From IMG/VR virus record IMGVR_UViG_3300045988_166055, positions 1-64,000 of that record: a DNA stretch of 64,000 nt, one strand, 5' to 3'. Below the pieces are notes generated by a model. It searched no databases, had not been told where the DNA came from, and saw only the letters and a program-made list of their open reading frames with translations. The position numbers and the translations under genes were made by a program. Every line of letters starts with the position of its first letter. Positions within the stretch are counted from its first letter, which is position 1. The stretch is from a virus. Shown here piece after piece: positions 1-64,000 of the stretch.

Positions 1-2
1 CT

Positions 3-308
3 GAATACACAGCGTCTAAAGGTGGAGTCCTATCTTATACTGTTTGGACAGCCAAACAAATTGCAAAGTATCAAGCAACTTGTAATAGTATTTCTTTCGG
101 TGGTGTAGAAACTGAACTGAACGAACAAGTCATGAACGATAGAGAAAAATGGGATGATATCATGAGCATGACCCCATTGAAAAAATGGGCAAGTGCAAAA
201 GAAGCTGCAGATTGGATCTACTTTGTTGCAAAAGTAAACAAGTCTATGTCAGGACAAGACATCATAATTGATAATCTTGAGATGCTGAATCATAGATTTG
301 TTTGGTGA
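3..308 (+). CDS. short-chain dehydrogenase/reductase (SDR), C-terminal part; 5' end outside window
   Basis: Frame is open from the window edge to TGA 306-308 (not in the ORF track). Translation EYTASKGGVLSYTVW...GQDIIIDN carries the SDR catalytic YxxxK (Y-T-A-S-K). Confidence 0.6.
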   Translation, partial: EYTASKGGVLSYTVWTAKQIAKYQATCNSISFGGVETELNEQVMNDREKWDDIMSMTPLKKWASAKEAADWIYFVAKVNKSMSGQDIIIDNLEMLNHRFVW

Positions 309-317
309 AGTATTCAA

Positions 318-370
318 AGAGAGTTTTGTATTCCTTTGAAACCCTCTCTGAAAATAAAAATAACAAGGAG
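318..370 (+). promoter_or_regulatory. candidate H-type pseudoknot / preQ1-I-like riboswitch occluding the queF SD
   Basis: P1 AGAGAG 318-323 pairs with CTCTCT 344-349. Loop TTCCTT 331-336 is complementary to the SD AAGGAG 365-370. An A-rich linker GAAAATAAAAATAAC (350-364) lies between them, and AAACC precedes the P1 3' strand. There is no T-run, so it is not a terminator. Confidence 0.3.
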
Positions 371-379
371 TAATAAACA

Positions 380-898
380 ATGTCTGAATCAAACAAATCA
401 AGGACAGTTGAAGAGCTGTCAGGAGTAACTCTACTTGGCAACAATAACACCAAGTATAGCTGCGACTACAATCCAGAAGTTCTAGAAACATTTGTAAACA
501 AGCATCCTGACAACGATTATGTTGTTACATTTGATGCTTATGAGTTCACGAGCAAGTGCCCAAAGACAGGTCAGCCAGATTTCGCAAAAGTTGTAATCAG
601 CTACATCCCTAACGAAAGAATGGTTGAAAGCAAATCTCTTAAGCTCTATCTTTTCTCTTTCCGAGAGCATGGTGATTTTCATGAAGATTGCATGAACATT
701 ATCATGAAAGACTTGATAAAGCTTATGGATCCAAAGTACATTGAAGTGAAGGGTATTTTCTCTCCCAGGGGTGGTATATCGATCTTTCCTTTCGTAAACT
801 ATGCAAATCCAAAATTCAATTATCAGGATTTTGCAAAATCTAGAATGCTTGATGTACTTAGAGATGCAAGCAACAGAAAAGTAAGATACGACATGTAA
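380..898 (+). CDS. queF: NADPH-dependent 7-cyano-7-deazaguanine (preQ0) reductase QueF, unimodular type
   Basis: 172 aa. [13 protein letters not shown] (catalytic Cys) and [12 protein letters not shown] (QueF motif). SD AAGGAG lies 9 nt upstream. Confidence 0.9.
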
Positions 899-916
899 TC
901 ATAGGAGGAGAATTTT

Positions 917-1612
917 ATGAAGAAAGCACTTGTTTTGTCGTCCGGCGGTGTAGATTCTACCACTTGCGTAGGTATTGCGGTAAAAGATGTAGGTTCAGAG
1001 AATGTGAGCACCGTTTCTGTCTTTTATGGGCAGAAACACAACAAGGAACTTGAATGCGCGGAAAAAGTAGCAGAATTCTACAATGTAAAGCATTATGTTC
1101 TTGATTTGTCAAATGTTCTTCAGTACAGCAATTGTTCTTTGATGAAGAACAGCACGGAAGACATTCCTATGATGAGTTATGCAGAACAGATTGAGAAGAA
1201 CGGTGAAGGCAAAGTTTCTACCTATGTTCCCTTTAGAAACGGCTTGATGCTATCTGCAGTGGCTGCTCTGGCTCAGTCTATCTATCCTGATGATGATGTA
1301 GATATTTACCTAGGTGCTCATGCGGACGATGCAGCTGGCAGAGCTTATGCAGATTGTAGTGAAGAATTTACTTCTGCAATGAATACAGCTATTGTAATTG
1401 GCACATATGGTAAAGTTAGAGTAGTTGCGCCTCTTGTTAATCTAAATAAAGCAGGAGTAGTCAAGCTTGGCTTATCTATTGATGTACCTTACAAATACAC
1501 ATGGAGTTGTTATTCAGGCGGAGATAAGCCTTGCGGCCATTGTGGTACTTGCATTGATAGGGCTAAAGCGTTTGAAGCAAACGGAATTTCCGATCCGGCT
1601 TTGGAGGACTAA
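917..1612 (+). CDS. queC: 7-cyano-7-deazaguanine synthase QueC
   Basis: N-terminal PP-loop LSSGGVDSTT and C-terminal Zn motif CGHCGTCIDR. 231 aa. Confidence 0.9.
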   Translation: MKKALVLSSGGVDSTTCVGIAVKDVGSENVSTVSVFYGQKHNKELECAEKVAEFYNVKHYVLDLSNVLQYSNCSLMKNSTEDIPMMSYAEQIEKNGEGKVSTYVPFRNGLMLSAVAALAQSIYPDDDVDIYLGAHADDAAGRAYADCSEEFTSAMNTAIVIGTYGKVRVVAPLVNLNKAGVVKLGLSIDVPYKYTWSCYSGGDKPCGHCGTCIDRAKAFEANGISDPALED

Positions 1613-1615
1613 AAT

Positions 1616-2053
1616 ATGTATGCAGTTAAGACAAAAGTTTCATTTGAAGCTGCTCATCGTTTATACAATGTAGACACTTATTCATCCGAATGTAGAGAGA
1701 ATCTTCACGGCCATTCGTACAAAGTTGAAGTTCTTGTTGGTGTAAATGATTTGAATAACGCTGGAATGGTCATTGATTTCAAACTTCTGAAGAAGATAAT
1801 CAAGGATGTAATTGAAGACAAATATGATCATTCTTGTATTCTTAGAAATACTGACCCCATTGCAGCTGTAATTGAAGAAAACTGTAAAAAGGTTATTCTT
1901 GTTGACGAAAGTCCGACTGCTGAGTGGATGGCTAAAGAATTCTATGAAATGATTCAATCTAGAATTAACACGTTTTCTTCTGATTTACATGTTATTTCAG
2001 TAGGAGTACAAGAAACAGAAAATAACATTGGATATTATCTTCCGGAGGAATAA
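1616..2053 (+). CDS. queD: 6-carboxy-5,6,7,8-tetrahydropterin synthase QueD (PTPS fold)
   Basis: FEAAHRL...LHGHSYKVEV His-triad pattern of QueD/PTPS, plus operon context. Confidence 0.85.
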   Translation: MYAVKTKVSFEAAHRLYNVDTYSSECRENLHGHSYKVEVLVGVNDLNNAGMVIDFKLLKKIIKDVIEDKYDHSCILRNTDPIAAVIEENCKKVILVDESPTAEWMAKEFYEMIQSRINTFSSDLHVISVGVQETENNIGYYLPEE

Positions 2054-2055
2054 AT

Positions 2056-2697
2056 ATGAAAGTTGTTGAAATATTCAAAAGCATTGATGGTGAAGGTAAG
2101 CGGGCTGGTATGCCTGCAACCTTCATTCGACTTGCTTTCTGTAATCTTAGATGCAGTTACTGCGATACTTCATATGCATTTGACGATAAATGTGCTGAAG
2201 ACATGACAGTTGATGAAATTGTCCATAAGTGTATTGAGATGGATTGTCCGTCTATTACACTTACAGGTGGAGAACCTCTAATTCACAAAGATGTCGAAAT
2301 TCTGCTTGCTGAACTTGACAGAAACAACTTTGATGTAAATGTAGAAACAAATGGAACAATTGACCCATCTTATTACCATAAGCTAAAGAATGTTTGGTTC
2401 ACTGTTGACTACAAGTCTCCATCTAGTGGATGCGAGAAGGCAATGAAGCCTGAAGCATTCAAAACACTTCGTCCTCAAGATGTATTGAAATTTGTAGTAG
2501 GAAGTGATACAGATCTTGAAGCAGCACTGAAAGCTATTCAAGAATACATACCTTCTGCTCAGATTTACTTCAGCCCTGTATTTGGATATGATGCAAAGAA
2601 CATTGTAAACTTTCTTCTTTTCAATAAGTTGAATAGCTGCAAAGTTCAGCTTCAGATCCACAAGTACATATTTGATCCAACTGCCAGAGGTGTATAA
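2056..2697 (+). CDS. queE: 7-carboxy-7-deazaguanine synthase QueE (radical SAM)
   Basis: EIFKSIDGEGKRAG...CNLRCSYCDT (CX3CX2C cluster). 213 aa, with operon context. Confidence 0.9.
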   Translation: MKVVEIFKSIDGEGKRAGMPATFIRLAFCNLRCSYCDTSYAFDDKCAEDMTVDEIVHKCIEMDCPSITLTGGEPLIHKDVEILLAELDRNNFDVNVETNGTIDPSYYHKLKNVWFTVDYKSPSSGCEKAMKPEAFKTLRPQDVLKFVVGSDTDLEAALKAIQEYIPSAQIYFSPVFGYDAKNIVNFLLFNKLNSCKVQLQIHKYIFDPTARGV

Positions 2698-2699
2698 AT

Positions 2700-3257
2700 A
2701 TGAATGATTATTATGTATATATCTGGAAAACAATAGATACAAATGAGATATTTTATGTAGGTTCAGGCCATGGCATCAGATACAAAGATTCTGATAGGCA
2801 ATCTAGAAGTCCTGGATGGTGGGACTTCTTCTGCAGTCATGGTCAGAAAGCTAATTGTACTAGTAGCATACTCATCGAAGGGCTTACTAAACAGGAAGCA
2901 TTGTCTGCAGAATCTGACATTACTAAGCGATACAGGGAAGAAGGTCACCCTATTGTAAATGTTAATGACGGATCTCATAGACCTATAGAATTGCAGGAAC
3001 AGATAAACATTAAGCTGCGAAAGCCTAAATCAGAAGAAGGCAGATCTAACATTGCTAGAGCTAAGCAAGGTAACAAAAATCCTATGTATGGAAAGACTCA
3101 CGGAGTTAGTAAATCTACTCGCACAAAAATAGGAAACAAAATGAAAGGTAACAAGAACGCAGCTGGTCGAGTTATTTCTCCAGAGACAAGAGAAAAGCTG
3201 AGAAAAGCTGCACTAGCTCGAGAAGCAAGAAAGCGGCAAGCAACGGGAGGAATATGA
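2700..3257 (+). mobile_element. GIY-YIG homing endonuclease gene, free-standing between queE and folE
   Basis: N-terminal YVYIW...IFYVGSGHG (GIY...YIG). C-terminal NUMOD3-like repeats (KNPMYGKTH, GNKNAAGRVISPETREK). It overlaps neighbours by ATGA-type junctions. Confidence 0.8.
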
Positions 3258-3481
3258 TGGACAAAGAAAAAGTACAAGAAGCTGTAAGAAATCTGCTTGT
3301 TGCTTTAGGAGAAGATGTTACAAGACCTGGTCTAGTAGAAACTCCTAAAAGAGTAGCAGGTTATTGGGAAGAACTTCTTGAAGGTGAAAACTACACTAAC
3401 AAGGAAATAGCTGATATGTTCAGGAAGGACTTCCAAGTAAGCTATGATTCAATGGTCATCAAAGAGGGTGTAGTAGCATGA
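3254..3481 (+). pseudogene. truncated duplicate of the GTP cyclohydrolase I N-terminus (folE'), 75 codons, stops before the CEHH catalytic motif
   Basis: By hand alignment about half of ~58 positions are identical to residues ~5-62 of the full folE at 3478 (shared motifs LxALGxD, GLxxTPxRVA, ELxEG, YTNxEIA). The ORF ends ...IKEGVVA* with an ATGA overlap into folE. Confidence 0.7.
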
Positions 3482-4053
3482 AAAATATTGATAAAAATAA
3501 AATTGAAGAGCTTACAAGAGAGTTCTTGATAGCTTTAGGCGATGATCCTGACAGAGAAGGATTGAAGAAGACTCCAAATCGAGTTGCAAGAATGTGCGAT
3601 GAATTGTTTGAAGGGATGACTTATACAAATGAGGAAATTGCACATAAGTTTGATACATTCTTCGAAGATCTAGAAACTGGAGATCTTGTAGTTGAAAGTA
3701 ATATCCCTATTCATAGTTTTTGTGAACATCATTTAATGTTGATGTATGACATGACTGTTGCAATTGGATACATTCCAAACGGAAGAGTAATTGGATTGAG
3801 CAAGCTAGCAAGAATTGCAGATATGGTGAGCAAGAGACTTCAGCTTCAAGAAAAAATTGGAACTGACATAGCAGAAATTCTGTCAATGATTTTAAGAACT
3901 AAAGATATAATTGTAGTTATTCAAGGGAAGCACGGATGCATGACAGCACGTGGCATAAGATCAAGAGAAGCAGTAACTAGAACTGCTACACTCCGAGGAA
4001 GATTTGAATCAGATTCGGATCTAAGGTCAGAGTTCTATTCGCTTATCAAATAA
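3478..4053 (+). CDS. folE: GTP cyclohydrolase I FolE
   Basis: 191 aa. [29 protein letters not shown] motifs. Confidence 0.9.
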
Positions 4054-4060
4054 ATTATTT

Positions 4061-4119
4061 ATCACCTCGCTTTTATGTTTAACCTTTACTAGAAACATAA
4101 CAGCGAGGTGATTATTTTG
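4061..4119 (+). terminator. long hairpin after folE; the 3' arm contains the SD and start of the HNH gene
   Basis: 4061-4080 pairs with 4093-4112 (19 bp, one mismatch, 12-nt loop), followed by TATTTTG. The 3' arm includes GAGGTG 4105-4110 and GTG 4108. Confidence 0.6.
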
Positions 4120-4974
4120 ATTAAACTTAGTAAGCATGAATGGCTTGAATTGCAAAAATTCTTAGGGCATGATCCAAACAACGACGGAGAATGGTCTTTG
4201 ATTCCATCAGATGGATGTAAATATGTAGTAAATTCTAAAGGTACATGTATAGTAAGACTTGCGTCCAGAGACAAGAGAGGATATTTTCTTAAATCAAGAA
4301 AGCTAAATTTCATGAAGGATGATCACAATTATGTATTATGCAACATAAATAATGAGTCAATACGAGTTCATAGGGTTGTTGCACAAGCTTGGTTGTTTGA
4401 TTATAGAGAGGATTTGACAGTCAATCACAAAGACGGAAAACATGATAATAATGATATATCCAATTTAGAGATGATGACTGGTCCTGAAAACACTAATCAT
4501 TACCACACATCAAAAGCTCATGAAGAACAGCGAATAAGCGACTATTCGCATCACGGAGACACTATAAGAGGAAGGATACATATAACAAACGGGTATGACG
4601 GTAAAATGATACATGAAAATGAACCAATACCTGATGGATGGTATAGAGGAAGACCGCAATCAATGAAAGACAGTCTTTCAAGTTCAATGATTGGAAATGT
4701 TCCATTTAACAAAGGAAAAAAAATAATAACAAATGGAAAAATCAGCAAATACATATCCGAATCAGATGATATTCCTGAAGGATGGAAGAAAGGCTCACAA
4801 CTTAATTTATCTGAAGCTCAGATAGAAAGGAAAAAAGAAATTATGTCAGGTAGGATATATGTTACTAAAGGGGCTATTAACAAAAGGATATATCCAGATG
4901 AGATAGAAAAATATATTTCGGACGGTTGGAGAAAAGGGATGTATAGCAAGCGAAGTAAAAAAATAACTATATGA
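4108..4974 (+). mobile_element. HNH homing endonuclease gene, free-standing
   Basis: VNHKDGKHDNNDISNLEMMTGPENTNHYH (HNH). Three C-terminal repeats of (I/V)T(N/K)G-x-I-x-IP(D/E)GW(Y/K/R)(R/K)G. The start may be GTG 4108 or, more likely, TTG 4117 (6 nt after GAGGTG). Confidence 0.8.
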
Positions 4975-5017
4975 ATATACCATCTTCATCTATCTGCTAA
5001 ATATAGATAAATAGCTT

Positions 5018-5032
5018 GAATCGTTATTGTAG
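5018..5032 (+). promoter_or_regulatory. GAATCGTTAT motif site (candidate phage promoter)
   Basis: GAATCGTTAT directly followed by TGTAG, 61 nt upstream of the rnhA ATG. Confidence 0.4.
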
Positions 5033-5067
5033 ACGTACTAAACAATAGTGCGTCTACAATTTTTATA
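5027..5067 (+). terminator. rho-independent terminator after the HNH gene
   Basis: TTGTAGACGTACT/AGTGCGTCTACAA stem (~14 bp including one G-U), 5-nt loop, then ATTTTTAT. Confidence 0.65.
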
Positions 5068-5078
5068 GGTGAAATATT

Positions 5079-5540
5079 ATGAAAACAGTTAGAATCTATA
5101 CAGATGGGTCGTGTTTGGGAAATCCAGGTCAAGGCGGTTGGGCAGCTTGTTTGAAGTGCGATAAACAATACAAAGAAATATCAGGTGGAACAAAACATAC
5201 AACGAATAATGCAATGGAGCTTACAGCTATTTTAGAAGCTCTCAAATGCTTGAAGAAATCTCCGCTGATTGTTGAAATCTATTCTGATTCAAAATATGTT
5301 GTTGATGCTTTCAGGAAAGACTGGATAAGTAATTGGAGAGCGAAAGGATTTCTAAGAAATCCGTTTGATCCAAATTCTGAATACATACCTAATGCCAAAA
5401 TTTGGATAGAAATTCTAAAAGAAGTAGACAAACATGATGTTTATTTCAATTGGGTAAAAGGTCATTCGGGAGATGTAATGAATGAACGATGCGATCATCT
5501 GGCCAAAGCTGCTGCACGGTGGTATCGTGATAATGGATAA
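5079..5540 (+). CDS. rnhA: ribonuclease H (type 1)
   Basis: IYTDGSCLGNPG, NNAMELTA, YSDSKYV, WVKGHSG..NERCDHLA: the DEDD residues in canonical order. Confidence 0.9.
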   Translation: MKTVRIYTDGSCLGNPGQGGWAACLKCDKQYKEISGGTKHTTNNAMELTAILEALKCLKKSPLIVEIYSDSKYVVDAFRKDWISNWRAKGFLRNPFDPNSEYIPNAKIWIEILKEVDKHDVYFNWVKGHSGDVMNERCDHLAKAAARWYRDNG

Positions 5541-5543
5541 GAG

Positions 5544-6023
5544 GTGAATGATATGAAAATATTTGCATTTTCAGATGCAAAAGATAATATAAAGAATAAA
5601 TTGAAAGACAAATCAGATGAGCTAGTTTATCATTTAGTCAAGATATTTATCTTTCCTAATTGCGGAATAACATCTCATTGGTGTCAAGAAGTATATGGAT
5701 TTATTCACTCTGTACCTAAAATGAAAAACAAAAATAAATTTCAAAAGAAGGAATTTATTTTTGACAACACTTTTGGAGTATGGGGTGACACAGTTGAATC
5801 ATGTATCATAACTGCCATAAAAGATTATCCTAATCTAGTTCCAATGTTTAACAAAGAAAATGGATTAGGTGTTTGTGAAGCAGCAGTTAGAAAGTATTTT
5901 AATTGGCTTTCAGAAGAACTTTCTAACATTGGAAGAGTTGCATCGTCCGATGTATACAAGAAAATTGATTCACTGATTGAGGAGGTCATTCAAGAACTAG
6001 ACAACAATAAGCCTACTCTATGA
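5544..6023 (+). CDS. hypothetical protein
   Basis: 159-aa ORF, co-oriented and tightly packed. No family recognised by eye. Confidence 0.5.
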   Translation: MNDMKIFAFSDAKDNIKNKLKDKSDELVYHLVKIFIFPNCGITSHWCQEVYGFIHSVPKMKNKNKFQKKEFIFDNTFGVWGDTVESCIITAIKDYPNLVPMFNKENGLGVCEAAVRKYFNWLSEELSNIGRVASSDVYKKIDSLIEEVIQELDNNKPTL

Positions 6024-6035
6024 AAAATAAAGAAA

Positions 6036-6521
6036 ATGGAGGAAATAAATATGTATGTTAAGGATTTTATGATTGGTTCTGCTGCTGAAGCAATTCAGAC
6101 AATGACTAAGAAGTATGGTGGTCCGTTCGGAGCTGCGGTAGTAAAAAATGGAAAGGTCATTGCTATCTGTTCCAATACTGTACTGAAGGATCATGACCCA
6201 ACTGCTCATGCTGAAGTCAACGCTATCCGAAAAGCATGTCAGATTCTAAATACACATGACCTAACTGGATGCGAGTTATATGCTACTGGAGCGCCTTGCC
6301 CTATGTGTCTTAGCGCAATCATCTGGGCAAATATTAAGACAGTTTACTATTCGGGAAAATACGAAGATTGTAAGCAAATCGGATTCCGTGATGATCACAT
6401 TTTCAAATTCATTCAAGATGGCGCGAAAGATGAAAATTTAGTCAAACTTGAAATTCATGATAATGATATTGCAAAAAGTATGTACAATATGTATCATGCA
6501 ATGTCTGGAACAATCTACTAA
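6036..6521 (+). CDS. CDA-fold nucleobase deaminase, guanine deaminase (GuaD)-like
   Basis: GGPFGAAVVKNG...DPTAHAEVNAIRKA...PCPMCLSAIIWA...GFRDDHIF closely follows my recollection of the B. subtilis GuaD pattern (GPFGA, HAE, PCxMC, GF-DD). Confidence 0.7.
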   Translation: MEEINMYVKDFMIGSAAEAIQTMTKKYGGPFGAAVVKNGKVIAICSNTVLKDHDPTAHAEVNAIRKACQILNTHDLTGCELYATGAPCPMCLSAIIWANIKTVYYSGKYEDCKQIGFRDDHIFKFIQDGAKDENLVKLEIHDNDIAKSMYNMYHAMSGTIY

Positions 6522-6550
6522 TTGAATCGAAATTAAGTTATAAATTTAGA

Positions 6551-6593
6551 TAGCTGTGATAATTGAATTTATCACAGCTAATTTTTGATTTTT
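6551..6593 (+). terminator. rho-independent terminator
   Basis: TAGCTGTGATA 6551-6561 pairs with TATCACAGCTA 6570-6580 (11 bp), then ATTTTTGATTTTT. Confidence 0.75.
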
Positions 6594-6607
6594 CACTAAT
6601 ATTAAAT

Positions 6608-6617
6608 TTATCGTTAT
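6608..6617 (+). promoter_or_regulatory. variant motif site TTATCGTTAT
   Basis: Variant of the AATCGTTAT motif, 39 nt upstream of ATG 6647 and just after the terminator. Confidence 0.3.
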
Positions 6618-6646
6618 TGATATTAAATTTAATGGAGGATATCAGC

Positions 6647-7003
6647 ATGTATGATTTAATGACTTCAAAATTTGATTTAGATGAACATATCAAAAACTAT
6701 CCTTTTTACACAGAGATTGTTATCTTTCCTGACGGACATGTTGAATATGCAATTCCTTCACATCAAGAAAAGCTCTGTCAAGTTTTAAGCAAAATGAAGA
6801 ACTGGACAAGACAAGAAGTTATTGACAATACTCCAAAAGAATATTACTTTGACTGGATGACATGGCTGTTAAACGAAACTAGATGTATTTCTGTTTGGTA
6901 TGATTTTATACTGACACCAGAAGAAGTTACTGATGCGCAGACAAAAACAATAGCAATGCTTATTCAGAAAAAGGCAATCAAAATCTCAAAAACATTTCAA
7001 TGA
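6647..7003 (+). CDS. hypothetical protein
   Basis: The track ORF 6563-7003 begins inside the terminator. ATG 6647 sits 7 nt after GGAGGA (6634-6639). Confidence 0.5.
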   Translation: MYDLMTSKFDLDEHIKNYPFYTEIVIFPDGHVEYAIPSHQEKLCQVLSKMKNWTRQEVIDNTPKEYYFDWMTWLLNETRCISVWYDFILTPEEVTDAQTKTIAMLIQKKAIKISKTFQ

Positions 7004-7046
7004 ACCTCATATAATTGTAAATAAGAATGTAATGAGGTGAAATGAT

Positions 7047-7430
7047 TTGAAAATCCTCATAAGATATCCTGAAATACTCTGCTGTCAAATATTTGATTCA
7101 AATTATAGGAAAGAAGCAATAAAATGTGCAATTTCCACCAGAGATATCACTAAAGGCTTAACAAGATGCAGATCGTCTAATATGTGGGGATATACTTTGA
7201 ATGTACGAAACAAGGGTGATAGAGAAGGAGATCTATTCATACAGTTCAAAGGTAGAAATGGAGGACCTGATGATATCTACATATACTATGATGTCCCAAT
7301 AAGGTTATATAGAAAATTAGTAAGCGTTCCTTCGAAGGGGCATTTCTTCTGGCAATACATTAGAAACAACTATAAATATTCTAAGTTGACAGGAAACAAA
7401 CGTGGAGTTCTACCTAATGCGATAAATTGA
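7047..7430 (+). CDS. KTSC-domain protein
   Basis: SSNMWGYTLNV...DLFIQFKGRNG...IYIYYDVPIRLYRKLVSVPSKGHFFWQYIRNNYKY matches the KTSC pattern. TTG start lies 6 nt after GAGGTGA. Confidence 0.55.
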   Translation: MKILIRYPEILCCQIFDSNYRKEAIKCAISTRDITKGLTRCRSSNMWGYTLNVRNKGDREGDLFIQFKGRNGGPDDIYIYYDVPIRLYRKLVSVPSKGHFFWQYIRNNYKYSKLTGNKRGVLPNAIN

Positions 7431-7440
7431 GGAAAACGAA

Positions 7441-7935
7441 ATGAAAATGCGAAGATCTAAATCAACAAAGCTTCAATCAGTGACAGCTGCTTCAAATATA
7501 GGAACAACATATTACAGAGCAACATTAGACAATGTTATTCAAACGCTCACAAGAAACGATGCAAACCTTTTTCTTCTTTATTTAATTGAAGAAGATGGAT
7601 TCGATGCTCTAGACTTCAAGAGTCATATGTTTGGAAGTGCAGTTGTTGAAGAAAACAATGAAGATGTCATTTACATTTGTGTTACAGACGGATATGAAAT
7701 TGAAGTAGATAGAGAAATGGTTGATCCGGAAGAAGCACTCGAGAATTATGCTCCTATCTATCTTGAAAATCATATTCAAGATGCAAATGATGATATTATA
7801 ATGAGAAGCATAACTCCTTACGAACTATCAGATTTTGACGAGTCTTCCGTTGCAAGAGGCATACTTAGAACCTATGATGTTAGCTTCAAGAAAGTAGTTT
7901 CTGATTTTGAAGAAATTGAAAATATGAATAGATAA
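7441..7935 (+). CDS. hypothetical acidic protein
   Basis: 164-aa ORF, co-oriented. No family recognised. Confidence 0.5.
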   Translation: MKMRRSKSTKLQSVTAASNIGTTYYRATLDNVIQTLTRNDANLFLLYLIEEDGFDALDFKSHMFGSAVVEENNEDVIYICVTDGYEIEVDREMVDPEEALENYAPIYLENHIQDANDDIIMRSITPYELSDFDESSVARGILRTYDVSFKKVVSDFEEIENMNR

Positions 7936-7945
7936 GAATCGTTAT
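7936..7945 (+). promoter_or_regulatory. GAATCGTTAT motif site
   Basis: Exact 10-mer immediately after stop 7935, 55 nt upstream of ATG 7991. Confidence 0.4.
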
Positions 7946-7990
7946 TATGTTTGAACATATCAAGACCATTCAAATTGAGGAGATTAAAAT

Positions 7991-8218
7991 ATGAATAATG
8001 AAATGTTTTCTATCAAGTTCAAAGGCATTGTTTATGATGACGCCTGGAGGGATAGCGCAGGGCACATTTGGTTTGGCGGTAACAAATATGAATATGTTCC
8101 TTTTAATAGTATTTTCAATAGACCTGAACATGTAATTATTCACAATTTCGTTCAGACTGAATTCTGCTTTTCTTTGAATCCAAAAACATCATATGCAAAG
8201 ATCAAAATTTTAGATTAA
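7991..8218 (+). CDS. hypothetical protein
   Basis: 75-aa ORF preceded by GAGGAG. Confidence 0.45.
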   Translation: MNNEMFSIKFKGIVYDDAWRDSAGHIWFGGNKYEYVPFNSIFNRPEHVIIHNFVQTEFCFSLNPKTSYAKIKILD

Positions 8219-8223
8219 AATAA

Positions 8224-8233
8224 GAATCGTTAA
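8224..8233 (+). promoter_or_regulatory. variant motif site GAATCGTTAA
   Basis: Lies 80 nt upstream of ATG 8304 and overlaps the terminator 5' arm. Confidence 0.3.
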
Positions 8234-8274
8234 ATACATTGCAAGCAGAATAGTTTGCAATGTATTTTATTTTG
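8233..8274 (+). terminator. rho-independent terminator
   Basis: AATACATTGCAA 8233-8244 pairs with TTGCAATGTATT 8255-8266 (12 bp), then TTTTATTTT. Confidence 0.75.
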
Positions 8275-8303
8275 AGGTGATGATACTAGAAATTTGAAAA
8301 GAT

Positions 8304-9053
8304 ATGATAGTCAATATAGGATTACACATCAACACATTAACTAATGATCTGCGCCAAGCTCGCAATGATCGCAACCTATCAAGAAAGGAATATTTATCAA
8401 TGGATGTAGTAAAGAATATGCGTGGAAGTATGTGGTGGTTGAAAGACGAATTCGATAAGTATAAAGGTCAAAGAGGAATCCTTAGAGGTTCTAGACCAAT
8501 TATCATTATCAACAATCCTGCAAATGATTACAATGATTGTACTATCACTTATCTTCCTATCTCTAAGTGCGAATCTCATGCAGGAGATGACAGTCGAATT
8601 CAAATGTTCTACGAAGTACCTATTCAAATTCCTGGAAACAAATCAAGCTATGTATGTTGTAATAGTATTACAACTACAACTACCACACATCTAGGAGAAT
8701 ATATCGGGCAAATTTCAGAAAGTAAGCTAAAAGAAGTTGAAAACGAACTTATTCGTTATCTTTCTCTTTCTATTTCTGAAAAAGTAGTTACACGAGAGGT
8801 AGTAAAGGAAGTTAAGGATCTAGAAAAGACGCCTAAAACAACTGCTTTTTCTATTACAGATGCTGTCGCTTGCCCTGAGCTCAAAAAAGTATATTCTAAT
8901 TGTACTGAGATGGCCAAAGAACTTGACTGTTCTCCTGCATCTATCAGTAAAGCAAGTAGATGGGGAAGTAAGCTGATGCACAAATATACTGTGTTTAAGG
9001 TAGCAACTGCTACTGGAAATTATATTGATAAAACTAAGGAGGAAAACAAATGA
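8304..9053 (+). CDS. PemK/MazF-like domain protein with a C-terminal HTH-like region
   Basis: GSMWWLKDEF...RGSRPIIIINN...ITYLPISKCES...SSYVCCNSITTTTTTHLGEYIGQISESKLKEVENELIRYLSL follows the PemK/MazF SH3-like barrel pattern. The start is uncertain (ATG 8401 is an alternative). Confidence 0.4.
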   Translation: MIVNIGLHINTLTNDLRQARNDRNLSRKEYLSMDVVKNMRGSMWWLKDEFDKYKGQRGILRGSRPIIIINNPANDYNDCTITYLPISKCESHAGDDSRIQMFYEVPIQIPGNKSSYVCCNSITTTTTTHLGEYIGQISESKLKEVENELIRYLSLSISEKVVTREVVKEVKDLEKTPKTTAFSITDAVACPELKKVYSNCTEMAKELDCSPASISKASRWGSKLMHKYTVFKVATATGNYIDKTKEENK

Positions 9054-10018
9054 GTGAACTACTCTACATTCCTGGTGTTCTTTGGCAAGACCTGGGAACA
9101 AGAACTGATCCAGAATGCGAAACAATTGACAGCTTGATTAAGAAATCTGGTGCTAACTACACTGTATCTGCATACAAGATGTATACAGAAGTTACAAACA
9201 GAGTAGAAGGTTATCATGCTGTATACAGAGATGATGACAAGCGTCTGATGTGTGTAGTAAATAATTACTATCCTCAAATCATCCAAAATGGTTTTACATT
9301 TTCTATTATGAAACCGTTGATGGCTGCTGGGCTTGTATCGCTTGAGTTTGTCTCTGTAGCAGCAGGTGGGTTATATCACTACGGTGTATTCAAATCTACA
9401 AAGACATACAAAATTCTTGACGAAGACATTGAGCATTATTTCCTTGTCGTAAATGACCACAGCAAGCCAGATGGAAAAGTCGCAGTATACAACCTTCCTG
9501 TAAGAAAGAAGAATAAAACAATCCTCCTTTGCTCAATGACGAATAGCGCATACAAGCTTCGTATGCCAGTTTCTGAAGACGAAAAGTCAAATGAAGCTAT
9601 TGCAAGCATGATCATGTCTTCAGTTGACGACGCATTTCTTTGGTGCGAAATCAAGCTAAAGAAGCTATACGATAAGAAGATTGAGCTCGAAGAAGTTACT
9701 AAAGTTATTGACGAATTGTTTCCGTATGTTTCTACATCTGATGGAGAGATTCTAGATACTAAGACGAACGAAAAAGTTGATGAACTTAGAAGCACTTTCC
9801 AGGAATGTATTGATTCAGATGACAATGATGAATACCGTCAAACAGCACTATATCTTTACTTTGGCATTTTAGATTATACACAGCACTATTGGAACGATGC
9901 AGGAAAGGGATATGACATCAACAAGAAGATGACAATTGTTCCGGGATTCTTCGCTTCTATTGATACAGAGGGGGGAAAGGTAGGAAAACTCATGAAAATG
10001 ATATATCCTAAGAAGTAA
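9050..10018 (+). CDS. DUF932-like protein (distant paralog of 53786-54730)
   Basis: The N-terminus VLWQDLGTRTD...LIKKSGANYTV parallels VPWHGLGTIVQ...LHLAGLDWNV of the clearer DUF932 protein. ATGA overlap with the upstream gene. Confidence 0.35.
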   Translation: MSELLYIPGVLWQDLGTRTDPECETIDSLIKKSGANYTVSAYKMYTEVTNRVEGYHAVYRDDDKRLMCVVNNYYPQIIQNGFTFSIMKPLMAAGLVSLEFVSVAAGGLYHYGVFKSTKTYKILDEDIEHYFLVVNDHSKPDGKVAVYNLPVRKKNKTILLCSMTNSAYKLRMPVSEDEKSNEAIASMIMSSVDDAFLWCEIKLKKLYDKKIELEEVTKVIDELFPYVSTSDGEILDTKTNEKVDELRSTFQECIDSDDNDEYRQTALYLYFGILDYTQHYWNDAGKGYDINKKMTIVPGFFASIDTEGGKVGKLMKMIYPKK

Positions 10019-10036
10019 AAAATTTCAAAAAATACA

Positions 10037-10066
10037 AGAGATGGGCTAAAAGTCCATCTCTTTTTT
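10037..10066. terminator. bidirectional terminator between convergent genes
   Basis: AGAGATGG 10037-10044 pairs with CCATCTCT 10054-10061. A-run upstream, TTTTTT downstream. Confidence 0.7.
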
Positions 10067-10077
10067 ATTTATGTAAA

Positions 10078-10842
10078 TCAGAAAGCTTCTCTAAGATCTT
10101 GGCTTGACCTTAATCTAGAATAAAGTATTATTTCTGCTGTTTTTAGTTTACCACGAATAGTCCTATCATCTATTCCATAGATATCACAAATTTCAAAAAT
10201 ATCATTGTTTGTAAGTTTTCTTTCTCTATCTATCATCTCTCTTATCAATAATTCTTCTACTGTATCATATTTATCAGTAAGTTCTTCATCAAATTTGCTA
10301 AAAGATCCTTCTTCTGAAGATAAAAATGGTTCATGAGTGTCTAAATCTGCTATATAAAGTGTTCCAAATATGGCCTTCAAAGAATTCATCTTTTCGGCAG
10401 GTAAATTTAATCTAGGATCCATAAGATCATCGTACTTTACTTGCCCCCAGTGTTTTCCAAGTTGTTTTCCGACCTCCATACATAGAGAACGACGTATAGA
10501 ATATTTAACTTCATTCAGCTCTCTTTCTATCATCTCACCTACACGGAGTTTGAAAAACACTGTAAAAGAAAGATCGCATCGGTATCCTTTATGAGTTTCA
10601 TCACCCTGCCATAGATACCACCACCAGCATTCGCAAAAGTGCAGCAAGGCTGACTGAAGCTTATCTTCATATGTAACAGAAGTATTGTTTATGAATGTAT
10701 GCGATGCTATGTACCCGAAAAAAGAATAGTTAAGTTCAATTACTCTGTCACGAACATCTGTACGTTTCATTCTAAGTTCTTTTTCTTGAGGAAGAGATTG
10801 ATATAGTCGTATAGTTTCTTCTTTGATTTCTTTCATATTCAT
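10078..10842 (-). CDS. sigma-70-family-like transcription factor (putative phage sigma)
   Basis: Region-2-like RDRVIELNYSFFGYIASH...YEDKLQSALLHFCECWWWY...FTVFFKLRVGEMIEREL. Region-4-like HTH LTNNDIFEICDIYGIDDRTIRGKLKTAEIILYSRL. The track start 10851 is TTG; ATG 10842 is more likely. Confidence 0.5.
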   Translation of the reverse strand: MNMKEIKEETIRLYQSLPQEKELRMKRTDVRDRVIELNYSFFGYIASHTFINNTSVTYEDKLQSALLHFCECWWWYLWQGDETHKGYRCDLSFTVFFKLRVGEMIERELNEVKYSIRRSLCMEVGKQLGKHWGQVKYDDLMDPRLNLPAEKMNSLKAIFGTLYIADLDTHEPFLSSEEGSFSKFDEELTDKYDTVEELLIREMIDRERKLTNNDIFEICDIYGIDDRTIRGKLKTAEIILYSRLRSSQDLREAF

Positions 10843-10935
10843 AAACAACAACTCACTTTATTTTTCAATTTTGTATTCGCACCTAAAAACACAACCTTTG
10901 ATAATCTTGAATGCACAATTATTGTCTTCAATATT

Positions 10936-10964
10936 ATTATATTTAATAGAAATAGGAAAGTCAA
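10936..10964 (-). promoter_or_regulatory. consensus sigma-A/sigma-70 promoter (early), drives the sigma-like gene
   Basis: The minus strand reads TATTGACTTT-cctatttctattaaa-TATAAT. The -35 TTGACT is 10964-10959, the spacer is 17 nt, and the -10 TATAAT is 10941-10936. Confidence 0.7.
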
Positions 10965-11119
10965 TAGAATTTTTGAATATTTATTTGATTTTATTTATTT
11001 TATCTATTTGAAAACTGTAGAATAAAATTAAAGTATTAACGAATCGTAAATTTTTTATAAATTTTTGTTTCATGCCTATTTTGATAATAATCATAAGATG
11101 TGCCAAATTCAAGAAGTTC

Positions 11120-11560
11120 ATTATGAAATATTCAAATATCTAAATAAGTAGATATTCAAATTGAAAGAAATTGAATATTTCATTTAATTTTAATTTTCAA
11201 TAATATTTCAAATTGATGTAGTAATATTTCATATTCTTTCAAATTCGTTAAAATTTACAATTTTTGAATATTTCATAATCTTTCAAATTAGTTGTAAATA
11301 TCACTAAATATTTCAATTTGATAGAAATTGGTTAATTTTATAATATTCCTGAATATTTCAAATTCACTAAAATTTTCAAAATATTTCAATTTGTAAATAT
11401 CACATAATCTTTCATATTTATTCAATTTGAAGTAAAATGTAAATTCCATTGTTTTATTCAAATCTTCATATTTTAGAGTATTCAGTAAAATTGAAAGAAA
11501 ATGAAAATTTCAAATTCGAATAAAATTAAAATTTGATTTCAATTTGAAAGATTTTCCAAT
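11120..11560. repeat. AT-rich array of dispersed AATATTTCA(A/T)(A/T)TT repeats (iteron-like)
   Basis: Copies or variants start at 11127, 11152, 11174, 11202, 11223, 11267, 11307, 11352 and 11380, with TTTCAAATT half-sites at 11237, 11281, 11508 and 11538. TTGTAAATATCAC occurs at 11292 and 11391, and ATAATCTTTCA at 11276 and 11404. No ORF. Confidence 0.6.
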
Positions 11561-11808
11561 TTTCATCTCGCATATATAATATCTTTGAGATAATAGAGTG
11601 AATGAAATGAACGATATAAAAGAGAAAAAGAAATAATTGAAATAAGGATATAATAGCGCCTCGCCACTCTAGAAATAAAAATAAGCTCGCAAAGCTCGCA
11701 TAGAGCGCTTTACGATGATAGCATAAATTTGCTTTTTATGGATGAAATCGAACCGCATTGACCTTCATACTAAGAAACAAAAAATTTCAAAATTTTCTAA
11801 CAAAGGTA

Positions 11809-11837
11809 TTGACTTTTCGACAAAAAGGTATTATACT
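11809..11837 (+). promoter_or_regulatory. consensus sigma-A/sigma-70 promoter (early)
   Basis: GGTATTGACTTTT...TATACT. The -35 TTGACT is 11809-11814, the spacer is 17 nt, and the -10 TATACT is 11832-11837. TGTAG follows 5 nt downstream. Confidence 0.7.
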
Positions 11838-11939
11838 ATGCGTGTAGGTTAAGTTAACTGGTGAACAACTCTTGATCAGTTAGCTAAAGTAGCTGTAGCG
11901 AAGAGCTCACCTAGTTGATATAGATAGACCATTGAAGAA

Positions 11940-11949
11940 GAATCGTTAT
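11940..11949 (+). promoter_or_regulatory. GAATCGTTAT motif site inside the long leader
   Basis: Exact 10-mer, 326 nt upstream of ATG 12266. Confidence 0.35.
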
Positions 11950-12009
11950 TCTACTTGCACCTGGTCATAAAATTTCAAATAAAATACAGAGTCAAAGTTG
12001 GGTCACATG

Positions 12010-12238
12010 GAGTGCCAATTTTGTACTCCCTATCAACTAATTCAAATTACTATTGAGAGAGTTGACTGCTTGATATCCGTCAGGGTATCTGGCAGGTCAG
12101 TAGGGATTTGGATTAGCAGGAAAACAGCAGTTTAGTAAGATAGGGCGGAGACGCTTAAGCGTTACTTCGTCGTCAGGTGTTCGCTGCACATGACAGCTAT
12201 TCTGAACTCTGCTGGTAGTGAGTGCAAAATTGACACTC
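12010..12238 (+). ncRNA. candidate structured RNA domain (leader element or stable ncRNA), class unknown
   Basis: Outer helix GAGTGCCAATTTTGTACTC 12010-12028 pairs with GAGTGCAAAATTGACACTC 12220-12238 (19 positions, 1 mismatch, 1 G-U). Nested inside are a hairpin at 12063-12099, the helix CAGCAG 12125-12130/CTGCTG 12209-12214, and hairpins at 12144-12171 and 12179-12207. The segment is locally GC-rich. Confidence 0.4.
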
Positions 12239-12265
12239 TATTTGCTTTATACGGAGGAAATTTGA

Positions 12266-13414
12266 ATGGATATTTATACAGCATTGAAATCAGCTTCAAA
12301 GCTTGAAAATTTCATACTTAGCGAGTTTGATTTCAAAAAAGGAATGTACAGCACAACATTCGCAAAGCTGAATTCTATTTCTGAGAAGTGTGAGATGATC
12401 CATTCAAAGATCAAGTCTTGCGTGAAAGTTGATAAAGATATTCATGAAGAAGATCCTATGAAGAAAGCTATTGAATTATCAAACCAGCTTAATGAAATTC
12501 TTGATAGAATATCTTCAAATGGTTCGACCATATCGTCTTCATATGATGATATGGTCAATTTGCATGATACTGTTAAATGCTGTGCAGATAAGCTCGGGAT
12601 AGATACAAGTGAACATGATACACCTAAATCAGGGTTAGATGAAAAATTAGATATGATACTGTGTATGCTGAAGGGTGGCCAAGAACATATAGTTTCATGT
12701 AATAAAGACATTATTCTAAAAGATGGTACACATGAACTTGAGTCAGAAGAAAATGATAATTCTAAAGAAATCCAACCAGCTGCATCAGAGAGAGCACAGA
12801 TGCCTAAGAAAGATATTTTGAAACTATATTCTAGTACAATTAAATCAGCAAAAATTGTCTCTACTGGATACAAAGAATCTGATATGTTGAAGGACATCAT
12901 CTGCAGATGGTTTGAAACAAGATTTTCAATGGCTAAGAAAAACAAGTTTACATATAACTTGGCAGATATGTCTAAGTGGGTTCAAAGTATTACAATTGCA
13001 TTTTCGGAGGCTTATTTGTCAGGCAATATGGATGAATTCAATAGAAATTTTGATTCCTGGATAGAAGATGTCAATTCCGGTGAAAACAAATACCCTATTC
13101 CATACTTTGTGAAAGATGCGTATGATAACCCATCCGAAGAAGCATTCAAAGAGTTTACATTCTCTGTTTGGGAGCTCGTCTTAACTAGAGCTTTTAATAA
13201 CCTAATAATGTTCAAGTCAATCCCCATAAAGTACATTTATCAGGAATCTTGTTTCTTAGGAATAAATGATGTAGTAAACTATCTTGATAGGCTTTACATG
13301 GATAATCAAACCAAATATCGAACTTCTGAGTATTCAAAACCTTATCATGAAGATAACTTTTTCAGAAGCAAACCATATCTCACTTGTTTAGAGGAGGTGA
13401 ATGCAGATGTCTAA
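12266..13414 (+). CDS. hypothetical early protein
   Basis: 382-aa ORF with SD ACGGAGGAAA upstream. No family recognised. Confidence 0.6.
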   Translation: MDIYTALKSASKLENFILSEFDFKKGMYSTTFAKLNSISEKCEMIHSKIKSCVKVDKDIHEEDPMKKAIELSNQLNEILDRISSNGSTISSSYDDMVNLHDTVKCCADKLGIDTSEHDTPKSGLDEKLDMILCMLKGGQEHIVSCNKDIILKDGTHELESEENDNSKEIQPAASERAQMPKKDILKLYSSTIKSAKIVSTGYKESDMLKDIICRWFETRFSMAKKNKFTYNLADMSKWVQSITIAFSEAYLSGNMDEFNRNFDSWIEDVNSGENKYPIPYFVKDAYDNPSEEAFKEFTFSVWELVLTRAFNNLIMFKSIPIKYIYQESCFLGINDVVNYLDRLYMDNQTKYRTSEYSKPYHEDNFFRSKPYLTCLEEVNADV

Positions 13415-14585
13415 AATAAAGTTTGAGAACATTACAGATAGTTTATCATATCCTCCTGCAAACGAATCTGCTATTTCTGTTACGCACAATGCTATAATTT
13501 CTTCTGCTATCTCACTATTCAAGAACACTTACGAATTCAAGAAAAATGTAATACGGTCAATGAATATAATTTCATACTGTATGATAAAAAATATAACAAT
13601 AAATAGCAGATGGGAGTCCAGTAACTTCTGTGAAGGTCTTGAGAACATTTCAGAGGATACATTGAAATCTGTTTTAGGCAAGACATACATCAATATGAAA
13701 GACATAGACTGGAGTAGTTGCTATTCGGAATTTGAATCTGATGAGAGGCGTTCAGCAAATATTGATGATAAGGCAGAAGAAAAGAAAGAATACAAAATTG
13801 ATGAAATACTAGCTAATACAAATCCAGAAGACGTATATGACGAGCATCCAAAATCATCTCCAGAAGACCTTTATTTGAATGGGCCCCGTATTCCAAGAAT
13901 TGATACTTCAAAAGTATGGAGGAGCGGAGATATAGATGGAACCAAGCTTTGCATATATTATTCCCTTCCTCGTGTACCAACTGTTCAGTCAGAAATCTCA
14001 GTCACAACTAATCCAGATGAACTAACTGACTCAGAACTTCTTCACCTTTATCCTGATTGTATGTTTTACACAAGACCAATGGAAGTTTATTCTGTTGCTT
14101 GTGGAATGGATATTCATCCTACTTATGGTGGAGTTCCTAAAATTAAGGGATTTACAAAGAAGCAAGTAATTGATAACATCATCAAGTATCCTTGTATTGA
14201 TGGCCTTACTCGTGTAGGAAAAAAGAAAGGTCAACTCGTTTTTGTTGAATTTGAAAAGTTCATGGAAGTGGACGGTGAGCTTTATAAAACAACAGACATG
14301 ATGGATAAGATCCCTGAAATGAAGAGTATTAAGAAAACATGGCCTGTAATAAGAGAGTACGTTGTCCGTCGTTATTTGTTAGAGAGAGATATAAAAGGAA
14401 TTGAGCATAAATATCCTATGTTTGGAACTCTAGATCCTTTTGTTACGCTTTTCATGCCATCTAAAATTTATAGAGAAGAAGGATATAAAGACTCTGTAGA
14501 TATTGCAAGACAATGTGTCAAGTCAAGAGTATCTTATCTTCAAAGCAGAAATCCTGTAATAAGGAGGCTTGAGGAAAATGAATAA
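13401..14585 (+). CDS. hypothetical protein
   Basis: 394-aa ORF. The start is ATG 13401 or ATG 13407 (after GAGGAGGTGA). Confidence 0.6.
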   Translation: MQMSKIKFENITDSLSYPPANESAISVTHNAIISSAISLFKNTYEFKKNVIRSMNIISYCMIKNITINSRWESSNFCEGLENISEDTLKSVLGKTYINMKDIDWSSCYSEFESDERRSANIDDKAEEKKEYKIDEILANTNPEDVYDEHPKSSPEDLYLNGPRIPRIDTSKVWRSGDIDGTKLCIYYSLPRVPTVQSEISVTTNPDELTDSELLHLYPDCMFYTRPMEVYSVACGMDIHPTYGGVPKIKGFTKKQVIDNIIKYPCIDGLTRVGKKKGQLVFVEFEKFMEVDGELYKTTDMMDKIPEMKSIKKTWPVIREYVVRRYLLERDIKGIEHKYPMFGTLDPFVTLFMPSKIYREEGYKDSVDIARQCVKSRVSYLQSRNPVIRRLEENE

Positions 14586-15162
14586 CTGCATATACACTCC
14601 GTATTGTACATACAAGCAATGTGATCTTGCTTGTCCTGCAAACACAGAGATCAGTTATTGGATGAAGAGATGCGGAATCTCCATGAAGAATCCTTGTTTA
14701 TCCGCAAGCAAGAATAAGATAGATAAAGCAAGTGAGCTTCTTTATGAACATTCTGGAGAAACTTGTTATTACAAGTCTTCAAATCCTATGGAAGCTGCAG
14801 ATATCCTCTGTTATACAGCTATTTGTTTGCATGGAAGAGGAACTGCATTAGGAAACGGAATTTACTATCTTGACTATGCTTCCTACATTGATAAGATAAA
14901 AGACAGTTGGAATGACCATATTGAATCTTATGACCTTCAAATGATTAAGGTTTGGATAAATGCAGCGAAGTATCTCTTTATCTCAAATCTTGACTATGTT
15001 AAGTTTGGAGACTTTGAAAGCCAGACTATGCTGAAGCTTTTCAATGATAGAAGAGATTCAGACAAAACAACATTCCTTATTTCAGGTAAAGAGGACTTGA
15101 TAGGGGTTGGAAATTTCTTTCCTCGTCTTCAGTCAGTTTTGAAGGGAGTGCTTGTTGAATGA
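14578..15162 (+). CDS. hypothetical protein, possible degenerate DnaC/DnaI-like helicase loader
   Basis: Lies directly upstream of the helicase and overlaps it. N-terminal Cys cluster. LFISNLDYVKFGDFESQTMLKLFNDR...TTFLISG resembles a DnaC box, but I found no Walker A. Confidence 0.3.
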   Translation: MNNCIYTPYCTYKQCDLACPANTEISYWMKRCGISMKNPCLSASKNKIDKASELLYEHSGETCYYKSSNPMEAADILCYTAICLHGRGTALGNGIYYLDYASYIDKIKDSWNDHIESYDLQMIKVWINAAKYLFISNLDYVKFGDFESQTMLKLFNDRRDSDKTTFLISGKEDLIGVGNFFPRLQSVLKGVLVE

Positions 15163-16532
15163 CAAACTCGGTAGAACTTCAGGTCATTTGTAGGCTTCTA
15201 ACTACACAAGATGCTAGTGAAGTTGACCGACTTTGCTCATTTGATGATTCTTACTATTCTGTATTCAAGGATCAAATAAATTTCATACTTGAGCATAGGG
15301 AGAAGTATGGTGATGTACCAGATCTTTTTACTTTTCAAGCTCAATTTGAAGATGTTGTAATTGTAGAAGTAAATGAACCTGTAACTTACTTAGAGGACCA
15401 GCTCCGTAAGAACAAACAGCATATTCTTTTTCTTCAAACATTCAATAAGCTAACAGATTTAGGTTCTGCAGATGTATCTGAAGCATGGGCTTATCTACAA
15501 TCTCAGTGCGAAAAAGCTGCTTCGCTTGATTCATCAAATCCTGTTAATATTGTAACAGAAGCGTTCAAACGAAGTGATGAGATCATTTCTTTCAACAAGC
15601 AGAAAAGAATACCAACAGGATTCAAAGAGTTAGATAAGGTAATGTACGGAGGCTTATCTACAGTCGAAGAATTGTGCTTGATAGTAGCAAGAACCAACTC
15701 CGGTAAGAGCTGGGTTTGTACAAAGATGATGGAGTGCGCTCAATTGAACGGATTTCCAGTCCTTTATTACAGCCCGGAAATGCAATCTTCTTTCATTGGT
15801 ACTCGATTTGATACTTGGAGAGGGCATTTTAAGAACAGTGATCTTCAAAGAGGTATGTACAATGAAGAGTACTTCAATTACTTGAAGAAGCTTGTTACAG
15901 AAGAAACTGGAGCTCTAGTTGTTGAAGATAAAGATATGTCAGAAGGTAAAACAACTGTTAGAGCAATGGAGAATTTGGTCAAGAAGCATCATATTAAGCT
16001 ATTGATAATTGATGGCCTATCTTATATGTCTGACACAGAAAGAGCTGACAGCGATGTTCTACGATACAAGAACATTTGTAATGGCTTATTCAGACTCAGC
16101 AAAACATATGGCTGCGCAGTTGTTGTTGCAGTTCAAGCCAATCGTGAAACTAAAGGAAACACTGATGAAAAAGGTATTCCATTTCCAGATCTAACAAACA
16201 TTGAAGGATCTGATCATCCAGGTAGAATTGCTACACAAGTATTTGCTCTCAGACAACTTTTTGAGGAACACACTCTTGAAATAAAGTTGCTTAAATCTAG
16301 AAATGCAAAGAATACAAATCAAACTTTCGCATATGTTTGGGACCCGAATACAGGATCTACTGAATACATATCAGATAGTTCTGATTCTGATTCGCCTCTA
16401 CCTCCTCCTTCAGCACCTGGTCAGCTTCCTAAGTTATCAACACCAACAGTTTCAGCAAAGATTGTTCATAATGAACCAGATGAAAGCTTAATTTCAGATG
16501 ACGACGATGACCTAGACGATGTCGAATTCTAA
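15159..16532 (+). CDS. dnaB: replicative DNA helicase, DnaB-like, with an acidic C-terminal tail ending in Phe
   Basis: GFKELDKVMYGGL, Walker A ARTNSGKS, Walker B LLIIDGLSYM, AVQANRE. The C-terminus is ...SDDDDDLDDVEF. Confidence 0.85.
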   Translation: MTNSVELQVICRLLTTQDASEVDRLCSFDDSYYSVFKDQINFILEHREKYGDVPDLFTFQAQFEDVVIVEVNEPVTYLEDQLRKNKQHILFLQTFNKLTDLGSADVSEAWAYLQSQCEKAASLDSSNPVNIVTEAFKRSDEIISFNKQKRIPTGFKELDKVMYGGLSTVEELCLIVARTNSGKSWVCTKMMECAQLNGFPVLYYSPEMQSSFIGTRFDTWRGHFKNSDLQRGMYNEEYFNYLKKLVTEETGALVVEDKDMSEGKTTVRAMENLVKKHHIKLLIIDGLSYMSDTERADSDVLRYKNICNGLFRLSKTYGCAVVVAVQANRETKGNTDEKGIPFPDLTNIEGSDHPGRIATQVFALRQLFEEHTLEIKLLKSRNAKNTNQTFAYVWDPNTGSTEYISDSSDSDSPLPPPSAPGQLPKLSTPTVSAKIVHNEPDESLISDDDDDLDDVEF

Positions 16533-16540
16533 TGATTAAG

Positions 16541-16580
16541 ACCCGCTGATCGTTATATGATCAGCGGGTTCGCTTTGTTG
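16541..16580 (+). terminator. rho-independent terminator
   Basis: ACCCGCTGATC 16541-16551 pairs with GATCAGCGGGT 16559-16569 (11 bp), then a T-rich tail. Confidence 0.7.
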
Positions 16581-16613
16581 TATCGTTAAAGAAAGTACAA
16601 AGAAGGTGAATAT

Positions 16614-17612
16614 ATGGATATAAATATTGTAATTGATAAATTGGCTGAGCAAGGTATGCTCAGGCCTAATAGAAAAATAGGTGATTATTATAGTTGCTAC
16701 TGTCCGTTTCACAATGATGGTAATGAAAGAAAACCTTCTTCAGGTATTCTTCTTCACGACCAATATAGAAACGGACAGATGTATCCTGCTGGTTGGTTCA
16801 ACTGTTTCACCTGTCATCATTCTTATCAGCTTCCTGATTTTATTTCAGAGCTTCTGAAAATTCATTCAATTCATCAAACAGGCGAGGCCTGGCTTGAAGA
16901 AAATATTGAAGGATACAATCATGAAGTAGAGTTTGAGCCGCTTATTCCCGAAGATATGATGAAGGGAGTAAACAACGCATTTGCAATAATGTCTATTAAG
17001 GACAAGATGAAAACCGAGAAACCTTCATATATCTCTGAACAAGAGCTTGCTAAATATAGATTTACAGTCGATTATATGTATTCACGAAAATTGACTGATG
17101 AAGTTATTGAAAAATTTGATGTAGGGTTTGATGCAAATTTCCTTCCTACAGGTAGAAAGAAAAAGATTCCTTGCGTAACTTTTCCAGTTAGAGATGTTAA
17201 TGGAAACACGCTATTCATATGTAGAAGGTCTGTTGAAGGAAAAGCTTTCTATCTTCCTTCAAAAGTTGAAAAATCAGTATATGGATTGTATGAACTTCCA
17301 AGAGGATGCGAGTCCGTAATAATAGCAGAAAGTTGTTTCAATGTTCTAACATGCTATGTTTATGGTTATCCTGCTGTAGGACTTCTTGGTACCGGTACGC
17401 CTAGGCAAATTGCTCAACTAAAAAGACTTGGTGTTAAGGAATTTGTACTTGGAATGGATCCAGACGAAGCAGGGGATTCGGCTTGTAGACGATTGAAAAA
17501 TGCCCTGAAGGATGTAGCTCTTGTAAGACGAATGGTAGATATTCCTATTGGAAAGGACATAAACGATCTTTCTAAAGAAGAATTCGTTAATATATACAAC
17601 AACAGAATTTAA
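16614..17612 (+). CDS. dnaG: DNA primase (CHC2 zinc finger + TOPRIM)
   Basis: CYCPFHNDGNERKPS...FNCFTCHH; TOPRIM IIAESCFNV and LGMDPDEAGD. Confidence 0.85.
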   Translation: MDINIVIDKLAEQGMLRPNRKIGDYYSCYCPFHNDGNERKPSSGILLHDQYRNGQMYPAGWFNCFTCHHSYQLPDFISELLKIHSIHQTGEAWLEENIEGYNHEVEFEPLIPEDMMKGVNNAFAIMSIKDKMKTEKPSYISEQELAKYRFTVDYMYSRKLTDEVIEKFDVGFDANFLPTGRKKKIPCVTFPVRDVNGNTLFICRRSVEGKAFYLPSKVEKSVYGLYELPRGCESVIIAESCFNVLTCYVYGYPAVGLLGTGTPRQIAQLKRLGVKEFVLGMDPDEAGDSACRRLKNALKDVALVRRMVDIPIGKDINDLSKEEFVNIYNNRI

Positions 17613-17624
17613 GGAGGACACACC

Positions 17625-17933
17625 TTGTATATTTCCAGTCATAACGACAATTTTATGAACAAGAACATTGATAAGCCTTATGAAGATAGATTTGATTATA
17701 CAGTATACGAGATGATCATTTCTGAAATGAATGCTGAAATTTCTAGACAAAACAAAAGGATTGAAGCATTTAAGCTTGTAGAAGAGATGAATAATCAGAT
17801 GATTGATGCTTTGATTGAAGCTAATCGTCGTCTTCAATCTGAACTTGAGAAGGGAATTGATCCGAATGATAGATATTACAGATCTAAGCCTGGACGGGTA
17901 CCAGTTAGAAAGAGTTCTAGACATAAGGAGTAA
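17625..17933 (+). CDS. hypothetical coiled-coil protein
   Basis: TTG start 7 nt after AAGGAGG. 102 aa. Confidence 0.45.
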   Translation: MYISSHNDNFMNKNIDKPYEDRFDYTVYEMIISEMNAEISRQNKRIEAFKLVEEMNNQMIDALIEANRRLQSELEKGIDPNDRYYRSKPGRVPVRKSSRHKE

Positions 17934-18150
17934 ATGCAGACGAATCATTGACTGGATGCTGAATGAGAAGTGTTCAATTCGTGATTGTGCAAAAGATGTA
18001 GGAATGCCTAAATCAACTGTTCATCAATATATTCACAAATATATCAAAGACGGTTGGGATGAAGAGTATCAAGAGATAAAAGTTATACTTCGATGGAATA
18101 AACGAGAGCGGTTCAAGCCTAAGAAATATTGGCGTGGTAGGCAGTGGTAA
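17866..18150 (+). CDS. SpoIIID-like HTH transcriptional regulator
   Basis: RSKCRRIIDWMLNEKCSIRDCAKDVGMPKSTVHQYIHKYI parallels the SpoIIID N-terminal HTH (..VSKSTVHKDL..). Size is ~94 aa if it starts at ATG 17866, which overlaps the upstream gene by 68 nt. The start is uncertain. Confidence 0.55.
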   Translation: MIDITDLSLDGYQLERVLDIRSKCRRIIDWMLNEKCSIRDCAKDVGMPKSTVHQYIHKYIKDGWDEEYQEIKVILRWNKRERFKPKKYWRGRQW

Positions 18151-18159
18151 GGAGAAGTC

Positions 18160-19338
18160 ATGAATTACGCTTGGATGATTAGACAAGATGGAAAAGAATT
18201 TGAATGTAATCATCATTTCTATTGTATGAATGATGATGACCTTTCTTCAGAAGCTGAATGTTCTGCATTCATTATAAAAACTAAATCTAAGGACAGTGAT
18301 TTAGCTAACCAAGTTATTGACGCTTGGCTCGCTCTTGGTATTGAACAAGAAGTCAATTATGATGCAGATGTCCATGACATCAATGAAGCTATTTTGAATT
18401 TCGTGAACAACCTTCCCTACAGATTTCAATATCCTATTTCAGCTAGAGAAATTCTTGACATTCATATCAAAGCTAATAACTATTCAGATGTTGATAGCTT
18501 GTATGAATATTGCGACGAAGTAAGAGAAAATCTTTTTTCTATTCAAGAAGAAATCAAGCATTCAATCAATCAGCAGTTTTGCAGAGCAAGATACGGTGGG
18601 CAATATAATTCTACTTATAGAAATAACACAATGTGGTTCCGAATTTCTAGTGTAGGTTTCAATTGGGCAGATATTGTTTATATCTTTACTTCAAAGAATA
18701 AGAATAAGTTGCAAATTGATAAGGTAACTATCTGCAGAGATCATGAATCCGATAACGGATATGATTCAAATGAACCTGAATATTTCTATAAGGCCAAGGA
18801 TGGCTCAGTATACTATGATATGCCGGTTGACGAATTTCTAAATGAGGCGCATGAACACTCGCTTGTTTTCTCTGCTTCTATGCTTCCTTCAACTGTATTG
18901 ATCTATGCAGTAAGTTTCGCTGGCGGTGCAACTGAAAGGCAGATAGTTTATTCAGCTAAACATAGAAGAAATCAATATAATTATGATACATGGGATAAGC
19001 TTAAGACGATTGAGAAGAAAATCAATTGTATTTCTGCATCTGAATTTCTTGACAAAGCGCCTACTCGTACTAGAAATAGAGTTCAAAAAATTCAAGACGA
19101 CATTTTGAACACATATCCCGAAATTAAATCTGTTGATGTAGATTTTAAGCATAGGGAAAACACAAGAGGAAAAAATGTTGGCGTAGAGTATATTTTCATT
19201 CTATCTTCTGACGATCCTAGAATTGATGGAATTAAAGTAGGAGTAGCTTTCAACAAACCAGAAACTTCTCCAGATTTGATTTTCAGAAGATTCAGAATGG
19301 AATATGAGGAATTCAAAGGGTTCAAAAATATTGAATAA
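18160..19338 (+). CDS. hypothetical protein
   Basis: 392-aa ORF preceded by AAGGAGAAG. No family recognised. Confidence 0.6.
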   Translation: MNYAWMIRQDGKEFECNHHFYCMNDDDLSSEAECSAFIIKTKSKDSDLANQVIDAWLALGIEQEVNYDADVHDINEAILNFVNNLPYRFQYPISAREILDIHIKANNYSDVDSLYEYCDEVRENLFSIQEEIKHSINQQFCRARYGGQYNSTYRNNTMWFRISSVGFNWADIVYIFTSKNKNKLQIDKVTICRDHESDNGYDSNEPEYFYKAKDGSVYYDMPVDEFLNEAHEHSLVFSASMLPSTVLIYAVSFAGGATERQIVYSAKHRRNQYNYDTWDKLKTIEKKINCISASEFLDKAPTRTRNRVQKIQDDILNTYPEIKSVDVDFKHRENTRGKNVGVEYIFILSSDDPRIDGIKVGVAFNKPETSPDLIFRRFRMEYEEFKGFKNIE

Positions 19339-19383
19339 AATTCAAGTAAATTATTAACGAATGATTAAGTCGCCAAAAAGGTA

Positions 19384-19412
19384 TTGACTTTTTCATTAAA
19401 ACATATTATAAT
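19384..19412 (+). promoter_or_regulatory. consensus sigma-A/sigma-70 promoter (early)
   Basis: GGTATTGACTTTTT...TATAAT. The -35 is 19384-19389, the spacer is 17 nt, and the -10 is 19407-19412. TGTAG follows 5 nt downstream. Confidence 0.7.
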
Positions 19413-19482
19413 ATGTTTGTAGTTAATCAGTCAACATCAAAGCCAGACAAATCAAAATTTATCAATATTGGAGGAACCAAAG

Positions 19483-20175
19483 ATGGCAAGAAGACCTTTG
19501 TACAAGCAAGTTTCCGCTTTTGAGAGCACTAATAGACATAGAGTTGCTCGTGGTGTTGAGCCTATTCCGACGGTCAATCCGTTTAAGGCTACTTTCAACA
19601 TGTTCCGCGAGTATCTCGGCTACGTCAGACCGCTGACCTATTCCGAGTGGATGGAAGTTGATCCCGAAGATAAGGCAGCGGTTCTTTATGTGCAGTTTTA
19701 CGATCAGATTACACTTGCATGGTACAAGTCTCGCAGTTTCTATGCACAGGAAGAAGACGGAGTATCTACCATGATGCAGTATCTTATCAAGAACGTTCCC
19801 GTTCTTGAGAAAGATCCTAAGCGGTTCTCTGAACGGTACATCTATCGTGTTGCTTACAACTGTTTGTATTGCATCTGTCACGATATCAAGGTCGACAAAG
19901 ACCGTTACGAGCTTGAAACTAGCAACATTCAGGCTACTGATGGTGATGATGAGGTTGATCTTTTCAATCTTGTTCAGTCTAATTTCTCTATTCAGACAAC
20001 TATCAATAAGGAGAAGTTCTGGGAAGTTGTCATGTCTATGGACGACGATGTATTGACCTTCGTAGATTGTCTTATCAATAAGACTCGTTTTCCTGCAGGA
20101 ATGAAAGCTAAGAGTGCTTCTTACATTGGGAAGCTTCGTGTAGCTCTTAAGGATTTCCAGGACATGGATTATTGA
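19483..20175 (+). CDS. putative sigma-like factor (ECF/region-2-like)
   Basis: DKAAVLYVQFYDQITLAWYK...EEDGVSTMMQYLIKNV...FSERYIYRVAYNCLYCI resembles sigma region 2, and the C-terminus is HTH-like. ATG lies 7 nt after GGAGGA. Confidence 0.4.
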   Translation: MARRPLYKQVSAFESTNRHRVARGVEPIPTVNPFKATFNMFREYLGYVRPLTYSEWMEVDPEDKAAVLYVQFYDQITLAWYKSRSFYAQEEDGVSTMMQYLIKNVPVLEKDPKRFSERYIYRVAYNCLYCICHDIKVDKDRYELETSNIQATDGDDEVDLFNLVQSNFSIQTTINKEKFWEVVMSMDDDVLTFVDCLINKTRFPAGMKAKSASYIGKLRVALKDFQDMDY

Positions 20176-20244
20176 TTTATCGAGACGCTTATCAACATAA
20201 AATTCAAATACAATTATCTGTATGCAATGAATCTTTATCTTGAT

Positions 20245-20265
20245 GAATCGTTATTACATATGTAG
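20245..20265 (+). promoter_or_regulatory. GAATCGTTAT-N6-TGTAG motif site
   Basis: Exact bipartite form, 33 nt upstream of ATG 20278. The SD GAGGAGG follows TGTAG. Confidence 0.5.
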
Positions 20266-20277
20266 AGGAGGTGATAG

Positions 20278-20715
20278 ATGTTGAGCACAACAGTTTCTAC
20301 TTCAGTTGATTTTGAGTTTGCTTATCTTATGAAGCTGAAAGGTAAACCTATTCTTAATTCGCACAGATATACAATGGTAGCTACAGTAGGTTCTTCTGAT
20401 ATCAAAGATGGAATCATCATTGATTATGATGAACTTAAGTATGTTCTTCTTTCTTCAGTTCCAGATAAAACATTTGTAGCTTCCATGGTAAATTCTGATA
20501 AGGAATTGAATGTAGCTAAGGCGCTACAGGATTATGGAGTGCCTATCAAAATTGTTTCATTTGAGCTATGCACAGAAAGACTTGCAGAGCTATTCGCAAA
20601 TACAATTCAGTCAAAGCTTGATGAATATCACCTCGGATATGTTCTACTTTCATTGATTCTACAGGAGAACAGCTCTTCTTCTGTTAATTGGCAGAATCAG
20701 AAATCAAATCTGTAA
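20278..20715 (+). CDS. PTPS/QueD-fold-like protein with degenerate catalytic residues
   Basis: FEFAYLMKL...NSHRYTMVATVG...GIIIDYDELKYVL parallels the QueD pattern F-AAH...HGH-Y-V-V...G-V-DF--LK, but the His positions are replaced. Confidence 0.3.
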   Translation: MLSTTVSTSVDFEFAYLMKLKGKPILNSHRYTMVATVGSSDIKDGIIIDYDELKYVLLSSVPDKTFVASMVNSDKELNVAKALQDYGVPIKIVSFELCTERLAELFANTIQSKLDEYHLGYVLLSLILQENSSSSVNWQNQKSNL

Positions 20716-20745
20716 TCATATCAAAACAAACTGGAGGAATTTAAT

Positions 20746-21447
20746 ATGGCATTCAAGACAGTCGAAAGCTACAATGAGGCTCGCTTTGGTGGGTTCTTCC
20801 TTCTTCGAAATGATGGCGACTTCGCAGATGTCGTTTTCATGTATCGAAATAAGGATGATGTCCTTGTAGCTGACACACATTATGTGAAGGGTTCGGATTA
20901 TTCCGGTTATGTTCACTGCTGCGGAAGAGGGTGTCCTGCTTGTTCTAAGGGCATCCGTGTGCAGACAAAGCTCTTCATTCCTGTTTACAACATCAATGAG
21001 AAGAAGATTCAGTTCTGGGATAGAACAATGCGTTTTGAGCCTCAGCTAATGAACGATGTATTCAAGAATTTCCCTGATCCTTCTAATTATGTATTCCGAA
21101 TCACTCGTCACGGTCAGGCAGGTAGTTTCGATACTACCTATGAAATTCAGGCCATCGGTAGAAACAACATTATGAGCTACAGTGATATTCTTGCAGCAAA
21201 TAACGCTTCTTCTCCTGATTATTATAGTGAAGTTTGCCGCGAGTATACTGCTTCCGATCTAAGCGAACTGCTCAATCAGCATGCAGACAGTAACAGCAAT
21301 GTTTCTCCTAGCAGCTTGCCTAGTTATCAGGTGAAGCCTCGTTCGACATCTAATGCTCCTGAGTATGTTCCACCTGCAGTAGAACTTCCCGATGAAAATG
21401 AACCCGTTGGTACACCTGAAGAGCTTGATGATGATGTAGTATTCTGA
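20746..21447 (+). CDS. single-stranded DNA-binding protein, T4 gp32-like, acidic tail ending in Phe
   Basis: Zn motif HCCGRGCPACSKG followed by an OB-like segment (KLFIPVYNINEKKIQFW..., YVFRITRHGQAGSFDTTYE). The C-terminus is ...PEELDDDVVF. Confidence 0.55.
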   Translation: MAFKTVESYNEARFGGFFLLRNDGDFADVVFMYRNKDDVLVADTHYVKGSDYSGYVHCCGRGCPACSKGIRVQTKLFIPVYNINEKKIQFWDRTMRFEPQLMNDVFKNFPDPSNYVFRITRHGQAGSFDTTYEIQAIGRNNIMSYSDILAANNASSPDYYSEVCREYTASDLSELLNQHADSNSNVSPSSLPSYQVKPRSTSNAPEYVPPAVELPDENEPVGTPEELDDDVVF

Positions 21448-21460
21448 TAGCGAATTCAAG

Positions 21461-21498
21461 ACCCTACGTGACATCAAAATCACGTAGGGTTTATTTTA
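21461..21498 (+). terminator. rho-independent terminator
   Basis: ACCCTACGTGA 21461-21471 pairs with TCACGTAGGGT 21480-21490 (11 bp), then TTATTTTA. Confidence 0.75.
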
Positions 21499-21512
21499 TA
21501 GGAGGTACAAAT

Positions 21513-24077
21513 TTGAGCTTATTTAATTCGTCTCAGATGGCTAGAATCAATGAAGTAGCCGAACGGACAAAGCAGCTCAATAAAGAGAAGCCAAAAGCTG
21601 TAAGAGTTTCTACAGTTAATGCTGAACTAAATGAGATGTCAAAGGCTGTTCAGGAATACTTCAAAGATTCTAAAGCTATTCTGATTAGGACAAAGGATCA
21701 ACTTCACGATTATGTAACAAGATGTATTGAAGCTGGATATGCTGGAATAGATACAGAAACAACAGGGCTTGATAGACAAAATGACTGGATTGTCGGTGCC
21801 TCTCTTTACTATCCAGGCGGAGTAGAGTGTTACATTCCTATGAAGCATCTTGTTCCTATATTTGAAAGTCCTTACAAAGGGCAGCTAAGTTACGAAGAAG
21901 TTTCTGAGGAGTTCAAGCGGATGGAAAACAGCAGCATTCGTCTCATCTTCGCAAATGCAGACTACGACTTGGCTATGATTTACAAGGATCTAAAAGTTGA
22001 TTTCTGCGATAGATTCTACTATGATGTAATCCTTGCATGGAGATGTTTGAAAGAAAACGAACTTCACAACGACTTGAAATTCCTTTATAACAAGTATGTG
22101 CTTAAAGGTAAAGGAGATCCAAAACGATTTAGCGATTTCTTTTCTTTAAAGTTGTTTCCATTCTCTGATCCGGAGATTGCAAAGTTGTATGCTGCAAATG
22201 ACGCAAAGATTACATACGATTTGTTTAAGTGGCAGCTTCCTTATGTTACTGAATCTCATCCTAAATGCAAGAAGGCTCATCTTGAAGCTATCTCCCGTCT
22301 CATATGGGATCTTGAGATGCCTATGGTTAAGGTCTGTCAGAACATGCATCGTACGGGCATGTATATTGACAAGAATGTTGCAAATGCTCTAAAGAAGAGA
22401 TATAGAGAAGATTACAACAAGGAGATGAAGAAACTTCAAGATATGGTACAGGAAATAATTGATAATTCCACTGTATCATATTCAGGCAAGCGTCCGTTTA
22501 CCAAGGGATCAGATTTCAACCCAGGTTCACCACCTCAGGTAAAGTATCTTGTTTACGACCTTCTTCAAGTTCCAAAAGGTAATTCTTCTGGTACAGGTAA
22601 AGAAGTATTGAACGAAATTAACCTTCCTGTTACAAATCAAATTTTGAAGGTTAGAAGCCTTTCAGTTCTTATCAATACATTCGTAGATAAGCTTCCTAAT
22701 TCTGTTGCAAGAGACGGAAGAATTCATGGTCAGTTCAAGCAAATTGGCGCTGATACAGGGCGAATGTCTTCTGCAGAACCTAATCTTCAAAATATTCCTT
22801 CTCATGCTGTTGATATTCGTCATATGTTTAGAGCTACTCCTGGTTACGTTATGTTAGGAAGCGACTTTAGTCAGCAGGAGCCTAAACTAACTGCTTTTGT
22901 CGGAGACATCAAAGAGATGTGTGAAGGTTTTGCACATGGAAAGGACGCTTATGCGCTTATTGCAAGCGTATCTTTCAATATGCCCTATGAAAAATGTCTT
23001 GAATTTCATCCAGATACACATGAGTATCAGCCAGATGGTAAGGCGAGACGGAGCGAAGCTAAAAGTATACTACTAGGAGTGTTATATGGACGATCAATTC
23101 CGTCTATTGCAGATCAATTGTACGGTAAACGAGACGACATGACAGACGAGCAGAAGCAAAAAGCTGCGCAAAAAGTTTTTGATGCTGTTATGAATGCTTT
23201 CCCAGGTCTACGAAATCTTATGATTAACACTCAAAATCATGCTTCTCAATACGGATATACAGAGACAATTCTTGGGAGAAGAAGACACTTACCAGATATG
23301 CAGCTTCCGGAATTTGAGTTCAAAGCAATGAAAGGGTATGTAAATCCTGATGTTGACCCGTTAGATGTAAGTACTCTTGAAAATAGAGACGAGATTCCAA
23401 AGCATGTTGTTGATGATTTGAAAAAAGAATTTGGCAAATACAAATACTATGGTCAGATTGCTAAACGGACTAAACAGCTATATGAGGAAGAACATATACG
23501 AGTAATCAATAATAGACCAAAAATTAACGACGCAACACGCCAATGTGTAAACAGCGTTGTGCAGGGATCGGCTGCTGACCTCACTAAGATGGCGATTTTG
23601 AACCTCTGCAACAACAAAAGATGGCAAGAAATAGGTGGAAGATTGCTTGTACCGGTTCACGACGAGTTAATAACAGAGGTGCCAGAACAATATGCAGAAG
23701 AAGGAGCTAAAATTCTTTCAGATTGCATGTGCGGTGCTGCATCATTCATGCCATTTCCTATCACATGTGATGTTGAAACTTCCTACAGATGGTATGGAAT
23801 GGAATATCCTTGTCCGTATCCTAAACCTGAATCATTAACAGATTATAAATCAGACGAGATAAAGTGGATCCAGTATCATCTTGTTGAGATGGAGTATAAA
23901 CTTCCTGTCTATAAAGATGAAAACGGCGAAAAACCTCGTGGCGATGCTGCAAAGGGTGTAAACGGAGTAGAAAGCCCTGAAATGAAAGCTGATATTGATG
24001 ATTACATCAAGAGCCGCCATATTTCATTAGAGGAATTTATTGATTACATAGAAAAAGAAGTTTCAGGTAGACTTTGA
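21513..24077 (+). CDS. polA: family A DNA polymerase with 3'-5' exonuclease domain
   Basis: Exo I GIDTETTGL; ADTGRMSSAEPNLQNIP; motif A SDFSQQEPKL; motif B RRSEAKSILLGVLYG; motif C VPVHDELITEV. The track start lies inside the terminator. TTG 21513 is 6 nt after GGAGGT, and ATG 21537 is an alternative. Confidence 0.9.
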   Translation: MSLFNSSQMARINEVAERTKQLNKEKPKAVRVSTVNAELNEMSKAVQEYFKDSKAILIRTKDQLHDYVTRCIEAGYAGIDTETTGLDRQNDWIVGASLYYPGGVECYIPMKHLVPIFESPYKGQLSYEEVSEEFKRMENSSIRLIFANADYDLAMIYKDLKVDFCDRFYYDVILAWRCLKENELHNDLKFLYNKYVLKGKGDPKRFSDFFSLKLFPFSDPEIAKLYAANDAKITYDLFKWQLPYVTESHPKCKKAHLEAISRLIWDLEMPMVKVCQNMHRTGMYIDKNVANALKKRYREDYNKEMKKLQDMVQEIIDNSTVSYSGKRPFTKGSDFNPGSPPQVKYLVYDLLQVPKGNSSGTGKEVLNEINLPVTNQILKVRSLSVLINTFVDKLPNSVARDGRIHGQFKQIGADTGRMSSAEPNLQNIPSHAVDIRHMFRATPGYVMLGSDFSQQEPKLTAFVGDIKEMCEGFAHGKDAYALIASVSFNMPYEKCLEFHPDTHEYQPDGKARRSEAKSILLGVLYGRSIPSIADQLYGKRDDMTDEQKQKAAQKVFDAVMNAFPGLRNLMINTQNHASQYGYTETILGRRRHLPDMQLPEFEFKAMKGYVNPDVDPLDVSTLENRDEIPKHVVDDLKKEFGKYKYYGQIAKRTKQLYEEEHIRVINNRPKINDATRQCVNSVVQGSAADLTKMAILNLCNNKRWQEIGGRLLVPVHDELITEVPEQYAEEGAKILSDCMCGAASFMPFPITCDVETSYRWYGMEYPCPYPKPESLTDYKSDEIKWIQYHLVEMEYKLPVYKDENGEKPRGDAAKGVNGVESPEMKADIDDYIKSRHISLEEFIDYIEKEVSGRL

Positions 24078-24090
24078 ATCGTTAATGTAA
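24076..24090 (+). promoter_or_regulatory. variant motif site GAATCGTTAA-TGTAA
   Basis: Overlaps the polA stop, 58 nt upstream of ATG 24134. Confidence 0.35.
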
Positions 24091-24133
24091 TCAACACAAA
24101 ATGTGTAAAAAATCAACATAAGGAGATATCAAA

Positions 24134-25258
24134 ATGCGATTTACAGTAAGCACAAAACCGTTTTCTGATGGCTTGAATCTTGCAATTGTTAACTCAAATG
24201 TATCAAAGTTCAGCCAGAAGAGTAATATCGCCCAGGTTAGCGTAAGTAACAAACAGCTTGTTGTCAACTTAGAGTGCGATAATGTTAAGACTGAAATTCG
24301 ATTCAAAGGCGGAATGGATGGTGATCTTTCTGATAAGATTGCAACTGTCAGCTGCTTGGTACTGAAGCAGCTTGTTTCTACTTTTGATTCTGCAGTCACT
24401 ACTGTTGAATTTGATGAGAACGGTCTTATTCTATACTCTGGAAAGTCTAAGTTTGTTGTCCCTGACATCATCAAGAATACAGACATGGAGTTAAACAAGC
24501 CTCGTTACAATGTTGGAGGTTCAGATATTCGTCAAATTGATAAAGCTTCTTGGAAGTTCATTGACGACCATCAGATGTTTGCTATCAGCATGTCTTTTGT
24601 CAATCCTATCTACACTCGTTGCTGGATTGGAGATACAACTGATGTCCTTGTAGGAGATATGGATAACAGCATCTTTGCACACTCTAACAAGGGTACACTT
24701 GGTGAAACTTGCCTACTTCGTAGTGACATTATCAACATGTTTGTTTCTCTGCCTGAAGATGCAACGCTGTCTAATATTGGTGATGCTTATCTTGTGCATA
24801 CAAAGAACGACTGCTACGAAATGTATTCAGAAGTTACTCCTGAGCACGAAGATGATCCTAACCTTGGAAGTTATAACGCTGATATCATCATGGATATGAT
24901 GAAGACAGATATGAGCAAAGCTGTAAAAATCAACACTTCTTCTATTCTGAAGACATTGAATCAGTCAGATTTGCTATCTACCGAAGATAAGTCTGCTAAG
25001 GCTGTATTTATCAATGTTGATAGTAATGTACTTACTGTCTCCGATGATAATGTAGATTGTAAGGTTGATGTTGAAGGTAGTTCTGGAATTTCCTACAATA
25101 TCAAGATGAAGGCGAGCAACTTCAAGTCTGCAATATCAAACATTGACAGCGAGTCTGTTTTCATTGCTCCTGTAACTAATGGAGAAACAGATGAAATTGT
25201 AGGGTTGATTCTTTGGACGGATAATATGTCTATCCTTGTTGCCGGAGCTGATCAGTAA
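24134..25258 (+). CDS. dnaN: bacterial-type DNA polymerase sliding clamp (beta, DnaN-like)
   Basis: 374 aa (three-domain beta-clamp size). N-terminus MRFTVSTKPFSDGLNLAIVNSNVS...LVVNLECDN resembles the DnaN start. Replication-module context. Confidence 0.55.
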   Translation: MRFTVSTKPFSDGLNLAIVNSNVSKFSQKSNIAQVSVSNKQLVVNLECDNVKTEIRFKGGMDGDLSDKIATVSCLVLKQLVSTFDSAVTTVEFDENGLILYSGKSKFVVPDIIKNTDMELNKPRYNVGGSDIRQIDKASWKFIDDHQMFAISMSFVNPIYTRCWIGDTTDVLVGDMDNSIFAHSNKGTLGETCLLRSDIINMFVSLPEDATLSNIGDAYLVHTKNDCYEMYSEVTPEHEDDPNLGSYNADIIMDMMKTDMSKAVKINTSSILKTLNQSDLLSTEDKSAKAVFINVDSNVLTVSDDNVDCKVDVEGSSGISYNIKMKASNFKSAISNIDSESVFIAPVTNGETDEIVGLILWTDNMSILVAGADQ

Positions 25259-26034
25259 TGGCATTTAGATCAGTTTCGTCTATAAACTTATCTCGATTTA
25301 ATTCAAGTGTAAGCTGCAATTTCCTTGAAGATTACGAAGCATATTTAGATACTAAGTCTATAGAAAAAGCATCTAAGTTATCAAGCAAAACATTTGCTCC
25401 ATCTTCATTTAGATGCATGCGAAAGAGCTGGTTTCGTCTTAGAGGAGTAAAGCCTGATAAGGACATGAAGCCTGACAGAGGGCTCGATTTTACAGCTGAC
25501 ATGGGAACGGCTTGTCATAAGATTATTCAAACTGATCTGAAGGATATGCTCAAAGAGAATTGGGTCTCAGTCGAGGATTTCTTGGCTGAGAACCCTATTC
25601 CTCATGAATATAGTTTATCTAAGTCTGATGATGGACTAGAAACAAGAGTAGAATTTCATGATATTCCTATCAGATTCGCAGTAGACGGTATTGTTAGAAT
25701 TGATGGTGAGTACTATTTACTTGAAATTAAAACAAGCGAGTTCTCTGCATTTAATAATCTTACTCAATGGAAAGATGAACATGAAGATCAAGTTAAATGT
25801 TATATGACATTACTTGGACTCAAGAAGTGCTTATTCTTGTATCAAGATAGGCAGTATGGTTCACTAAAATGTTACCAATTAAACATAAGTGAGAATGATG
25901 TTGAAAAAGTGACAAATGTTTTCAAAATCGTTATGGATTGCGAAAAGAACATGATTGCTCCAGATAGATTACCTAGAGGCGACAAATGGTGTTCTATGTG
26001 TGAGTACAAAAAGTCTTGCGAAACTTGGGGGTGA
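25258..26034 (+). CDS. PD-(D/E)XK exonuclease, Cas4/RecB-like with Fe-S cysteines
   Basis: AVDGIV...YYLLEIKTSE (D...ExK), QVKCY (QxxxY). Cys in FRCMRKSW plus C-terminal CSMCEYKKSC gives a C...CX2CX5C pattern. Confidence 0.7.
   Translation: MAFRSVSSINLSRFNSSVSCNFLEDYEAYLDTKSIEKASKLSSKTFAPSSFRCMRKSWFRLRGVKPDKDMKPDRGLDFTADMGTACHKIIQTDLKDMLKENWVSVEDFLAENPIPHEYSLSKSDDGLETRVEFHDIPIRFAVDGIVRIDGEYYLLEIKTSEFSAFNNLTQWKDEHEDQVKCYMTLLGLKKCLFLYQDRQYGSLKCYQLNISENDVEKVTNVFKIVMDCEKNMIAPDRLPRGDKWCSMCEYKKSCETWG
25925..25934 (+). promoter_or_regulatory. AAATCGTTAT motif copy inside coding sequence
   Basis: Exact 9-mer core within the nuclease gene, 115 nt upstream of the dnaX-like ATG 26040. No TGTAG follows. 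Confidence 0.2.
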
Positions 26035-26039
26035 CAAAT

Positions 26040-27053
26040 ATGCCTTCTCTTGCTGTAAAATATAGACCTAAGACATTTGAAGATCTTGTTGAGCAGTCTA
26101 TTGTTCGAGATATTCTCGTTAAAATTTGCGATACAGATCCAATTGTTGTGAGAAACTTTCTTCTTATTGGACCTGCAGGATGTGGTAAGACAACACTAAG
26201 TCGAATCATAGCAAACAAATTGAATGGAAACTCTTCGAACATAATTGAAATTGACGCGGCATCTAATAATGGCGTTGACAGCGTCAGGTCAATTGTAGAT
26301 CAAGCTAGGACATTTCCTGTTGGTAGCAAGTATAAGGTTTTCATTTGTGATGAATGCCATGCATTTACATCAAACTCTTGGCAGATATTTTTGAAGACGC
26401 TTGAAGAAAGTCCTGCAAAGACAATTTTCTGTTTCTGCACAACTAACCCGGAGAAGATCCCTGCAACAATTTTATCAAGAGTTCAAACATTCCAGCTGTC
26501 CAAAATCAGTCTAGAAGGAATCACTTCTAGATTGAAGTATGTTCTTGATAATGAGATTTCAGAAGGAAGAAGTATAACTTATGATATGAAAGCAGTAAGC
26601 TACATTGCTAAGCTTGCTAGAGGCGGAATGCGAGATGCACTTACTTTACTCGATAAAGCTCTTTCATACAGTGAAGATGTTTCTCTTGAAAATATATCAA
26701 ATTCTCTGAATCTTCCTAACTACGATGATTATTTTGATCTTCTTAATGCCTGTGCAAAGAAGGACAATTCCGCTATTGCTAAGATAGTCAACGATGTTTA
26801 CAATTCTGGAGTAAACTTTGTAAATTGGTTCACAGGATTTCATTCATTTGTAATGAACATTGTTAAGTACATCTTTCTTAAAGACATCAATGAGACAATG
26901 ATTCCTTCATACTATGAGGATAAGATTTCGTCTTATAATGCTAAACATTCAATGATCTGTCTTAAGCTTGCAAATAAGCTTCTGAAGATGAACAACGAAT
27001 TGAAGACTACATCTTATCTTCAAGAGCTTGCTCTTACATACCTTTGTAGCTGA
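26040..27053 (+). CDS. dnaX: clamp loader ATPase, DNA pol III gamma/tau-like
   Basis: KYRPKTFEDLVEQ, Walker A GPAGCGKTT, Walker B FICDECH, sensor LSRVQTF. Confidence 0.8.
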   Translation: MPSLAVKYRPKTFEDLVEQSIVRDILVKICDTDPIVVRNFLLIGPAGCGKTTLSRIIANKLNGNSSNIIEIDAASNNGVDSVRSIVDQARTFPVGSKYKVFICDECHAFTSNSWQIFLKTLEESPAKTIFCFCTTNPEKIPATILSRVQTFQLSKISLEGITSRLKYVLDNEISEGRSITYDMKAVSYIAKLARGGMRDALTLLDKALSYSEDVSLENISNSLNLPNYDDYFDLLNACAKKDNSAIAKIVNDVYNSGVNFVNWFTGFHSFVMNIVKYIFLKDINETMIPSYYEDKISSYNAKHSMICLKLANKLLKMNNELKTTSYLQELALTYLCS

Positions 27054-27062
27054 GGTGAAATT

Positions 27063-27623
27063 ATGGGCAATCTAAAGGAAATTGAAACTTTATATGATTC
27101 AGACCTAAGAGATATGATAGACTGGTGTTATGATATGTATCAGTCTATATTCTCTAAGTATTTTGATATTCAGCGTGATATGTTTGTTAGAATGAAGTCT
27201 GAAGAAAGACCTATTACAGATGATGAGCTTGAGTGGATTCTTACACAAGTTCCAATGAATCTGTTTGATGCAGCAGAGCATCTTGCTACAATTACTACTA
27301 AGCAAGAAATCATCAAGTTAGGATGCAAGAAAAGAGAGAATGAATTCTATAAGAATTCTTCTGAATCTACTGATACTAAGAAGAAGGAAGAAGCGTCTAT
27401 AAAAGTAACAGAAGATAAGATTCTCATTCTTGCATATGATAACTTGATAACTAGAGTAGAGAAAGAAATGTCTTACTCACGAGAGTTGATCATGTCAGCT
27501 AAAAAGATATATGATTCTAGGAGAAATACAGAGCAATCTAATCCTGTATCAGAAGTAAATAGTAAATCTAACGATCTTCCAAACTATTATTCAAGCATTC
27601 CGGGAAAGCAACCTATTGGTTAA
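27063..27623 (+). CDS. hypothetical protein
   Basis: 186-aa ORF immediately upstream of the recombinase. No family recognised. Confidence 0.5.
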   Translation: MGNLKEIETLYDSDLRDMIDWCYDMYQSIFSKYFDIQRDMFVRMKSEERPITDDELEWILTQVPMNLFDAAEHLATITTKQEIIKLGCKKRENEFYKNSSESTDTKKKEEASIKVTEDKILILAYDNLITRVEKEMSYSRELIMSAKKIYDSRRNTEQSNPVSEVNSKSNDLPNYYSSIPGKQPIG

Positions 27624-27634
27624 GAGGTGAAAAT

Positions 27635-28816
27635 ATGTCTCTATACGATGATATAATCAACAAAAAGAAGAAAGAATGGTCTGCTGAAAACCTCATGGAT
27701 GGTGCTAAGCAGTCAAGAGGAAAGAAGATCCCTTTTTCATCTCCTCTTATGAACTGGTCTACTTATGGGGGTATTCCTCGTGATAAGATTACTGAGTTCT
27801 TCGGTGAGCCTGGAGGAGGAAAAAGTACTAGCGCAGTAGATATCTGTAAAAATGCGTATCCAATTTTCAAGCAGGAGCACGAAGACAGAATCAACTATCT
27901 TAGAGGCGTTGCTAAGACAGGAAACAAGGGCGCAGCTGCTGAGATGGAAGAGCTAATGGAAAATGGACCGAAGAAAATCCTTTACATTGATCTAGAGCAT
28001 TCTTTTGATAGCCAGTGGGCTTCTACTATTGGGATCAAGCCAGAGGAAATAGAAATTATGCAGCCGCCCGATGTAGTTGCAGAAGATATTCTTCAGACTG
28101 TTCAAGAACTAATCTGTACAGGTCAGGTAGGTCTTGTTGTTCTAGACTCCATACCTTCTCTTGTGCCGAAGGCAGAATTAGAGAAGAAATATGGTGAAAG
28201 AACAGTTGCATCGCTAGCAGGGCTTCTTACCATTTTCTTCCGTAAGATTGTTCCTATACTTACTCGTTATGGATGCACATTGATTTTTATCAACCAGATC
28301 CGTCAGAACATGGACAATCCTTATGTTGTTAAAACACCTGGAGGCGAAGCTCCTAAGTTCTATGCCTCTATGCGAATTCTTTTCCAAATCGGCAATCCTG
28401 TAGACTTCTTAGGTAATGAGCTTCCAAAGAGCTCAGAGAATCCTGCTGGTTATATTGTTAACGCAAAATTAGTGAAGCAGAAAAGCGCACCTAACGACAG
28501 AAAGAATGCTTCATATTTTCTGATGTGTCAATCTGGTATTAGAGAAGATATGGACTTCGCTAATCTTGCAATGAAGAAGTATGGGATCATTCATAAGGCT
28601 GCAGCTTGGTTCAGCTTTGCAGATCCTTACACAGGTGAAGCTATTGAAGAAGACGGTAAACTTGTTAAAGTTAACGGAATGGCAAAAGTATATGAATACT
28701 TGAAGTCAAACAAAGAGTATTACTCCAAACTGAAGAAGTATATAATGGATGATATATACGGAAAATCTGAGGACGAAATAAACGAAAATTCAGAAGAATC
28801 TTCAGAAGAACTTTAA
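27635..28816 (+). CDS. recA: RecA/UvsX-like recombinase
   Basis: GGIPRDKITEFFGEPGGGKST (Walker A), LVVLDSIPSL (Walker B), LIFINQIRQN. Acidic C-terminus. Confidence 0.85.
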   Translation: MSLYDDIINKKKKEWSAENLMDGAKQSRGKKIPFSSPLMNWSTYGGIPRDKITEFFGEPGGGKSTSAVDICKNAYPIFKQEHEDRINYLRGVAKTGNKGAAAEMEELMENGPKKILYIDLEHSFDSQWASTIGIKPEEIEIMQPPDVVAEDILQTVQELICTGQVGLVVLDSIPSLVPKAELEKKYGERTVASLAGLLTIFFRKIVPILTRYGCTLIFINQIRQNMDNPYVVKTPGGEAPKFYASMRILFQIGNPVDFLGNELPKSSENPAGYIVNAKLVKQKSAPNDRKNASYFLMCQSGIREDMDFANLAMKKYGIIHKAAAWFSFADPYTGEAIEEDGKLVKVNGMAKVYEYLKSNKEYYSKLKKYIMDDIYGKSEDEINENSEESSEEL

Positions 28817-28824
28817 GAAACTTG

Positions 28825-28855
28825 GGCGGTCAATTATTTGACCGTCTGTTTCTTT
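28825..28855 (+). terminator. rho-independent terminator
   Basis: GGCGGTCA 28825-28832 pairs with TGACCGTC 28839-28846 (one G-U), then TGTTTCTTTG. Confidence 0.6.
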
Positions 28856-28870
28856 GAATCGTTATTGTAT
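28856..28870 (+). promoter_or_regulatory. GAATCGTTAT-TGTAT motif site
   Basis: Immediately after the terminator, 34 nt upstream of ATG 28890. Confidence 0.45.
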
Positions 28871-28889
28871 ACATAGGAGAGTGTATGAT

Positions 28890-29393
28890 ATGTCTACAAA
28901 AGATTTTTCAAGCATTCAAGAGAATAGGGTTGCAGACTATTTAGGATTCTGTGTCGTCTCGGGAAGTGGCGCAAGAGATTGTCATCCAGGTGATATAATT
29001 GGTAAGGAATGGTTAGGCGAATGCAAAACTCATATTTCTAAAGTTTCAAGAATATCATTCAAGTTAGATGTATGGAAGAAGATATGCGATGAAGCAATCG
29101 CTAAACATAGATATCCTATACTTATTGTTGATGAAGGATCTCAAGAATTAGCTAACACTTGGGTAATGGTAAGGATTTCATCTTTGTCTAGAGATTTCTC
29201 AAAAATAGAAATCAATTCAAGCATTGCTCAAATTTCTAAGAACACAATATCTTTTCTAAATAGGGATACGAAAAAAGTATATGATAGATGTGTTTTCTAT
29301 CTTAGTACTAGTAAGGTTGTTATGACTATGATAGCATATGATGAGGAGGTAGGTTTCATGCCGCTCTCAGTGTTTAAGGAGGTTGTTATCTAA
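28890..29393 (+). CDS. PD-(D/E)XK nuclease, possible Holliday-junction resolvase
   Basis: ENRVADYLGF...HPGDIIGKEWLGECKTH (E...D...ExK). The track start 28854 lies in the promoter motif; ATG 28890 follows TAGGAGAG. Confidence 0.4.
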   Translation: MSTKDFSSIQENRVADYLGFCVVSGSGARDCHPGDIIGKEWLGECKTHISKVSRISFKLDVWKKICDEAIAKHRYPILIVDEGSQELANTWVMVRISSLSRDFSKIEINSSIAQISKNTISFLNRDTKKVYDRCVFYLSTSKVVMTMIAYDEEVGFMPLSVFKEVVI

Positions 29394-29394
29394 G

Positions 29395-30312
29395 ATGAAA
29401 TCAATTCAAGACGCTGGGAGAGAAATACTTACTAACAATCCTTGTAAAATGTATGTCTTTACAGGTGAAGAATATGGTATAAAGAAGCGATACTTATCTA
29501 TACTTAGTTCATATTATGGGTCATCTAAAGAGTATGAAAAAGTTGAAGATGTATTATCTATATTTCGTTCGAAGAGATTGATAAAGCTTCAGCCCTGCTT
29601 GTACATTGTGAGATATGATGAGGACTTCATAAAGTCATTGAATGATAGATCAGAGAATGATATCCGCAAATTAAATATTTGCGGTACTATTGTTCTTATC
29701 TATGAAAATTCAAAACAATCATCAAAATTGGAAAAATATCTTCCGTCATATACAACATCTGTTGACTCTGTTAACATAAATTTTATGATAAAATATATTC
29801 TTTCCGAATTCAAAAACATGTCTGAGAAAACTGCAAGAGACATATGCGAAATATCTTCTAACTATGGACAAGCACAAAACATTTCATCGTGTTTGTCTCT
29901 TCTTTCTTCTCAAGAATCAGGAAACATATCAAAGCTATCTATGATGGAGTTGTTTGGAAAAGCGTCAGTTTCAAATGATTCAATGATAAAGATTGGAGTA
30001 GCGTCCAAGAATTTTAAGTATCTTATTTCAGTAATTGAAAGATACAATGATGACAAGGATAAAATTTTCTACTCAATACTATCTACTATGCTCGATCTAG
30101 ATAAACTTAAATCTAATCCATATTTTGATTGCGAAGCTAAAGCGTACGCTAAATATTGGTCAGGTCCAGATATCTATTACATGTTTTTAAATACTTATAG
30201 CATGCTTAAGCTATCTCGGTCATACAACAGTTTTGACGTTGACAACGCGTTGATTTATCTTTTTAGTCTTCTTCAATTTGATCATGTACCAAGTGAGGTG
30301 GAATTAGCATGA
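29395..30312 (+). CDS. holA: clamp loader delta (HolA)-like subunit
   Basis: Size is ~305 aa. The N-terminus ...PCKMYVFTGEEYGIKKRYLSIL resembles a HolA start. Lies between the resolvase-like gene and the delta-prime gene. The start is 29383 (TTG) or 29395 (ATG). Confidence 0.4.
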   Translation: MKSIQDAGREILTNNPCKMYVFTGEEYGIKKRYLSILSSYYGSSKEYEKVEDVLSIFRSKRLIKLQPCLYIVRYDEDFIKSLNDRSENDIRKLNICGTIVLIYENSKQSSKLEKYLPSYTTSVDSVNINFMIKYILSEFKNMSEKTARDICEISSNYGQAQNISSCLSLLSSQESGNISKLSMMELFGKASVSNDSMIKIGVASKNFKYLISVIERYNDDKDKIFYSILSTMLDLDKLKSNPYFDCEAKAYAKYWSGPDIYYMFLNTYSMLKLSRSYNSFDVDNALIYLFSLLQFDHVPSEVELA

Positions 30313-31091
30313 ACTTTGTTTCTCAAAAGGCACCTACATTGCAGTTGATGGATTTAGCTAATTCAAGACATCATAGTGTATTGATTGAGGGGACTCAAGG
30401 ATGCGGTAAAACATATCTTGCTAAACAATATGCAGCTATGCTTAACATATCTGATTTTGAAATAGTTAAGTGTTCAGTGGATACAATCCGAGATGCAATT
30501 GAAGAAACATGCAAGATAAAAAATGACGTAGTCATCTGTCTTGAGAATCTAGATGATGGTGTAATTTCCGCTTCATACACAATCCTTAAGTTTCTTGAAG
30601 AGCCGCTACCTAATGTTTATATTGTAGTAACTTGCAGAAATATAAAGAAAGTTCCTGATACAATCATAAGCAGAAGTGCAGTTGTTAGCTGTGGACCACC
30701 TATTGATAAAGATATTGAAGATTTTGCTGTTAGCAGGAACTCTAAGAAATTCAACGACTTGTCAAATACTAACATTTGGAAATGTGTAAGGTCATTCAAA
30801 GATGCAGAATATGTGTTATCTATGAATGATGAACAGATAAAGTACTTTAACCAATTAGATAAGATGATGTCATTTTCTGATACTGTTTCAAACATAATTT
30901 GGAAATTAGGGCATTATGAAGATAATTCAGAAATTCCTGTCGGATTGGTGATGCAATATATCATTTCAAAGACAATTTCTAAAACAATCAGACGCGCAGC
31001 TATAAGATGTATGTCAGACATTTCACTAGGAAGGCTTGCCCAGCATGCTTGCTTAGCTCGATTTGTGTTTGAAGCAAAATATGTTGAGTAA
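30309..31091 (+). CDS. holB: clamp loader delta-prime (HolB)-like AAA+ subunit
   Basis: HSVLIEGTQGCGKTYLAKQYA, LKFLEEPLPNVYIVVTC, PDTIISRSAVV. Confidence 0.65.
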   Translation: MNFVSQKAPTLQLMDLANSRHHSVLIEGTQGCGKTYLAKQYAAMLNISDFEIVKCSVDTIRDAIEETCKIKNDVVICLENLDDGVISASYTILKFLEEPLPNVYIVVTCRNIKKVPDTIISRSAVVSCGPPIDKDIEDFAVSRNSKKFNDLSNTNIWKCVRSFKDAEYVLSMNDEQIKYFNQLDKMMSFSDTVSNIIWKLGHYEDNSEIPVGLVMQYIISKTISKTIRRAAIRCMSDISLGRLAQHACLARFVFEAKYVE

Positions 31092-31106
31092 ACTTGACCT
31101 TGAATA

Positions 31107-31116
31107 TAATCGTTAT
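31107..31116 (+). promoter_or_regulatory. TAATCGTTAT motif site
   Basis: Exact 9-mer core, 50 nt upstream of ATG 31157. Confidence 0.4.
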
Positions 31117-31156
31117 CAAAGATAAGTAAACTATATGATTTGAAAGGTGTTTATAC

Positions 31157-32119
31157 ATGGAAAGATATGTGTTTTCTGGTTCATTGACGGATGAGATGCA
31201 TGACATGCTTGCAGGTATGCCAGATTTCAAACCATTTGATATTCTTGTATCTCAGCTTGATAGAAGCGCAATTAAGAAGACAATCAAATGGAAGCATGAA
31301 GGATTCTGCAGATGGCTATTTATTGATAGCGGAGCTTATTCCGTGCATACCGGAAATGCAAAAATAACTGCAGACGAATACATAGATTACATCAACTCTA
31401 TTGACGAAGATATTGATGTATGCGCACAGCTTGATACAATTCCAGGTCATTTTGGTCAACCTAAGTCTCAGAGAGACTATGAAGAATCTGCAACAAAAAG
31501 CTGGGAAAATTATCTATATATGCGTAGCAAATTGAAGTCACCTGAAAAGGTAATGCCGGTGTTTCACTTCGGTGAAAGCTTTGACGCATTAGGTAATATG
31601 CTGTCATGGAGAGATGAAAAAGGGAATAAACTTGATTACGTAGGGATAAGCCCAGCAAACGATGCTTCACAGGCTCAAAAGAACATTTATTTGAGAGAGG
31701 TCGCAGATTACATAGCGAAATCTGACAATCCTATGGTTAAGACCCACTTATATGGAATGACAAGCATTGACGCACTAAGTAAATATCCTTGTTACTCTGC
31801 AGATAGCATCAGTCATAGACTTATCTCCGGATATGCGAAGATTCTAGTACCTGAATTCGGTGTCATTTCAGTGTCAAAGAAATCGCGAAGCGTTAAGACC
31901 AAATCAAACATGAGCTTCATTGATACTGCAGATGAATACAATTTGAAGAAATTGAATGATTATATAAACAAACTTGGATTCACTCTTGAGCAAGTTCAGG
32001 AATCTTCTTCAATTCGTGTTTGCATAACAATGCACGCAATTAGAGAGATGGTTGAGGGAGATTTTAAGTATAACGGTAACAATGTTTTGAAGTCAAAGAA
32101 GCTTTTTAGTTTCCAGTGA
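31157..32119 (+). CDS. dpdA: tRNA-guanine-transglycosylase-like DNA 7-deazaguanine transglycosylase (DpdA candidate)
   Basis: WLFIDSGAYSVHTG...ADEYIDYINSIDEDIDVCAQLDTIPG and VFHFGE...YVGISP match my recollection of phage DpdA/TGT-fold proteins. A complete preQ1 pathway is present in the same genome. Confidence 0.55.
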   Translation: MERYVFSGSLTDEMHDMLAGMPDFKPFDILVSQLDRSAIKKTIKWKHEGFCRWLFIDSGAYSVHTGNAKITADEYIDYINSIDEDIDVCAQLDTIPGHFGQPKSQRDYEESATKSWENYLYMRSKLKSPEKVMPVFHFGESFDALGNMLSWRDEKGNKLDYVGISPANDASQAQKNIYLREVADYIAKSDNPMVKTHLYGMTSIDALSKYPCYSADSISHRLISGYAKILVPEFGVISVSKKSRSVKTKSNMSFIDTADEYNLKKLNDYINKLGFTLEQVQESSSIRVCITMHAIREMVEGDFKYNGNNVLKSKKLFSFQ

Positions 32120-32129
32120 GGAAAATTCT

Positions 32130-32687
32130 ATGGAAGAAATTTGGAAGGATATTCCTGGATATGAAGGACTATATCAAGCATCTAATCTTGGACAAATAAG
32201 AAGCCTAGATAGGGTTGTTGAATATGTTAAACATTATTCAGATAGAGATGTAAAAGCTGTTCACAAATTCAAGGGGAAGGTTCTTAAGCAAACATTTACC
32301 TCTGGTTATCTGGGAGTACTTCTTAGTATAGATGGAAAAACAAAAGATGCTCTTGTTCACAGATTGGTTGCATGTACTTTTGTTGATAATCCTGGCAATA
32401 AACCTCAGGTAGATCATAAAGATGGTGATAGAACTAACAACAATGCTGAAAATCTTGTTTGGGTAACTAGCAGAGAAAATCACGCCAGCACAATTTCTAG
32501 AGGTGCACACACTTGTCAAAAGTTATTCAAACAGAAAATGATAATTGATGTTGATACGGGTGAAATTTTTGATTCAATGCTTTCGGCAGAAACAATGTAT
32601 GGTATTCCTAGGGGCAGAATTTCGTCTGCTATAAAATCTAATCAAAGAGTATACGGGCACAAATTTGAATTGTACAAAGGAGGTTGA
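32130..32687 (+). mobile_element. HNH homing endonuclease gene (NUMOD4 + HNH_3)
   Basis: EIWKDIPGYEGLYQASNLGQIRS (NUMOD4); VDHKDGDRTNNNAENLVWVTSRENH (HNH). Confidence 0.85.
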
Positions 32688-32692
32688 CTCAA

Positions 32693-33328
32693 ATGACTGA
32701 TATTAAAGACAGCGGAAAAAGAACAGATTTCGAAAACGGCGCTGTGAGAGAAATAAGAGAAGAAAACGGAAGGTGCGATCTTTTACCTCTAAAGCAAGTT
32801 GCAATGCTTTTTGACAATGATTACATAGTTAAAAAAGCTCTTGAAGGAATCGATGACTATATTTACAATGGTAATAAAGATGGAATCATCTACGCTCTTA
32901 AATCTTTCTGTAAAATGCAGTGTAGAGATTCAATGCCTGAGATGATTCTCATGGTTTCTCATCATTATAAGGATGCTCTTTCAAAGTATCCCGAAAGAAA
33001 CTGGGAGAAGGGACTTCCTACGCATTCATTTGTCGATTCCGGTGTAAGACATCTTCTTAAACTCGCAAGAGGAGACCAAGACGAACCGCATAACAATGCT
33101 TTTGTTTGGAATATGCTTGGAATCCTATGGAATGATGAGCATCATCCAGAATTAGTTGATATGCCATTTGTGGATAAGCTTGTTAGCCCTAACAAATATA
33201 GACCTGAATGTGACTTGTCTACTGCTTCAGATACAATTTCTGATAAGTCGACTGTTGCTCATAATATAAATCCGCCTAAGGGTAGACAGTGGTCATATGT
33301 AAACAGATCATCAACTAAAAATTTTTGA
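32693..33328 (+). CDS. all-alpha NTP pyrophosphohydrolase, DUF5664 / dATP-dGTP diphosphohydrolase-N family-like
   Basis: KDSGKRTDFENGAVREIREENGRCDLLP...KYPERNWEKGLPTHSFVDSGVRHLLKLARGDQDEPHNNAFVWNMLGI. ATG 32693 lies 10 nt after AAGGAGG. Confidence 0.5.
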   Translation: MTDIKDSGKRTDFENGAVREIREENGRCDLLPLKQVAMLFDNDYIVKKALEGIDDYIYNGNKDGIIYALKSFCKMQCRDSMPEMILMVSHHYKDALSKYPERNWEKGLPTHSFVDSGVRHLLKLARGDQDEPHNNAFVWNMLGILWNDEHHPELVDMPFVDKLVSPNKYRPECDLSTASDTISDKSTVAHNINPPKGRQWSYVNRSSTKNF

Positions 33329-33337
33329 TTTCAAAAA

Positions 33338-33366
33338 GGTTGTGAGTGAAAATACCGCTCACAACC
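33338..33366 (+). terminator. hairpin (weak terminator) followed by AACCTTGTATACTT
   Basis: GGTTGTGAG 33338-33346 pairs with CTCACAACC 33358-33366. The downstream tail is only moderately T-rich. Confidence 0.4.
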
Positions 33367-33408
33367 TTGTATACTTCCAGAATCGACATGAAATTGGAGG
33401 AATTCACA

Positions 33409-33675
33409 ATGTCTCTAATTCCTAGAGAAGAGTTAACAACTCTTAAACCAGCTAATGATGTCCGAATTGTTGCGGATGGTGCATATGAAATTCATGAAGA
33501 AATGTCAGTAGCACATGATATAAATACAGCAGCTAACTCAGGTGAAAAGTCTGTTGCAATTGTTAGAAAGCTATCAGATAATTTAGCAAAAAAGCTGAAA
33601 GCACAGGGATATACAATTACAGATGCATCTGAAAACTATCCTGAACCTTACTGTTATGTAATTTCCTGGATGTGA
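33409..33675 (+). CDS. hypothetical protein
   Basis: ATG lies 8 nt after GGAGGA. The track ORF starts inside the hairpin. Confidence 0.5.
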   Translation: MSLIPREELTTLKPANDVRIVADGAYEIHEEMSVAHDINTAANSGEKSVAIVRKLSDNLAKKLKAQGYTITDASENYPEPYCYVISWM

Positions 33676-33679
33676 TACA

Positions 33680-34048
33680 ATGAGATATGAAAATGTATTC
33701 TGCTTGAAGGCAGCATCATATCCTGAGTTGATATCTAATCGTCGTGTATTCAATTTAGGAGAAGTTAATGACATTCTTGAAGTTTGCTTTCCACATGGAA
33801 TAAAGTCAATATATGAAATAAAGCACATATCAAATCCCGAATATGAAGTAGATATATCTATTTATCTAAAGCCTACATGCAGCTGTTGGAAACAGATAAT
33901 GAAAGAAGGTCTATGCCTAACTCCAGGTCAGCATGATTACAGAGTCAAGTATTATGACTCAGTTATTCGTACAACTCGTTACATGTACTTCGGATACATT
34001 ATTCAAGATAACAATCCAGATAAACCGTATGTTTATATGAGCAGGTGA
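33680..34048 (+). CDS. hypothetical protein
   Basis: 122-aa ORF, tightly packed. Confidence 0.5.
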   Translation: MRYENVFCLKAASYPELISNRRVFNLGEVNDILEVCFPHGIKSIYEIKHISNPEYEVDISIYLKPTCSCWKQIMKEGLCLTPGQHDYRVKYYDSVIRTTRYMYFGYIIQDNNPDKPYVYMSR

Positions 34049-34052
34049 ATAC

Positions 34053-35129
34053 ATGAAGATATTGGCTAAACTATACAAGTACAATGCAAACACTAATAAT
34101 AAAAATACAGGTGACTGCGTAGCTAGGTCAATATCATTAGCTCTAGGTATGGACTATGACGAAGTAAAACGCGGTCTCAAAAAAGTAGGTCACGAAATGA
34201 ATCTTCCTGGATGGAATTATTTTAGAGGATTCACAAGGTATATTCGTGAACAAGTTGGATATGATATATCATGGAGAAAACCTGTTGAAGTTTTCAACCA
34301 GACAATGACGGTAGAAGAATTTTCTCAAGAACTTGATACTGGAACCTATCTTTTACTTTGTGGAAAAGTAGAAGGTTCTACAAATCATATGGTTGCTTTA
34401 ATAGATGGTAACTACTATGACTCATGGGACAGCTCAAACAGAATTGTTTCATATTTCATGGTGATAGATGACGAAGGTCAATCTATTTCAGACGGTGTAG
34501 ATGTAAATGACATCTCAATGAGAATATTGGATGAGGTAGATAAGTACATTGAAAAGTTAAACAGCAAGTGTGCATATTTTCATCTTGATTGCGGAGGGTT
34601 GAAATCATCTACCGATGATTACACCAGGTCTTTTACTGTAGTAAACTACATTCACAAAGAAAGTTTCCCTGAAGAAGTTAAACCTTATTCAAACAGATAC
34701 AGGGATAGAGTAAGTAAGACATTTTATATCAAGATGAATCCTCATATGTCATATGATGTGAATTTTCAAAAGAATGTTGAAAGACTCCGTTACCAGATAA
34801 GAGAATGGAATTACGCGAACCGGAAAACAGTAGAAGATAAAGTAAAGGAAGTTCAAACTTCTAGGACAATGAACAAGGAGTTTAGAGGAGATCTTCAACT
34901 TCTTTCTAAGATTCCTAAGGAGTACCAGAAATATATAATTAGAGCAGAAGATAACGGAACATCTTATTATACAGATAGATATAGTGTTTCGTTGTATGCT
35001 TTGCCAAATGACCCGAATTACAATGACAGAGATAAGTGGGTTACATGCTACGGTGACAGCATTAGAGAGCTTATATCTAATTTGAAATATTATTTCATTG
35101 ACTTTCAAAGGTTTGGATACGACTACTAA
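34053..35129 (+). CDS. hypothetical protein, possible papain-like Cys/His peptidase N-domain
   Basis: NTGDCVARSISLAL ... GSTNHMVALIDGNYYDSWD gives Cys...His...D spacing. This is weak. Confidence 0.3.
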   Translation: MKILAKLYKYNANTNNKNTGDCVARSISLALGMDYDEVKRGLKKVGHEMNLPGWNYFRGFTRYIREQVGYDISWRKPVEVFNQTMTVEEFSQELDTGTYLLLCGKVEGSTNHMVALIDGNYYDSWDSSNRIVSYFMVIDDEGQSISDGVDVNDISMRILDEVDKYIEKLNSKCAYFHLDCGGLKSSTDDYTRSFTVVNYIHKESFPEEVKPYSNRYRDRVSKTFYIKMNPHMSYDVNFQKNVERLRYQIREWNYANRKTVEDKVKEVQTSRTMNKEFRGDLQLLSKIPKEYQKYIIRAEDNGTSYYTDRYSVSLYALPNDPNYNDRDKWVTCYGDSIRELISNLKYYFIDFQRFGYDY

Positions 35130-35143
35130 GGAGGGAGATCCTT

Positions 35144-35800
35144 TTGAATTACATATATGGTTGTAAGATGTTTAGATCAAGCTCAAGAAAAGATCACATA
35201 AGGGCAAATATTGCCAATCCTATCAATGTTGAGCTTGTTCAGCAAATTCAAGATCTTACTGATGATGAAGATACCGTAACTAATTCACCATCTGAAGGAA
35301 GTTCTGCTAACAATAAAGAACGAAAGATATTGAAGGGTCCTTCATCTTCTCCATCTGGTGGATCTTATTCTCCTTCGTTTAATGATAATTCAGAACCTTC
35401 TGATGAAGATATTTTCATTCCTGATGATGAAAAAAATAATGATTCAATTGACTCAGAGCAGATAGATGAGTCACCGGAATCAGACGATAATGTTGATGAC
35501 GGATCTTCTGATGATGAAGTAGAATCTTCTGAAGAAATTACTGCAGTAGTAGAAGATGAATTAGACATAAATCAGCTGAAAAGCATATTGAACAACAGCT
35601 ATTTAACTTACGGAGTTTCAAGAATATCTGAAAGAAAAAATGAAGTTTGGGTTTACTACAATGATGATATAAACTTGAATCCAATGCTATCTGACATAAT
35701 ATATTCAGTTGAATCTTCAAAATTCAAGAATCTTGAATTCAACAGAATAGCGAGATCAGATAACGCTGTAGTTTTTGAGAAGGTAGATAACGATGGTTAA
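35144..35800 (+). CDS. hypothetical protein with a Ser/Asp/Glu-rich low-complexity centre
   Basis: TTG lies 7 nt after AAGGAGGG. 218 aa. Confidence 0.5.
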   Translation: MNYIYGCKMFRSSSRKDHIRANIANPINVELVQQIQDLTDDEDTVTNSPSEGSSANNKERKILKGPSSSPSGGSYSPSFNDNSEPSDEDIFIPDDEKNNDSIDSEQIDESPESDDNVDDGSSDDEVESSEEITAVVEDELDINQLKSILNNSYLTYGVSRISERKNEVWVYYNDDINLNPMLSDIIYSVESSKFKNLEFNRIARSDNAVVFEKVDNDG

Positions 35801-36113
35801 GCGAAAGCTTCCATTAACTGAAGAATTAGATTTTCATTATCTTCTTACTTTACTTCCTCCATTAAAAGATGAGCCTGAATTTTCTTGGCTTCCTGAATTG
35901 TTTAGCATAATAGGGCATGAAAAGTTATTGCTTTTATGTAAGTATGCAGGTGGAGAGAAAATAAGAATTCCTACTCTTGATGAACTAAATTTCAGCATAA
36001 ATTCATTACAATGGTTCTATGATGTTGAAATAAAGCGTTCAAAGCAATCCTCGGACATACCTTCTATATATTTAGAAGAAATTAAAAAGATTGGTGACAA
36101 ATACTTTGCTTGA
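35793..36113 (+). CDS. hypothetical protein (weak Mor-like LLLLCKYAGGEKIRIP segment)
   Basis: 106-aa ORF overlapping the upstream stop. Confidence 0.4.
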   Translation: MVKRKLPLTEELDFHYLLTLLPPLKDEPEFSWLPELFSIIGHEKLLLLCKYAGGEKIRIPTLDELNFSINSLQWFYDVEIKRSKQSSDIPSIYLEEIKKIGDKYFA

Positions 36114-36306
36114 AACTGTTAAACAAAGAATATCGTCGCTTCCTGCTAAGAGCTTCAAAGCTTTCTACAATGACTATTTGTATGAAATGCAGGATAGAGC
36201 AATAGATCAAGAAATGAATTATCTTGTTACTTATAATCAACTTGATATATTGAGTCTTGACAGATTGATACAAGATTATGTAAGTAAGATGGTGATTGAG
36301 AGATGA
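36091..36306 (+). CDS. hypothetical protein
   Basis: 71-aa ORF in an overlapping chain. Confidence 0.4.
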   Translation: MVTNTLLETVKQRISSLPAKSFKAFYNDYLYEMQDRAIDQEMNYLVTYNQLDILSLDRLIQDYVSKMVIER

Positions 36307-36626
36307 TTACAACAAATGATCTTCAAAGATTGTATGTTGATATGTATAAACAGATAAGAGAATATCTTTGGCCGTTCAGAATTGTTGAAGCACTCGCAGA
36401 TCTTGAAATAGCTTGTTACAAAGCATTTCCCGATATTGATGAGGTGAAAACATTTTTCAGACGACTTTCATCTGAAATACGGTTTCAAGCAGATAAAGAA
36501 GATGATGAAGATCTTCTTAAATCAATTGAAAAATTTCAGACATTTTTAGACGATGAAGATAAAATTGATGGAGTTTACTCAAAACTAAATAGCGTCAGAG
36601 AGGTGAAGGACAATGAGGATAAATAA
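36303..36626 (+). CDS. hypothetical protein
   Basis: 107-aa ORF with ATGA overlap. Confidence 0.45.
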   Translation: MITTNDLQRLYVDMYKQIREYLWPFRIVEALADLEIACYKAFPDIDEVKTFFRRLSSEIRFQADKEDDEDLLKSIEKFQTFLDDEDKIDGVYSKLNSVREVKDNEDK

Positions 36627-36813
36627 GAACACGAAGCAAGCTGAAATTATTGATAACAAAGACCCAGTTCTTTGCAAAAATTCTAATTGTAGGGAAGACG
36701 CTATCATTAAAATAAGAGAAGCTATCTCTTGTTTATCGCCTATTGCTAAACAAGATGATATTGCAAGAGAATCAATAGCTAACTTAAGTGTAATTCTTTT
36801 TGACCTTCAGTAA
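36613..36813 (+). CDS. hypothetical protein
   Basis: 66-aa ORF in an overlapping chain. Confidence 0.4.
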   Translation: MRINKNTKQAEIIDNKDPVLCKNSNCREDAIIKIREAISCLSPIAKQDDIARESIANLSVILFDLQ

Positions 36814-36826
36814 CAGGAGGTAGCAT

Positions 36827-37363
36827 ATGAAGGACCTCAAAACCGTTGAGGATCTGAATGATATTAAAATTCAAGATCCACTATCAAATTTTCAAAGGGA
36901 GGGCGTTTCTCGTATGCGCACCTCCCTACTGTCATGTACAATGGATTCTACAGGAAATACTGCTAAGCAAGCACTTCAGCAGATAACTGTGATGAGAATA
37001 TACCATCAAATAAGCAGAGTAATCAAATACTTAGATTTGATGGATAAGTTAGAAGATAAGCTATATTCATCTATCGAAAAGTCAATAGACAACATGGCTG
37101 AAGCAAATCCTTCTACGTGGGCAATGCTGCTTAGAATTCAATCCCAGCTACAGGACAATATGTTGCAGTCGCAGAAATTACTTGCGCCATACATGAACAT
37201 AGATTCATTTTCATTACCTGAAATAGTTGAAAACAGTAAGCAAGCCGATTCTACAGCTTATCTCATTCCACAAGAATCAAGAGAAAAACTTAGAACTAGC
37301 GCTCAAGCTATATTAGTTGAATTAGAGGCAGGTGATGAAATTGACGAAGATTCAGAATCTTGA
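36827..37363 (+). CDS. terS: putative terminase small subunit (T4 gp16-like)
   Basis: Lies directly upstream of and overlapping TerL. 178 aa. NPSTWAMLLRIQSQLQDNMLQSQKLL resembles the gp16 central helix region, and the tail is acidic. Confidence 0.4.
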   Translation: MKDLKTVEDLNDIKIQDPLSNFQREGVSRMRTSLLSCTMDSTGNTAKQALQQITVMRIYHQISRVIKYLDLMDKLEDKLYSSIEKSIDNMAEANPSTWAMLLRIQSQLQDNMLQSQKLLAPYMNIDSFSLPEIVENSKQADSTAYLIPQESREKLRTSAQAILVELEAGDEIDEDSES

Positions 37364-39251
37364 CAACCTTCCAGAAAGAATAAAATCAATTTATTCATCT
37401 GTTTCAAAAGAAGAGCAGAGGTACTTAAAACAGATTTTGATTGAGCTGTCAACAACAGGCACATCTCCTACATATGAAAACATATGGCTTGCAGACTTCA
37501 AAGAAGTCCCAGTAAGTATTGATACTTTTATATGCGATCCATATTATTTAGGGTCTGTAAACCGAAACGGAGAAGCTGTGTACCCATTTTGGCGCGAAAC
37601 GCTTAGAGATATATTTAATTCCGGAAATAAGTACAACGAAATAATACTTAGCGGAGCAACTCGTATAGGTAAAACATCTACCGCAGTAATTATATTAGCG
37701 TATATGCTGTACAGACTTATGCTATACAGAGACCCACATTCATATTTCAAAAAGAAACAAGTATCAAAATTCACTATAATATTTGCAAACTTGACAAAAG
37801 AGCTTGCAGAAGGTGTTGCGTACAGAGAATTTAATGATACACTTAAGGCGTCTCCATTTTTCAATGACCACGGAAAATTTTCTAGAAGTGACAGAAAATT
37901 TTATTATATTCCAGAAGGAGATAACATAGACATAATAGCTGTTTCAGATGCATCACAGGCGCTTGGAATGCAGTCATGGGCGGTCATGATGGACGAAACT
38001 AACTTCGCTAAGGCTGGCGTAAAGGACATAAATAAAGCGAAGGCACATATGAAAGCATTGTACGATACTGTCAATGCTCGTATCTCTGGTACATTTAGAA
38101 TAGGTGGCGAAGTTTATGGTAAGCTCATAGCTGCTTCCTCAAAGAATACCGATTCTGATTTTCTTAGTGATCATATTGAAAAACAGCTTAATTCTGGAAA
38201 TACACATTTATACTTAGTAGACGAACCTCAATGGAGAATACTTCCAAAATCTATGTTTTCAGATGAGCGATTTTATTTCACAGTTGGCGACAGATATAAG
38301 AGAGGTTTTGTAGTCCCAAAGGAGAATGAAGACGAAGCTCATCTTCAAGAATATCGTGAACAAGGTTATCAAGTAATCGAAGCTCCTGCAGAACTAAGAA
38401 AGAATTTTCTTGCAGATTATGACATATCTTTAAGAGATATAGCAGGCATATCTGTTGTAGGATCAATGGGCTTCATAACTCAGGAAGCAATAACTCCTGT
38501 AGTGTCTCAAGATAGAAAAAATCCATTCTTTACGGACACTATTCAGATTGGCTCAAAGGATAATGCCACAATACAGCAATATTTTCATATGGAAGTTGTT
38601 CCTAGTAACTTAAAAAGCTGCTACATGTCTATACATCTTGACTTAGCCGAAGTAAACGATAGACAAGGAATTGTAGGGAGCTGTGTAGACGGATCAAAGA
38701 TAGTGGAAGATATAAACGGAAGAAAGCTTTCTCTTCCATTTTTCAGAGAAGTATTTGCTGTAGGAATAGAAGCTCCTAGAGGAGACAGAATGTCTTTTCA
38801 GAAGGTGATAAATTTCTTAGTTTGGTTAAGACGATCCGGCTTCAACATAGGCGTAGTTTCAACTGACCAATTTCAGTCAAGTTACGTCAGGGAAATGCTT
38901 TCTCAACAAGGATTCAACACTAAGAAGATATCTGTTGATAGATCAGAAGAACCATACATAGGTTTGAAGAACGTAATATATGACCAAAGAATTGAGTTAG
39001 TTAAGAATCAGCTTCAAGAAGATGAATTAGTAAATCTTCAGAGAATAAACAATCGCATAGATCACCCGTCTGACGGATCAAAAGATATTTCGGATGGATT
39101 GTGTGGATCTATTTGGAATCTTGTTGAAGATCAAGTTTTACCGCAGCCTAAACCTAAATCAGTTGCTTCTGTAATTGCTTCTGTAAATTCAGGACAGAGG
39201 CAATACAGTAGAAATAATATGCCAGGATTTAATTTTCCTACAAAAAGATAA
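37332..39251 (+). CDS. terL: terminase large subunit
   Basis: Walker A LSGATRIGKTS, Walker B AVMMDETNF. C-terminal nuclease segment RIDHPSDGSKDISDGL. 639 aa. Confidence 0.85.
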   Translation: MMKLTKIQNLDNLPERIKSIYSSVSKEEQRYLKQILIELSTTGTSPTYENIWLADFKEVPVSIDTFICDPYYLGSVNRNGEAVYPFWRETLRDIFNSGNKYNEIILSGATRIGKTSTAVIILAYMLYRLMLYRDPHSYFKKKQVSKFTIIFANLTKELAEGVAYREFNDTLKASPFFNDHGKFSRSDRKFYYIPEGDNIDIIAVSDASQALGMQSWAVMMDETNFAKAGVKDINKAKAHMKALYDTVNARISGTFRIGGEVYGKLIAASSKNTDSDFLSDHIEKQLNSGNTHLYLVDEPQWRILPKSMFSDERFYFTVGDRYKRGFVVPKENEDEAHLQEYREQGYQVIEAPAELRKNFLADYDISLRDIAGISVVGSMGFITQEAITPVVSQDRKNPFFTDTIQIGSKDNATIQQYFHMEVVPSNLKSCYMSIHLDLAEVNDRQGIVGSCVDGSKIVEDINGRKLSLPFFREVFAVGIEAPRGDRMSFQKVINFLVWLRRSGFNIGVVSTDQFQSSYVREMLSQQGFNTKKISVDRSEEPYIGLKNVIYDQRIELVKNQLQEDELVNLQRINNRIDHPSDGSKDISDGLCGSIWNLVEDQVLPQPKPKSVASVIASVNSGQRQYSRNNMPGFNFPTKR

Positions 39252-39301
39252 TCAACTGCATTGCAGATGATATATTAAAAAAATTAAGGAGTCGATAAAA
39301 T

Positions 39302-40849
39302 ATGTTCGTAAGAAACTGTCTACGTGCAGGGGACTACCTTGTTCCTGTTCCTGTTGGAGTTCCTGTTACTCTTGAATACAACGATGGGTGGCTTTCAAAG
39401 GTTTATCTTAACTATGATAATCATAAAACTATCTTAGAGAGCCCGTTTTTTGAGATTGTAAAATCGGAAACAGACGTTCCCTCTAAGGTTCCTATCAAGA
39501 TTGGTATGACATGGGTGAAAGGTGTTCTATATTCAGGAACTCATATTTCATGCGATGGGTTTGTTTTCAATGAAGTTGTAAATAAGATGATAACTGACTT
39601 CTTGAGTAATTCAAGAACATACAGATTCTTTGCAGTTGATGTAGAAAGTAATGCAACAATGTTCCATGGGGCTGGTCCTGTGAGACAATGGCTAAAGATG
39701 AATGGATTCAAAGTTATAATGGGACAACTTGTTCCTGCTACGATAAATGAGAAAACATTCAATACAATGTGGAATGAAAAATATCAATTTGAATATCCTC
39801 TGATGATGTATTATTTCATTTGGAGAGGTTCAGAAAAGATAGTAAGAAATACACTTATGATTCAACATACTTGTAAGCGAGTGTCTAAAAATCTTCTTGA
39901 TAACGGATCTGTTCAAGCTATAATTTTCACAGAGTCAGATGAGAAAGTAGAAGTTGATTACTACGATGTAACAGCTAATGAATTGAGAGCAGGTAGTCTA
40001 TTCTACATTGATGATAATAACCATATTATCTATTCTTGGAATGATAATGCAAAATCTAAATTCAACGCAGAAATAACTTGTCCTGTATGCGGTAAAACAT
40101 ATGTTCCTAAGAAGTACACACATTGTGATGATGATAACTGTCTTTCATTGAAATACTTTACTGCTAACAACATTCTAAGATCATTTGGAATGCATGAAAT
40201 ATCTTTCAAAGATTACATCAAAAAGGTTAAGAATAATGAAATTCTCTCAGTTGGGGACATTCTTAATTGCGACGAATATCTAGATTACACTTTGAACGCA
40301 TCGTTGTACTCAGTTCTTAGAGCGCTTATTCCTCTTTCGGCTGCTAGAAGCGATGACAATATTTCGTCATTTGTTAACAGATGCAATAACAATGTAGATA
40401 GCTTGAAGTATTATATATCAAATCCTTCTAGAGCAAAAGTCGATTTTGAAATTACAGATCCGAAGTTCGATGATATGCTTGACTGGTTAAGTAAGAACGA
40501 AAATGTAGCGGATATTATCAACATTCTTGATAACCCTAGGTACAACCCTTCTTACAAAGATAAGCTTTTTGACGGACCTCCTATTTTCCGTGATAAAAAG
40601 ATTTATCTAACTGGAAGATTCAAGCACGGTGATATGAATTCTGTAATAAGTATTCTTCAAAGTTACTGTGCAGAAGTTACTGATAAATTTGGATCTGACA
40701 TTGATTGCGTTGTCATTGGTGATATCTTAGAGAATATAAACGCAAGAAACGTAAAAGCTGCTAAAAATATGCGTATTCCTGTTATGGACGAATCAACATT
40801 TTTTGATACTTATGATATTGATTCTGACATACAGCAGAACCTTCAATAA
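39302..40849 (+). CDS. LigA-like protein (Zn finger + BRCT) lacking a recognisable KxDG adenylation motif
   Basis: CPVCGKTYVPKKYTHCDDDNC (LigA-type Cys4). C-terminal BRCT-like KKIYLTGRFKHGDMNSVISILQSYCAEVTDKFGSDIDCVVIGD...RIPVMDESTFF. The N-terminus has LEYNDGWLSKVYLNYDN where LigA has E-x-K-x-DG. No KxDG occurs anywhere. Confidence 0.4.
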   Translation: MFVRNCLRAGDYLVPVPVGVPVTLEYNDGWLSKVYLNYDNHKTILESPFFEIVKSETDVPSKVPIKIGMTWVKGVLYSGTHISCDGFVFNEVVNKMITDFLSNSRTYRFFAVDVESNATMFHGAGPVRQWLKMNGFKVIMGQLVPATINEKTFNTMWNEKYQFEYPLMMYYFIWRGSEKIVRNTLMIQHTCKRVSKNLLDNGSVQAIIFTESDEKVEVDYYDVTANELRAGSLFYIDDNNHIIYSWNDNAKSKFNAEITCPVCGKTYVPKKYTHCDDDNCLSLKYFTANNILRSFGMHEISFKDYIKKVKNNEILSVGDILNCDEYLDYTLNASLYSVLRALIPLSAARSDDNISSFVNRCNNNVDSLKYYISNPSRAKVDFEITDPKFDDMLDWLSKNENVADIINILDNPRYNPSYKDKLFDGPPIFRDKKIYLTGRFKHGDMNSVISILQSYCAEVTDKFGSDIDCVVIGDILENINARNVKAAKNMRIPVMDESTFFDTYDIDSDIQQNLQ

Positions 40850-40869
40850 GTTTGATGGAGGTGAAATAG

Positions 40870-42357
40870 ATGCCTAACAGATGGATAGATAAACTGTTAC
40901 CTAGGCCCAAGAAACAACTTTCGTATCTCCGGAACATGGTTGCAGGTTCGTTATACAGGATTTCTGACATTCGAGGAAATTCTTCTTTTTCAGACATAAA
41001 AACTCAGATTGATGCCATGAGAGCCCTTGCAAGAGATTCTCAAGTAGCTACTGCTCTTTCCTACTATGCTACAGATGCCACTGTAACAAACAGTGACGGG
41101 CAGATAATTTGGGCTGTGCCTGTTGATAAGAATAAGAAAGAAGTAGCAGAGGTAATAAATGCTCTTTTCAAGCGATGGGAAATAAATAGCTATGCTAGAG
41201 ATCATATTTTAGAACTTGCCACTATTGGTAATCTATATATTCCTACGACCGATCTATACAAAGAGCCTATAGGAAATTACAATAGAGCAAACATAGCTCT
41301 TGATAACAATACAATTCCAAATGCGGAGTTTGATATTGTCCCTTCATATAAGATTCCTCCTGAGGACATTGTACATTTATTCAAGGAAGGTAGAGATGAA
41401 GGATATATTCTTCAGCCAGATGAACAAACAACTACTTATGTAAGATATCCTTCATCATCTGTTATACATTTTTCTCTTGGTGGATTGCTTGGAGATTATA
41501 CAATTGATGCTCAAGGTAAGAACAATGATGTAGACACTTACGATATCAAGTTTGCAAAGCCACTTATGGAACAAGCTGTTCAACCGACACAGACATTAGG
41601 TCTTCTAGAAGATGCATTACTTCTTTCTTCTTTGTCAAGAGTTGTAAGATTCATAAATGTCGAATGCGGAAATGCTGAGGAGGATGAACAAAGGGATACT
41701 CTTCAGATGATAAAAGATGCTATTGAGCAGCAGCTCTCTATAAATACTCTAAACGGAGACGCTCAAAGCTTTGTCAACCCACAGTCACCTAACAATTTAA
41801 TTTATCTTCCTAGGATAAATGGTCAAGACCCAATTTCAATAACAGATTTGAATATGTCAGATGCAACAGAGTCTGATTCAAAGTTGCTTGATCATTATCA
41901 AGATAAGAAGCTCTCAGTTCTAGGTGTTCCTAAAGAAGCAATGAACTTCTCATCAAATGAAGGTCTAGGCGGTGCTGGTTCTGTTCTTTCTCAAAGATCA
42001 GCATTGTATGCTAACTCTTTGCAAAGACTTGAAACAGCTTATATTTCAGGCTGGACAGATGCAATAAACAAGTATTTTGAAGCAAGAAACATGAATGGAT
42101 TTGTAGATCAATTCAAGCTTCAGATGCAGCCGATTGTTACAAATATGTCAACAGTTGTTTCTGAAAAGCGTGATGCTTCTGTAAGTCAAGCGCAAAGCTT
42201 GATAGATATGCTCAAAAATCTTGGAGTAACAGACAAAGAGCCTTACATGAAAGCTGTCCAAGAAGCACTGAAGGAGACATTCCCTCAGTTAGGATCAGAA
42301 ACAATGACATGGAACATTGATGTAACAGAAAGCGAGGGTGGAGACAGTGGCTTCTAA
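40870..42357 (+). CDS. portal protein
   Basis: 495 aa in the packaging module downstream of TerL. The family call rests on context and general resemblance only. Confidence 0.55.
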   Translation: MPNRWIDKLLPRPKKQLSYLRNMVAGSLYRISDIRGNSSFSDIKTQIDAMRALARDSQVATALSYYATDATVTNSDGQIIWAVPVDKNKKEVAEVINALFKRWEINSYARDHILELATIGNLYIPTTDLYKEPIGNYNRANIALDNNTIPNAEFDIVPSYKIPPEDIVHLFKEGRDEGYILQPDEQTTTYVRYPSSSVIHFSLGGLLGDYTIDAQGKNNDVDTYDIKFAKPLMEQAVQPTQTLGLLEDALLLSSLSRVVRFINVECGNAEEDEQRDTLQMIKDAIEQQLSINTLNGDAQSFVNPQSPNNLIYLPRINGQDPISITDLNMSDATESDSKLLDHYQDKKLSVLGVPKEAMNFSSNEGLGGAGSVLSQRSALYANSLQRLETAYISGWTDAINKYFEARNMNGFVDQFKLQMQPIVTNMSTVVSEKRDASVSQAQSLIDMLKNLGVTDKEPYMKAVQEALKETFPQLGSETMTWNIDVTESEGGDSGF

Positions 42358-42691
42358 TTCAGAACTAATTTCTCTATTCTTTAGCGATCTAAAGAATTAT
42401 AATTCTAATAATTTTAGAATAATTGAAAAAGCTGATCTTAGCAAAGAAGATGCAAGAGTATTTAAGTCTTGTAGTAGCGTAGTTACTAGGTATTTCATAT
42501 TTAGAGAAAGACATCCCGAAGTTTCTGATCAAGATATGAAGATACTTTACTACAGACTTGGAATTGATCAAATTGCTAGATATTTTTCAGAATATCCATC
42601 AGCTTGTGTTGAAGACCTAAAGCCTTTTCAGCAGCAACTAATATGCCATGTTGAAAGAGAAAAACGAAATAAACCAGAAGCTATTGGTTAA
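42338..42691 (+). CDS. hypothetical protein
   Basis: 117-aa ORF overlapping the portal gene 3' end. Confidence 0.45.
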   Translation: METVASNSELISLFFSDLKNYNSNNFRIIEKADLSKEDARVFKSCSSVVTRYFIFRERHPEVSDQDMKILYYRLGIDQIARYFSEYPSACVEDLKPFQQQLICHVEREKRNKPEAIG

Positions 42692-42702
42692 GAGGTGATA
42701 AT

Positions 42703-43329
42703 ATGTCTGCACCTTTGAGATATAGAATATCAGATTGGCACCAAGCTAATAAATGTTTATCAAATAACAGCAGAGATTTATGGATATCTGTTACTGATAT
42801 TATAAACAATGATATGCTAACTGGAGTAAGAATCGCTGTGTGTCATAGGCAGTTCGGAACGCTATTTTCTACAGTTATAAAGAGCAAAGGAAACTTGGTT
42901 TCTAAGTTTGAGGAAAAAATAGATCCAGATATGGATAAAGAAACAGTTCTTAAGGAAATGGCCAAATACGGATTCTTGATTGACTACAGGCCTGAATCAA
43001 ATCTTCCCGGTTCTCAGATATCTTATCTAATGTCTGTCGCAGGATTGAATTTTGATAAGATAAGAATAATGAGTGTGTATGAATATGACTCAAACGGAAG
43101 AAAACATTCTGATAATTACGTAGTTGCATTCATGTCTGCATATAACCCATACTGGTTGAACGCAAACTATTCTTGCTCTATGAAAGAATTCAAAGAAAGA
43201 CTTGCAAGCGGTTCTGTAACTAATCTTTCTAAAGTTAGCGAACAAAGAAGTTTCGATTGGTCATGGTTATACAACAACATATCAAATATTGACGATATAT
43301 TGAAAAGTTGTTCGAGGTGTTGCCAATGA
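42703..43329 (+). CDS. hypothetical protein
   Basis: 208-aa ORF preceded by AAGAGGTGA. Confidence 0.55.
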   Translation: MSAPLRYRISDWHQANKCLSNNSRDLWISVTDIINNDMLTGVRIAVCHRQFGTLFSTVIKSKGNLVSKFEEKIDPDMDKETVLKEMAKYGFLIDYRPESNLPGSQISYLMSVAGLNFDKIRIMSVYEYDSNGRKHSDNYVVAFMSAYNPYWLNANYSCSMKEFKERLASGSVTNLSKVSEQRSFDWSWLYNNISNIDDILKSCSRCCQ

Positions 43330-43862
43330 GCACTAACCTTATAGGCAGAGATATAATCATAATGCGAAAGCGTTATGACGAAGCATTGCAGATGCAAGGT
43401 GTACCTTGTAGGTATCAGTTTCCTAATCTAGCTTCGACAAACACTAGCGGTGAACCTGTTGTAGACAGTTATTCTGATATGATAGATACTCATGTATTTT
43501 TTGAAGGCTCACCTAAAGTGAAGACATTCAAACGAATGGGATGGGTTGTTGAAAATGATAAAGAGCTTCCATTTTTGATTCATTGCAGTTTTAATTTGCC
43601 TAATCTTCAGAAAGATAGCGTATTTAGAATATCAGGTCAATACGCGGATGTAGATGAAAGAGTATTCAGAGTAACTGAGATATCATATGATTTGCAAGCT
43701 GCTGATCATCTGGTTTGTCAAGTAGTACCTGTGTACGAAAAACAGATAGTAGGTAGAACAGACAAAGAAATTGAGCGAACCTTCAACAAGTCAAATCATT
43801 TCATGAAGTCGCCTACCGATTACAGAGGGAAGTACATTTCAGAACAATCAGGAGAGAGGTGA
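43308..43862 (+). CDS. hypothetical (possibly neck/structural) protein
   Basis: 184-aa ORF in the morphogenesis block. Confidence 0.5.
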   Translation: MFEVLPMSTNLIGRDIIIMRKRYDEALQMQGVPCRYQFPNLASTNTSGEPVVDSYSDMIDTHVFFEGSPKVKTFKRMGWVVENDKELPFLIHCSFNLPNLQKDSVFRISGQYADVDERVFRVTEISYDLQAADHLVCQVVPVYEKQIVGRTDKEIERTFNKSNHFMKSPTDYRGKYISEQSGER

Positions 43863-44473
43863 AAAATTTGATTTATCTTTATGACAAGTCAATAGCCGAT
43901 GATCTAAGAAAATCTTTCAATCCTGAAAACATGCCTGATCCTTATGTTAAAGTAGTTGATGTTGAAAGCTTTATGAACATTGGTGCTCAAGTAAAAGACG
44001 ATCAGCTTACATTTCCTATAGTAGGATTGAACAGGCCTGACAACTATTCTATCGACACTGATAGAACAAACTTCACGCTTATTCATAAAGGTGTTCCTGT
44101 AGCTGTAGATGACAAAGAGAACGAATTTTACAACGAAAAAGTAATTCCTATAAAGCAGTCATACGATATACATGTTCTTACTACAAATCAAGCTGATATG
44201 GATGAGATGATAAGAGAAATAATATTTAAGTATACTAATATGTATTTCCTTACTATAAATTTACCTTATGAAGTAAAAAGAAAAATCAGGTTTGGAATAT
44301 GCATAGATGGTGAAATAGAAAGAACATCTGGTTATTCGCAATATGCAGAATCTGGAACACTATATGAATCAATAATTCCTGTTAGAACAGAGGGAATGGT
44401 AATAGTAAGTTACACTCCTGTAAGGATAAGACGAACAGAATTCGTCACAGAGATAGAAAATCCTAAATGCTGA
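43859..44473 (+). CDS. hypothetical (possibly neck/structural) protein
   Basis: 204-aa ORF overlapping the upstream stop. Confidence 0.5.
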   Translation: MKNLIYLYDKSIADDLRKSFNPENMPDPYVKVVDVESFMNIGAQVKDDQLTFPIVGLNRPDNYSIDTDRTNFTLIHKGVPVAVDDKENEFYNEKVIPIKQSYDIHVLTTNQADMDEMIREIIFKYTNMYFLTINLPYEVKRKIRFGICIDGEIERTSGYSQYAESGTLYESIIPVRTEGMVIVSYTPVRIRRTEFVTEIENPKC

Positions 44474-44507
44474 ACCTTGTATACTTTTAGAAAGAGGTGA
44501 GGAAATA

Positions 44508-44744
44508 GTGATATATTATAAAAATACATCATCTAGGAAGCTCACATTTCATGGTGTAGAATTTGGTCCAGGAGAAATAAAGCCTGTTCCAGATTTTATA
44601 AATACATTGTGCATGGTTCGTTGCGATAAGCCATCTGAGCCTGTCAGACGAATTGATCATGTTAAGCAGGAAAAGAAAGCACAATCTACACCTGCTATTA
44701 AAGTAAATAATGAGCAAGGAGGAATTACTGATGGCTCAGATTAA
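44508..44744 (+). CDS. hypothetical protein
   Basis: 78-aa ORF after AGAGGTGAGG. Confidence 0.45.
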   Translation: MIYYKNTSSRKLTFHGVEFGPGEIKPVPDFINTLCMVRCDKPSEPVRRIDHVKQEKKAQSTPAIKVNNEQGGITDGSD

Positions 44745-46602
44745 CATCAATGAGATAAGCCAAAGCTACAGCTATAATATCGGTACTAACGCTTATTGCA
44801 CAGTTGCAATGCCTATTACTTCCTGCTGGGGTCCCGGATACTTTGATAAAGAAAAACAAGGTCTTACAGAGGATGATATTCTAGAGAATCTTCGTTGGGA
44901 GCATTTCGCTGCTACTCAAGAAGGCTTAGAGAGTTTCGTATCTACTTATAGAGGCCCTGCTTCTAATTATCGTTCAGCAAAAGATTTCTCATATCAGATG
45001 GCCATGACTCTTCTTACTGCAGGCTACGATGTTCTTGCATGCAGAGTTTGCCCTGGTACTCCTTCCGGAGGTACACTTAAGATTGACGATAGCAACAATC
45101 TTATCATCAAATCAAAGTACCCTGGAACTTTTGGAAACAATCTTCGTTGTGCGTTTAAGAAAGCTCGTTCAGTTTTCTTGGTTGATGGAAAGACTAAGCA
45201 AGTTGATTACTGGAACATGATTGTTTATGTCCTGGATGCGTCTGGAGTAAAAACAGCCGTAGAGAATTTGAACTTTGTTTTCGAAGTCGCAAATTCAAAT
45301 GATTCACTCTACCATATTTCCGAGATTGAGTCTAATTTCGTACAATTTTCTGGCTATGATGCCCTTACAGATGCGCTTTCATTATCCGGTACAGTGAACG
45401 TAGATCTTGCTGGAGGACACGACGCATCTGCAAACGGTGAAAGCGCTGCTATGCTGAAAGAAGCAGCAGATCTCGCTACTCTTCGTTATAAAACAGCTCT
45501 TGGGTCTGCCGACGGAGTAGCTTATGTAGCCAGACTATCTGAATTAACTACATCTGATGAAAACAAAGCAGCTATCATTCGTTATAAAGAATGGGTTTAC
45601 AACGCTGCATACTCTGCAATGGATAAGCTGAAGGATAAACTGTCTTATAACTACAACAGAATTGTTATGCCAGGCTGGGACGATCAAGATTTCTCGTCTG
45701 TAGTTGAAAATTATTCATATGATGATACCAACACAAAATTTGTCATTTCACCTCTGCACATTAGAATGATGGATGTAGCATATAACAGTCGTTGTGGTAC
45801 TGCTTACATTGACATTCCTAAGAGCCTTCCTCGTTCTAAGGTATGGAACGAGAAGGATGGTCAGGAAGGATACTCTCAGATGCTTGCAAGATTCCAGCCG
45901 GACAACACAAGCTTTGATCTAAATGCAAGCCTTTATACATCTCATTCTGCTCTATTTGCTCCTTGGGGCAATTACATCTATGTTGGAACTTCTAAGCAGA
46001 ATGAAGCTTCTCCTTCTTTCATGGCATTGATGATAGAAAGAGCGATGATCCTGAATCAGTCAAGTCAGTATGAATGGGCTCTGCCTACTACTCGTAGACA
46101 TAACCTGAAGATAGGAAAGCTTGCTTACAGTGTAAACAAGCATCTTCTAGATGATTGGCAGGGTACAGAAGGCGTAGGAGTCAATGTTATTACAGACATT
46201 CCTGACATGGGCATGAGCTTATGGGGCAATAGTACTCTATTTGAGGTGCCTGTAGCAACATATCAAGCTCTTGCTAATCTTTCTACTAGAAAGCTTGTCA
46301 ATGCTGTCGAGGATCAAGCATACAGATGCGGAATTAACATCACCTTCCAGTACAACAACGAGGATGCTTATAGTAGTTTCTACGCTGGTATGACTCCGTT
46401 ACTCGATACAATGAAGTATCAAGGAGCTATCGAGGACTACTATATCAAGATGGCAGCCGATGTAAACGGTCTTGATAGGGTGAATATCAACTCTGTCATC
46501 GGAAAAATCTATTTAACTGTCAACGGAGTTATAAACGACATAAACATCGATCTTATTGCTCTTCCTAGTTCTGTTGATCTCGATGAGTACAAAGCAGAAT
46601 AA
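44731..46602 (+). CDS. contractile tail sheath protein (T4 gp18-like)
   Basis: The N-terminus ...VAMPITSCWGPGYF... and ...DFSYQMAMTLLTAGYDVLACRV parallel the gp18 segments GKFQWGPAF and ADYFMSAMNFLQYGNDLRVVR. ATG 44731 lies 9 nt after AAGGAGG. ~623 aa. Confidence 0.65.
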   Translation: MAQININEISQSYSYNIGTNAYCTVAMPITSCWGPGYFDKEKQGLTEDDILENLRWEHFAATQEGLESFVSTYRGPASNYRSAKDFSYQMAMTLLTAGYDVLACRVCPGTPSGGTLKIDDSNNLIIKSKYPGTFGNNLRCAFKKARSVFLVDGKTKQVDYWNMIVYVLDASGVKTAVENLNFVFEVANSNDSLYHISEIESNFVQFSGYDALTDALSLSGTVNVDLAGGHDASANGESAAMLKEAADLATLRYKTALGSADGVAYVARLSELTTSDENKAAIIRYKEWVYNAAYSAMDKLKDKLSYNYNRIVMPGWDDQDFSSVVENYSYDDTNTKFVISPLHIRMMDVAYNSRCGTAYIDIPKSLPRSKVWNEKDGQEGYSQMLARFQPDNTSFDLNASLYTSHSALFAPWGNYIYVGTSKQNEASPSFMALMIERAMILNQSSQYEWALPTTRRHNLKIGKLAYSVNKHLLDDWQGTEGVGVNVITDIPDMGMSLWGNSTLFEVPVATYQALANLSTRKLVNAVEDQAYRCGINITFQYNNEDAYSSFYAGMTPLLDTMKYQGAIEDYYIKMAADVNGLDRVNINSVIGKIYLTVNGVINDINIDLIALPSSVDLDEYKAE

Positions 46603-46610
46603 ATAAACAA

Positions 46611-46631
46611 AAATCGTTATAATCAGTGTAG
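46611..46631 (+). promoter_or_regulatory. AAATCGTTAT-N6-TGTAG motif site
   Basis: Bipartite form, 75 nt upstream of ATG 46686. It overlaps the terminator stem. Confidence 0.4.
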
Positions 46632-46668
46632 ATATCAATTTAGATATCTACACTGATTTTTTAATTTT
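46621..46668 (+). terminator. rho-independent terminator after the sheath gene
   Basis: AATCAGTGTAGATATC 46621-46636 pairs with GATATCTACACTGATT 46643-46658 (16 bp), then TTTTTT. Confidence 0.8.
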
Positions 46669-46685
46669 GTTCGGAGGTTCATTAT

Positions 46686-47096
46686 ATGGATGTTAAGATG
46701 AATTTTGGTCATGGTGGAATTGGATGGTGGGCTTTCGTCCTTGAAGATGACGACCTTGTCATTGGTTATCAGTCAGAAGAAAAGTATGATGAAATGTATA
46801 GAGGTAACTTCAAAGGTGTTGATACTCCTCACATTTTTGATATCATGCGCGATGATATTGAAATGTTCTTAAAAATCATAAAGTATTATAAGTGGAGTGC
46901 TGTTCCTTTCCTTAATAATGTTGCCTGTGAAGGATATACTAGAGCAATTGGAGATGTCGTCAAGCTTCTGCCTATGGATATCTATACAGATGCTATTATT
47001 GACGCAGTTAAAAACAATGATACTGATTTGAACAAAGTTGTTCTAAAAGTTGTTGAAAATATTTCAAACTACTATTCTCTTATGCATAAGGGGTGA
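46686..47096 (+). CDS. hypothetical protein
   Basis: 136-aa ORF after CGGAGG. Confidence 0.5.
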   Translation: MDVKMNFGHGGIGWWAFVLEDDDLVIGYQSEEKYDEMYRGNFKGVDTPHIFDIMRDDIEMFLKIIKYYKWSAVPFLNNVACEGYTRAIGDVVKLLPMDIYTDAIIDAVKNNDTDLNKVVLKVVENISNYYSLMHKG

Positions 47097-47100
47097 TAAT

Positions 47101-47293
47101 ATGACTGTATATGATATGCTTGTTCATAGCAAGAATGTTTATGATGTAGAATTTCGAGATAGCAGGGGGAGTTATTTTTCATAGGATGGACATTGCAAAG
47201 GCAATTACAAGTCAATATCAAAATATGAATGTCATGCAATTTATGCCATTTCTGCTTTCTAATGGATCAATTAAACTAATCATATACGTGTAA
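47101..47293 (+). pseudogene. small gene split by a 1-nt frameshift (27-codon and 35-codon ORFs)
   Basis: ORF 47101-47184 and ORF 47186-47293 are in frames 0 and +1. Deleting one T from the T5 run 47175-47179 gives one 63-codon ORF (...RGSYFHRMDIAK...). Confidence 0.3.
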
Positions 47294-47302
47294 AGGAAAG
47301 AT

Positions 47303-47512
47303 ATGAAAATTCCTAAGTATGTCCTTGACCTAATCATAAAAAGACAGCGATATGCTGAAAAAGTTATGGATTCAGCTTTCTCTCTTCAAGAATGGCTTGA
47401 TAAGAATGAAATATATGTTGAAGACTATGATCAGATTGGAGGATCAGAAATGTTTGTAAACCCAGATGAATCTGCACGCAGAGTTTTGAAAGCAATCATA
47501 GAAAAGAGGTAA
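47303..47512 (+). CDS. hypothetical protein
   Basis: 69-aa ORF. Confidence 0.45.
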   Translation: MKIPKYVLDLIIKRQRYAEKVMDSAFSLQEWLDKNEIYVEDYDQIGGSEMFVNPDESARRVLKAIIEKR

Positions 47513-47514
47513 CT

Positions 47515-47889
47515 ATGGGCGAATTTCACAAGTGGCCTTCAGGTTATCTTTCATATAACGGATATTTCTACGAAGCGCCATACTATTCTCATATGGCAAC
47601 AGCTACTAAGATAGTTAATATGTATGAGTTACCTAGACCTAGAAATGCAAATTTAGATGAAGATATACTTCTACTATACGGATTCATATGTATTCGTACT
47701 TCGGATGTTTACAAAAGAGCACGGGACTGGGAAGGTAAAATTCTTCTGATTTCCGATAAACAGCAGAAATACTTATCTGACAACTGGAATGAATTCAACG
47801 ATAATCAAAAGAATTGCATTCTAGACTTGATTTCGGATTTCGGCTTGCTGAATAAATTTTACAAGGAGATAGGTGAATGTTCAAAATAA
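47515..47889 (+). CDS. hypothetical protein
   Basis: 124-aa ORF. Confidence 0.5.
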   Translation: MGEFHKWPSGYLSYNGYFYEAPYYSHMATATKIVNMYELPRPRNANLDEDILLLYGFICIRTSDVYKRARDWEGKILLISDKQQKYLSDNWNEFNDNQKNCILDLISDFGLLNKFYKEIGECSK

Positions 47890-48098
47890 CAATGACTGTG
47901 AATTTAATCCATTTGAAAGACGGTTACCAGTATCAATATAAGAGAACATACTACAGAAAAACGAGACCTACTGTAAAAGAAATGGGCGCAAGATTAAATA
48001 AGTACGCCTATTCTATCATTTATCAGCTACAGAAAAAGGGAAGAACATGTGTATTTGCAGGTAGACGATGGATCAAGGAGGAAATAGTTGATGATTGA
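47877..48098 (+). CDS. hypothetical protein
   Basis: 73-aa ORF overlapping its neighbours. Confidence 0.4.
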   Translation: MFKITMTVNLIHLKDGYQYQYKRTYYRKTRPTVKEMGARLNKYAYSIIYQLQKKGRTCVFAGRRWIKEEIVDD

Positions 48099-48384
48099 AG
48101 TTGGGCTGCTCATAGTAAATACATTCAAATGTTTTGGAGTAGAATTCAAGCAAACAAATTATAATTCATTTGAAGACGTAATTGAAATTAAAGTTACTGT
48201 TCCCAAAGATAGCGAAATTAAACATTCAAACGGAAAAATCATGGCCGGAAAATTTCTAGCTGAATTACTACGAGATAAAATTAGAGAACGTGGAGTTAAT
48301 TGCAGAGTAGCATACAAAGAAAGAGACGAAACTTGGAATGAATTCAAATACGAGAAGATGAGTAAGGAGATTTACGGTGTTTGA
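48088..48384 (+). CDS. hypothetical protein
   Basis: 98-aa ORF. Confidence 0.45.
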   Translation: MMIEVGLLIVNTFKCFGVEFKQTNYNSFEDVIEIKVTVPKDSEIKHSNGKIMAGKFLAELLRDKIRERGVNCRVAYKERDETWNEFKYEKMSKEIYGV

Positions 48385-48562
48385 ATATAGATATTGTTTC
48401 TTTGAATCAGAAAGTTTTAAGATTGAGGAATTAGTTGATTCTGAAACAAATGAACCTGAATTTGCATTTTACGCTAATAACAAGCTACTTTTTACAACGG
48501 ACAAATACGGGATCAAGGAGATTTGGAATCAGTTAGATAAATTTCTAAAGGAGATTGAATAA
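48377..48562 (+). CDS. hypothetical protein
   Basis: 61-aa ORF. Confidence 0.4.
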   Translation: MFEYRYCFFESESFKIEELVDSETNEPEFAFYANNKLLFTTDKYGIKEIWNQLDKFLKEIE

Positions 48563-48930
48563 TGGGATTATTTGACAAAAAAGGAACAGTAGTATTTGAT
48601 TTTGATGGAGTAATCCATTCGTATACATCAGGTTGGCAAGGTGAAGGTGTAGCAAATGATCCTATTGTTCCAGGAATGGCTGAGGAGCTAAAACGAATTT
48701 ATACTTCTGGATACAAAGTAGTTGTCGTATCAACTAGATGCAATTCAAGAAAAGGAATGGATTGCGTAAATGATTATCTACTAAATAATGGTGTGCTCAA
48801 GTATGTAGACCTAATTACTGCAAAGAAGCCTCCTGCAATATGTTATATTGATGATAGAGCTATTTGTTTTGATGATCATCCTGAAGGGCTTCTTGAGAAG
48901 ATTCAAAATTTCAAACCATGGAACAAATAA
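48562..48930 (+). CDS. HAD-superfamily phosphatase (nucleotidase-like)
   Basis: Motif I VVFDFDGVIH, motif II VVVSTR, motif III K in AKKPP, motif IV YIDDRA. Confidence 0.6.
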   Translation: MGLFDKKGTVVFDFDGVIHSYTSGWQGEGVANDPIVPGMAEELKRIYTSGYKVVVVSTRCNSRKGMDCVNDYLLNNGVLKYVDLITAKKPPAICYIDDRAICFDDHPEGLLEKIQNFKPWNK

Positions 48931-48932
48931 AG

Positions 48933-48960
48933 GCGTCAGAAATATTCTGACGCTTTCTAT
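48933..48960 (+). terminator. rho-independent terminator
   Basis: GCGTCAGAA 48933-48941 pairs with TTCTGACGC 48946-48954, then TTTCTAT. Confidence 0.6.
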
Positions 48961-49003
48961 GCGCAACCTTCATTATTGATGATAATTTTATTATTAGTAT
49001 TGA

Positions 49004-49351
49004 GTGGTGATGAAATTGAAAAGAGTTATACTTGCAAGTCTTACTTCTTATTCTTATGTTCTTAAGTTAATATTGAATGACTTATTATCAGAAGGTAAGA
49101 AAGCAGAGATAAGCCCAGATCATAAATGTGTAAATGAATATGATAATGATGGATTCATTATAGGTCAGCAGTATCCTAGAGAAACTGAGCCTACAAAATC
49201 TACTAGGGGAAGATTTGTAAAAGTTCCTGAGGGTAAAGGCAACTACATAATGGTTACATCTGAATATAAGAAACGAAATTTTACAAATGATGATCATTTA
49301 ATAAAACATGTAGATAAAACAAATAAAGACAGCAGATGGAATAAAAAATAA
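49004..49351 (+). CDS. hypothetical protein
   Basis: 115-aa ORF with a non-ATG start. Confidence 0.4.
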   Translation: MVMKLKRVILASLTSYSYVLKLILNDLLSEGKKAEISPDHKCVNEYDNDGFIIGQQYPRETEPTKSTRGRFVKVPEGKGNYIMVTSEYKKRNFTNDDHLIKHVDKTNKDSRWNKK

Positions 49352-49517
49352 TCAATTGTGGATTTGAAATAATATGAAAAGATATGTAAGAAGCGATACT
49401 GATAGTCGAAACACTGATTTTGAAATAAAAGAAGGAATTGAATCTGGTTCGGCATCAACAGATACTCCTACGCTCTAACTAAATTCCTTAAATAAAAAGA
49501 GACGACACTGGAGGTAC

Positions 49518-49531
49518 ATATATATATATAT
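49518..49531 (+). repeat. (AT)7 dinucleotide repeat between SD and start codon
   Basis: GGAGGT 49510-49515, then AC(AT)7G. The ATG 49530 is formed by the last repeat unit. Confidence 0.9.
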
Positions 49532-49814
49532 GAAATATTTGATTGCGTATATTCCTTATACCAGATTACCTGAGAATATTGATATTGTATTTTTCGAAAA
49601 TGAAAAAGAACTGCTCCAATTTATTGTAGAATATATTAGATGTGCTCCTGTACAATACGAAGACGGAGTTTTCTACGATTACGACGGATATGAAGTTGAT
49701 TTCTCGTTACGGTCTTGCTTGTCTTATTTAGAATCAAATTTCGTAGGTGATGGATCTTACGGTGCTACTTTGCTAACTATCACAAAAGGTAAAAATGTTC
49801 TGTTCCAAGGCTGA
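49530..49814 (+). CDS. hypothetical protein
   Basis: 94-aa ORF. Confidence 0.45.
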   Translation: MKYLIAYIPYTRLPENIDIVFFENEKELLQFIVEYIRCAPVQYEDGVFYDYDGYEVDFSLRSCLSYLESNFVGDGSYGATLLTITKGKNVLFQG

Positions 49815-49879
49815 TAGATGGGACAATTAAAATATTCAAAGATGGAATCTGCACAATCCTGAAGATGAATTGAAAAAAT

Positions 49880-49920
49880 AAATAGAAAGAGCAGACATTA
49901 GTTGTCTGCTCTTTCTATTT
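49880..49920. terminator. bidirectional terminator, perfect 18-bp stem
   Basis: AAATAGAAAGAGCAGACA 49880-49897 pairs with TGTCTGCTCTTTCTATTT 49903-49920, with a 5-nt loop. A-rich 5' flank and T-rich 3' flank. Confidence 0.85.
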
Positions 49921-49921
49921 A

Positions 49922-50578
49922 TTATTTGAATTCATATACAGCCGTACCAAGGTCATGATATGGAGAATATCCTAAATTTATCATGTCTGATTCTGTCCAG
50001 TTACTTTGTCTTCTAGAATCATTTGATATGAAATTTACTCCGTTCCACCACCATTTCTTTCTTTGAGTATCTCTTTCAGATTTCATTCCAATTTCCTCGT
50101 AGTCCTCAAAATTATCAAAACAAAAATTTACATAGGAAACAATATTGTACAGACCATAATCAGATGCAAACTTTGATAATATAGAAAATCCATTCTTAAC
50201 ATAGTATCCCGGAAGCATATACATTCTAGATAGTTCAGCATAGTATCGTTTATCTTTTGATTTTTTGAAAGTCATCATGCAGTATATTACACTATCCTTA
50301 ACTAACCCTATAGCTAGAACTGTTCCTTTTGCAGCCTTTAGCGGATAGTACTCATTCATCCAATTATCTGAAATATCTTTATTCAATCTGTATATCTTCA
50401 AATCTTCACCATTTATAATAGTATGATATTCTGGTTTCTTGTAGTAATATCCTAAGAAATTTCTTTTCTTTTCATAAGAAGTCAATCTTTTTGCTTGAAC
50501 CCAATCTAATTTTGAAACATTGTCTACCCCATATCTACCCAAGTTTGTTTGTATTCGTTTATCATTTGATGTGTTCAT
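49922..50578 (-). CDS. antisense-oriented hypothetical protein, possible GNAT/Mom-like acyltransferase fold with an N-terminal YGV-DN motif
   Basis: ATG 50578 lies 9 nt after AAGGAGG on the minus strand. WMNEYYPLKAAKGTVLAIGLVKDSVIYCMMTFKKS...YAELSRMYMLPGYYVKNGFSILSKF loosely follows a GNAT-like pattern. The function call is weak; the gene call is solid. Confidence 0.3.
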   Translation of the reverse strand: MNTSNDKRIQTNLGRYGVDNVSKLDWVQAKRLTSYEKKRNFLGYYYKKPEYHTIINGEDLKIYRLNKDISDNWMNEYYPLKAAKGTVLAIGLVKDSVIYCMMTFKKSKDKRYYAELSRMYMLPGYYVKNGFSILSKFASDYGLYNIVSYVNFCFDNFEDYEEIGMKSERDTQRKKWWWNGVNFISNDSRRQSNWTESDMINLGYSPYHDLGTAVYEFK

Positions 50579-50692
50579 ACGAAAACTACCTCCTTGTAGA
50601 AAAATATAAGGTATCAATTAGAACATAGTTATATTATCAATCTTTTATTAAATTGCGAAAGCAAATAAACTCGATATAAGGAGGAAGTGTAT

Positions 50693-51238
50693 ATGTTTAC
50701 ACCGCTCAAGCTTGGTACAAACCACATGTTAGGTGTTGATAATTTTATTCCATTGACATCGAATAACTTTGAAATTCGCATATACAACATGGATGGAAGT
50801 GCACCTACTGAGTTCTCAGACCTGCTAACACTTTCAACAGATGAAGTAGGCGAAGTGGTTGAGGAACAGGATTCAATTGTTGTCCATTACGGCAACGGTC
50901 TAATCAAATTCCCGAGTAAGGTTGATTATTCCGATGTTGAATGGACTCTTAACTGCTACTGCAGCCCGAATGTTCTTGAGGCTCTTCGTGAATGGCGTCG
51001 TAAGGTTTATGATCCTGATACCGAAAAAATGGGATTACCATCTGAGTACATGCGTCAGGTATATTTCATCAAGTATGATGGCCAGGGCAATGTTAGAGAT
51101 GTGATCCGTTGCCCCGGTACTTGGATCAAAGGACTAAGCAATGGAGCCCACAATCAAACAGGTGGGGAAGTAGTTAAGGTAAAAACCACGCTCGTTATTT
51201 CAAAAGCAATTTATCTGAAACCTTCTGATCTGCAGTGA
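50693..51238 (+). CDS. tail tube protein (T4 gp19-like)
   Basis: NNFEIRIYN..., VVHYGNGLIKFPSKVDYSDVEWTLNCY..., ALREWRRKVYD... follow the gp19-family pattern. ATG lies 8 nt after AGGAGG. Confidence 0.6.
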   Translation: MFTPLKLGTNHMLGVDNFIPLTSNNFEIRIYNMDGSAPTEFSDLLTLSTDEVGEVVEEQDSIVVHYGNGLIKFPSKVDYSDVEWTLNCYCSPNVLEALREWRRKVYDPDTEKMGLPSEYMRQVYFIKYDGQGNVRDVIRCPGTWIKGLSNGAHNQTGGEVVKVKTTLVISKAIYLKPSDLQ

Positions 51239-51256
51239 TTGTTCATCAAATTTAAC

Positions 51257-51282
51257 AGCTGGTTCGCCAGCCGTTATTTTTC
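51257..51282 (+). terminator. rho-independent terminator
   Basis: AGCTGG-TTCG-CCAGC hairpin, then CGTTATTTTT. Confidence 0.55.
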
Positions 51283-51303
51283 TACAACCTTCAATTATTT
51301 TGA

Positions 51304-51313
51304 AAATCGTTAT
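51304..51313 (+). promoter_or_regulatory. AAATCGTTAT motif site
   Basis: 40 nt upstream of ATG 51344, after the terminator. Confidence 0.4.
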
Positions 51314-51343
51314 TGAAATTAAGTAAAGATATGAGGTGTAGTT

Positions 51344-51541
51344 ATGAAGAAAACATTCTATCCTGTTTTATGTTCTAAAGATGACATTGAGACATCTGGA
51401 TATGATTTTCACGGATATAGGATAACTAATTCAGGTAGCGGTTGGGTTGTTAGAGGTGGAGGACAGCGAGTCTCTCCCTATTTTGCAACTTCGGATGAAG
51501 CTGAGGAATTTATTCTTGACATGGAGAATGACGATGATTGA
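51344..51541 (+). CDS. hypothetical protein
   Basis: 65-aa ORF after GAGGTG. Confidence 0.45.
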   Translation: MKKTFYPVLCSKDDIETSGYDFHGYRITNSGSGWVVRGGGQRVSPYFATSDEAEEFILDMENDDD

Positions 51542-51716
51542 TGACATCATTGAAGGATTGCTTGGAGTACTATCTTTACTAATCACTTTAATTGGATACA
51601 TAGTATTATTTGTTATCTTTTTGATAATGATTCTAGTAGGAGTACCTATTTTATTTGTAACTTCTCCTATTTGGATAATACTATTACTTATTGATAGGAA
51701 GGAGAATAAACTTTGA
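51528..51716 (+). CDS. small two-TM membrane protein
   Basis: MTMIDDIIEGLLGVLSLLITLIGYIVLFVIFLIMILVGVPILFVTSPIWIILLLIDRK has two hydrophobic spans. Confidence 0.5.
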   Translation: MTMIDDIIEGLLGVLSLLITLIGYIVLFVIFLIMILVGVPILFVTSPIWIILLLIDRKENKL

Positions 51717-51958
51717 AAAGAGTAGTTAGATGTTCAGCTGAAAATACTTTATCTGGTAAATACGTTAAAGATATTTTGAAGAAGATGTCTTTCAAAGATA
51801 AAGTTCGTGTTCAGATGAATAAAGATTCTGTAACGAAGTACGATTTACCTTATGGAGGATTTAGCGGTAAGGTGATTGAAGTTCCTTGGTTCTTCTCTGA
51901 TCTTGCTGTATATTCTGTTAAAAATGATGGAAGCGAAGTAAGGATTCAGGTTAAGTAA
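51713..51958 (+). CDS. hypothetical protein
   Basis: 81-aa ORF with a TTG start after AGGAAGGAG. Confidence 0.4.
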   Translation: MKRVVRCSAENTLSGKYVKDILKKMSFKDKVRVQMNKDSVTKYDLPYGGFSGKVIEVPWFFSDLAVYSVKNDGSEVRIQVK

Positions 51959-51970
51959 ATACAAATTTGA

Positions 51971-52001
51971 ATGACGAGTCTTTCAGGCTCGTCATTTTTT
52001 A
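51971..52001 (+). terminator. rho-independent terminator
   Basis: ATGACGAGTC 51971-51980 pairs with GGCTCGTCAT 51986-51995 (one G-U), then TTTTTT. Confidence 0.8.
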
Positions 52002-52012
52002 TGTTTATTTAA

Positions 52013-52033
52013 GAATCGTTATTATGATTGTAA
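52013..52033 (+). promoter_or_regulatory. GAATCGTTAT-N6-TGTAA motif site
   Basis: After the terminator, 63 nt upstream of ATG 52076. Confidence 0.45.
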
Positions 52034-52075
52034 TCAAAATAGATAGACAAAGATCAATTTTAGGAGGTCACCCAA

Positions 52076-52561
52076 ATGTCTTGGATCAATGTAAATGAGC
52101 AGGGAGTTCCTGTAAATGATGAAAGATATCACAACAGATTCAGTTTGTCTTTAGAGTACAAGCCTACTTATGGGCACGCTCTTTGTGTAGAGAAGGAGGA
52201 CGTCATTGCAAGATACAATCGACCCGATGATACCTTCTACGAAGAGAAGACAGGAAAGCCGATCAATTACAGTGATATTCAGTCATGGTATTGTTCATTT
52301 GATGACGGTGAAATCGGAATGAAAATTATTCACCAGGCTGAATTCAAAGTCAAAGGTCTTATGAATGAAATTGTAGTTTGCTACTACATGTTTGGTTATT
52401 ATCTAGTCGATGTTTGGTTTCAGACAGAAGAAACAGATGACAACTCTCCTACTAGAATTAACTACATTAAAACTAAATATTTTACAGTCGCAGAGAAAAA
52501 ATATTATCAGAAGCTGTCTGACCTAAACAAGACAATAGAGGAAAGAGAAAATGTTTGCTGA
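52076..52561 (+). CDS. hypothetical protein
   Basis: 161-aa ORF after TAGGAGG. Confidence 0.55.
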   Translation: MSWINVNEQGVPVNDERYHNRFSLSLEYKPTYGHALCVEKEDVIARYNRPDDTFYEEKTGKPINYSDIQSWYCSFDDGEIGMKIIHQAEFKVKGLMNEIVVCYYMFGYYLVDVWFQTEETDDNSPTRINYIKTKYFTVAEKKYYQKLSDLNKTIEERENVC

Positions 52562-52952
52562 ACTTAAGAGCAAGGAAGATATTCAGAAAGCTATTGTCGA
52601 ATACTTAGGAGAGGGTGAAAAAGATACTAGAAGAATTGAATTTTCTAAGATCTATGATAAAATTCCTACTTCATTTTTTGACAATGGTGGTATTGTAGCT
52701 TATCACAAAGTTGATTACAACAATGATATTAAAATGCGTGTTTTTCATTGTGACTGGTTCATTGTACCTGAAATTTTCTTCGAATATATTCAGGAAGATA
52801 TGTTTTACCCGGGTCAATGGAGAAGACAATATCGGTCTGGAACTAAAGTTAGTTCTGGATTTGTTTCTAGCTGTTGTGATATGTGGTCGCAAAGATATTC
52901 AAGATTCTGTCCTGACTGCGGAAGAATGATGAAAAGCTACATTGAATATTGA
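52551..52952 (+). CDS. hypothetical protein with a C-terminal zinc ribbon
   Basis: ...SSCCDMW...FCPDCGRMM. Confidence 0.5.
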   Translation: MFAELKSKEDIQKAIVEYLGEGEKDTRRIEFSKIYDKIPTSFFDNGGIVAYHKVDYNNDIKMRVFHCDWFIVPEIFFEYIQEDMFYPGQWRRQYRSGTKVSSGFVSSCCDMWSQRYSRFCPDCGRMMKSYIEY

Positions 52953-52964
52953 TAGGAGCAAATT

Positions 52965-53195
52965 ATGACACTGATTGAACTTCAGAATAAACTTGGAGAG
53001 CAGATTGAAGCTCTAACTAATCCCGAAGCATCAAATGAAACTAGGAAGCAGGCAGCAGAAATTGCTGCTGTTATCTCTAGTTTAGCGAAGCAGATGATAA
53101 ACAATGCAGACATTGTTCTTAGACGCGATAAGATGATTTCTGAAGGTAAGCTTAAGAACTCTGCAATCAATAGTATGATCGGTGATGAGAGGTAA
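52965..53195 (+). CDS. hypothetical protein
   Basis: 76-aa ORF. Confidence 0.45.
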   Translation: MTLIELQNKLGEQIEALTNPEASNETRKQAAEIAAVISSLAKQMINNADIVLRRDKMISEGKLKNSAINSMIGDER

Positions 53196-53724
53196 AAGAT
53201 ATTTTACAAAAGAGCAAGAATACTGGTTAGTAGAAAACTTCAACAGATTTTCCTGCTATAGAGATATGGCTGACTGCTTTAACAAATCTTTTCATGAAAC
53301 ACGGTCTTTCGAGTCTATACGAGAAAAATGTAATAAAAGACTTCATCTTAAAGGAAAGCCTAGCGTAACTAGATACGGATCAAAGCGAAAGGAGCAGCTT
53401 CCTATAGGTACAATTAGAAAATCACAAACTAGTACTTTCATAAAAGTTAGAGAGGTTCCAGAAAAAAGCGATATTAGTGGATACATGCGCCCATATTGGA
53501 TTCCTCTTCAAGAAAAAATATATTCCGATAACTTTGGACCTGTGCCAGAGGGGAATATGGTATGTTTCTTAGATAATGATAGAAATAATTTCAACATAGC
53601 GAATTTATTCATGATAGATAGGAAGATATCCGCTATCATGTCAAGTAATCAATGGTGGTCAACTAATCCAGAGTTTACAAAAACTGCTATTCTATGGTGT
53701 AAATTGTACTATGCTATTCGATAA
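53182..53724 (+). mobile_element. HNH_3-like homing endonuclease-like gene (degenerate)
   Basis: GPVPEGNMVCFLDNDRNNFNIANLFMIDRK resembles the G-x-V-H-x-D-G-D-x-x-N-N-x-x-x-NL core with H replaced. The N-terminus is Myb/SANT-like (FTKEQEYWLVENF). Confidence 0.5.
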
Positions 53725-53739
53725 ATAAAAATTAAATAA

Positions 53740-53760
53740 GAATCGTTATATTGAATGTAG
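53740..53760 (+). promoter_or_regulatory. GAATCGTTAT-N6-TGTAG motif site
   Basis: Exact bipartite form, 46 nt upstream of ATG 53786. Confidence 0.5.
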
Positions 53761-53785
53761 ATAAATTTTGATGGAGGTAACAAAT

Positions 53786-54730
53786 ATGCCTGCTAATGTT
53801 GAAACAATGTTTAGCGTACGTGAGGTTCCTTGGCACGGTCTTGGAACTATTGTCCAGGAAGCTCCTACTTTTAAAGATGCACTTCACCTTGCTGGTCTAG
53901 ATTGGAATGTAATTTCTAATCCTATTTTCACTGCAGAGGGGAAGGAAATTGAAGGTTGGAAATCAAATGTTAGAGACTCTGACAACACTGTTTTAGGAAT
54001 TGTTTCTAACAAGTACAAGATTGTTCAGAATGCTGAAGCTTTCGAATTCACTGACGAGCTCATTTCTGACGATGTAAAGTATGAGACAGCAGGATCTCTT
54101 AGAAACGGAAAGCAGATTTGGCTTCTTGCTAAGATGCCTAAGGTTAAGGTAGTTGGAGACGATGTTGATCCGTATGTTTGCTTCACTAACAGCCATGATG
54201 GCCTAGGATCTATTAAAGTTTGCATGACGCCTGTTCGTGTTGTTTGCAATAACACACTTAACCTTGCTCTTAGCAATACACGGCGCTGCTGGACGACTCG
54301 TCATGTTGGAGATATCAATAGTAAGCTAGAAGAGGCAAGGCGTACGCTGGCGCTCGCTAACAGCTACATGGAAGATCTAAGCGTTGTAGGGGATAGACTT
54401 GCTAATCTTACTTTCAATCAGTCTGAAGTAGAGCAGTTTGTTGATCTTCTTTTCAAAGTTGACGACGATGCAAGTGATAGGGTCAAGAACAACGCTCAGG
54501 ACATGAAAGACGGATTTATGTATTGTTACTTCGCTCCTGACATCTTGAAGTTCAAAGATACTGCATGGGGAGTTGTAAATGCTGCTGCTGATTTTGCAGG
54601 GCATGCTCGCCCTAGAAGAGTTACTGCTAAGACAAATGAAACTCGTTGGGCAAATACAATGAATGGTAACATCATTGTTGACACTACTTTCCTTCACATG
54701 ATGAAGCTTCTCAATAAGGAGGTCGGTTGA
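53786..54730 (+). CDS. DUF932 / phage-plasmid TIGR03299-like protein
   Basis: FSVREVPWHGLGT...LAGLDWNV...GKQIWLLAKM...VCFTNSHDGLGSIKVCMTPVRVVCNNTL. Confidence 0.65.
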   Translation: MPANVETMFSVREVPWHGLGTIVQEAPTFKDALHLAGLDWNVISNPIFTAEGKEIEGWKSNVRDSDNTVLGIVSNKYKIVQNAEAFEFTDELISDDVKYETAGSLRNGKQIWLLAKMPKVKVVGDDVDPYVCFTNSHDGLGSIKVCMTPVRVVCNNTLNLALSNTRRCWTTRHVGDINSKLEEARRTLALANSYMEDLSVVGDRLANLTFNQSEVEQFVDLLFKVDDDASDRVKNNAQDMKDGFMYCYFAPDILKFKDTAWGVVNAAADFAGHARPRRVTAKTNETRWANTMNGNIIVDTTFLHMMKLLNKEVG

Positions 54731-54731
54731 T

Positions 54732-55001
54732 ATGGATTTGAAGGCTACAATGGTTTATGATGAAGTAAATGATAAGTATACCTACTTCGACAGGAATGGA
54801 GTCATGCTTCAGGATGGGGACATTGTCGTATATTCTGATGGTAGAGAAGAGAAGTTGTATGAAACTACTGACGGACGCCTAGGCACAGACGCAACTAACA
54901 GGCATTGGATTGAGACAGGTCGTGCAGCTCCTTGCGAGTATGGAATTTATCCTCTTGAATATATTGATCTGAAGGAAGTAACCAAGAAGGGAGATAAGTG
55001 A
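54732..55001 (+). CDS. hypothetical protein
   Basis: 89-aa ORF. Confidence 0.5.
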   Translation: MDLKATMVYDEVNDKYTYFDRNGVMLQDGDIVVYSDGREEKLYETTDGRLGTDATNRHWIETGRAAPCEYGIYPLEYIDLKEVTKKGDK

Positions 55002-55002
55002 T

Positions 55003-55710
55003 ATGAGTACTATCAACTGGGCTGAAAACGAAATTGAGATTGTAAGAAACCGTCTCAAGTCTTCGCCTGAAGAAGAAGGAGGCGAAAATGATTACATTTT
55101 AGGATGCTATGAATCCGCATTTAAGGCATTCAAGTCCCTACTCGAGGATGGTCATTCAGGAATGTCTATTTCTATAACTAAATCAATTTTGATTCGTCTA
55201 ATTGATGGACGTCCTCTTAACGACATTCAGGATACAGAAGACGTATGGAATGAAGTTTCAGGATTGAGCAAGGATGTGAAAGAATATCAATGCTCTAGAA
55301 TGTCTTCGCTGTTCAAGAAAGTGTATCCTGATGGGTCTGTTAAGTACAACGATATTTACCGATCTGTCTGCGTCAATGTAGACGATCCGAGAAATGTGTT
55401 CAACGGATATGGATGCAGAATTCTAGACGAGATGCTTCCTATTGAGATGCCTTATTCTCCTTCGTCTAAACAGTATAAAATTTACTGCAAAGAATTCCTT
55501 TATGACGAAGACGGAGGGGATTTCGACACGCTTGGAGTACTTTACGCAATTTCTCCTGAAGGTGAAAAAATCAATATCGAAAGATACTTCAAGGATGTTA
55601 AAGGTACTCCAGGTTGGGTAGAAATCAATTCAGATGAATATTTATACAGAATGTATCATCAATTTAGAACAAATCCGGTTTCTGAGATGATGGATGACTC
55701 TAAAAATTAA
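55003..55710 (+). CDS. hypothetical protein
   Basis: 235-aa ORF. Confidence 0.55.
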   Translation: MSTINWAENEIEIVRNRLKSSPEEEGGENDYILGCYESAFKAFKSLLEDGHSGMSISITKSILIRLIDGRPLNDIQDTEDVWNEVSGLSKDVKEYQCSRMSSLFKKVYPDGSVKYNDIYRSVCVNVDDPRNVFNGYGCRILDEMLPIEMPYSPSSKQYKIYCKEFLYDEDGGDFDTLGVLYAISPEGEKINIERYFKDVKGTPGWVEINSDEYLYRMYHQFRTNPVSEMMDDSKN

Positions 55711-55735
55711 ATTTCGTCTATTCAGGAGATAAAAG

Positions 55736-56080
55736 ATGATAAAGTTTAATGGAATTCATGTCTTTCCTGATGGATCGGTTTTCATAAATGCAAATTTTTA
55801 TGAAACTCCATATTCAGTTGCAATTTTTTCTAGTGAAGAGAGCATTGGCCTATATAACCTTGAAACAGAGAAAATGCTGATCCATGACGAAGATGGATTC
55901 AAATGGATACCTATTGACTTCGCTATTCACGATAATTTCTATAAGTGCTCAGAAGTTGTTAAAAGACTAATGAAGATTAAAGTAGCAGATCTGATGGTTG
56001 ATGACAAAAAGGGTGACTACTTTAGAACTTTCGTAGAAAATCTTATCAAACAATCTGATCCGGATTTCGACGAAGATTGA
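55736..56080 (+). CDS. hypothetical protein
   Basis: 114-aa ORF after CAGGAGA. Confidence 0.5.
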   Translation: MIKFNGIHVFPDGSVFINANFYETPYSVAIFSSEESIGLYNLETEKMLIHDEDGFKWIPIDFAIHDNFYKCSEVVKRLMKIKVADLMVDDKKGDYFRTFVENLIKQSDPDFDED

Positions 56081-56129
56081 ATTGTAATAAGTAAATATTA
56101 TATCTTCAAGGCAAGATCTTGTGTCTATA

Positions 56130-56156
56130 GGCTGGTCAAATAACCCTTGACCAGCC
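56130..56156 (+). terminator. hairpin upstream of nrdD (terminator or regulatory)
   Basis: GGCTGGTCAA 56130-56139 pairs with TTGACCAGCC 56147-56156 (10 bp). The T-tail (TTATATAC) is weak. Confidence 0.45.
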
Positions 56157-56199
56157 TTATATACATATACAACGATACTAACTAGGAGGTAGTTGCTAA

Positions 56200-58431
56200 A
56201 TGAGAATAATTAAACGAAGCGGAGTAGAGGAAGATTTCAACTCCGCTAAAATTATATCTGCGTTAAATAGAGCAAATGCAGAGGTTGAGGGTGACGACAA
56301 GTTATTTCAATATGACGTCGAAGGAATTGCAAGGGCAATAGAGCAAGAAGCAAAGACATGCGACAAACCTCTAAATGTAGAAGAAATTCAAGATATGGTA
56401 GAAGATAGCATAATGTCTTTAGGAAAGTACGCATTGGCTAGAAAGTACATTAAATATCGTCAAGTTCATTCAATGAGTAGAGACAAGTATGATGACTTGA
56501 TGAAAGCAGTTGCAGACAAACTGCTTGGAAGAAAAATTGACAATCAGAATGCAAATGTAGACGAACATTCTTTCGGGGGAAGAATGGGAGAAGCTAACGA
56601 TGTAGTTTGCAGACAATTTGCACTTGACTTTCTTGTTTCTGAAAAGGCAAAGAAGAATCATATTGACAATCGTGTATACATCCATGACCTTAACAGCTAT
56701 GCTGTGGGAAATCATAATTGTCTTAGCGTACCATTTGACGATTTGCTTGCAAACGGATTCATTGTAAAGCAGACAGATGTTAGACCTGCAGGGTCATTGA
56801 ATACAGCTTTTCAGCTTGTAGCAGTCATATTTCAGTTGCAATCTTTGCAGCAGTTTGGCGGAGTTAGCTCAACGCATCTTGACTGGACAATGGTTCCTTA
56901 TTTAAGAAAGTCTTTCTATAAGCACTTCATCAAAGGTGTAAAATATATTGAAAATTTTAGGGGCAAAGGCTTAGACATATATAACAAAGAGATGTCAATT
57001 GACGACAAAGCTTACCACCATTTTCCAAAGGCTTATCAATATGCTATGGACATGACAAAAGAAGAATGTCATCAAGCAGTAGAGGGAATGTACCACAACT
57101 TAAATACACTTCAAAGTAGATCGGGAAACCAGTTGCCGTTTACATCTATCAATTACGGTACATGTACTTTGCCAGAAGGAAGAATGGTAACAAAGGCTGT
57201 TCTTGATCTGTCAATTGAAGGCCTAGGTAAATTAAATAGAACATCTATTTTCCCTTGCGGAATATTTCAGTGTATGAAGGGTGTAAATAGACATCCTGGA
57301 GATCCAAATTATGACCTATTCAGACTTGCATTGAAGTCTACAGCATTAAGACTGTATCCAAATTATTGTAATGTAGACTGGTCTGGAAATGCAGGATATG
57401 ACGTAAATGATCCTAGAACATATTTTTCTACGATGGGCTGTCGAACAGCTAACGGATACGACATAAACGGATTAGGGCAGCTAAAAGATGGAAGAGGAAA
57501 TATTTGCCCTACAACTATAATTCTTCCTACTTTGGCTATGGAAGCTAAAAAGAAAATAGAAAAATTAGCTTATTTGTCAAATTCTTCAGCATCTGAATAT
57601 GATTTGAAATCAGAATTCCTTTCTATTTTAGATGAAGCAATATCAGATGCAAGAGATTCATTGATTGAAAGATACAAATGGATTTGCAGTCAATCTCCGG
57701 ATTCAGCTAAGTTCATGTATGAAAACAATTTGATGGCAGGATATGTTCCAGAAGAAGGAATTGAATCAGCGCTTAAACATGGGACTCTTGCCATTGGGCA
57801 AATTGGACTTGCCGAAACTCTTCAGATACTGATTGGATGCGACCATACAACTAGAGAAGGTATGGAGTTTGCACAAGAAATTGAGTATCTTTTCAACAAA
57901 CGATGCAAGGAATTCAAAGAGGGTTATCACCTTAACTTTGGAGTTTATTATACACCTGCTGAAAATCTTTGTTACACCGCAATGAAGAAGTTCAAGGAAA
58001 AGTATGGCGTAATAAAAGATGTATCTGATAAGGAATTCTTTACTAATTCTATACATGTTCCTGTTTGGAAGCATATTGATCCATTTGAAAAAATAGACAT
58101 AGAATCACAGCTTACTGGATATTCAAATGCTGGATGTATAACTTATGTAGAGTTAGGAAGCAGCTGTAAACACAATCTAGATGCTCTTGAGACGCTTGTC
58201 AATTACGCAATGGATAAAGATATTCCTTATTTCGCAATAAATGTACCAAATGATCAATGTATGGAATGCGGATATTGCGATGAAATGAATGATACTTGCC
58301 CTAAATGCGGTAGCAAGGATATCAAGAGGCTGAGAAGAGTAACTGGCTATCTAACCAACGATTACAAAACATCTTTCAATAAGGGTAAGCAGCAAGAAGT
58401 AGAAATGAGAGTAAAACACGATTCCTTCTAA
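56200..58431 (+). CDS. nrdD: anaerobic ribonucleoside-triphosphate reductase NrdD
   Basis: N-terminal ATP-cone IIKRSGVEEDFNSAKI. C-terminal CMECGYC...CPKCGS zinc site and glycyl-radical motif RRVTGYL. 743 aa. Confidence 0.95.
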   Translation: MRIIKRSGVEEDFNSAKIISALNRANAEVEGDDKLFQYDVEGIARAIEQEAKTCDKPLNVEEIQDMVEDSIMSLGKYALARKYIKYRQVHSMSRDKYDDLMKAVADKLLGRKIDNQNANVDEHSFGGRMGEANDVVCRQFALDFLVSEKAKKNHIDNRVYIHDLNSYAVGNHNCLSVPFDDLLANGFIVKQTDVRPAGSLNTAFQLVAVIFQLQSLQQFGGVSSTHLDWTMVPYLRKSFYKHFIKGVKYIENFRGKGLDIYNKEMSIDDKAYHHFPKAYQYAMDMTKEECHQAVEGMYHNLNTLQSRSGNQLPFTSINYGTCTLPEGRMVTKAVLDLSIEGLGKLNRTSIFPCGIFQCMKGVNRHPGDPNYDLFRLALKSTALRLYPNYCNVDWSGNAGYDVNDPRTYFSTMGCRTANGYDINGLGQLKDGRGNICPTTIILPTLAMEAKKKIEKLAYLSNSSASEYDLKSEFLSILDEAISDARDSLIERYKWICSQSPDSAKFMYENNLMAGYVPEEGIESALKHGTLAIGQIGLAETLQILIGCDHTTREGMEFAQEIEYLFNKRCKEFKEGYHLNFGVYYTPAENLCYTAMKKFKEKYGVIKDVSDKEFFTNSIHVPVWKHIDPFEKIDIESQLTGYSNAGCITYVELGSSCKHNLDALETLVNYAMDKDIPYFAINVPNDQCMECGYCDEMNDTCPKCGSKDIKRLRRVTGYLTNDYKTSFNKGKQQEVEMRVKHDSF

Positions 58432-58445
58432 GGTGGTACTGATAT

Positions 58446-58958
58446 ATGAATTATATTAAAATATCTAAATGCGACATTGCAAATGGACTAGGATTCAGAG
58501 TTGTCCTTTGGGTATCAGGATGTAATCATAATTGTAAAGGCTGTCATAATCCTCAGACCCATGACTATTCAGCTGGAAAAGTATTTGATAACGATGCTTT
58601 AGAATATCTTATCAAATGCCTTTCAAAGCCTTATATCAGAGGCCTAACTATTTCTGGAGGCGATCCAATGTCTCCTAGAAATAGATCAAAAGTGATTGAT
58701 ATATGCAGAGCAGTAAAGCATGATTTTGGAAGTAAGAAAGATATCTGGATATACACCGGAAACGAGTTTAACTTGAGAGAATATTTCTTTCCCGTAGATG
58801 TAGTAGTTGATGGACCATATATAGAAAGCCTTCGTGACATTTCGCTTCCTTTTAGAGGTAGCTCAAACCAAAGGATAATTGATGTGAAGAAGACACATGA
58901 GGAAACGAACACACTTCTAGATCAGAGAATCGTTATTTACAATGTAGACAATAATTAA
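58446..58958 (+). CDS. nrdG: anaerobic RNR activating enzyme NrdG (radical SAM)
   Basis: DIANGLGFRVVLWVSGCNHNCKGCHNPQT; LTISGGDP. Confidence 0.9.
   Translation: MNYIKISKCDIANGLGFRVVLWVSGCNHNCKGCHNPQTHDYSAGKVFDNDALEYLIKCLSKPYIRGLTISGGDPMSPRNRSKVIDICRAVKHDFGSKKDIWIYTGNEFNLREYFFPVDVVVDGPYIESLRDISLPFRGSSNQRIIDVKKTHEETNTLLDQRIVIYNVDNN
58927..58947 (+). promoter_or_regulatory. GAATCGTTAT-N6-TGTAG motif site within the nrdG 3' end
   Basis: Exact bipartite form, 66 nt upstream of ATG 58993. Confidence 0.45.
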
Positions 58959-58987
58959 CACATCAATAGAATTCAAATTCGGAGGTA
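58952..58987 (+). repeat. 36-bp perfect direct repeat, copy 1
   Basis: TAATTAACACATCAATAGAATTCAAATTCGGAGGTA is identical to 63548-63583. It spans the stop codon, the spacer and the SD. Confidence 0.95.
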
Positions 58988-58992
58988 TCCTA

Positions 58993-59196
58993 ATGAGAAA
59001 TATTATTGATAGAATCTATCGTATCCTGAATGCCTGCAAAGGTTTTGACGTAGGTTACAGCTCAGGAACAGTTTCCGATGGTTATTTCTACATTGAGTAC
59101 GAAGGCAAGGCTTACGCAGTGAAGATAGCAGAAATGCCGATGAAGGAGAATGAGAACATCTTTTCTCGTGTGGGTAAGGTACAGTACTACATTTAA
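58993..59196 (+). CDS. hypothetical protein
   Basis: 67-aa ORF, 5 nt after the repeat-borne GGAGGTA. Confidence 0.5.
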   Translation: MRNIIDRIYRILNACKGFDVGYSSGTVSDGYFYIEYEGKAYAVKIAEMPMKENENIFSRVGKVQYYI

Positions 59197-59237
59197 GATT
59201 GATGTAATTGATCTGTATTGAGAAAGGAGAACTTACT

Positions 59238-59480
59238 ATGAAGAAGTATAACTATTTTGAGGTTCCTACCCAGGTAAAGTTTTGGGATTACACCAATGGG
59301 CGCTACCATGGCGGTATTGCTTATAGAGATGAGATTATCTGCGGGTGTTGCGGAGGTGCTTTCAATATTAGCAAAATCTATAAGGTTGCACCCGATACGC
59401 TTTTAGAAGACCCTATCATCGTCTATAATAATTGGGTATGTATTAGCTCTGCGATTTGTGGAGATGAATCAATAGAATGA
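59238..59480 (+). CDS. hypothetical Cys-rich protein
   Basis: ATG after AAAGGAGAA; ...IICGCCGGAF... Confidence 0.45.
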   Translation: MKKYNYFEVPTQVKFWDYTNGRYHGGIAYRDEIICGCCGGAFNISKIYKVAPDTLLEDPIIVYNNWVCISSAICGDESIE

Positions 59481-59483
59481 AAA

Positions 59484-59744
59484 ATGACTAAAGTAGAACT
59501 GACAAATGTGGTAGAAGTGACTTATTGCAAAGATACAAATAGGAATAATTCTTGTAGTACTTTGCTAACTGCTATGGTTCATGTGCCTGAAGAGTCCTTA
59601 CCTCCTATGAGTGAAGAAGAAAAGAAATATGGCCGTCTTCTTGATGTGTACTTTAAGAAAGCTTCCGATATTCTGGAAAATGAAGTTGGACCAGTTGAAA
59701 TTTACCCATTTCGTTTCATGGGACAAGTAACTGTGGTAAATTAA
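59484..59744 (+). CDS. hypothetical protein
   Basis: 86-aa ORF. Confidence 0.45.
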   Translation: MTKVELTNVVEVTYCKDTNRNNSCSTLLTAMVHVPEESLPPMSEEEKKYGRLLDVYFKKASDILENEVGPVEIYPFRFMGQVTVVN

Positions 59745-59797
59745 AAATACTTCAGCTACTTAGTTAAGCTGTGGTAGGAATAACGCAAGGAGGAGTT

Positions 59798-59956
59798 ATG
59801 GTAAAGAATGCAAGGTACATTATGCTGGCAACAAATGCAATGATCAATGATTTTAAGAGTTGTGAAAACGAAGTATTTGTTGATATGATTAAGAATCATA
59901 TTATAGACGGTGTACCTTTTGAGGAAGAAGACATTATGCAGTGGGATAAGGAGTAG
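59798..59956 (+). CDS. hypothetical protein
   Basis: ATG after AAGGAGGAG. 52 aa. Confidence 0.4.
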   Translation: MVKNARYIMLATNAMINDFKSCENEVFVDMIKNHIIDGVPFEEEDIMQWDKE

Positions 59957-59967
59957 GAGGTTGAATA

Positions 59968-60183
59968 ATGGGTCAGGTTGTCGAAAATCGGTTTCAAGAG
60001 AATCATCGCAAAACTCGGCAAGATTTAGTCTTGGAGCAATGGCCTAATGCTCATACTTGTAATGACAACGTGTTGAGTGCATGTCCTAAGGTTTTTGACA
60101 GTAATTTTGTTTGTCATTTTGACTTTTGGCATAATAATTGCAATGATTGTCGACGTAATTTTTGGATGCAGAAGGTGGATTGA
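59968..60183 (+). CDS. hypothetical Cys-rich protein
   Basis: 71-aa ORF after GGAGTAGGAGG. Confidence 0.45.
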   Translation: MGQVVENRFQENHRKTRQDLVLEQWPNAHTCNDNVLSACPKVFDSNFVCHFDFWHNNCNDCRRNFWMQKVD

Positions 60184-60374
60184 TGCGGTTAACCATTATC
60201 TTCAAGGACGAATTTGAGGAATACATGAAAAAGCAATTCGGAAATTTCACGAATCCGCAAGTCTATGGCGTGAAATCTGTACACATAGAAGATGGGTATC
60301 TTTGTTCCACGGTTTTTGAAACGAAAAGGTGGAACTTGGCTAATATTTCCAGATTTTACTGTGAGGAGGGCTGA
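60183..60374 (+). CDS. hypothetical protein
   Basis: TGATG overlap with the upstream stop, after AAGGTGG. Confidence 0.4.
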   Translation: MRLTIIFKDEFEEYMKKQFGNFTNPQVYGVKSVHIEDGYLCSTVFETKRWNLANISRFYCEEG

Positions 60375-60376
60375 CA

Positions 60377-60553
60377 ATGGCTGAATTGAAGTCTTGTCCA
60401 TTCTGCGGAGCAGAAGCTAAACCGATGGGTGAAATTTTAAGAACTCAGAATTCCGGAGAATGGAAGCATTCGTATAACGGGTGCATTCTTTCTGGTTATG
60501 TGATTAGAGAAAATAAGATAGAAGCATGGAACAGGAGGGCTAGCAATCGCTGA
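60377..60553 (+). CDS. lar: Lar-family restriction alleviation protein-like zinc ribbon (58 aa, below the ORF-track cutoff)
   Basis: MAELKSCPFCGAEAKP...NGCILSG...KIEAWNRRASNR shows the CPFCG...AWNRR signature of Lar-like proteins. SD GAGGAGGG upstream. Confidence 0.6.
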   Translation: MAELKSCPFCGAEAKPMGEILRTQNSGEWKHSYNGCILSGYVIRENKIEAWNRRASNR

Positions 60554-60606
60554 ATACATCTATCGTCCGGATGCATCTATGTCTCGTCAAGTGAGGGAAC
60601 TGAGAT

Positions 60607-60936
60607 ATGAAAATGAAGAAAGTATACAAATATGAATGCTCAAACTGGTTCAATCCTTATAGCAGACAGCGTTACCCTGTGTCCATCAATAGTGTTAAGT
60701 ACATCGAAATTGTAGGAAAGAAAACTCCAAACGGAATGCTGTGTGTATCTGCCGAGGATGTGGATGGGCATTTCTGCACTATTCTGAAGTGCTATAAGAG
60801 CACCAAGGGTAAGCGCTATTGCGTCTTTGGTAAGCATCGCCTTTATGAAGGCTATTATGGTCCTGTCCAACTTGTGGGCGTGCCCATTAGCGTTCGTTCG
60901 GCCATTGTTGGCTGCGGTGCAAGGATTGAAGATTAG
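60607..60936 (+). CDS. hypothetical protein
   Basis: 109-aa ORF. An antisense track ORF at 60640-60960 is taken as a shadow. Confidence 0.45.
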   Translation: MKMKKVYKYECSNWFNPYSRQRYPVSINSVKYIEIVGKKTPNGMLCVSAEDVDGHFCTILKCYKSTKGKRYCVFGKHRLYEGYYGPVQLVGVPISVRSAIVGCGARIED

Positions 60937-61040
60937 AGAGGGAGGGATGTGCGCCATCATTGAATTGAAACCGTTTCCGAAGTGTAGACTTAGGCCGTAT
61001 ATTCCTTATTATGAGTTTAGATTTTATGTTGAGGTGCAAA

Positions 61041-61310
61041 ATGTGGATCAAACGAAGAGATTATGAAAAGCTGAAAGAGGTTAGTGGTAAATATTCTGAT
61101 GTTATGAAAGCAATTCATAACGCAGAAAATGGATCGGTAACATTTTGTAATTTTGGAGTGTTTATGCCTGATAGTGTTTATAATTCCTATTCCGATCTTA
61201 TTGCTAGTCGTACGAAAGAAGTTAGCAACCTAAAAGAAAAAATATTGGATTTACAGGCAGGTTTTGAATACTATAAGAATAAGTGCGGAGAACTGATGGC
61301 TGATGAATGA
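61041..61310 (+). CDS. hypothetical coiled-coil protein
   Basis: ATG after GAGGTG. The start is uncertain. Confidence 0.4.
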   Translation: MWIKRRDYEKLKEVSGKYSDVMKAIHNAENGSVTFCNFGVFMPDSVYNSYSDLIASRTKEVSNLKEKILDLQAGFEYYKNKCGELMADE

Positions 61311-61956
61311 TATTAGAGTTTTTAAGCCATGCACCTTAATGCCATGTAAAAAATGCGGCTATGATAATGGTAGAATAATACCATACGGACATTTTCAAAG
61401 CAATCAAACTACATATCGTATTTCTTGTCCAAGATGCAGTTATTGCACAAAAGAAAAAGCAACATTGAAAGAAGCAACCGAAGCATGGAACAGGAGGACT
61501 ATAATGAGTTGTAATTGTAATAAAATTCAGAATTTAAGAATCAAGAAAATGTTTCATGATGCTATTGAGCCTAAAAGAGGGACAGACGGATCAGCAGGTT
61601 ATGATCTATTTGCTTGTGATGCAACATTGATCCTTCCTGGTAAGTCTTGTATGATTACTACAGGAATTGCAATGGAAATTCCTAATGGATATGTAGGGCT
61701 TGTTTTTGCAAGATCTGGACTTGCAACAAAGCAAGGTCTTCGTCCTGCTAATTGTGTTGGCGTAATCGACAGTGATTATAGAGGAGAAATTAAGGTCTGC
61801 TTGTATAATGATTCATATGATGTCAGAGAAGTTAACTTCGGAGATAGAATTGCACAAATTGTAATTGTACCATATATTTATCCAAATCTTGAAGTAGTAG
61901 AAAACTTATCCGATACTGAACGCGGTGATGGTGGATTTGGATCGACTGGTAAGTAA
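61303..61956 (+). CDS. dut: in-frame fusion of a Lar-like zinc ribbon (aa 1-66) and dUTPase (aa 68-217)
   Basis: The N-terminus is CKKCG...CPRCSYC...ATEAWNRR. The dUTPase motifs are GSAGYDL, GVIDSDYRGE and ERGDGGFGSTGK. Internal ATG 61504 sits 5 nt after AGGAGG, which is encoded by the N-R-R codons, so dUTPase may also be made alone. Confidence 0.85.
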   Translation: MNDIRVFKPCTLMPCKKCGYDNGRIIPYGHFQSNQTTYRISCPRCSYCTKEKATLKEATEAWNRRTIMSCNCNKIQNLRIKKMFHDAIEPKRGTDGSAGYDLFACDATLILPGKSCMITTGIAMEIPNGYVGLVFARSGLATKQGLRPANCVGVIDSDYRGEIKVCLYNDSYDVREVNFGDRIAQIVIVPYIYPNLEVVENLSDTERGDGGFGSTGK

Positions 61957-61962
61957 ATTTGA

Positions 61963-61988
61963 AGGGGCAGAGAAATCTGCTCCTTTTC
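61963..61988 (+). terminator. rho-independent terminator
   Basis: AGGGGCAG 61963-61970 pairs with CTGCTCCT 61977-61984 (one G-U), then TTTT. Confidence 0.6.
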
Positions 61989-62029
61989 TATGTAAATTAT
62001 TAAGAAATTATTAACGAAGGTCAACCCTA

Positions 62030-62058
62030 TTGACTTTTCAAAAGAATAGTTATATAAT
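62030..62058 (+). promoter_or_regulatory. consensus sigma-A/sigma-70 promoter (early)
   Basis: CTATTGACTTTT...TATAAT. The -35 is 62030-62035, the spacer is 17 nt, and the -10 is 62053-62058. Confidence 0.7.
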
Positions 62059-62116
62059 ATACACAATAACAAAGGCCCTCAACACATCAAGAAGGTTCAA
62101 ACCTGGAGGTAACAAA

Positions 62117-63307
62117 ATGGCTCAGTACGCAATTTACGAAGAGAATTTCGATCGTCTTCAGAAGAAGATCACGACAATCGCAAACAAGTGCAAGAAGTTC
62201 GGATGTGATTTCAAGTTTGAGGTAGTCGGAAGTGAAATACGAAAGGTAACAGATGACGAAGGAAATCAGAGAAACTGCAGATTCATTCTTGTAGAAGCCG
62301 AAGGAACTGCTAAGCTCAATGATTGGGAGTTCATCGCATCTATCGAACATAAGGAAGGCGGAAACATCATCCGTACTTTCAACAAAGACGCAGAGATTCC
62401 TACTCGTTACTTCAATTCGGATCCGATTTGCGAACATTGCAACAGTAAGCGTCGTCGTAGCAAGACCTGCCTCGTTCGTAACACTGTCACAGGTGAGTGG
62501 AAGCAGGTAGGCCTTTCTTGTCTGAAGGATTTCACTTGTGGGCTCAGCGCAGAAAATGTAACAAGATACATTAGCTTCTTCGATAACTTGATCGAAGGTC
62601 AGGCTCCTTATTCCGGAAGTTGGGGCAAGCCTTATTGGTACATTTCTCAGTATCTTCCTTACGTAGCAGAATGCGTCAAGCGTTTTGGATACTTCAACAG
62701 CTACAGCAACTATCCTACTTCAACCAGAGCTTTCACCTACTTCGAGGTTGACGCATTAGATAGAAAGTTCATGGGTAGCGAATCCATCAAGCAGGAGATG
62801 ATGGATTGCGATTTTGAAGTTACCGAAGAAAGCAAGAAGCTTGCAGAAGAAACTATCAATTGGTGCAAGCACCTTTCTAACGAGACTGATCCTTACATGC
62901 ACAACCTGGAGGTTATCTTTTTCAACGATTACTTCGCAAGAAGTGAGCTCGGATTCGTTACTTCTTCAATCAAGGCCTACATGCGTCACAAAGATATCGA
63001 AGACAAGAAGCGCAAAGAGGCTGCTGAAAGAGCAAAGGCTGCTCAGAAGTCTTCTCATAAGTACAACGAAGGCGACAAGGTACAATTTGAAGTTGTCAAC
63101 TTCAAGTACATTACTTCTTTCGATAACATGTACGGAACCACTCATCTTTACAAGTTTGAAGACAAAGAAGGTAACGTCTACTCTTGGTTCGCTTCTTCTG
63201 GGTGTGATGAAGAAAAAGTAAAGTCTATCAAGGGTACAGTTAAGTCCAACGGCGAATACAACGGAGTAAAGGAAACTTGCCTTACTCGTTGTAGAGTTAG
63301 CTACTAA
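62117..63307 (+). CDS. hypothetical early protein (CEHCNSKRRR Zn-like motif, OB-like C-terminus)
   Basis: ATG lies 7 nt after GGAGGT. The track start 62030 lies in the promoter. 396 aa. Confidence 0.6.
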   Translation: MAQYAIYEENFDRLQKKITTIANKCKKFGCDFKFEVVGSEIRKVTDDEGNQRNCRFILVEAEGTAKLNDWEFIASIEHKEGGNIIRTFNKDAEIPTRYFNSDPICEHCNSKRRRSKTCLVRNTVTGEWKQVGLSCLKDFTCGLSAENVTRYISFFDNLIEGQAPYSGSWGKPYWYISQYLPYVAECVKRFGYFNSYSNYPTSTRAFTYFEVDALDRKFMGSESIKQEMMDCDFEVTEESKKLAEETINWCKHLSNETDPYMHNLEVIFFNDYFARSELGFVTSSIKAYMRHKDIEDKKRKEAAERAKAAQKSSHKYNEGDKVQFEVVNFKYITSFDNMYGTTHLYKFEDKEGNVYSWFASSGCDEEKVKSIKGTVKSNGEYNGVKETCLTRCRVSY

Positions 63308-63331
63308 GAGGTTAGAAAGGAAGGTAAAAAC

Positions 63332-63550
63332 ATGACTCGTTATCACTATATAAAGAAGATTATGTATCTCCAGTACCGGTTGCTGATGCTCCCTACTTGT
63401 ATGAACCGCCATTACTGTACTTCATATGCCAAGTGGAACTCTCGGATTCCTTATCTTCCTTTTCCAAATGGCTCTCAGACTTATCAGGAGGATTGGGACA
63501 GAACTTGTAAAGAGATCAGACGTATTAAAGGATTGAAAGATCTAAAGTAA
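63332..63550 (+). CDS. hypothetical protein
   Basis: 72-aa ORF after AAGGAAGG. Confidence 0.4.
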   Translation: MTRYHYIKKIMYLQYRLLMLPTCMNRHYCTSYAKWNSRIPYLPFPNGSQTYQEDWDRTCKEIRRIKGLKDLK

Positions 63551-63583
63551 TTAACACATCAATAGAATTCAAATTCGGAGGTA
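63548..63583 (+). repeat. 36-bp perfect direct repeat, copy 2
   Basis: Identical to 58952-58987. Confidence 0.95.
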
Positions 63584-63588
63584 ATATT

Positions 63589-64000
63589 ATGTCTAACGGA
63601 TTTTCTGTTTATCCTTGCAGATGTGGTCGTATTCATATGATTAGTTGGGGCCTTGTCGATGAGGCTTGCGAAAAGAATATGGATATCATCCATATTTGTC
63701 AGCGATGCGGAAGAATGATTAGGATTGGTGGAGATTCGTTCTATGACGAATACGAAAAAGTATACGGATACTCTGTATACTCGTATGACATGACTTTGAA
63801 TGATCATGTAGTAAACATTGATCCGTCTTCTGACTATTCCAGCGAATGCAAACCTATTCTGAAAATCATTTCCGAGCCCGGAATTTGCATACCTATGGAG
63901 ACAGGCGGATATGCAACCGAATACTTCTCCGGAATTTTTAGAGATGGAACTAGGCCTTATTTCAGTCGAAAGGATCCGAATGAAACTTACGAAGATTTCA
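63589..64000 (+). CDS. hypothetical zinc-ribbon protein, 3' end outside window (absent from the ORF track)
   Basis: ATG lies 5 nt after the repeat-borne GGAGGTA, and the frame stays open to the window end. MSNGFSVYPCRCGRIH...HICQRCGRMIRIG. Confidence 0.6.
   Translation, partial: MSNGFSVYPCRCGRIHMISWGLVDEACEKNMDIIHICQRCGRMIRIGGDSFYDEYEKVYGYSVYSYDMTLNDHVVNIDPSSDYSSECKPILKIISEPGICIPMETGGYATEYFSGIFRDGTRPYFSRKDPNETYEDF

Follow-up and report, generated by a model that had tools for sequence, protein, structure and literature searches.

The stretch of DNA analysed here (64 kb, hereafter the window) comes from the ~148-kb genome of an uncultured gut myophage that belongs to a large metagenomic clade. 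It carries a 9-mer, AATCGTTAT, in 12 copies, all of them on the + strand; the − strand lacks it. Three one-base variants, TATCGTTAT at 6609 and AATCGTTAA at 8225 and 24077, bring the total to 15 sites. These are listed below, each from the motif start through the predicted +1, together with the candidate regulators and a host-type promoter.

5019–5035, + strand: site 1, AATCGTTAT, predicted +1 at G 5035, before the RNase H gene 5079–5540 (Pfam match).
5026–5060, + strand: terminator hairpin inside which site 1 is nested.
6609–6625, + strand: site 2, variant TATCGTTAT, 29 nt past the terminator 6551–6580 and before the ATG at 6647.
7937–7953, + strand: site 3, 1 nt past the stop codon of gene 7441–7935 and before gene 7991–8218.
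8225–8241, + strand: site 4, variant AATCGTTAA, nested in the terminator hairpin 8232–8267 and before the MazF/PemK-like gene 8304–9053.
11941–11957, + strand: site 5, in a 2.2-kb gene-poor region, 104 nt past the −10 of a sigma-A-type promoter (11809–11837).
11957–12262, + strand: leader of site 5, 306 nt, highly structured (z=−6.5), before the replication-gene cluster starting at 12266.
17815–18150, + strand: SpoIIID-family HTH regulator (PF12116, E=3.4e-8, above the curated cut-off).
19384–19412, + strand: host-type sigma-A promoter, consensus TTGACT-17-TATAAT followed by ATGTT-TGTAG, ahead of the sigma-like gene.
19468–20175, + strand: candidate motif reader, 235 aa, with a predicted two-domain helical fold nearest to sigma factors.
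20246–20262, + strand: site 6, immediately past the sigma-like gene; the PTPS/QueD-like gene 20278–20715 has its ATG 23 nt downstream.
24077–24093, + strand: site 7, variant AATCGTTAA, before gene 24134–25258; the TAA of this variant doubles as the stop codon of polA.
25926–25942, + strand: site 8, within the 3' end of gene 25258–26034, before the clamp-loader-like AAA+ gene (26016/26040–27053).
28857–28873, + strand: site 9, ~5 nt past the terminator hairpin 28817–28852, before the Holliday-junction-resolvase-like gene.
28881–29393, + strand: Holliday-junction-resolvase-like gene (ATG 28881; the SD-supported start picked is the in-frame GTG 28885).
31108–31124, + strand: site 10, before the DpdA-like (queuine tRNA-ribosyltransferase-like) gene 31157–32119; the sole site ahead of a 15.5-kb block running to the sheath gene.
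46612–46628, + strand: site 11, right past the tail-sheath gene, nested in a terminator hairpin (~46621–46658), before gene 46686–47096.
51305–51321, + strand: site 12, ~30 nt past a hairpin and T-run, before gene 51344–51541.
52014–52030, + strand: site 13, ~17 nt past the terminator 51969–51997, before gene 52076–52561.
53741–53757, + strand: site 14, before a DUF932 gene (SD-supported ATG 53786; ORF end 54730).
58928–58944, + strand: site 15, within the final 31 nt of the NrdG-like gene 58446–58958 (assigned from the Pfam table of the sister contig L169), before gene 58993–59196.

The over-representation of the motif is real. Dinucleotide-preserving shuffles of the window yielded a mean of 0.77 copies of AATCGTTAT (maximum 4), and an order-2 Markov model predicts 0.24 copies against the 12 observed; for GAATCGTTAT, 8 were observed versus 0.06 expected. 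These are the window's top over-represented words, and the motif leads among 8-, 9- and 10-mers. An earlier reading made from the letters alone (the sequence-only reading) had given the coordinates of the 12 exact copies correctly, had placed all of them on the + strand, and had roughly estimated that fewer than one copy per strand would be expected in 64 kb. It had also recognized the variants, at positions (6608, 8224, and 24076) that are 1 nt too low because the preceding base was included.

Intergenic DNA makes up 7.4% of the window on a crude ORF map, yet holds 11 of the 15 sites (p=4e-10), or 13 of 15 if sites 6609 and 28857, which overlap solely TTG-start upstream extensions of ORFs, are counted as intergenic. 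The sites at 25926 and 58928 lie within the final ~30–110 nt of the gene before them. The next start codon comes 21–70 nt past the motif end at 13 sites, ~105 nt past it at 25926, and 316 nt past it at 11941, so that the range of 33–80 nt at all but one site proposed earlier is about right. A TGTAG or TGTAA word follows exactly 6 nt past the motif at five sites (20246, 46612, 52014, 53741, and 58928) and directly adjoins it at 5019 and 24077, as had been noticed, but the third adjacent case then claimed, at 28857, reads TGTAT.

Further evidence comes from the alignment of 82 dereplicated sites of the clade. A pyrimidine at +15 followed by a purine at +16, counted from the motif start, is found in 83% of them, versus ~25% at other offsets. 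Among the 79 sites with both an SD and a start codon, no SD begins at +9 to +17, and nine begin at +18/+19. No sequence information is present upstream of −2, and neither the window nor the clade as a whole has a conserved −35 element, as the sequence-only reading had stated. The CG dinucleotide is the most informative portion of the −10-region element. The fixed Y-R step, together with an SD never starting before +18, favors a register in which CGTTAT would fill the −10 position and AAT would extend it upstream, no −35 being needed; the start would be the purine 8 nt past the last T, often the G of TGTAG. On these grounds, we infer initiation at +16. TGTAG had also been noticed behind two sigma-A-type promoters, whose −10 hexamers indeed end at 11837 and 19412, 5 nt before it, and the clade's own sigma-A promoters carry a GTAG start region 6 nt past TATAAT. 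The −10 register also has an alternative, TATnnT beginning at the motif's last three bases, which resembles a sigma-A −10 in loci L038 and L039.

In most of 35 IMG/VR loci whose linked protein is 30–99% identical, the motif ranks with the top enriched 8-mers, and it is retained where proteins share just 30–55% identity. It is found at orthologous gaps in L003–L005, including the sites behind the sigma-like gene (site 6) and behind polA (site 7), and the arrangement around site 5 is the same in all clade lineages. In L038 and L039, where most genes lie on the − strand, the sites switch strand and still stand upstream of co-oriented genes. Between strains 91–96% identical, substitutions affect 2 of 306 motif cells versus 5.5% in the flanks (p=6e-6), and the motif has 1 variable column of 45 against 82 of 571 in the flanks (p=0.01), from which purifying selection on the motif is apparent at the sequence level. 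Co-occurrence of the motif with the 235-aa protein is biased, since the loci were fetched via that protein. Every sequence-level and comparative test run, conservation across this deeply diverged clade included, thus supports the earlier proposal of a phage-specific −10-type promoter with TGTAG as its start region, and AATCGTTAT is very probably the phage family's own transcription-start signal.

The genes downstream of the motif serve replication, recombination, nucleotide metabolism (nrdDG, RNase H), and 7-deazaguanine DNA modification (the que operon and the DpdA-like gene), and many are small genes. No copy lies among the tail genes or in the interior of the ~15-kb packaging/portal/sheath block. 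These functions and this absence suggest a middle (delayed-early) class, and of the two options named in the sequence-only reading, a middle or late regulon, the former looks the better fit. Strong sigma-A-type promoters occupy other gaps (10–12 kb, 19384–19412, and 62030–62058) and precede the − strand gene 10078–10851, the replication cluster from 12266, the sigma-like gene, and a gene of unknown function (62030–63307). The sigma-A promoter upstream of the sigma-like gene is kept in 19 of 25 genomes (the window and 24 loci).

The 235-aa protein belongs to no Pfam or PHROG family, and its 381 homologs are all unannotated. Its AF2 model (pLDDT 88) consists of two helical domains without a region-3-like domain. 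In a Foldseek search against the PDB, ~30 of the top 50 matches are sigma factors, with weak scores (best E=0.04, prob 0.94; TM 0.2–0.35), and ~15 of the top 50 matches in BFVD carry names of phage sigma factors or RNA polymerase subunits. The family-invariant residues (Y124...E150) group in a long helix where sigma region 2.3/2.4 would lie. At the sequence level, the Pfam sigma models match none of 40 family members, a profile search against PDB sequences found nothing, and hhalign against RpoE, gp34, and gp28 gave E=0.02–0.07 with a probability of at most 2%. From its modelled fold and the sigma-A promoter ahead of its gene, the protein is likely the motif's reader, which would make it a sigma-like phage protein not recognised before. 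In L033, L038, and L039, the motif alone lies upstream of this protein's own gene, so that either a bootstrap is needed or another factor reads the motif. The sequence-only reading had counted two sigma-like proteins. The one at 19468–20175 is sigma-like by predicted fold alone; the second was probably the product of 17815–18150, which matches the gp34 profile weakly, through a sigma-4-type HTH. As a member of the SpoIIID family by PF12116, that product was rejected as a sigma factor, and it is possibly a co-regulator.

The explanation that we favor, with a probability of roughly 70%, is a class of −10-only phage promoters in a middle cascade, read by the 235-aa sigma-like protein. Host RNA polymerase with sigma-A would first read a few units from TTGACT-17-TATAAT promoters. 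One of these early units would encode the 235-aa protein, which would redirect the host core polymerase to the AATCGTTAT promoters, ~15 in the window and one just upstream of it, each heading a transcription unit.

An unlikely alternative is that host sigma-A itself is appropriated, as in T4 middle transcription: it would read a weak −10, TATnnT, whose first three bases are the motif's last three, and the invariant AATCGT just upstream would be the dock for a phage activator replacing the −35 contact. Most sites in L038 and L039 do read TATAGT, TATAAT, or TATTAT from the motif's TAT, and across the clade 75 of 82 sites have T or A at +11, and a single one has G. The activator could be the SpoIIID-like HTH protein, encoded 1.3 kb upstream of the sigma-like gene, with a small ORF in the corresponding position in L003; as monomers, SpoIIID proteins bind asymmetric ~10-bp sites. 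It could also be the 235-aa protein, in which sequence methods see no sigma domain, acting then as a co-factor and not as a sigma. However, a −10 at TATnnT would leave the Y-R step an unusually short 5 nt away, and the 6-nt GTAG spacing of the clade's sigma-A promoters fits the CGTTAT register better. The would-be T−7 is present in just 55% of sites, and it is not among the invariant bases, whereas the positions that would be T−12, A−11, and T−10 are, which is the reverse of the usual sigma-A pattern.

Quite improbable is a promoter for a phage RNA polymerase (single-subunit, unconventional multisubunit, or virion-packaged) encoded outside the inspected half of the genome. A compact invariant 9-bp element at −16 to −8 with a fixed start and no −35 would also fit such an enzyme, and ~65 kb of the ~148-kb genome lies outside the inspected part. 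However, the window has no RNA-polymerase Pfam domain and no DFDGD-type motif, and the ~10-kb flanks on each side, available from a sister genome, hold no recognisable polymerase gene. Beyond the window there is one very large ORF, which is Ala/Gly-rich and tape-measure-like, and the remaining part of the genome is bracketed by tail-fibre and tape-measure genes and therefore probably structural. Moreover, the polymerase would have to be early, and the strong sigma-A promoters precede other genes.

The favored promoters would also account for the terminator context. Four sites lie ~5–30 nt past hairpin and T-run terminators (6609, 28857, 51305, and 52014), and three are nested in terminators (5019, 8225, and 46612). 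Predicted folding of read-through RNA gives −21.9, −20.4, and −26.1 kcal/mol at these three, versus −5.4, −8.8, and −11.7 kcal/mol for RNA from +16, i.e. hairpins of −20 to −26 fall to −5 to −12 kcal/mol and are parted from the U-tract (detached at 46612). With promoters inside the 5' arm of the terminator, transcripts from upstream would stop there, and those started at the motif, lacking the full hairpin, would escape. MazF enzymes cut specific 3–7-nt RNA sequences, and the phage encodes a MazF-like protein; yet an action of the motif in RNA, as a processing site for the product of 8304–9053 or a host RNase or as a termination modulator, is very improbable even with the motif co-oriented with transcription, between genes, and in three copies directly ahead of terminator hairpins. 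Four copies sit immediately past intrinsic terminators, in stretches that little RNA would include, and most have no nearby hairpin. Apart from the start region, nothing in structure or sequence is conserved around the motif. The Y-R step 6 nt downstream and the SD exclusion before +18 are start-site features unneeded for cleavage, and in L023 and L040 the motif lies within the spacer of a sigma-A promoter and thus upstream of that promoter's transcript.

The proposed cascade would be a new case of a familiar type of gene control in phages. T4 late promoters, TATAAATA, are recognised by gp55 together with gp33 and the sliding clamp. They too are −10-only elements of ~8–9 bp without a −35, and a small, highly divergent phage sigma redirects the host core polymerase, a role for which the protein here is a candidate by its predicted fold. 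Both phages are myophages with a T4-type portal and their own replication genes. The consensus sequences are unrelated, however, and the genes served here belong to replication, nucleotide metabolism, and DNA modification rather than to the virion. Whereas gp55 is essentially a region-2-only sigma, the AF2 model of the candidate has a second, C-terminal helical domain, and no gp55 structure is among its top 50 PDB fold matches. The phage sigmas of the phiEco32 gp36 type likewise send the host core polymerase to −10-only middle/late promoters with a ~9-bp consensus, TAATGTATA, and no −35; the consensus and the host phylum differ.

SPO1 of Bacillus subtilis (gp28 for middle, gp33/gp34 for late genes) is another large Firmicute-type myophage in which, as proposed here, a host sigma-A early promoter leads to a phage sigma gene and thence to phage-specific promoters. 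Its late promoters are bipartite, CGTTAGA(N17-19)GATATT (PMC3601020). The analogy drawn in the sequence-only reading is only nominal: the CGTTA shared with the motif belongs to the −35 half in SPO1 and to the −10 here, where a −10 placed 17–19 nt downstream would hit or pass the ribosome-binding site (sites 20246 and 28857). The candidate family has no detectable relation to the gp34 family (profile-profile probability <1%), and no gp34-type sigma was found in the window or the clade loci.

The promoters of ECF (group 4) sigmas combine an AAC-type −35 with a CGT-type −10. They resemble the motif in that CG is the most informative part of its −10 element, and their sigmas are among the fold matches of the predicted reader, which has two helical domains and no region-3-like domain. 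In some clade members, the motif precedes the factor's own gene, resembling ECF autoregulation. Unlike ECF promoters, the clade has no AAC-type −35 and no conserved base upstream of −2, and the Sigma70_r2, Sigma70_r4, and ECF models match no family member. A fully ECF-like bipartite motif, RACTT-N15-ACGGTTAT-N5-YR, is present in Streptococcus phage GXN1, which is linked to the clade only by a distantly similar portal protein (24% identity).

The motif AATCGTTAT is a genuine and deeply conserved regulatory element and, as far as function can be read from sequence, very probably a promoter. Twelve copies occur in the 64-kb window, all on the + strand, whereas dinucleotide-preserving shuffles contain 0.77 copies on average and 4 at most. 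Judged against an order-2 Markov model, no 8-, 9- or 10-mer of the window is more over-represented (12 observed versus 0.24 expected), and GAATCGTTAT is found 8 times where 0.06 copies are expected. The count and its shuffled controls agree with the sequence-only reading, whose twelve coordinates were exact and which had assigned every copy to the + strand. Three variants share the context of the exact copies:

6609, + strand, variant TATCGTTAT, one mismatch
8225, + strand, variant AATCGTTAA, one mismatch
24077, + strand, variant AATCGTTAA, one mismatch

The remaining one-mismatch matches, which are intragenic or lie in a terminator loop (16548), look like chance occurrences. The alignment of the 15 sites reads (A/T)G-AATCGTTAT-T-N5-T-G-n-A, with no conserved base farther upstream. 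The spacing of TGTAG after the motif had been described correctly except at 28857, where the adjoining word is TGTAT. A literature search for the motif word returned chance primer matches only, and among the matches listed by a scan of the whole collection, chance ones are mixed in with those from the clade. Two other words were noted in passing. ATCCCGAA has 6 copies on the + strand of the window and none on the − strand (0.43 expected), and a CCAAAACCGGGTATT-like word, present in 4 copies on the + strand only in the clade loci L016-L018 and enriched 40-100-fold, may be a second regulatory motif.

The genes of the window are almost all on the + strand. Besides enzymes of DNA modification, Pfam and PHROGs searches identified RNase H, dCMP deaminase, a MazF-like protein, a DnaB-type helicase, primase, SSB, a family-A DNA polymerase, clamp-loader-like AAA+ proteins, RecA, a Holliday-junction resolvase, a T4-type portal, a tail sheath, DUF932, the anti-Thoeris protein Tad3, and NrdD/NrdG. 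No tRNA and no Rfam family turned up when the window was scanned for them. Three of the products deserve separate mention:

8304-9053, MazF/PemK-like protein fused to a C-terminal extension
17815-18150, SpoIIID-family regulator
55003-55710, homolog of the anti-Thoeris protein Tad3 (E=3e-24)

No near-identical DNA exists among 50,697 GenBank phage records. The polymerase is ~35% identical to those of Firmicute phages, and the portal has a single match, at 24% identity, in Streptococcus phage vB_SagM-GXN1. At strain level (91-96% identity), the relatives are IMG/VR contigs 80-149 kb long, and a 148-kb ENA contig encodes QueC and NrdG proteins identical to those of the window. The window therefore corresponds to the non-structural half, together with the packaging/portal/sheath block, of a ~148-kb myophage that is uncultured, as is its host; tail-fibre genes flank it on the left and a tape-measure-like gene on the right.

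Motif sites are concentrated between genes: 11 of the 15 are intergenic, while a crude ORF map leaves 7.4% of the window intergenic (p=4e-10). Two further sites overlap only spurious upstream ORF extensions called from TTG starts, and the last two fall within the final ~30-110 nt of the preceding gene, so that 11-13 of 15 sites show the intergenic, co-oriented upstream placement of bacterial-type promoters. Of the ~36 gaps between genes that measure 25 nt or more, about 13 contain the motif. Within the window, a transcription-linked strand bias is inseparable from a replication-linked one because nearly all genes lie on one strand. In two clade loci whose genes are mostly on the − strand (L038 and L039), the motif is found on both strands, always intergenic, and every copy stands upstream of a co-oriented gene; its strand thus flips with that of the genes.

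The genes served are RNase H, small genes without known function, the MazF-like gene, the replication cluster (through a long leader), a PTPS-like gene, the gene after polA, a clamp-loader-like gene, the resolvase, the DpdA-like gene, DUF932, and the genes following the sheath gene and nrdG. The sister genome adds one more site:

L165:7355, extra motif site in the sister genome, at the head of the que operon

No site lies inside 31157-46602 (terminase, portal, sheath), in the 7 kb of tail-fibre genes leftward, or in the 10 kb rightward. Strong sigma-A-type promoters are confined in the window to the gene-poor region at 10-12 kb, to 19384-19412 and to one further position:

62030-62058, consensus sigma-A-type promoter TTGACT-17-TATAAT, directly after a terminator at ~61965-61985

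The ORF listed from a TTG at 62030 probably has its true start later, and the unit headed by this promoter is likely early; look-ups of the proteins encoded at 62030-63307 and 61303-61956 gave no exact record. Such a distribution of sites is the pattern expected of a middle (delayed-early) class. No late promoters of the structural genes were identified.

The anatomy of the start site was derived from 82 dereplicated AATCGTTAT sites of the whole clade, numbered with the first base of the 9-mer as 0. Outside the 9-mer, the only informative positions are -1 (G preferred) and +18 (A), and +9 to +12 are weakly informative (A/T, G/A, T, A). Position +15 is T or C in 70 of 82 sites and +16 is A or G in 75, so that 83% of sites have a pyrimidine-purine step there; at other offsets the share is mostly 17-38%, with one secondary peak (54% at +11). 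This usual signature of pyrimidine -1 and purine +1, at a fixed distance, would place the transcription start eight nt past the last T, with CGTTAT as the -10 element and AAT extending it upstream. At the 79 sites with a recognisable Shine-Dalgarno sequence and start codon, the former begins at +9 to +17 in none and at +18 or +19 in nine; the ribosome-binding site is packed up to the predicted start, never ahead of it. In the sigma-A-type promoters of the clade, GTAG stands 6 nt after TATAAT, and TGTAG is therefore a start region common to both classes. This supports the earlier proposal that TGTAG marks the start region, as does the finding that two sigma-A-type promoters indeed carry TGTAG 5 nt past the -10 hexamer. 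The suspected lack of a conserved -35 was also borne out, with no information upstream of -2 in either the window alignment or the clade sites.

A canonical sigma-70/sigma-A promoter can be set aside: there is no -35 hexamer, CGTTAT lacks the A at hexamer position two, and true TTGACT-17-TATAAT promoters sit in gaps other than those of the motif. An alternative is that host sigma-A has been appropriated and reads TATnnT as the -10 element, a register suggested by L038 and L039, where the bases after AATCGT are TATAGT or TATAAT; it would, however, bring the pyrimidine-purine step unusually near, and T is weak at the would-be -7, which makes appropriation unlikely. Reading of the motif by a phage RNA polymerase is more doubtful still, as no RNA polymerase gene was found in the window or, in the sister genome, in the ~10 kb to either side, a search covering all but ~65 kb of the genome.

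The relationship of the motif to terminators further favors a promoter. Four sites (6609, 28857, 51305, and 52014) follow hairpin-plus-T-run terminators by about 5-30 nt. At three others (5019, 8225, and 46612), a terminator hairpin comes directly after the motif, with the predicted start in its 5' arm. The read-through RNA at these three sites folds at −20 to −26 kcal/mol with an adjoining U-tract, whereas RNA beginning at +16 retains −5 to −12 kcal/mol, with the stem apart from the U-tract. Transcripts of the upstream unit would thus end at the hairpin, and the new transcript would run on. A promoter accounts readily for such an arrangement, an RNA signal only with difficulty; a role in RNA processing, perhaps by the MazF-like enzyme, is the least probable of the alternatives, since some sites lie downstream of terminators and the start-site features speak against it. 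The promoter-inside-terminator design would insulate neighboring units and is potentially reusable.

Conservation was followed in 35 IMG/VR loci and five metagenome loci, all fetched via the 235-aa protein encoded at 19468-20175, which has 381 homologs, all unannotated. Identity of this protein across the loci ranges from 99% down to 30%. In this check of conservation, which the sequence-only reading had proposed, AATCGTTA(T) ranks with the most enriched strand-biased 8-mers at the majority of loci. Three loci (L003-L005) with ~55% protein identity and almost no DNA similarity to the window have it in the same gaps, namely that between the 235-aa gene and the PTPS gene, that after polA, and the gene-poor region. 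Among seven strains at 91-96% identity, only 2 of 306 motif cells are substituted at five orthologous sites, compared with 5.5% in the ±60-nt flanks (p=6e-6); counted by column, variation affects 1 of 45 columns in the motif and 82 of 571 in the flanks (p=0.01). Between such strains, homology is often lost just a few bases 5' of the motif (sites 20246, 24077, and 28857 versus L006-L014), so the sites also mark mosaic (recombination) junctions. The coincidence calls to mind the mobile promoter/stem-loop cassettes of T4-type phages, and the motif may help to explain module exchange in the phages studied here. Since the core ATCGTTA hardly varies across the clade, co-variation between motif variants and protein divergence is uninformative. 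The motif would provide a ready-made transcription map for a large, wholly uncultured clade of big gut and environmental phages: it would mark unit boundaries, split early from middle genes, and serve to annotate hundreds of metagenomic genomes.

Taken together with its layout, the motif is very probably a phage-specific promoter, likely read through a phage factor, and a new case of a kind already known, and by analogy the system would work like the classical phage sigma cascades. In promoter form, the closest counterparts are the T4 late promoters, which share the -10-only form, alongside those of the phiEco32 type, which also consist of a -10 element only. The T4 late consensus TATAAATA, however, serves virion genes, whereas here AATCGTTAT serves replication, nucleotide, and DNA-modification genes and has no site in tail genes. 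In logic, with a host promoter leading to a phage sigma and then to a phage promoter class, SPO1 is closest. The late promoter of SPO1 is bipartite, CGTTAGA(N17-19)GATATT, with CGTTAGA at -35 (PMC3601020). A -35 reading of this style is rejected for the motif, as start codons 23-24 nt past it (20246, 28857) leave no room for a downstream -10. A reader of the SPO1 gp34 family is likewise rejected: hhalign of the 235-aa family profile against that of gp34 gives a probability below 1%, and hmmsearch with the gp34 profile yields a weak match to the SpoIIID-like HTH protein only. The analogy with SPO1 drawn earlier thus fails as far as membership of a gp34 system is concerned, both architecture and protein sequence being different. 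ECF systems share the CG-containing -10 part and a two-domain factor, but the AAC-containing -35 at 16-17 bp is absent in the clade, and the motif is not an ECF promoter.

A related layout is found in the cultured phage GXN1 (PQ819873.1, 176 kb). It carries a bipartite motif, (A/G)ACTT-N15-ACGGTTAT-N5-YR, with 28 copies on the + strand and 0 on the − strand, almost all within 3-116 kb, its non-structural part. The TTAT-to-start spacing equals that of the clade; the layout is ECF-like, with a -35, and this bipartite form was seen only in GXN1. No homolog of the 235-aa family was detected in this phage, which is therefore kept as an analogy, possibly a distant cousin, and not as a clade member. 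A search for publications on GXN1 found nothing.

The likely reader of the motif is the 235-aa protein itself, whose assignment as a sigma factor comes from structure prediction, sequence searches giving no confirmation. Its gene is preceded by a consensus TTGACT-17-TATAAT promoter, an arrangement conserved in 19 of the 25 genomes compared (24 loci plus the window). The protein has no match in Pfam or PHROGs, nor has any of 40 homologs, and none of the 40 family members matches a Pfam sigma model at E≤5. A profile search against PDB sequences found nothing, phmmer gave a marginal match at best, and tblastn gave no match in the 50,697 GenBank phage records. When 1.84 billion proteins were searched with a deep profile, only the family itself came up, as a tight island of 240 clusters (50% identity) that no bridge connects to known sigmas. 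The co-linear hhalign alignments to E. coli RpoE, SPO1 gp34, and SPO1 gp28 are insignificant (probability ≤2%). By contrast with these searches, an AlphaFold (AF2) model built from 40 homologs (pLDDT 88), with an N-terminal helical domain, a β-hairpin, and a C-terminal three-helix domain, points to sigma factors: about 30 of the top 50 Foldseek matches in the PDB are such proteins (best E=0.04, probability 0.94), including B. subtilis SigH, sigma-S, sigma-A, sigma-32, and the ECF factors sigma-H and sigma-E. None of these 50 is a gp55 entry. Among viral models (BFVD), the best 50 include about 15 whose names denote phage sigma factors or RNA polymerase subunits; an uncharacterised protein of 'Siphoviridae sp. 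ctgN495' ranks first (99% identity). Individually the matches are weak (E-values 0.01-1, TM-scores 0.2-0.36), low TM-scores being expected because of the two mobile domains, yet the enrichment of sigma factors in this model-based comparison is striking. Twelve residues are invariant in the family (Y124, Y126, V128, N131, C132, Y134, C135, I136, H138, D139, R146, and E150) and lie on the long helix 122-149 of the model, where sigma region 2.3/2.4 would contact a -10 element; this fits an almost invariant promoter and a fast-diverging protein. The suggestion of two sigma-like proteins may hold for the product of 19468-20175, through its predicted fold only, and fails for the other, probably 17815-18150, which is a SpoIIID-family HTH protein.

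The promoter arrangement of the sigma-like gene differs among lineages. In L023 and L040, the motif lies inside the spacer of its sigma-A promoter, a dual-promoter layout that would suit early expression with later positive feedback. In L033, L038, and L039 the motif alone precedes the gene, which requires read-through or another bootstrap, unless the motif is read by some other factor. The gene's 5' UTR (19413-19467) carries conserved CA-rich repeats (CATATCAAAA / ACATCAA), also present in the equivalent leaders of all clade members (L001-L040), whichever promoter lies upstream; they may be a translational or autoregulatory operator.

The motif site at 11941 would open a 306-nt gene-free leader. 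From its predicted start (11957-12262) it folds at −105.9 kcal/mol (z=−6.5, 0/100 shuffles). Every clade lineage has a motif site followed by a 290-580-nt leader at the matching position, with z of −4 to −11 against −1 to −3 for other long gaps:

L003:4009-4373, equivalent leader
L013:1077-1396, equivalent leader
L016:3505-3795, equivalent leader
L022:3027-3603, equivalent leader
L023:824-1299, equivalent leader
L040:2556-3090, equivalent leader

The leader matches nothing in Rfam. The lineages have diverged too far in sequence for an alignment across them to yield a consensus fold, but the window and L013 differ in the closing helix by a compensatory A-U to G-C change. The leader is a candidate for a new structured RNA upstream of the replication genes. 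Nearby, ~11080-11570 holds dense imperfect AT-rich repeats of the TGAATATTTCA / AATTGAAAGAA types (13 repeat families), within a 2.2-kb gene-poor region between divergent sigma-A-type promoters that adjoins the replication genes. This array looks like an iteron-type replication origin.

A bolder proposal, for which the odds are long, is that the 235-aa family is a new, sequence-orphan sigma branch (240 clusters, all unannotated, in ~120-195-kb uncultured phages) that couples −35-independent initiation to replication onset through RNA. The family would program such initiation from the almost invariant 9-bp element; the motif promoter, together with a sigma-A promoter, would drive the conserved 290-580-nt structured RNA by the iteron array, and this RNA would act in the firing or control of the replication origin, comparable to the R-loop origins at T4 middle promoters. 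If true, a transcription switch would be coupled directly to replication onset. Interest in the motif is increased by the orphan sigma-like family and the promoter-in-terminator design, the former being an unannotated family nominated as a sigma factor beyond the reach of sequence methods.

Finally, the phage DNA is probably modified. Pfam and PHROGs searches identified QueF/QueC/QueD/QueE, GTP cyclohydrolase I, and a DpdA-like transglycosylase, a set that indicates 7-deazaguanine DNA modification. The pathway is full (380-4053, 31157-32119, and L165:7975-9392), and 20278-20715 is a second PTPS-like gene. Two ORFs (3254-3481 and 3478-4053) are called for GTP cyclohydrolase I, downstream of an endonuclease-like ORF with a NUMOD3 motif, and a Vut_1 transporter and a short-chain dehydrogenase are encoded just upstream of the window.

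Follow-up and report, generated by a model that had tools for sequence, protein, structure and literature searches.

INTRODUCTION

In the late leader of phage lambda, a 194-nt '6S' transcript runs from pR' to tR', a terminator that requires antitermination and is read through by the action of Q. In the N leader of the same phage, an RNase III hairpin lies next to the N ribosome-binding site, on its 5' side, and modulates how the first gene is translated. The RNA II of ColE1 is a structured pre-primer of several hundred nucleotides made from a strong promoter, and the system to which it belongs employs RNase H together with a Pol I-type polymerase.

RNase III recognises helices of at least 20 pairs, and the B. 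subtilis enzyme cuts the stems flanking rRNAs, the scRNA precursor and early mRNAs of phage SP82 (PMC4838370; PMC1935012). A catalogue of 10,006 viral structured-RNA candidates lists motif lengths of 29-151 nt (PMC10690425).

Here we describe a noncoding leader in a 64-kb stretch of DNA, hereafter called the window, that comprises positions 1-64,000 of IMG/VR record IMGVR_UViG_3300045988_166055. The whole genome (~145 kb) is that of an uncultured gut phage, and its relatives are a group of 130-177-kb gut Firmicute phages. By PolA, the closest cultured relatives are Bacillus, Clostridium and Streptococcus phages with ~35% identity. The leader RNA probably controls or processes the early transcript.

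RESULTS

A structured RNA domain at the head of a replication operon

The leader precedes g1, the head of a replication operon that continues with g2, a 197-aa gene, and the genes for DnaB (15159), primase (16614) and PolA (21468), an order of replication genes that is kept in relatives (Table 1). The first gene evolves fastest in this module (22-28% identity between lineages, compared with ~40% for g2 and 65-70% for DnaB). In addition to the family-A polymerase (PolA), the phage encodes an RNase H at 5079-5540, which in relatives is located between DnaB and primase. Neither g1, g2 nor the divergent 257-aa gene has a Pfam, PHROG or PDB sequence match, even when cross-lineage profiles are included, and the region and g1 have no BLAST match among 50,697 phage records. 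A scan for tRNAs and tmRNA returned none. A divergent host-type promoter is present on the - strand at 10964-10936, and the AT-rich spacer that separates it from the leader promoter may be an origin or a regulatory array. An AT-rich spacer (13-25% GC) is likewise found 5' of the promoter in every lineage examined.

Table 1. Features of the leader locus (window coordinates)
Feature	Position	Strand	Details
AT-rich spacer	11140..11570	.	16-18% GC; ATATTTCA and TTTCAAATT repeats in both orientations; between divergent host-type promoters
Host (sigma-70/sigma-A)-type early promoter, TTGACT-17-TATACT	11809..11837	+	Consensus scan; predicted transcript start near 11843-11845
5' spacer with predicted local hairpins, then A-rich linker	11843..12003	+	Hairpins without comparative support
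GAATCGTTA, putative phage-type promoter motif	11940..11948	+	Inside 43-nt invariant block 11929-11971
Core domain, 242 nt, 93 pairs, 7 helices	12004..12245	+	Closing helix around two branches; minimum-free-energy fold -100.9 kcal/mol
Closing helix (helix 1), 5' arm	12004..12035	+	Pairs with 12213-12244
Closing helix (helix 1), 3' arm	12213..12244	+	Pairs with 12004-12035
Branch 1	12037..12116	+	Helix 2, 12037-12056/12097-12116; helix 3 hairpin, 12066-12078/12083-12095
Branch 2, outer stems	12125..12211	+	Helix 4, 12125-12135/12202-12211; helix 5, 12139-12143/12197-12201
Branch 2, hairpins inside helices 4 and 5	12144-12194	+	Hairpin 6, 12144-12154/12159-12171; hairpin 7, 12172-12180/12186-12194
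U-rich tract UAUUUGCUUUAU	12239..12250	+	8 U of 12, longest run 3; at and just 3' of helix base
SD GGAGG and ATG of g1	12254..12268	+	First replication-operon gene
g1	12266-13414	+	Head of replication operon

The first-pass annotation of this DNA had proposed that a consensus promoter is followed by a visibly GC-rich, structured leader of ~420 nt. The promoter at 11809-11837 is confirmed, and both of its hexamers are invariant across 11 sequences from the window's lineage. The enrichment in GC is also evident, with 45.5% in 12000-12199 compared with 17-20% for the spacer upstream of it and ~33-36% for the genes on either side. Folding of the + strand of the leader yields -143 kcal/mol with z = -5.8 to -6.1 relative to dinucleotide shuffles, and the same procedure gives z = -2.2 to -2.4 for the - strand. 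When 1,022 windows of 250 nt from both strands of the 64 kb are adjusted for composition, the segment 12001-12250 on the + strand ranks first (z = -5.5; runner-up -4.3).

A structure is present, and its closing helix in the minimum-free-energy fold consists of 29 pairs, including four G·U or U·G pairs, with three single mismatches, and encloses 177 nt. The 19-position outer helix drawn previously (12010-12028 with 12220-12238) is contained within it, having grown to the arms given in Table 1. The helix formed by CAGCAG and CUGCUG and both of the hairpins enclosed by it also appear in this fold. For the bulged hairpin annotated at 12063-12099, the GAUAUCC/GGGUAUC stem is retained, whereas its GAC/GUC closure is superseded by CUAUUGA/UCAGUAG pairing within helix 2. 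The SD lies outside the pairing and is not sequestered, and neither an alternative (anti-terminator) pairing nor a sensor was found in the leader. A candidate pairing of the SD region with 11974-11980 (seven AU-rich pairs) was dropped because a variant at 11972 breaks it in half of the sequences.

Sequence variation within the lineage

The 11 sequences noted above served for a test of structure, and 14 full-length sequences were compared for orientation; a 15th contig (L036) is partial over the element. Exact-pattern scans of IMG/VR and the metagenome collection recovered members of this same lineage only. In the core domain, variable sites are depleted in pairs, since they occupy 14 of 184 paired positions compared with 15 of 58 unpaired positions (p = 0.0007), and 97.2% of the cells in the core are paired among the 11 sequences. 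In contrast, the first ~160 nt of the leader (11843-12003) exhibit no such depletion (13 of 92 paired versus 9 of 69 unpaired; p = 1.0), and several lineage changes break pairs of the first hairpin predicted there. The proposal of a structured leader therefore stands for its 3' 242 nt, and not for the portion that precedes them.

The changes observed within the core respect its helices. Two pairs are compensatory, 12037:12116 (C-G to U-A) and 12052:12101 (A-U to G-C), and both reside in helix 2, where the revised CUAUUGA/UCAGUAG closure is located. One-sided changes in branch 1 at 12053, 12091 and 12098 are compatible with wobble pairing. In branch 2, 12151:12162 changes from A-U to G-U and 12148:12167 from G-U to G-C, and a variable tetraloop (12155-12157) and a variable bulge (12163-12164) adjoin invariant stems. 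The 5' arm of the closing helix is unchanged in all 11 sequences.

Known RNA families and coding potential

A search of the whole window with Rfam 15 at the gathering score gave no matches, with ROOL, GOLLD, raiA, 6S, Y RNA, riboswitches and EAR among the families covered. With permissive filters applied to 11600-12400, the best hits (E >= 3) fall on the promoter region and off the structure. The first-pass annotation had recognised no known riboswitch or noncoding RNA class and had called for this search, the outcome of which agrees with that assessment. Its broader suggestion of a new structured RNA outside known classes, acting as a cis-regulatory leader, a protein-binding element or a stable phage ncRNA, is likewise supported. 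The leader RNA represents a family absent from Rfam that has clear boundaries and helices open to testing. A ligand-sensing leader of the riboswitch type was considered and rejected because no aptamer core is conserved between lineages and the interior is reduced to a 6-nt loop in lineage L039.

Between the promoter and ATG 12266, the only open reading frames are those of 45 aa or fewer. The 42-codon frame at 12007-12135 has variable sites distributed 6/6/7 across the codon phases, almost all of its changes are non-synonymous, and there is no SD ahead of ATG 12007. Coding by this frame and by the other small frames was rejected on account of the missing phase bias and the predominance of non-synonymous changes, in agreement with the earlier view that the leader carries no credible gene.

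A long helix recurs downstream of host-type promoters

Thirty related lineages were compared, and statistics for long helices were taken from the 22 that carry a helix of at least 20 pairs. The helices in these 22 lineages span 20-45 pairs and enclose interiors of 3 to ~210 nt. Of the 30, 24 have an equivalent host-type promoter ahead of the structured RNA, with a match at 10 or more of the 12 positions. The transcripts of 18 of these 24 lineages fold with z < -4, but those of none of the six without the promoter do (Fisher p = 0.0016). Most lineages place the end of the helix ~10-25 nt 5' of a strong SD.

This architecture recurs without similarity in sequence. A blastn comparison of the leader with the syntenic loci of other lineages revealed none, and the interiors of different lineages share only trivial 7-mers whose position is not kept. 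When a covariance model was built from the core, its sole match in the window was the core itself, and other lineages gave no match; with filters off, it aligns only the closing helix of L022, and does so on both strands. In L025 and L030, ~17 outer helix pairs differ in sequence on both arms, and the pairing is still perfect. The L039 element is a plain 27-pair hairpin with a 6-nt loop that is followed by UUGAUUUUUAU and then the SD. The interior is dispensable, given this plain hairpin and the range of interior lengths among lineages. The check on conservation of the helices thus has a favourable outcome, in that they are kept in relatives and accompanied within the lineage by structure-respecting substitutions. 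What is conserved across lineages is a closing helix that is coupled to a host-type promoter, rather than a sequence or the nested interior. The comparison indicates that the selected feature is a long sense-strand helix of 20-45 pairs located directly 3' of this promoter, with an interior that evolves freely.

The pairing occurs at the level of the sense-strand RNA, as seen from the excess of G·U pairs over A·C mismatches. The longest helices of the 22 lineages comprise 584 Watson-Crick pairs, together with 67 G·U pairs and 8 A·C mismatches (binomial p = 1e-12). Folds of the + strand of seven leaders contain 99 G·U and a single A·C mismatch (counted where one position per strand is unpaired), and the corresponding values for - strand folds are 39 and 11.

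This bias bears directly on the very improbable explanation that the repeat functions in DNA, either as operators for a dimeric regulator, as the ends of an invertible segment, or as a cruciform or hairpin origin signal. Several characteristics would suit such a site. Each 19-mer is quasi-palindromic and the pair is unique in the window, the arms of some lineages are perfect 24-30-bp repeats, the - strand folds of L022, L025 and L030 nearly match those of the + strand, and the element adjoins a putative origin. However, a duplex-DNA site does not explain the G·U bias on the sense strand, nor why the arm sequences are unrelated between lineages despite orthologous neighbouring proteins, nor why the interior is also structured. 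The full-length sequences of the window's lineage (14 of 14) have one orientation and no indels. These observations favour the original reading of the two 19-mers as RNA arms and not DNA operators. An operator was also rejected because there are no more than two full copies, and because an all-against-all repeat search would be expected to yield a 13-mer copy such as that at 10866 by chance. An inverton was rejected because the 14 sequences, which derive from independent assemblies, are co-linear with no inverted copy, and because no recombinase domain is found among the Pfam matches of 60 open reading frames in the window. Sequences of the L019 and L025 groups are likewise co-linear.

Terminator-like and RNase III-like features of the helix

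In 10 of 22 lineages, the helix has a run of at least four U residues at its 3' edge, and the corresponding share among control windows is 13% (p = 1.6e-4). Such runs include UUUUUU in L019, UUUUUUAUUUU in L022 and UUUUUUUAUUU in L030, and the runs of L019, L022, L025, L030 and L039 match the terminators that this phage group uses elsewhere, such as that at 10028-10070. The tract UAUUUGCUUUAU of the window appears to be a degenerate form of these runs. A consensus terminator scan of 10700-12400 found none, and the window's stable 29-pair stem, which encloses 177 nt, lacks the short loop of an intrinsic terminator. Such terminators have short loops as a rule, and not structured interiors of this size. 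Because the U tract in the window is weak and a U-run is missing from about half of the lineages, termination cannot be the universal mechanism. With respect to RNase III, the 29 pairs exceed the approximately two helical turns, or roughly 20 or more pairs of near-continuous dsRNA, expected of a substrate. In the 64-kb window, a Pfam search of the open reading frames revealed no RNase III of the phage's own and no antiterminator that could be recognised.

We tentatively favour, at somewhat less than an even chance, a post-initiation gate in which the long helix serves as a terminator-like element, an RNase III element or both, and thereby breaks the link between the strong early promoter and the replication operon. 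Host RNA polymerase would make an early, noncoding, structured RNA module at the operon head, with the near-consensus promoter driving ~420 nt that lack coding content. As the 3' arm emerges, it would zip onto the 5' arm, and the helix would then act on the output of the promoter after initiation. Where a U-run follows, the helix could operate as an intrinsic terminator or pause, such that many transcripts would end as a discrete RNA of ~0.3-0.4 kb. The helix might also be a perfect substrate for host RNase III, in which case the leader would be cut from the replication mRNA ~10-25 nt 5' of the strong SD. We infer from termination or cleavage of this kind a regulatory consequence, namely that expression of the replication genes would no longer follow the constitutive early promoter but would depend on read-through or processing and on a phage-type promoter at GAATCGTTA. 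However, the GC-enriched interior of the core, with its structure-preserving substitutions, hints at a function of its own beyond the gate's need for a helix alone.

The short distance between the helix end and a strong SD in most lineages could instead reflect a translational or mRNA-stability operator for g1, whereby a phage protein, possibly the g1 product, binds the lineage-specific interior, or the 5' structure blocks a 5' exonuclease and in this way determines how much of the replication proteins is made. The status of g1 as the fastest-evolving gene of the module, in parallel with the turnover of the RNA, is compatible with this idea. We nevertheless regard it as improbable, since the fold does not sequester the SD, L039 dispenses with the interior and the structure follows the promoter and not g1. 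Moreover, L049 and L068 carry a promoter motif between the structure and the SD, so that mRNAs from that promoter would be made without the structure.

A likely phage-type promoter motif and the possible roles of the RNA itself

The sequence GAATCGTTA occurs 10 times in the 64-kb window, compared with 0.56 copies expected by chance, and all 10 copies are on the + strand, intergenic, and 5' of an SD and a start codon. It is probably a phage-type promoter motif of the middle or late class. A second transcript from the copy in the leader would begin just 5' of the core domain. The motif precedes the structure in the window and follows it in L049 and L068, it is located upstream of the host-type promoter in L015, L017, L022, L052 and L081, and L040 has motifs of this type only, without the structure. 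The order in L049 and L068 is host-type promoter, noncoding RNA, second promoter motif and genes. L040 and five other lineages without the element retain the replication genes.

A possible, though doubtful, alternative to the gate is that the RNA itself is the point, such that, throughout this phage group, the strongest host-type promoter would flood the cell immediately upon infection with a fast-evolving RNA in which nothing but a double-stranded helix of 20-45 pairs is conserved. This RNA would serve either in trans, as a decoy or saturating substrate for a dsRNA-recognising enzyme or a defence sensor of the host, or as a transcript that activates or primes an origin. We consider the second of these roles unlikely when taken separately. 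The promoter and RNA would then serve DNA replication, either because transcription activates the AT-rich region or because an R-loop or primer is cut by RNase H and extended by PolA. The location of the element is suitable, as it occupies a divergent intergenic region, with a repeat array of 16-18% GC next to it and the DnaB, primase and PolA genes directly on its 3' side, and the phage encodes both the RNase H and the family-A polymerase that such a scheme would use. By its sequence, the locus has the apparent layout of the origin region of Lactococcus phage c2, with a divergent intergenic noncoding segment, a first early promoter and a second promoter, although the order of motif and structure varies by lineage. 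The L049/L068 layout is that of the c2 origin, where the noncoding region is located between PE1 and PE2. Within each origin type of c2, identity exceeds 90%, and different types are unrelated, with transcript length and structure being of importance (PMC7150918), and the same pattern of conservation is seen here. On the other hand, the PE1-T region of c2 is not unusually structured (z = -0.19), and the defining feature of the present RNA therefore has no counterpart in c2; the c2 transcript was rejected as a structural relative for this reason. In addition, the AT-rich region is upstream of the promoter and outside the transcribed part, a primer role explains neither the 20-45-pair sense-strand helix nor the U-run, and the element-less lineages keep their replication genes.

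A role in trans is, by itself, distinctly unlikely. An abundant dsRNA, made at once by host polymerase, would either terminate at the U tract or be released through RNase III cuts in the closing helix, in the manner of rRNAs and scRNA. It would titrate or mislead a host factor, such as RNase III, a defence that senses dsRNA or some other protein that binds RNA. This would fit a structure whose presence follows the strongest host-type promoter and not the g1 SD, and that forms a separate unit 5' of the gene's own promoter in L049 and L068. Stable small RNAs are usually built with a closing helix formed from their two ends, as here, where half of the lineages add a 3' U-run, the GC-enriched interior undergoes changes that preserve structure, and the fast turnover in sequence would be expected in an arms race. 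Nevertheless, there is no match to 6S, Y RNA or another family. The interiors of the lineages have no motif in common and can be reduced to a 6-nt loop, and any target could therefore recognise generic dsRNA only.

DISCUSSION

If the post-initiation gate at the RNA level operates as proposed, it would constitute a simple, recurrent timing design for replication genes, in which a helix neutralises a constitutive promoter and a phage-type promoter takes over. This design would have been re-invented with unrelated sequences in dozens of lineages. If instead the RNA acts as a dsRNA in trans or as an origin transcript, these abundant gut phages would harbour a new class of early RNA. The comparison of lineages offers a clean natural test of what is under selection in a large RNA structure, with the closing helix and its position kept and the interior free to change. 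The likely phage-specific promoter motif GAATCGTTA also provides a handle for mapping the transcription programme of these uncultured phages.

The lambda leaders resemble the present locus in having a strong constitutive promoter, a short noncoding leader and a terminal hairpin just before a long operon of one direction. They differ in that there is no homology in sequence or structure, and long-range closure of a structured interior of up to ~210 nt is seen here. Neither a factor like Q or N nor a nut or QBE element can be recognised in this phage, whose host is probably a Firmicute-type anaerobe. Like the ColE1 RNA II system, the phage has an RNase H and a Pol I-type polymerase, both of which it encodes. 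Unlike RNA II, to which it has no homology, the leader has no identified G-rich or C-rich segments that would form a hybrid, and its transcript enters a ribosome-binding site and operon.

The PE1-T region of phage c2 (Ceduovirus) is also noncoding, located in a divergent gap and made from a first early host-type promoter with a second promoter nearby (PMC7150918). However, it has no helix of 20-45 pairs and its z of -0.19 contrasts with z of approximately -6 for the leader described here. Origin function has been demonstrated for c2 and is putative for the present locus. RNase III stalks, including the 16S and 23S rRNA stems, the B. subtilis scRNA precursor and SP82 early mRNA, share with our leaders a long helix that flanks a structured RNA or occurs in a phage early transcript (PMC4838370; PMC1935012). 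In contrast to these stalks, approximately half of the lineages here add a U-run, which is needless for RNase III sites, the enclosed RNA is unconserved, and cleavage is putative. Finally, intrinsic terminators and leader attenuators of Firmicutes likewise combine a stable stem with a U-run immediately 5' of the ribosome-binding site of the first gene. Relative to these, the U tract of the window is degenerate, the stems of the present RNAs are two to four times longer, and the 'loop' extends up to a structured domain of 36-210 nt.

A structured leader between divergent genes

The source of the window is an uncultured phage with a genome of about 145 kb (36% GC). The same locus is present in seven IMG/VR contigs of one metagenome and in further ENA and Logan contigs (e.g. 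pig gut). No similar sequence was found among 50,697 deposited phage genomes, and the nearest cultured phages by PolA (hosts Bacillus, Clostridium and Streptococcus) exhibit about 35% identity. The leader sits within a 1.4-kb gap, flanked on one side by a divergent gene for a 257-aa protein and on the other by a long + strand operon in which g1 is followed by g2, a 197-aa gene, DnaB helicase and primase, and further on by PolA, clamp-loader subunits and a RecA-like protein. Four parts make up this gap: a - strand host-type promoter, a repeat-rich spacer, a + strand promoter and the GC-richer leader. An AT-rich spacer is found at the same place in every related lineage, with differing repeats, and could be an origin of replication or an array of regulator-binding sites. 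The divergent protein is 48-71% identical between lineages and carries an invariant Trp-rich motif (CECWWWY), with no match in Pfam, PHROG and PDB sequence searches, profile included.

Features of the window, by position
Feature	Position	Strand	Remarks
7-deazaguanine (queuosine-precursor) genes	380-4053		QueF-like, QueC, QueD/PTPS, radical-SAM QueE, GTP cyclohydrolase I; implies modified DNA bases
NUMOD3 gene	2700-3257		homing-endonuclease-like; such genes interrupt or follow the 7-deazaguanine cluster
Inverted repeat	4061-4112		20 nt, 95% complementary, 12-nt loop; 3' arm includes ribosome-binding site GAGGTGAT of HNH gene, which it could sequester
HNH gene	4108-4974		homing-endonuclease-like
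MazF/PemK-like endoribonuclease-domain gene	8304-9053		249 aa; directly 5' of a DUF932 gene
Divergent 257-aa gene	10078-10851	-	no family match
Host-type promoter of gap	10964-10936	-	
AT-rich spacer	11140-11570 (wider: 10900-11600)		16-18% GC; between divergent host-type promoters; crowded with ATATTTCA and TTTCAAATT repeats, direct and inverted (11140-11570)
Host-type promoter of leader	11809-11837	+	TTGACT-17-TATACT
Closing helix	12004-12035 with 12213-12244	+	29 pairs; contains 19-position helix 12010-12028/12220-12238
g1	12266-13414	+	first gene of operon
Strong-fold window	16626-16875		primase gene start; z = -4.3 (- strand), -3.1 (+ strand); no Rfam match
Bidirectional terminator	49859-49941		between convergent genes; 39-nt arms, 90% complementary, 5-nt loop; GC-rich core, A and U tracts
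Second DUF932 gene	53768-54730		
Predicted anti-defence gene	55003-55710		clear match to Tad3, type I Thoeris inhibitor (E = 8e-25)
Strong-fold window	56001-56250		just 5' of nrdD (anaerobic ribonucleotide reductase); z = -3.2 (+ strand); no Rfam match
GAATCGTTA copies	5018, 7936, 8224, 11940, 20245, 24076, 28856, 52013, 53740, 58927	+	

The first-pass annotation had described a strong promoter followed by a GC-rich stretch that lacks a credible ORF and folds within a 19-position outer helix. Each of these features was recovered: the promoter is present, no ORF of more than 45 aa precedes the g1 start codon, positions 12000-12199 are 45.5% GC, and the minimum-free-energy fold lengthens the outer helix to 29 pairs that surround two branches comprising five further helices. 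The fold of the + strand has an energy of -143 kcal/mol and a z of -5.8 to -6.1, versus z = -2.2 to -2.4 for the - strand. When the whole window was scanned on both strands in 250-nt windows, with composition regressed out, 12001-12250 of the + strand ranked first of 1,022 (z = -5.5; next -4.3).

The same annotation recognised no known RNA class, and Rfam 15 likewise yields no match at gathering score in the entire window and only noise in the leader region at permissive settings. The element lies outside every curated RNA family. A 42-codon ORF in the leader, which had been raised as possibly translated, is not coding: its 19 variable sites are distributed 6/6/7 over codon phases, and almost all of them alter the amino acid. 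The ORF is unbroken in eight relatives, and no ribosome-binding site was found before it.

Variation within the lineage

The leader was recovered in fourteen full-length sequences and one partial sequence (g1 78-99% identical), without indels and in a single orientation, and is conserved about as well as the neighbouring genes, not more so. The reference structure was folded from the window sequence only, to keep variation from shaping it. Within the core (12004-12245), 14 of 184 paired sites are variable versus 15 of 58 unpaired sites (Fisher p = 0.0007). Variable sites in 11843-12003 exhibit no pairing bias (p = 1.0), and several changes there disrupt predicted pairs. Across 11 sequences, 97.2% of cells are paired in the core. 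Two-sided changes affect two pairs (12037:12116, C-G to U-A; 12052:12101, A-U to G-C), most of the one-sided changes in helices 2, 3 and 6 are compatible with wobble pairing, and the closing helix is invariant. This covariation is modest and the divergence low, such that the data agree with the structure and are not proof by themselves.

Recurrence with the host-type promoter

Relatives with DnaB proteins of 64-70% identity are represented by contigs of 130-177 kb that keep the gene order and the large gap. No leader sequence similarity is detectable between the window and these lineages, and the only hit there for a covariance model of the core is the closing helix of L022, the nearest lineage. 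Each DnaB-relative leader carries a near-consensus host-type promoter 270-460 nt upstream of g1, has a fold z of -5.6 to -7.7, and is built as a long, near-perfect helix that surrounds a structured interior and ends 7-20 nt before the ribosome-binding site. Two related lineages, L025 and L030, are 89% identical overall; about 17 outer-half helix pairs differ on both arms, with pairing still perfect.

A search of IMG/VR with a profile built from the divergent 257-aa gene yielded 53 loci, which form 30 distinct leader clusters. A helix of 20-45 pairs is present in 22 of these clusters, with interiors from a small loop up to ~210 nt. Promoters with 10 or more of 12 positions matched occur in 24 of the 30, and 18 of these 24 have a transcript z < -4 (median -4.9, minimum -10.7), versus none of the six clusters lacking such a promoter (median -0.3; Fisher p = 0.0016). 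Lineage L039 represents a minimal state, in which a plain 27-pair hairpin leads through a U-rich tract to the ribosome-binding site. L040 represents a second state, with two GAATCGTTA motifs and neither host-type promoter nor structure. The coupling of promoter and structure, together with the variable interiors, indicates that the selected feature is the long helix tied to the host-type promoter. In most lineages, a strong early promoter precedes a non-coding RNA with a long closing helix that is under RNA-level selection. The structure is found only where this promoter is found.

The 9-mer GAATCGTTA occurs 10 times in the window versus 0.56 expected. All copies are intergenic and 5' of a ribosome-binding site and start codon, typically tens of nucleotides from the start. 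The motif is also frequent in relatives (e.g. 8 copies within 17 kb in L017) and is probably a promoter element of a phage-specific (middle or late) transcription programme. One copy (11940) lies within the 43-nt invariant block of the leader and accounts for its conservation, for which RNA structure is not needed. The motif is located 5' of the host-type promoter in five lineages (L015, L017, L022, L052 and L081) and between the structure and the ribosome-binding site in two (L049 and L068). This variable placement indicates that the structured RNA is a module of the host-type promoter, and is not obligatory in every g1 mRNA.

The related phages also have features of their own. Mobile elements are typical of them (L025 1-474; L030 532-1626; DnaB and PolA of L019-L021 and L030), and TnpB (IS605 OrfB) genes are inserted beside the divergent gene. 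An insertion of ~180-220 aa, possibly an intein though none is annotated, is present in DnaB versions of 628-673 aa, and PolA genes of the L019 group contain intein and HNH domains. L039 encodes a 502-aa TROVE-domain (Ro60-like) protein 3' of primase (10275-11783). The usual partners of such proteins are Y-RNA-like ncRNAs; no TROVE-domain gene was found in the window.

Pairing in RNA or DNA

Complementary arms could instead serve as a DNA operator, inverton or cruciform. If the repeats were maintained as duplex DNA, G·T and A·C should arise with equal frequency on the + strand as the arms decay. The + strand folds of seven leaders contain 99 G·U pairs versus 1 A·C single mismatch, and their - strand folds 39 versus 11. 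Of the positions in the longest helices of 22 lineages, 584 are Watson-Crick, 67 G·U and 8 A·C (binomial p = 1e-12), with 18 of other kinds. Moreover, arm sequences are unrelated from lineage to lineage, no inverted copy of the interior occurs among 14 full-length sequences, and no recombinase was found within the window. These findings render the DNA-level explanations highly improbable. Single-stranded + strand DNA could, formally, be the paired molecule; RNA is the economical reading because the consensus promoter gives sense transcription.

A possible gate on the early promoter

In 10 of 22 lineages, runs of at least four U residues mark the 3' edge of the helix, versus 13% of control windows (p = 1.6e-4). 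Those of relatives (e.g. UUUUUU, UUUUUUAUUUU and UUUUUUUAUUU) look like the ordinary terminators of the phage, for which the hairpin between convergent genes (see table) is a model. The tract is degenerate in the window's own lineage (UAUUUGCUUUAU). The mean T content upstream of the window's other genes is 31%, and long T-runs in those regions accompany terminators.

We tentatively favour the view that the leader is a post-initiation gate on the early promoter. The helix might cause termination or pausing where it is followed by a U-run, and/or serve as a substrate for RNase III, since this enzyme recognises helices of such length. In B. subtilis, RNase III cleaves the stems beside rRNAs, the precursor of scRNA and early mRNAs of SP82 (PMC4838370; PMC1935012). 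Such a gate would separate a constitutive promoter from replication gene expression. At a guess, the divergent 257-aa gene, being early and adjoining the gate, is a candidate regulator, perhaps sigma-like or an antiterminator. It is rather improbable that the leader is a dsRNA-rich early RNA acting in trans, and still less probable that it is a translational or stability operator.

The main rival to a gate, which we consider unlikely, is an origin transcript like that of phage c2. Genomic logic and conservation pattern are common to both systems (PMC7150918), and genes for both RNase H and PolA are present in the phage under study. The c2 transcript, however, is unstructured whereas the leader is structured, and nothing in the origin-transcript model requires a long helix. 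Recurrence of the design, widely and repeatedly, in abundant gut phages raises its importance. Its build, a long-range and often terminator-like helix around an interior of variable size, is unusual, but its mode of action likely falls within known kinds, namely leader terminators, RNase III sites and origin transcripts.
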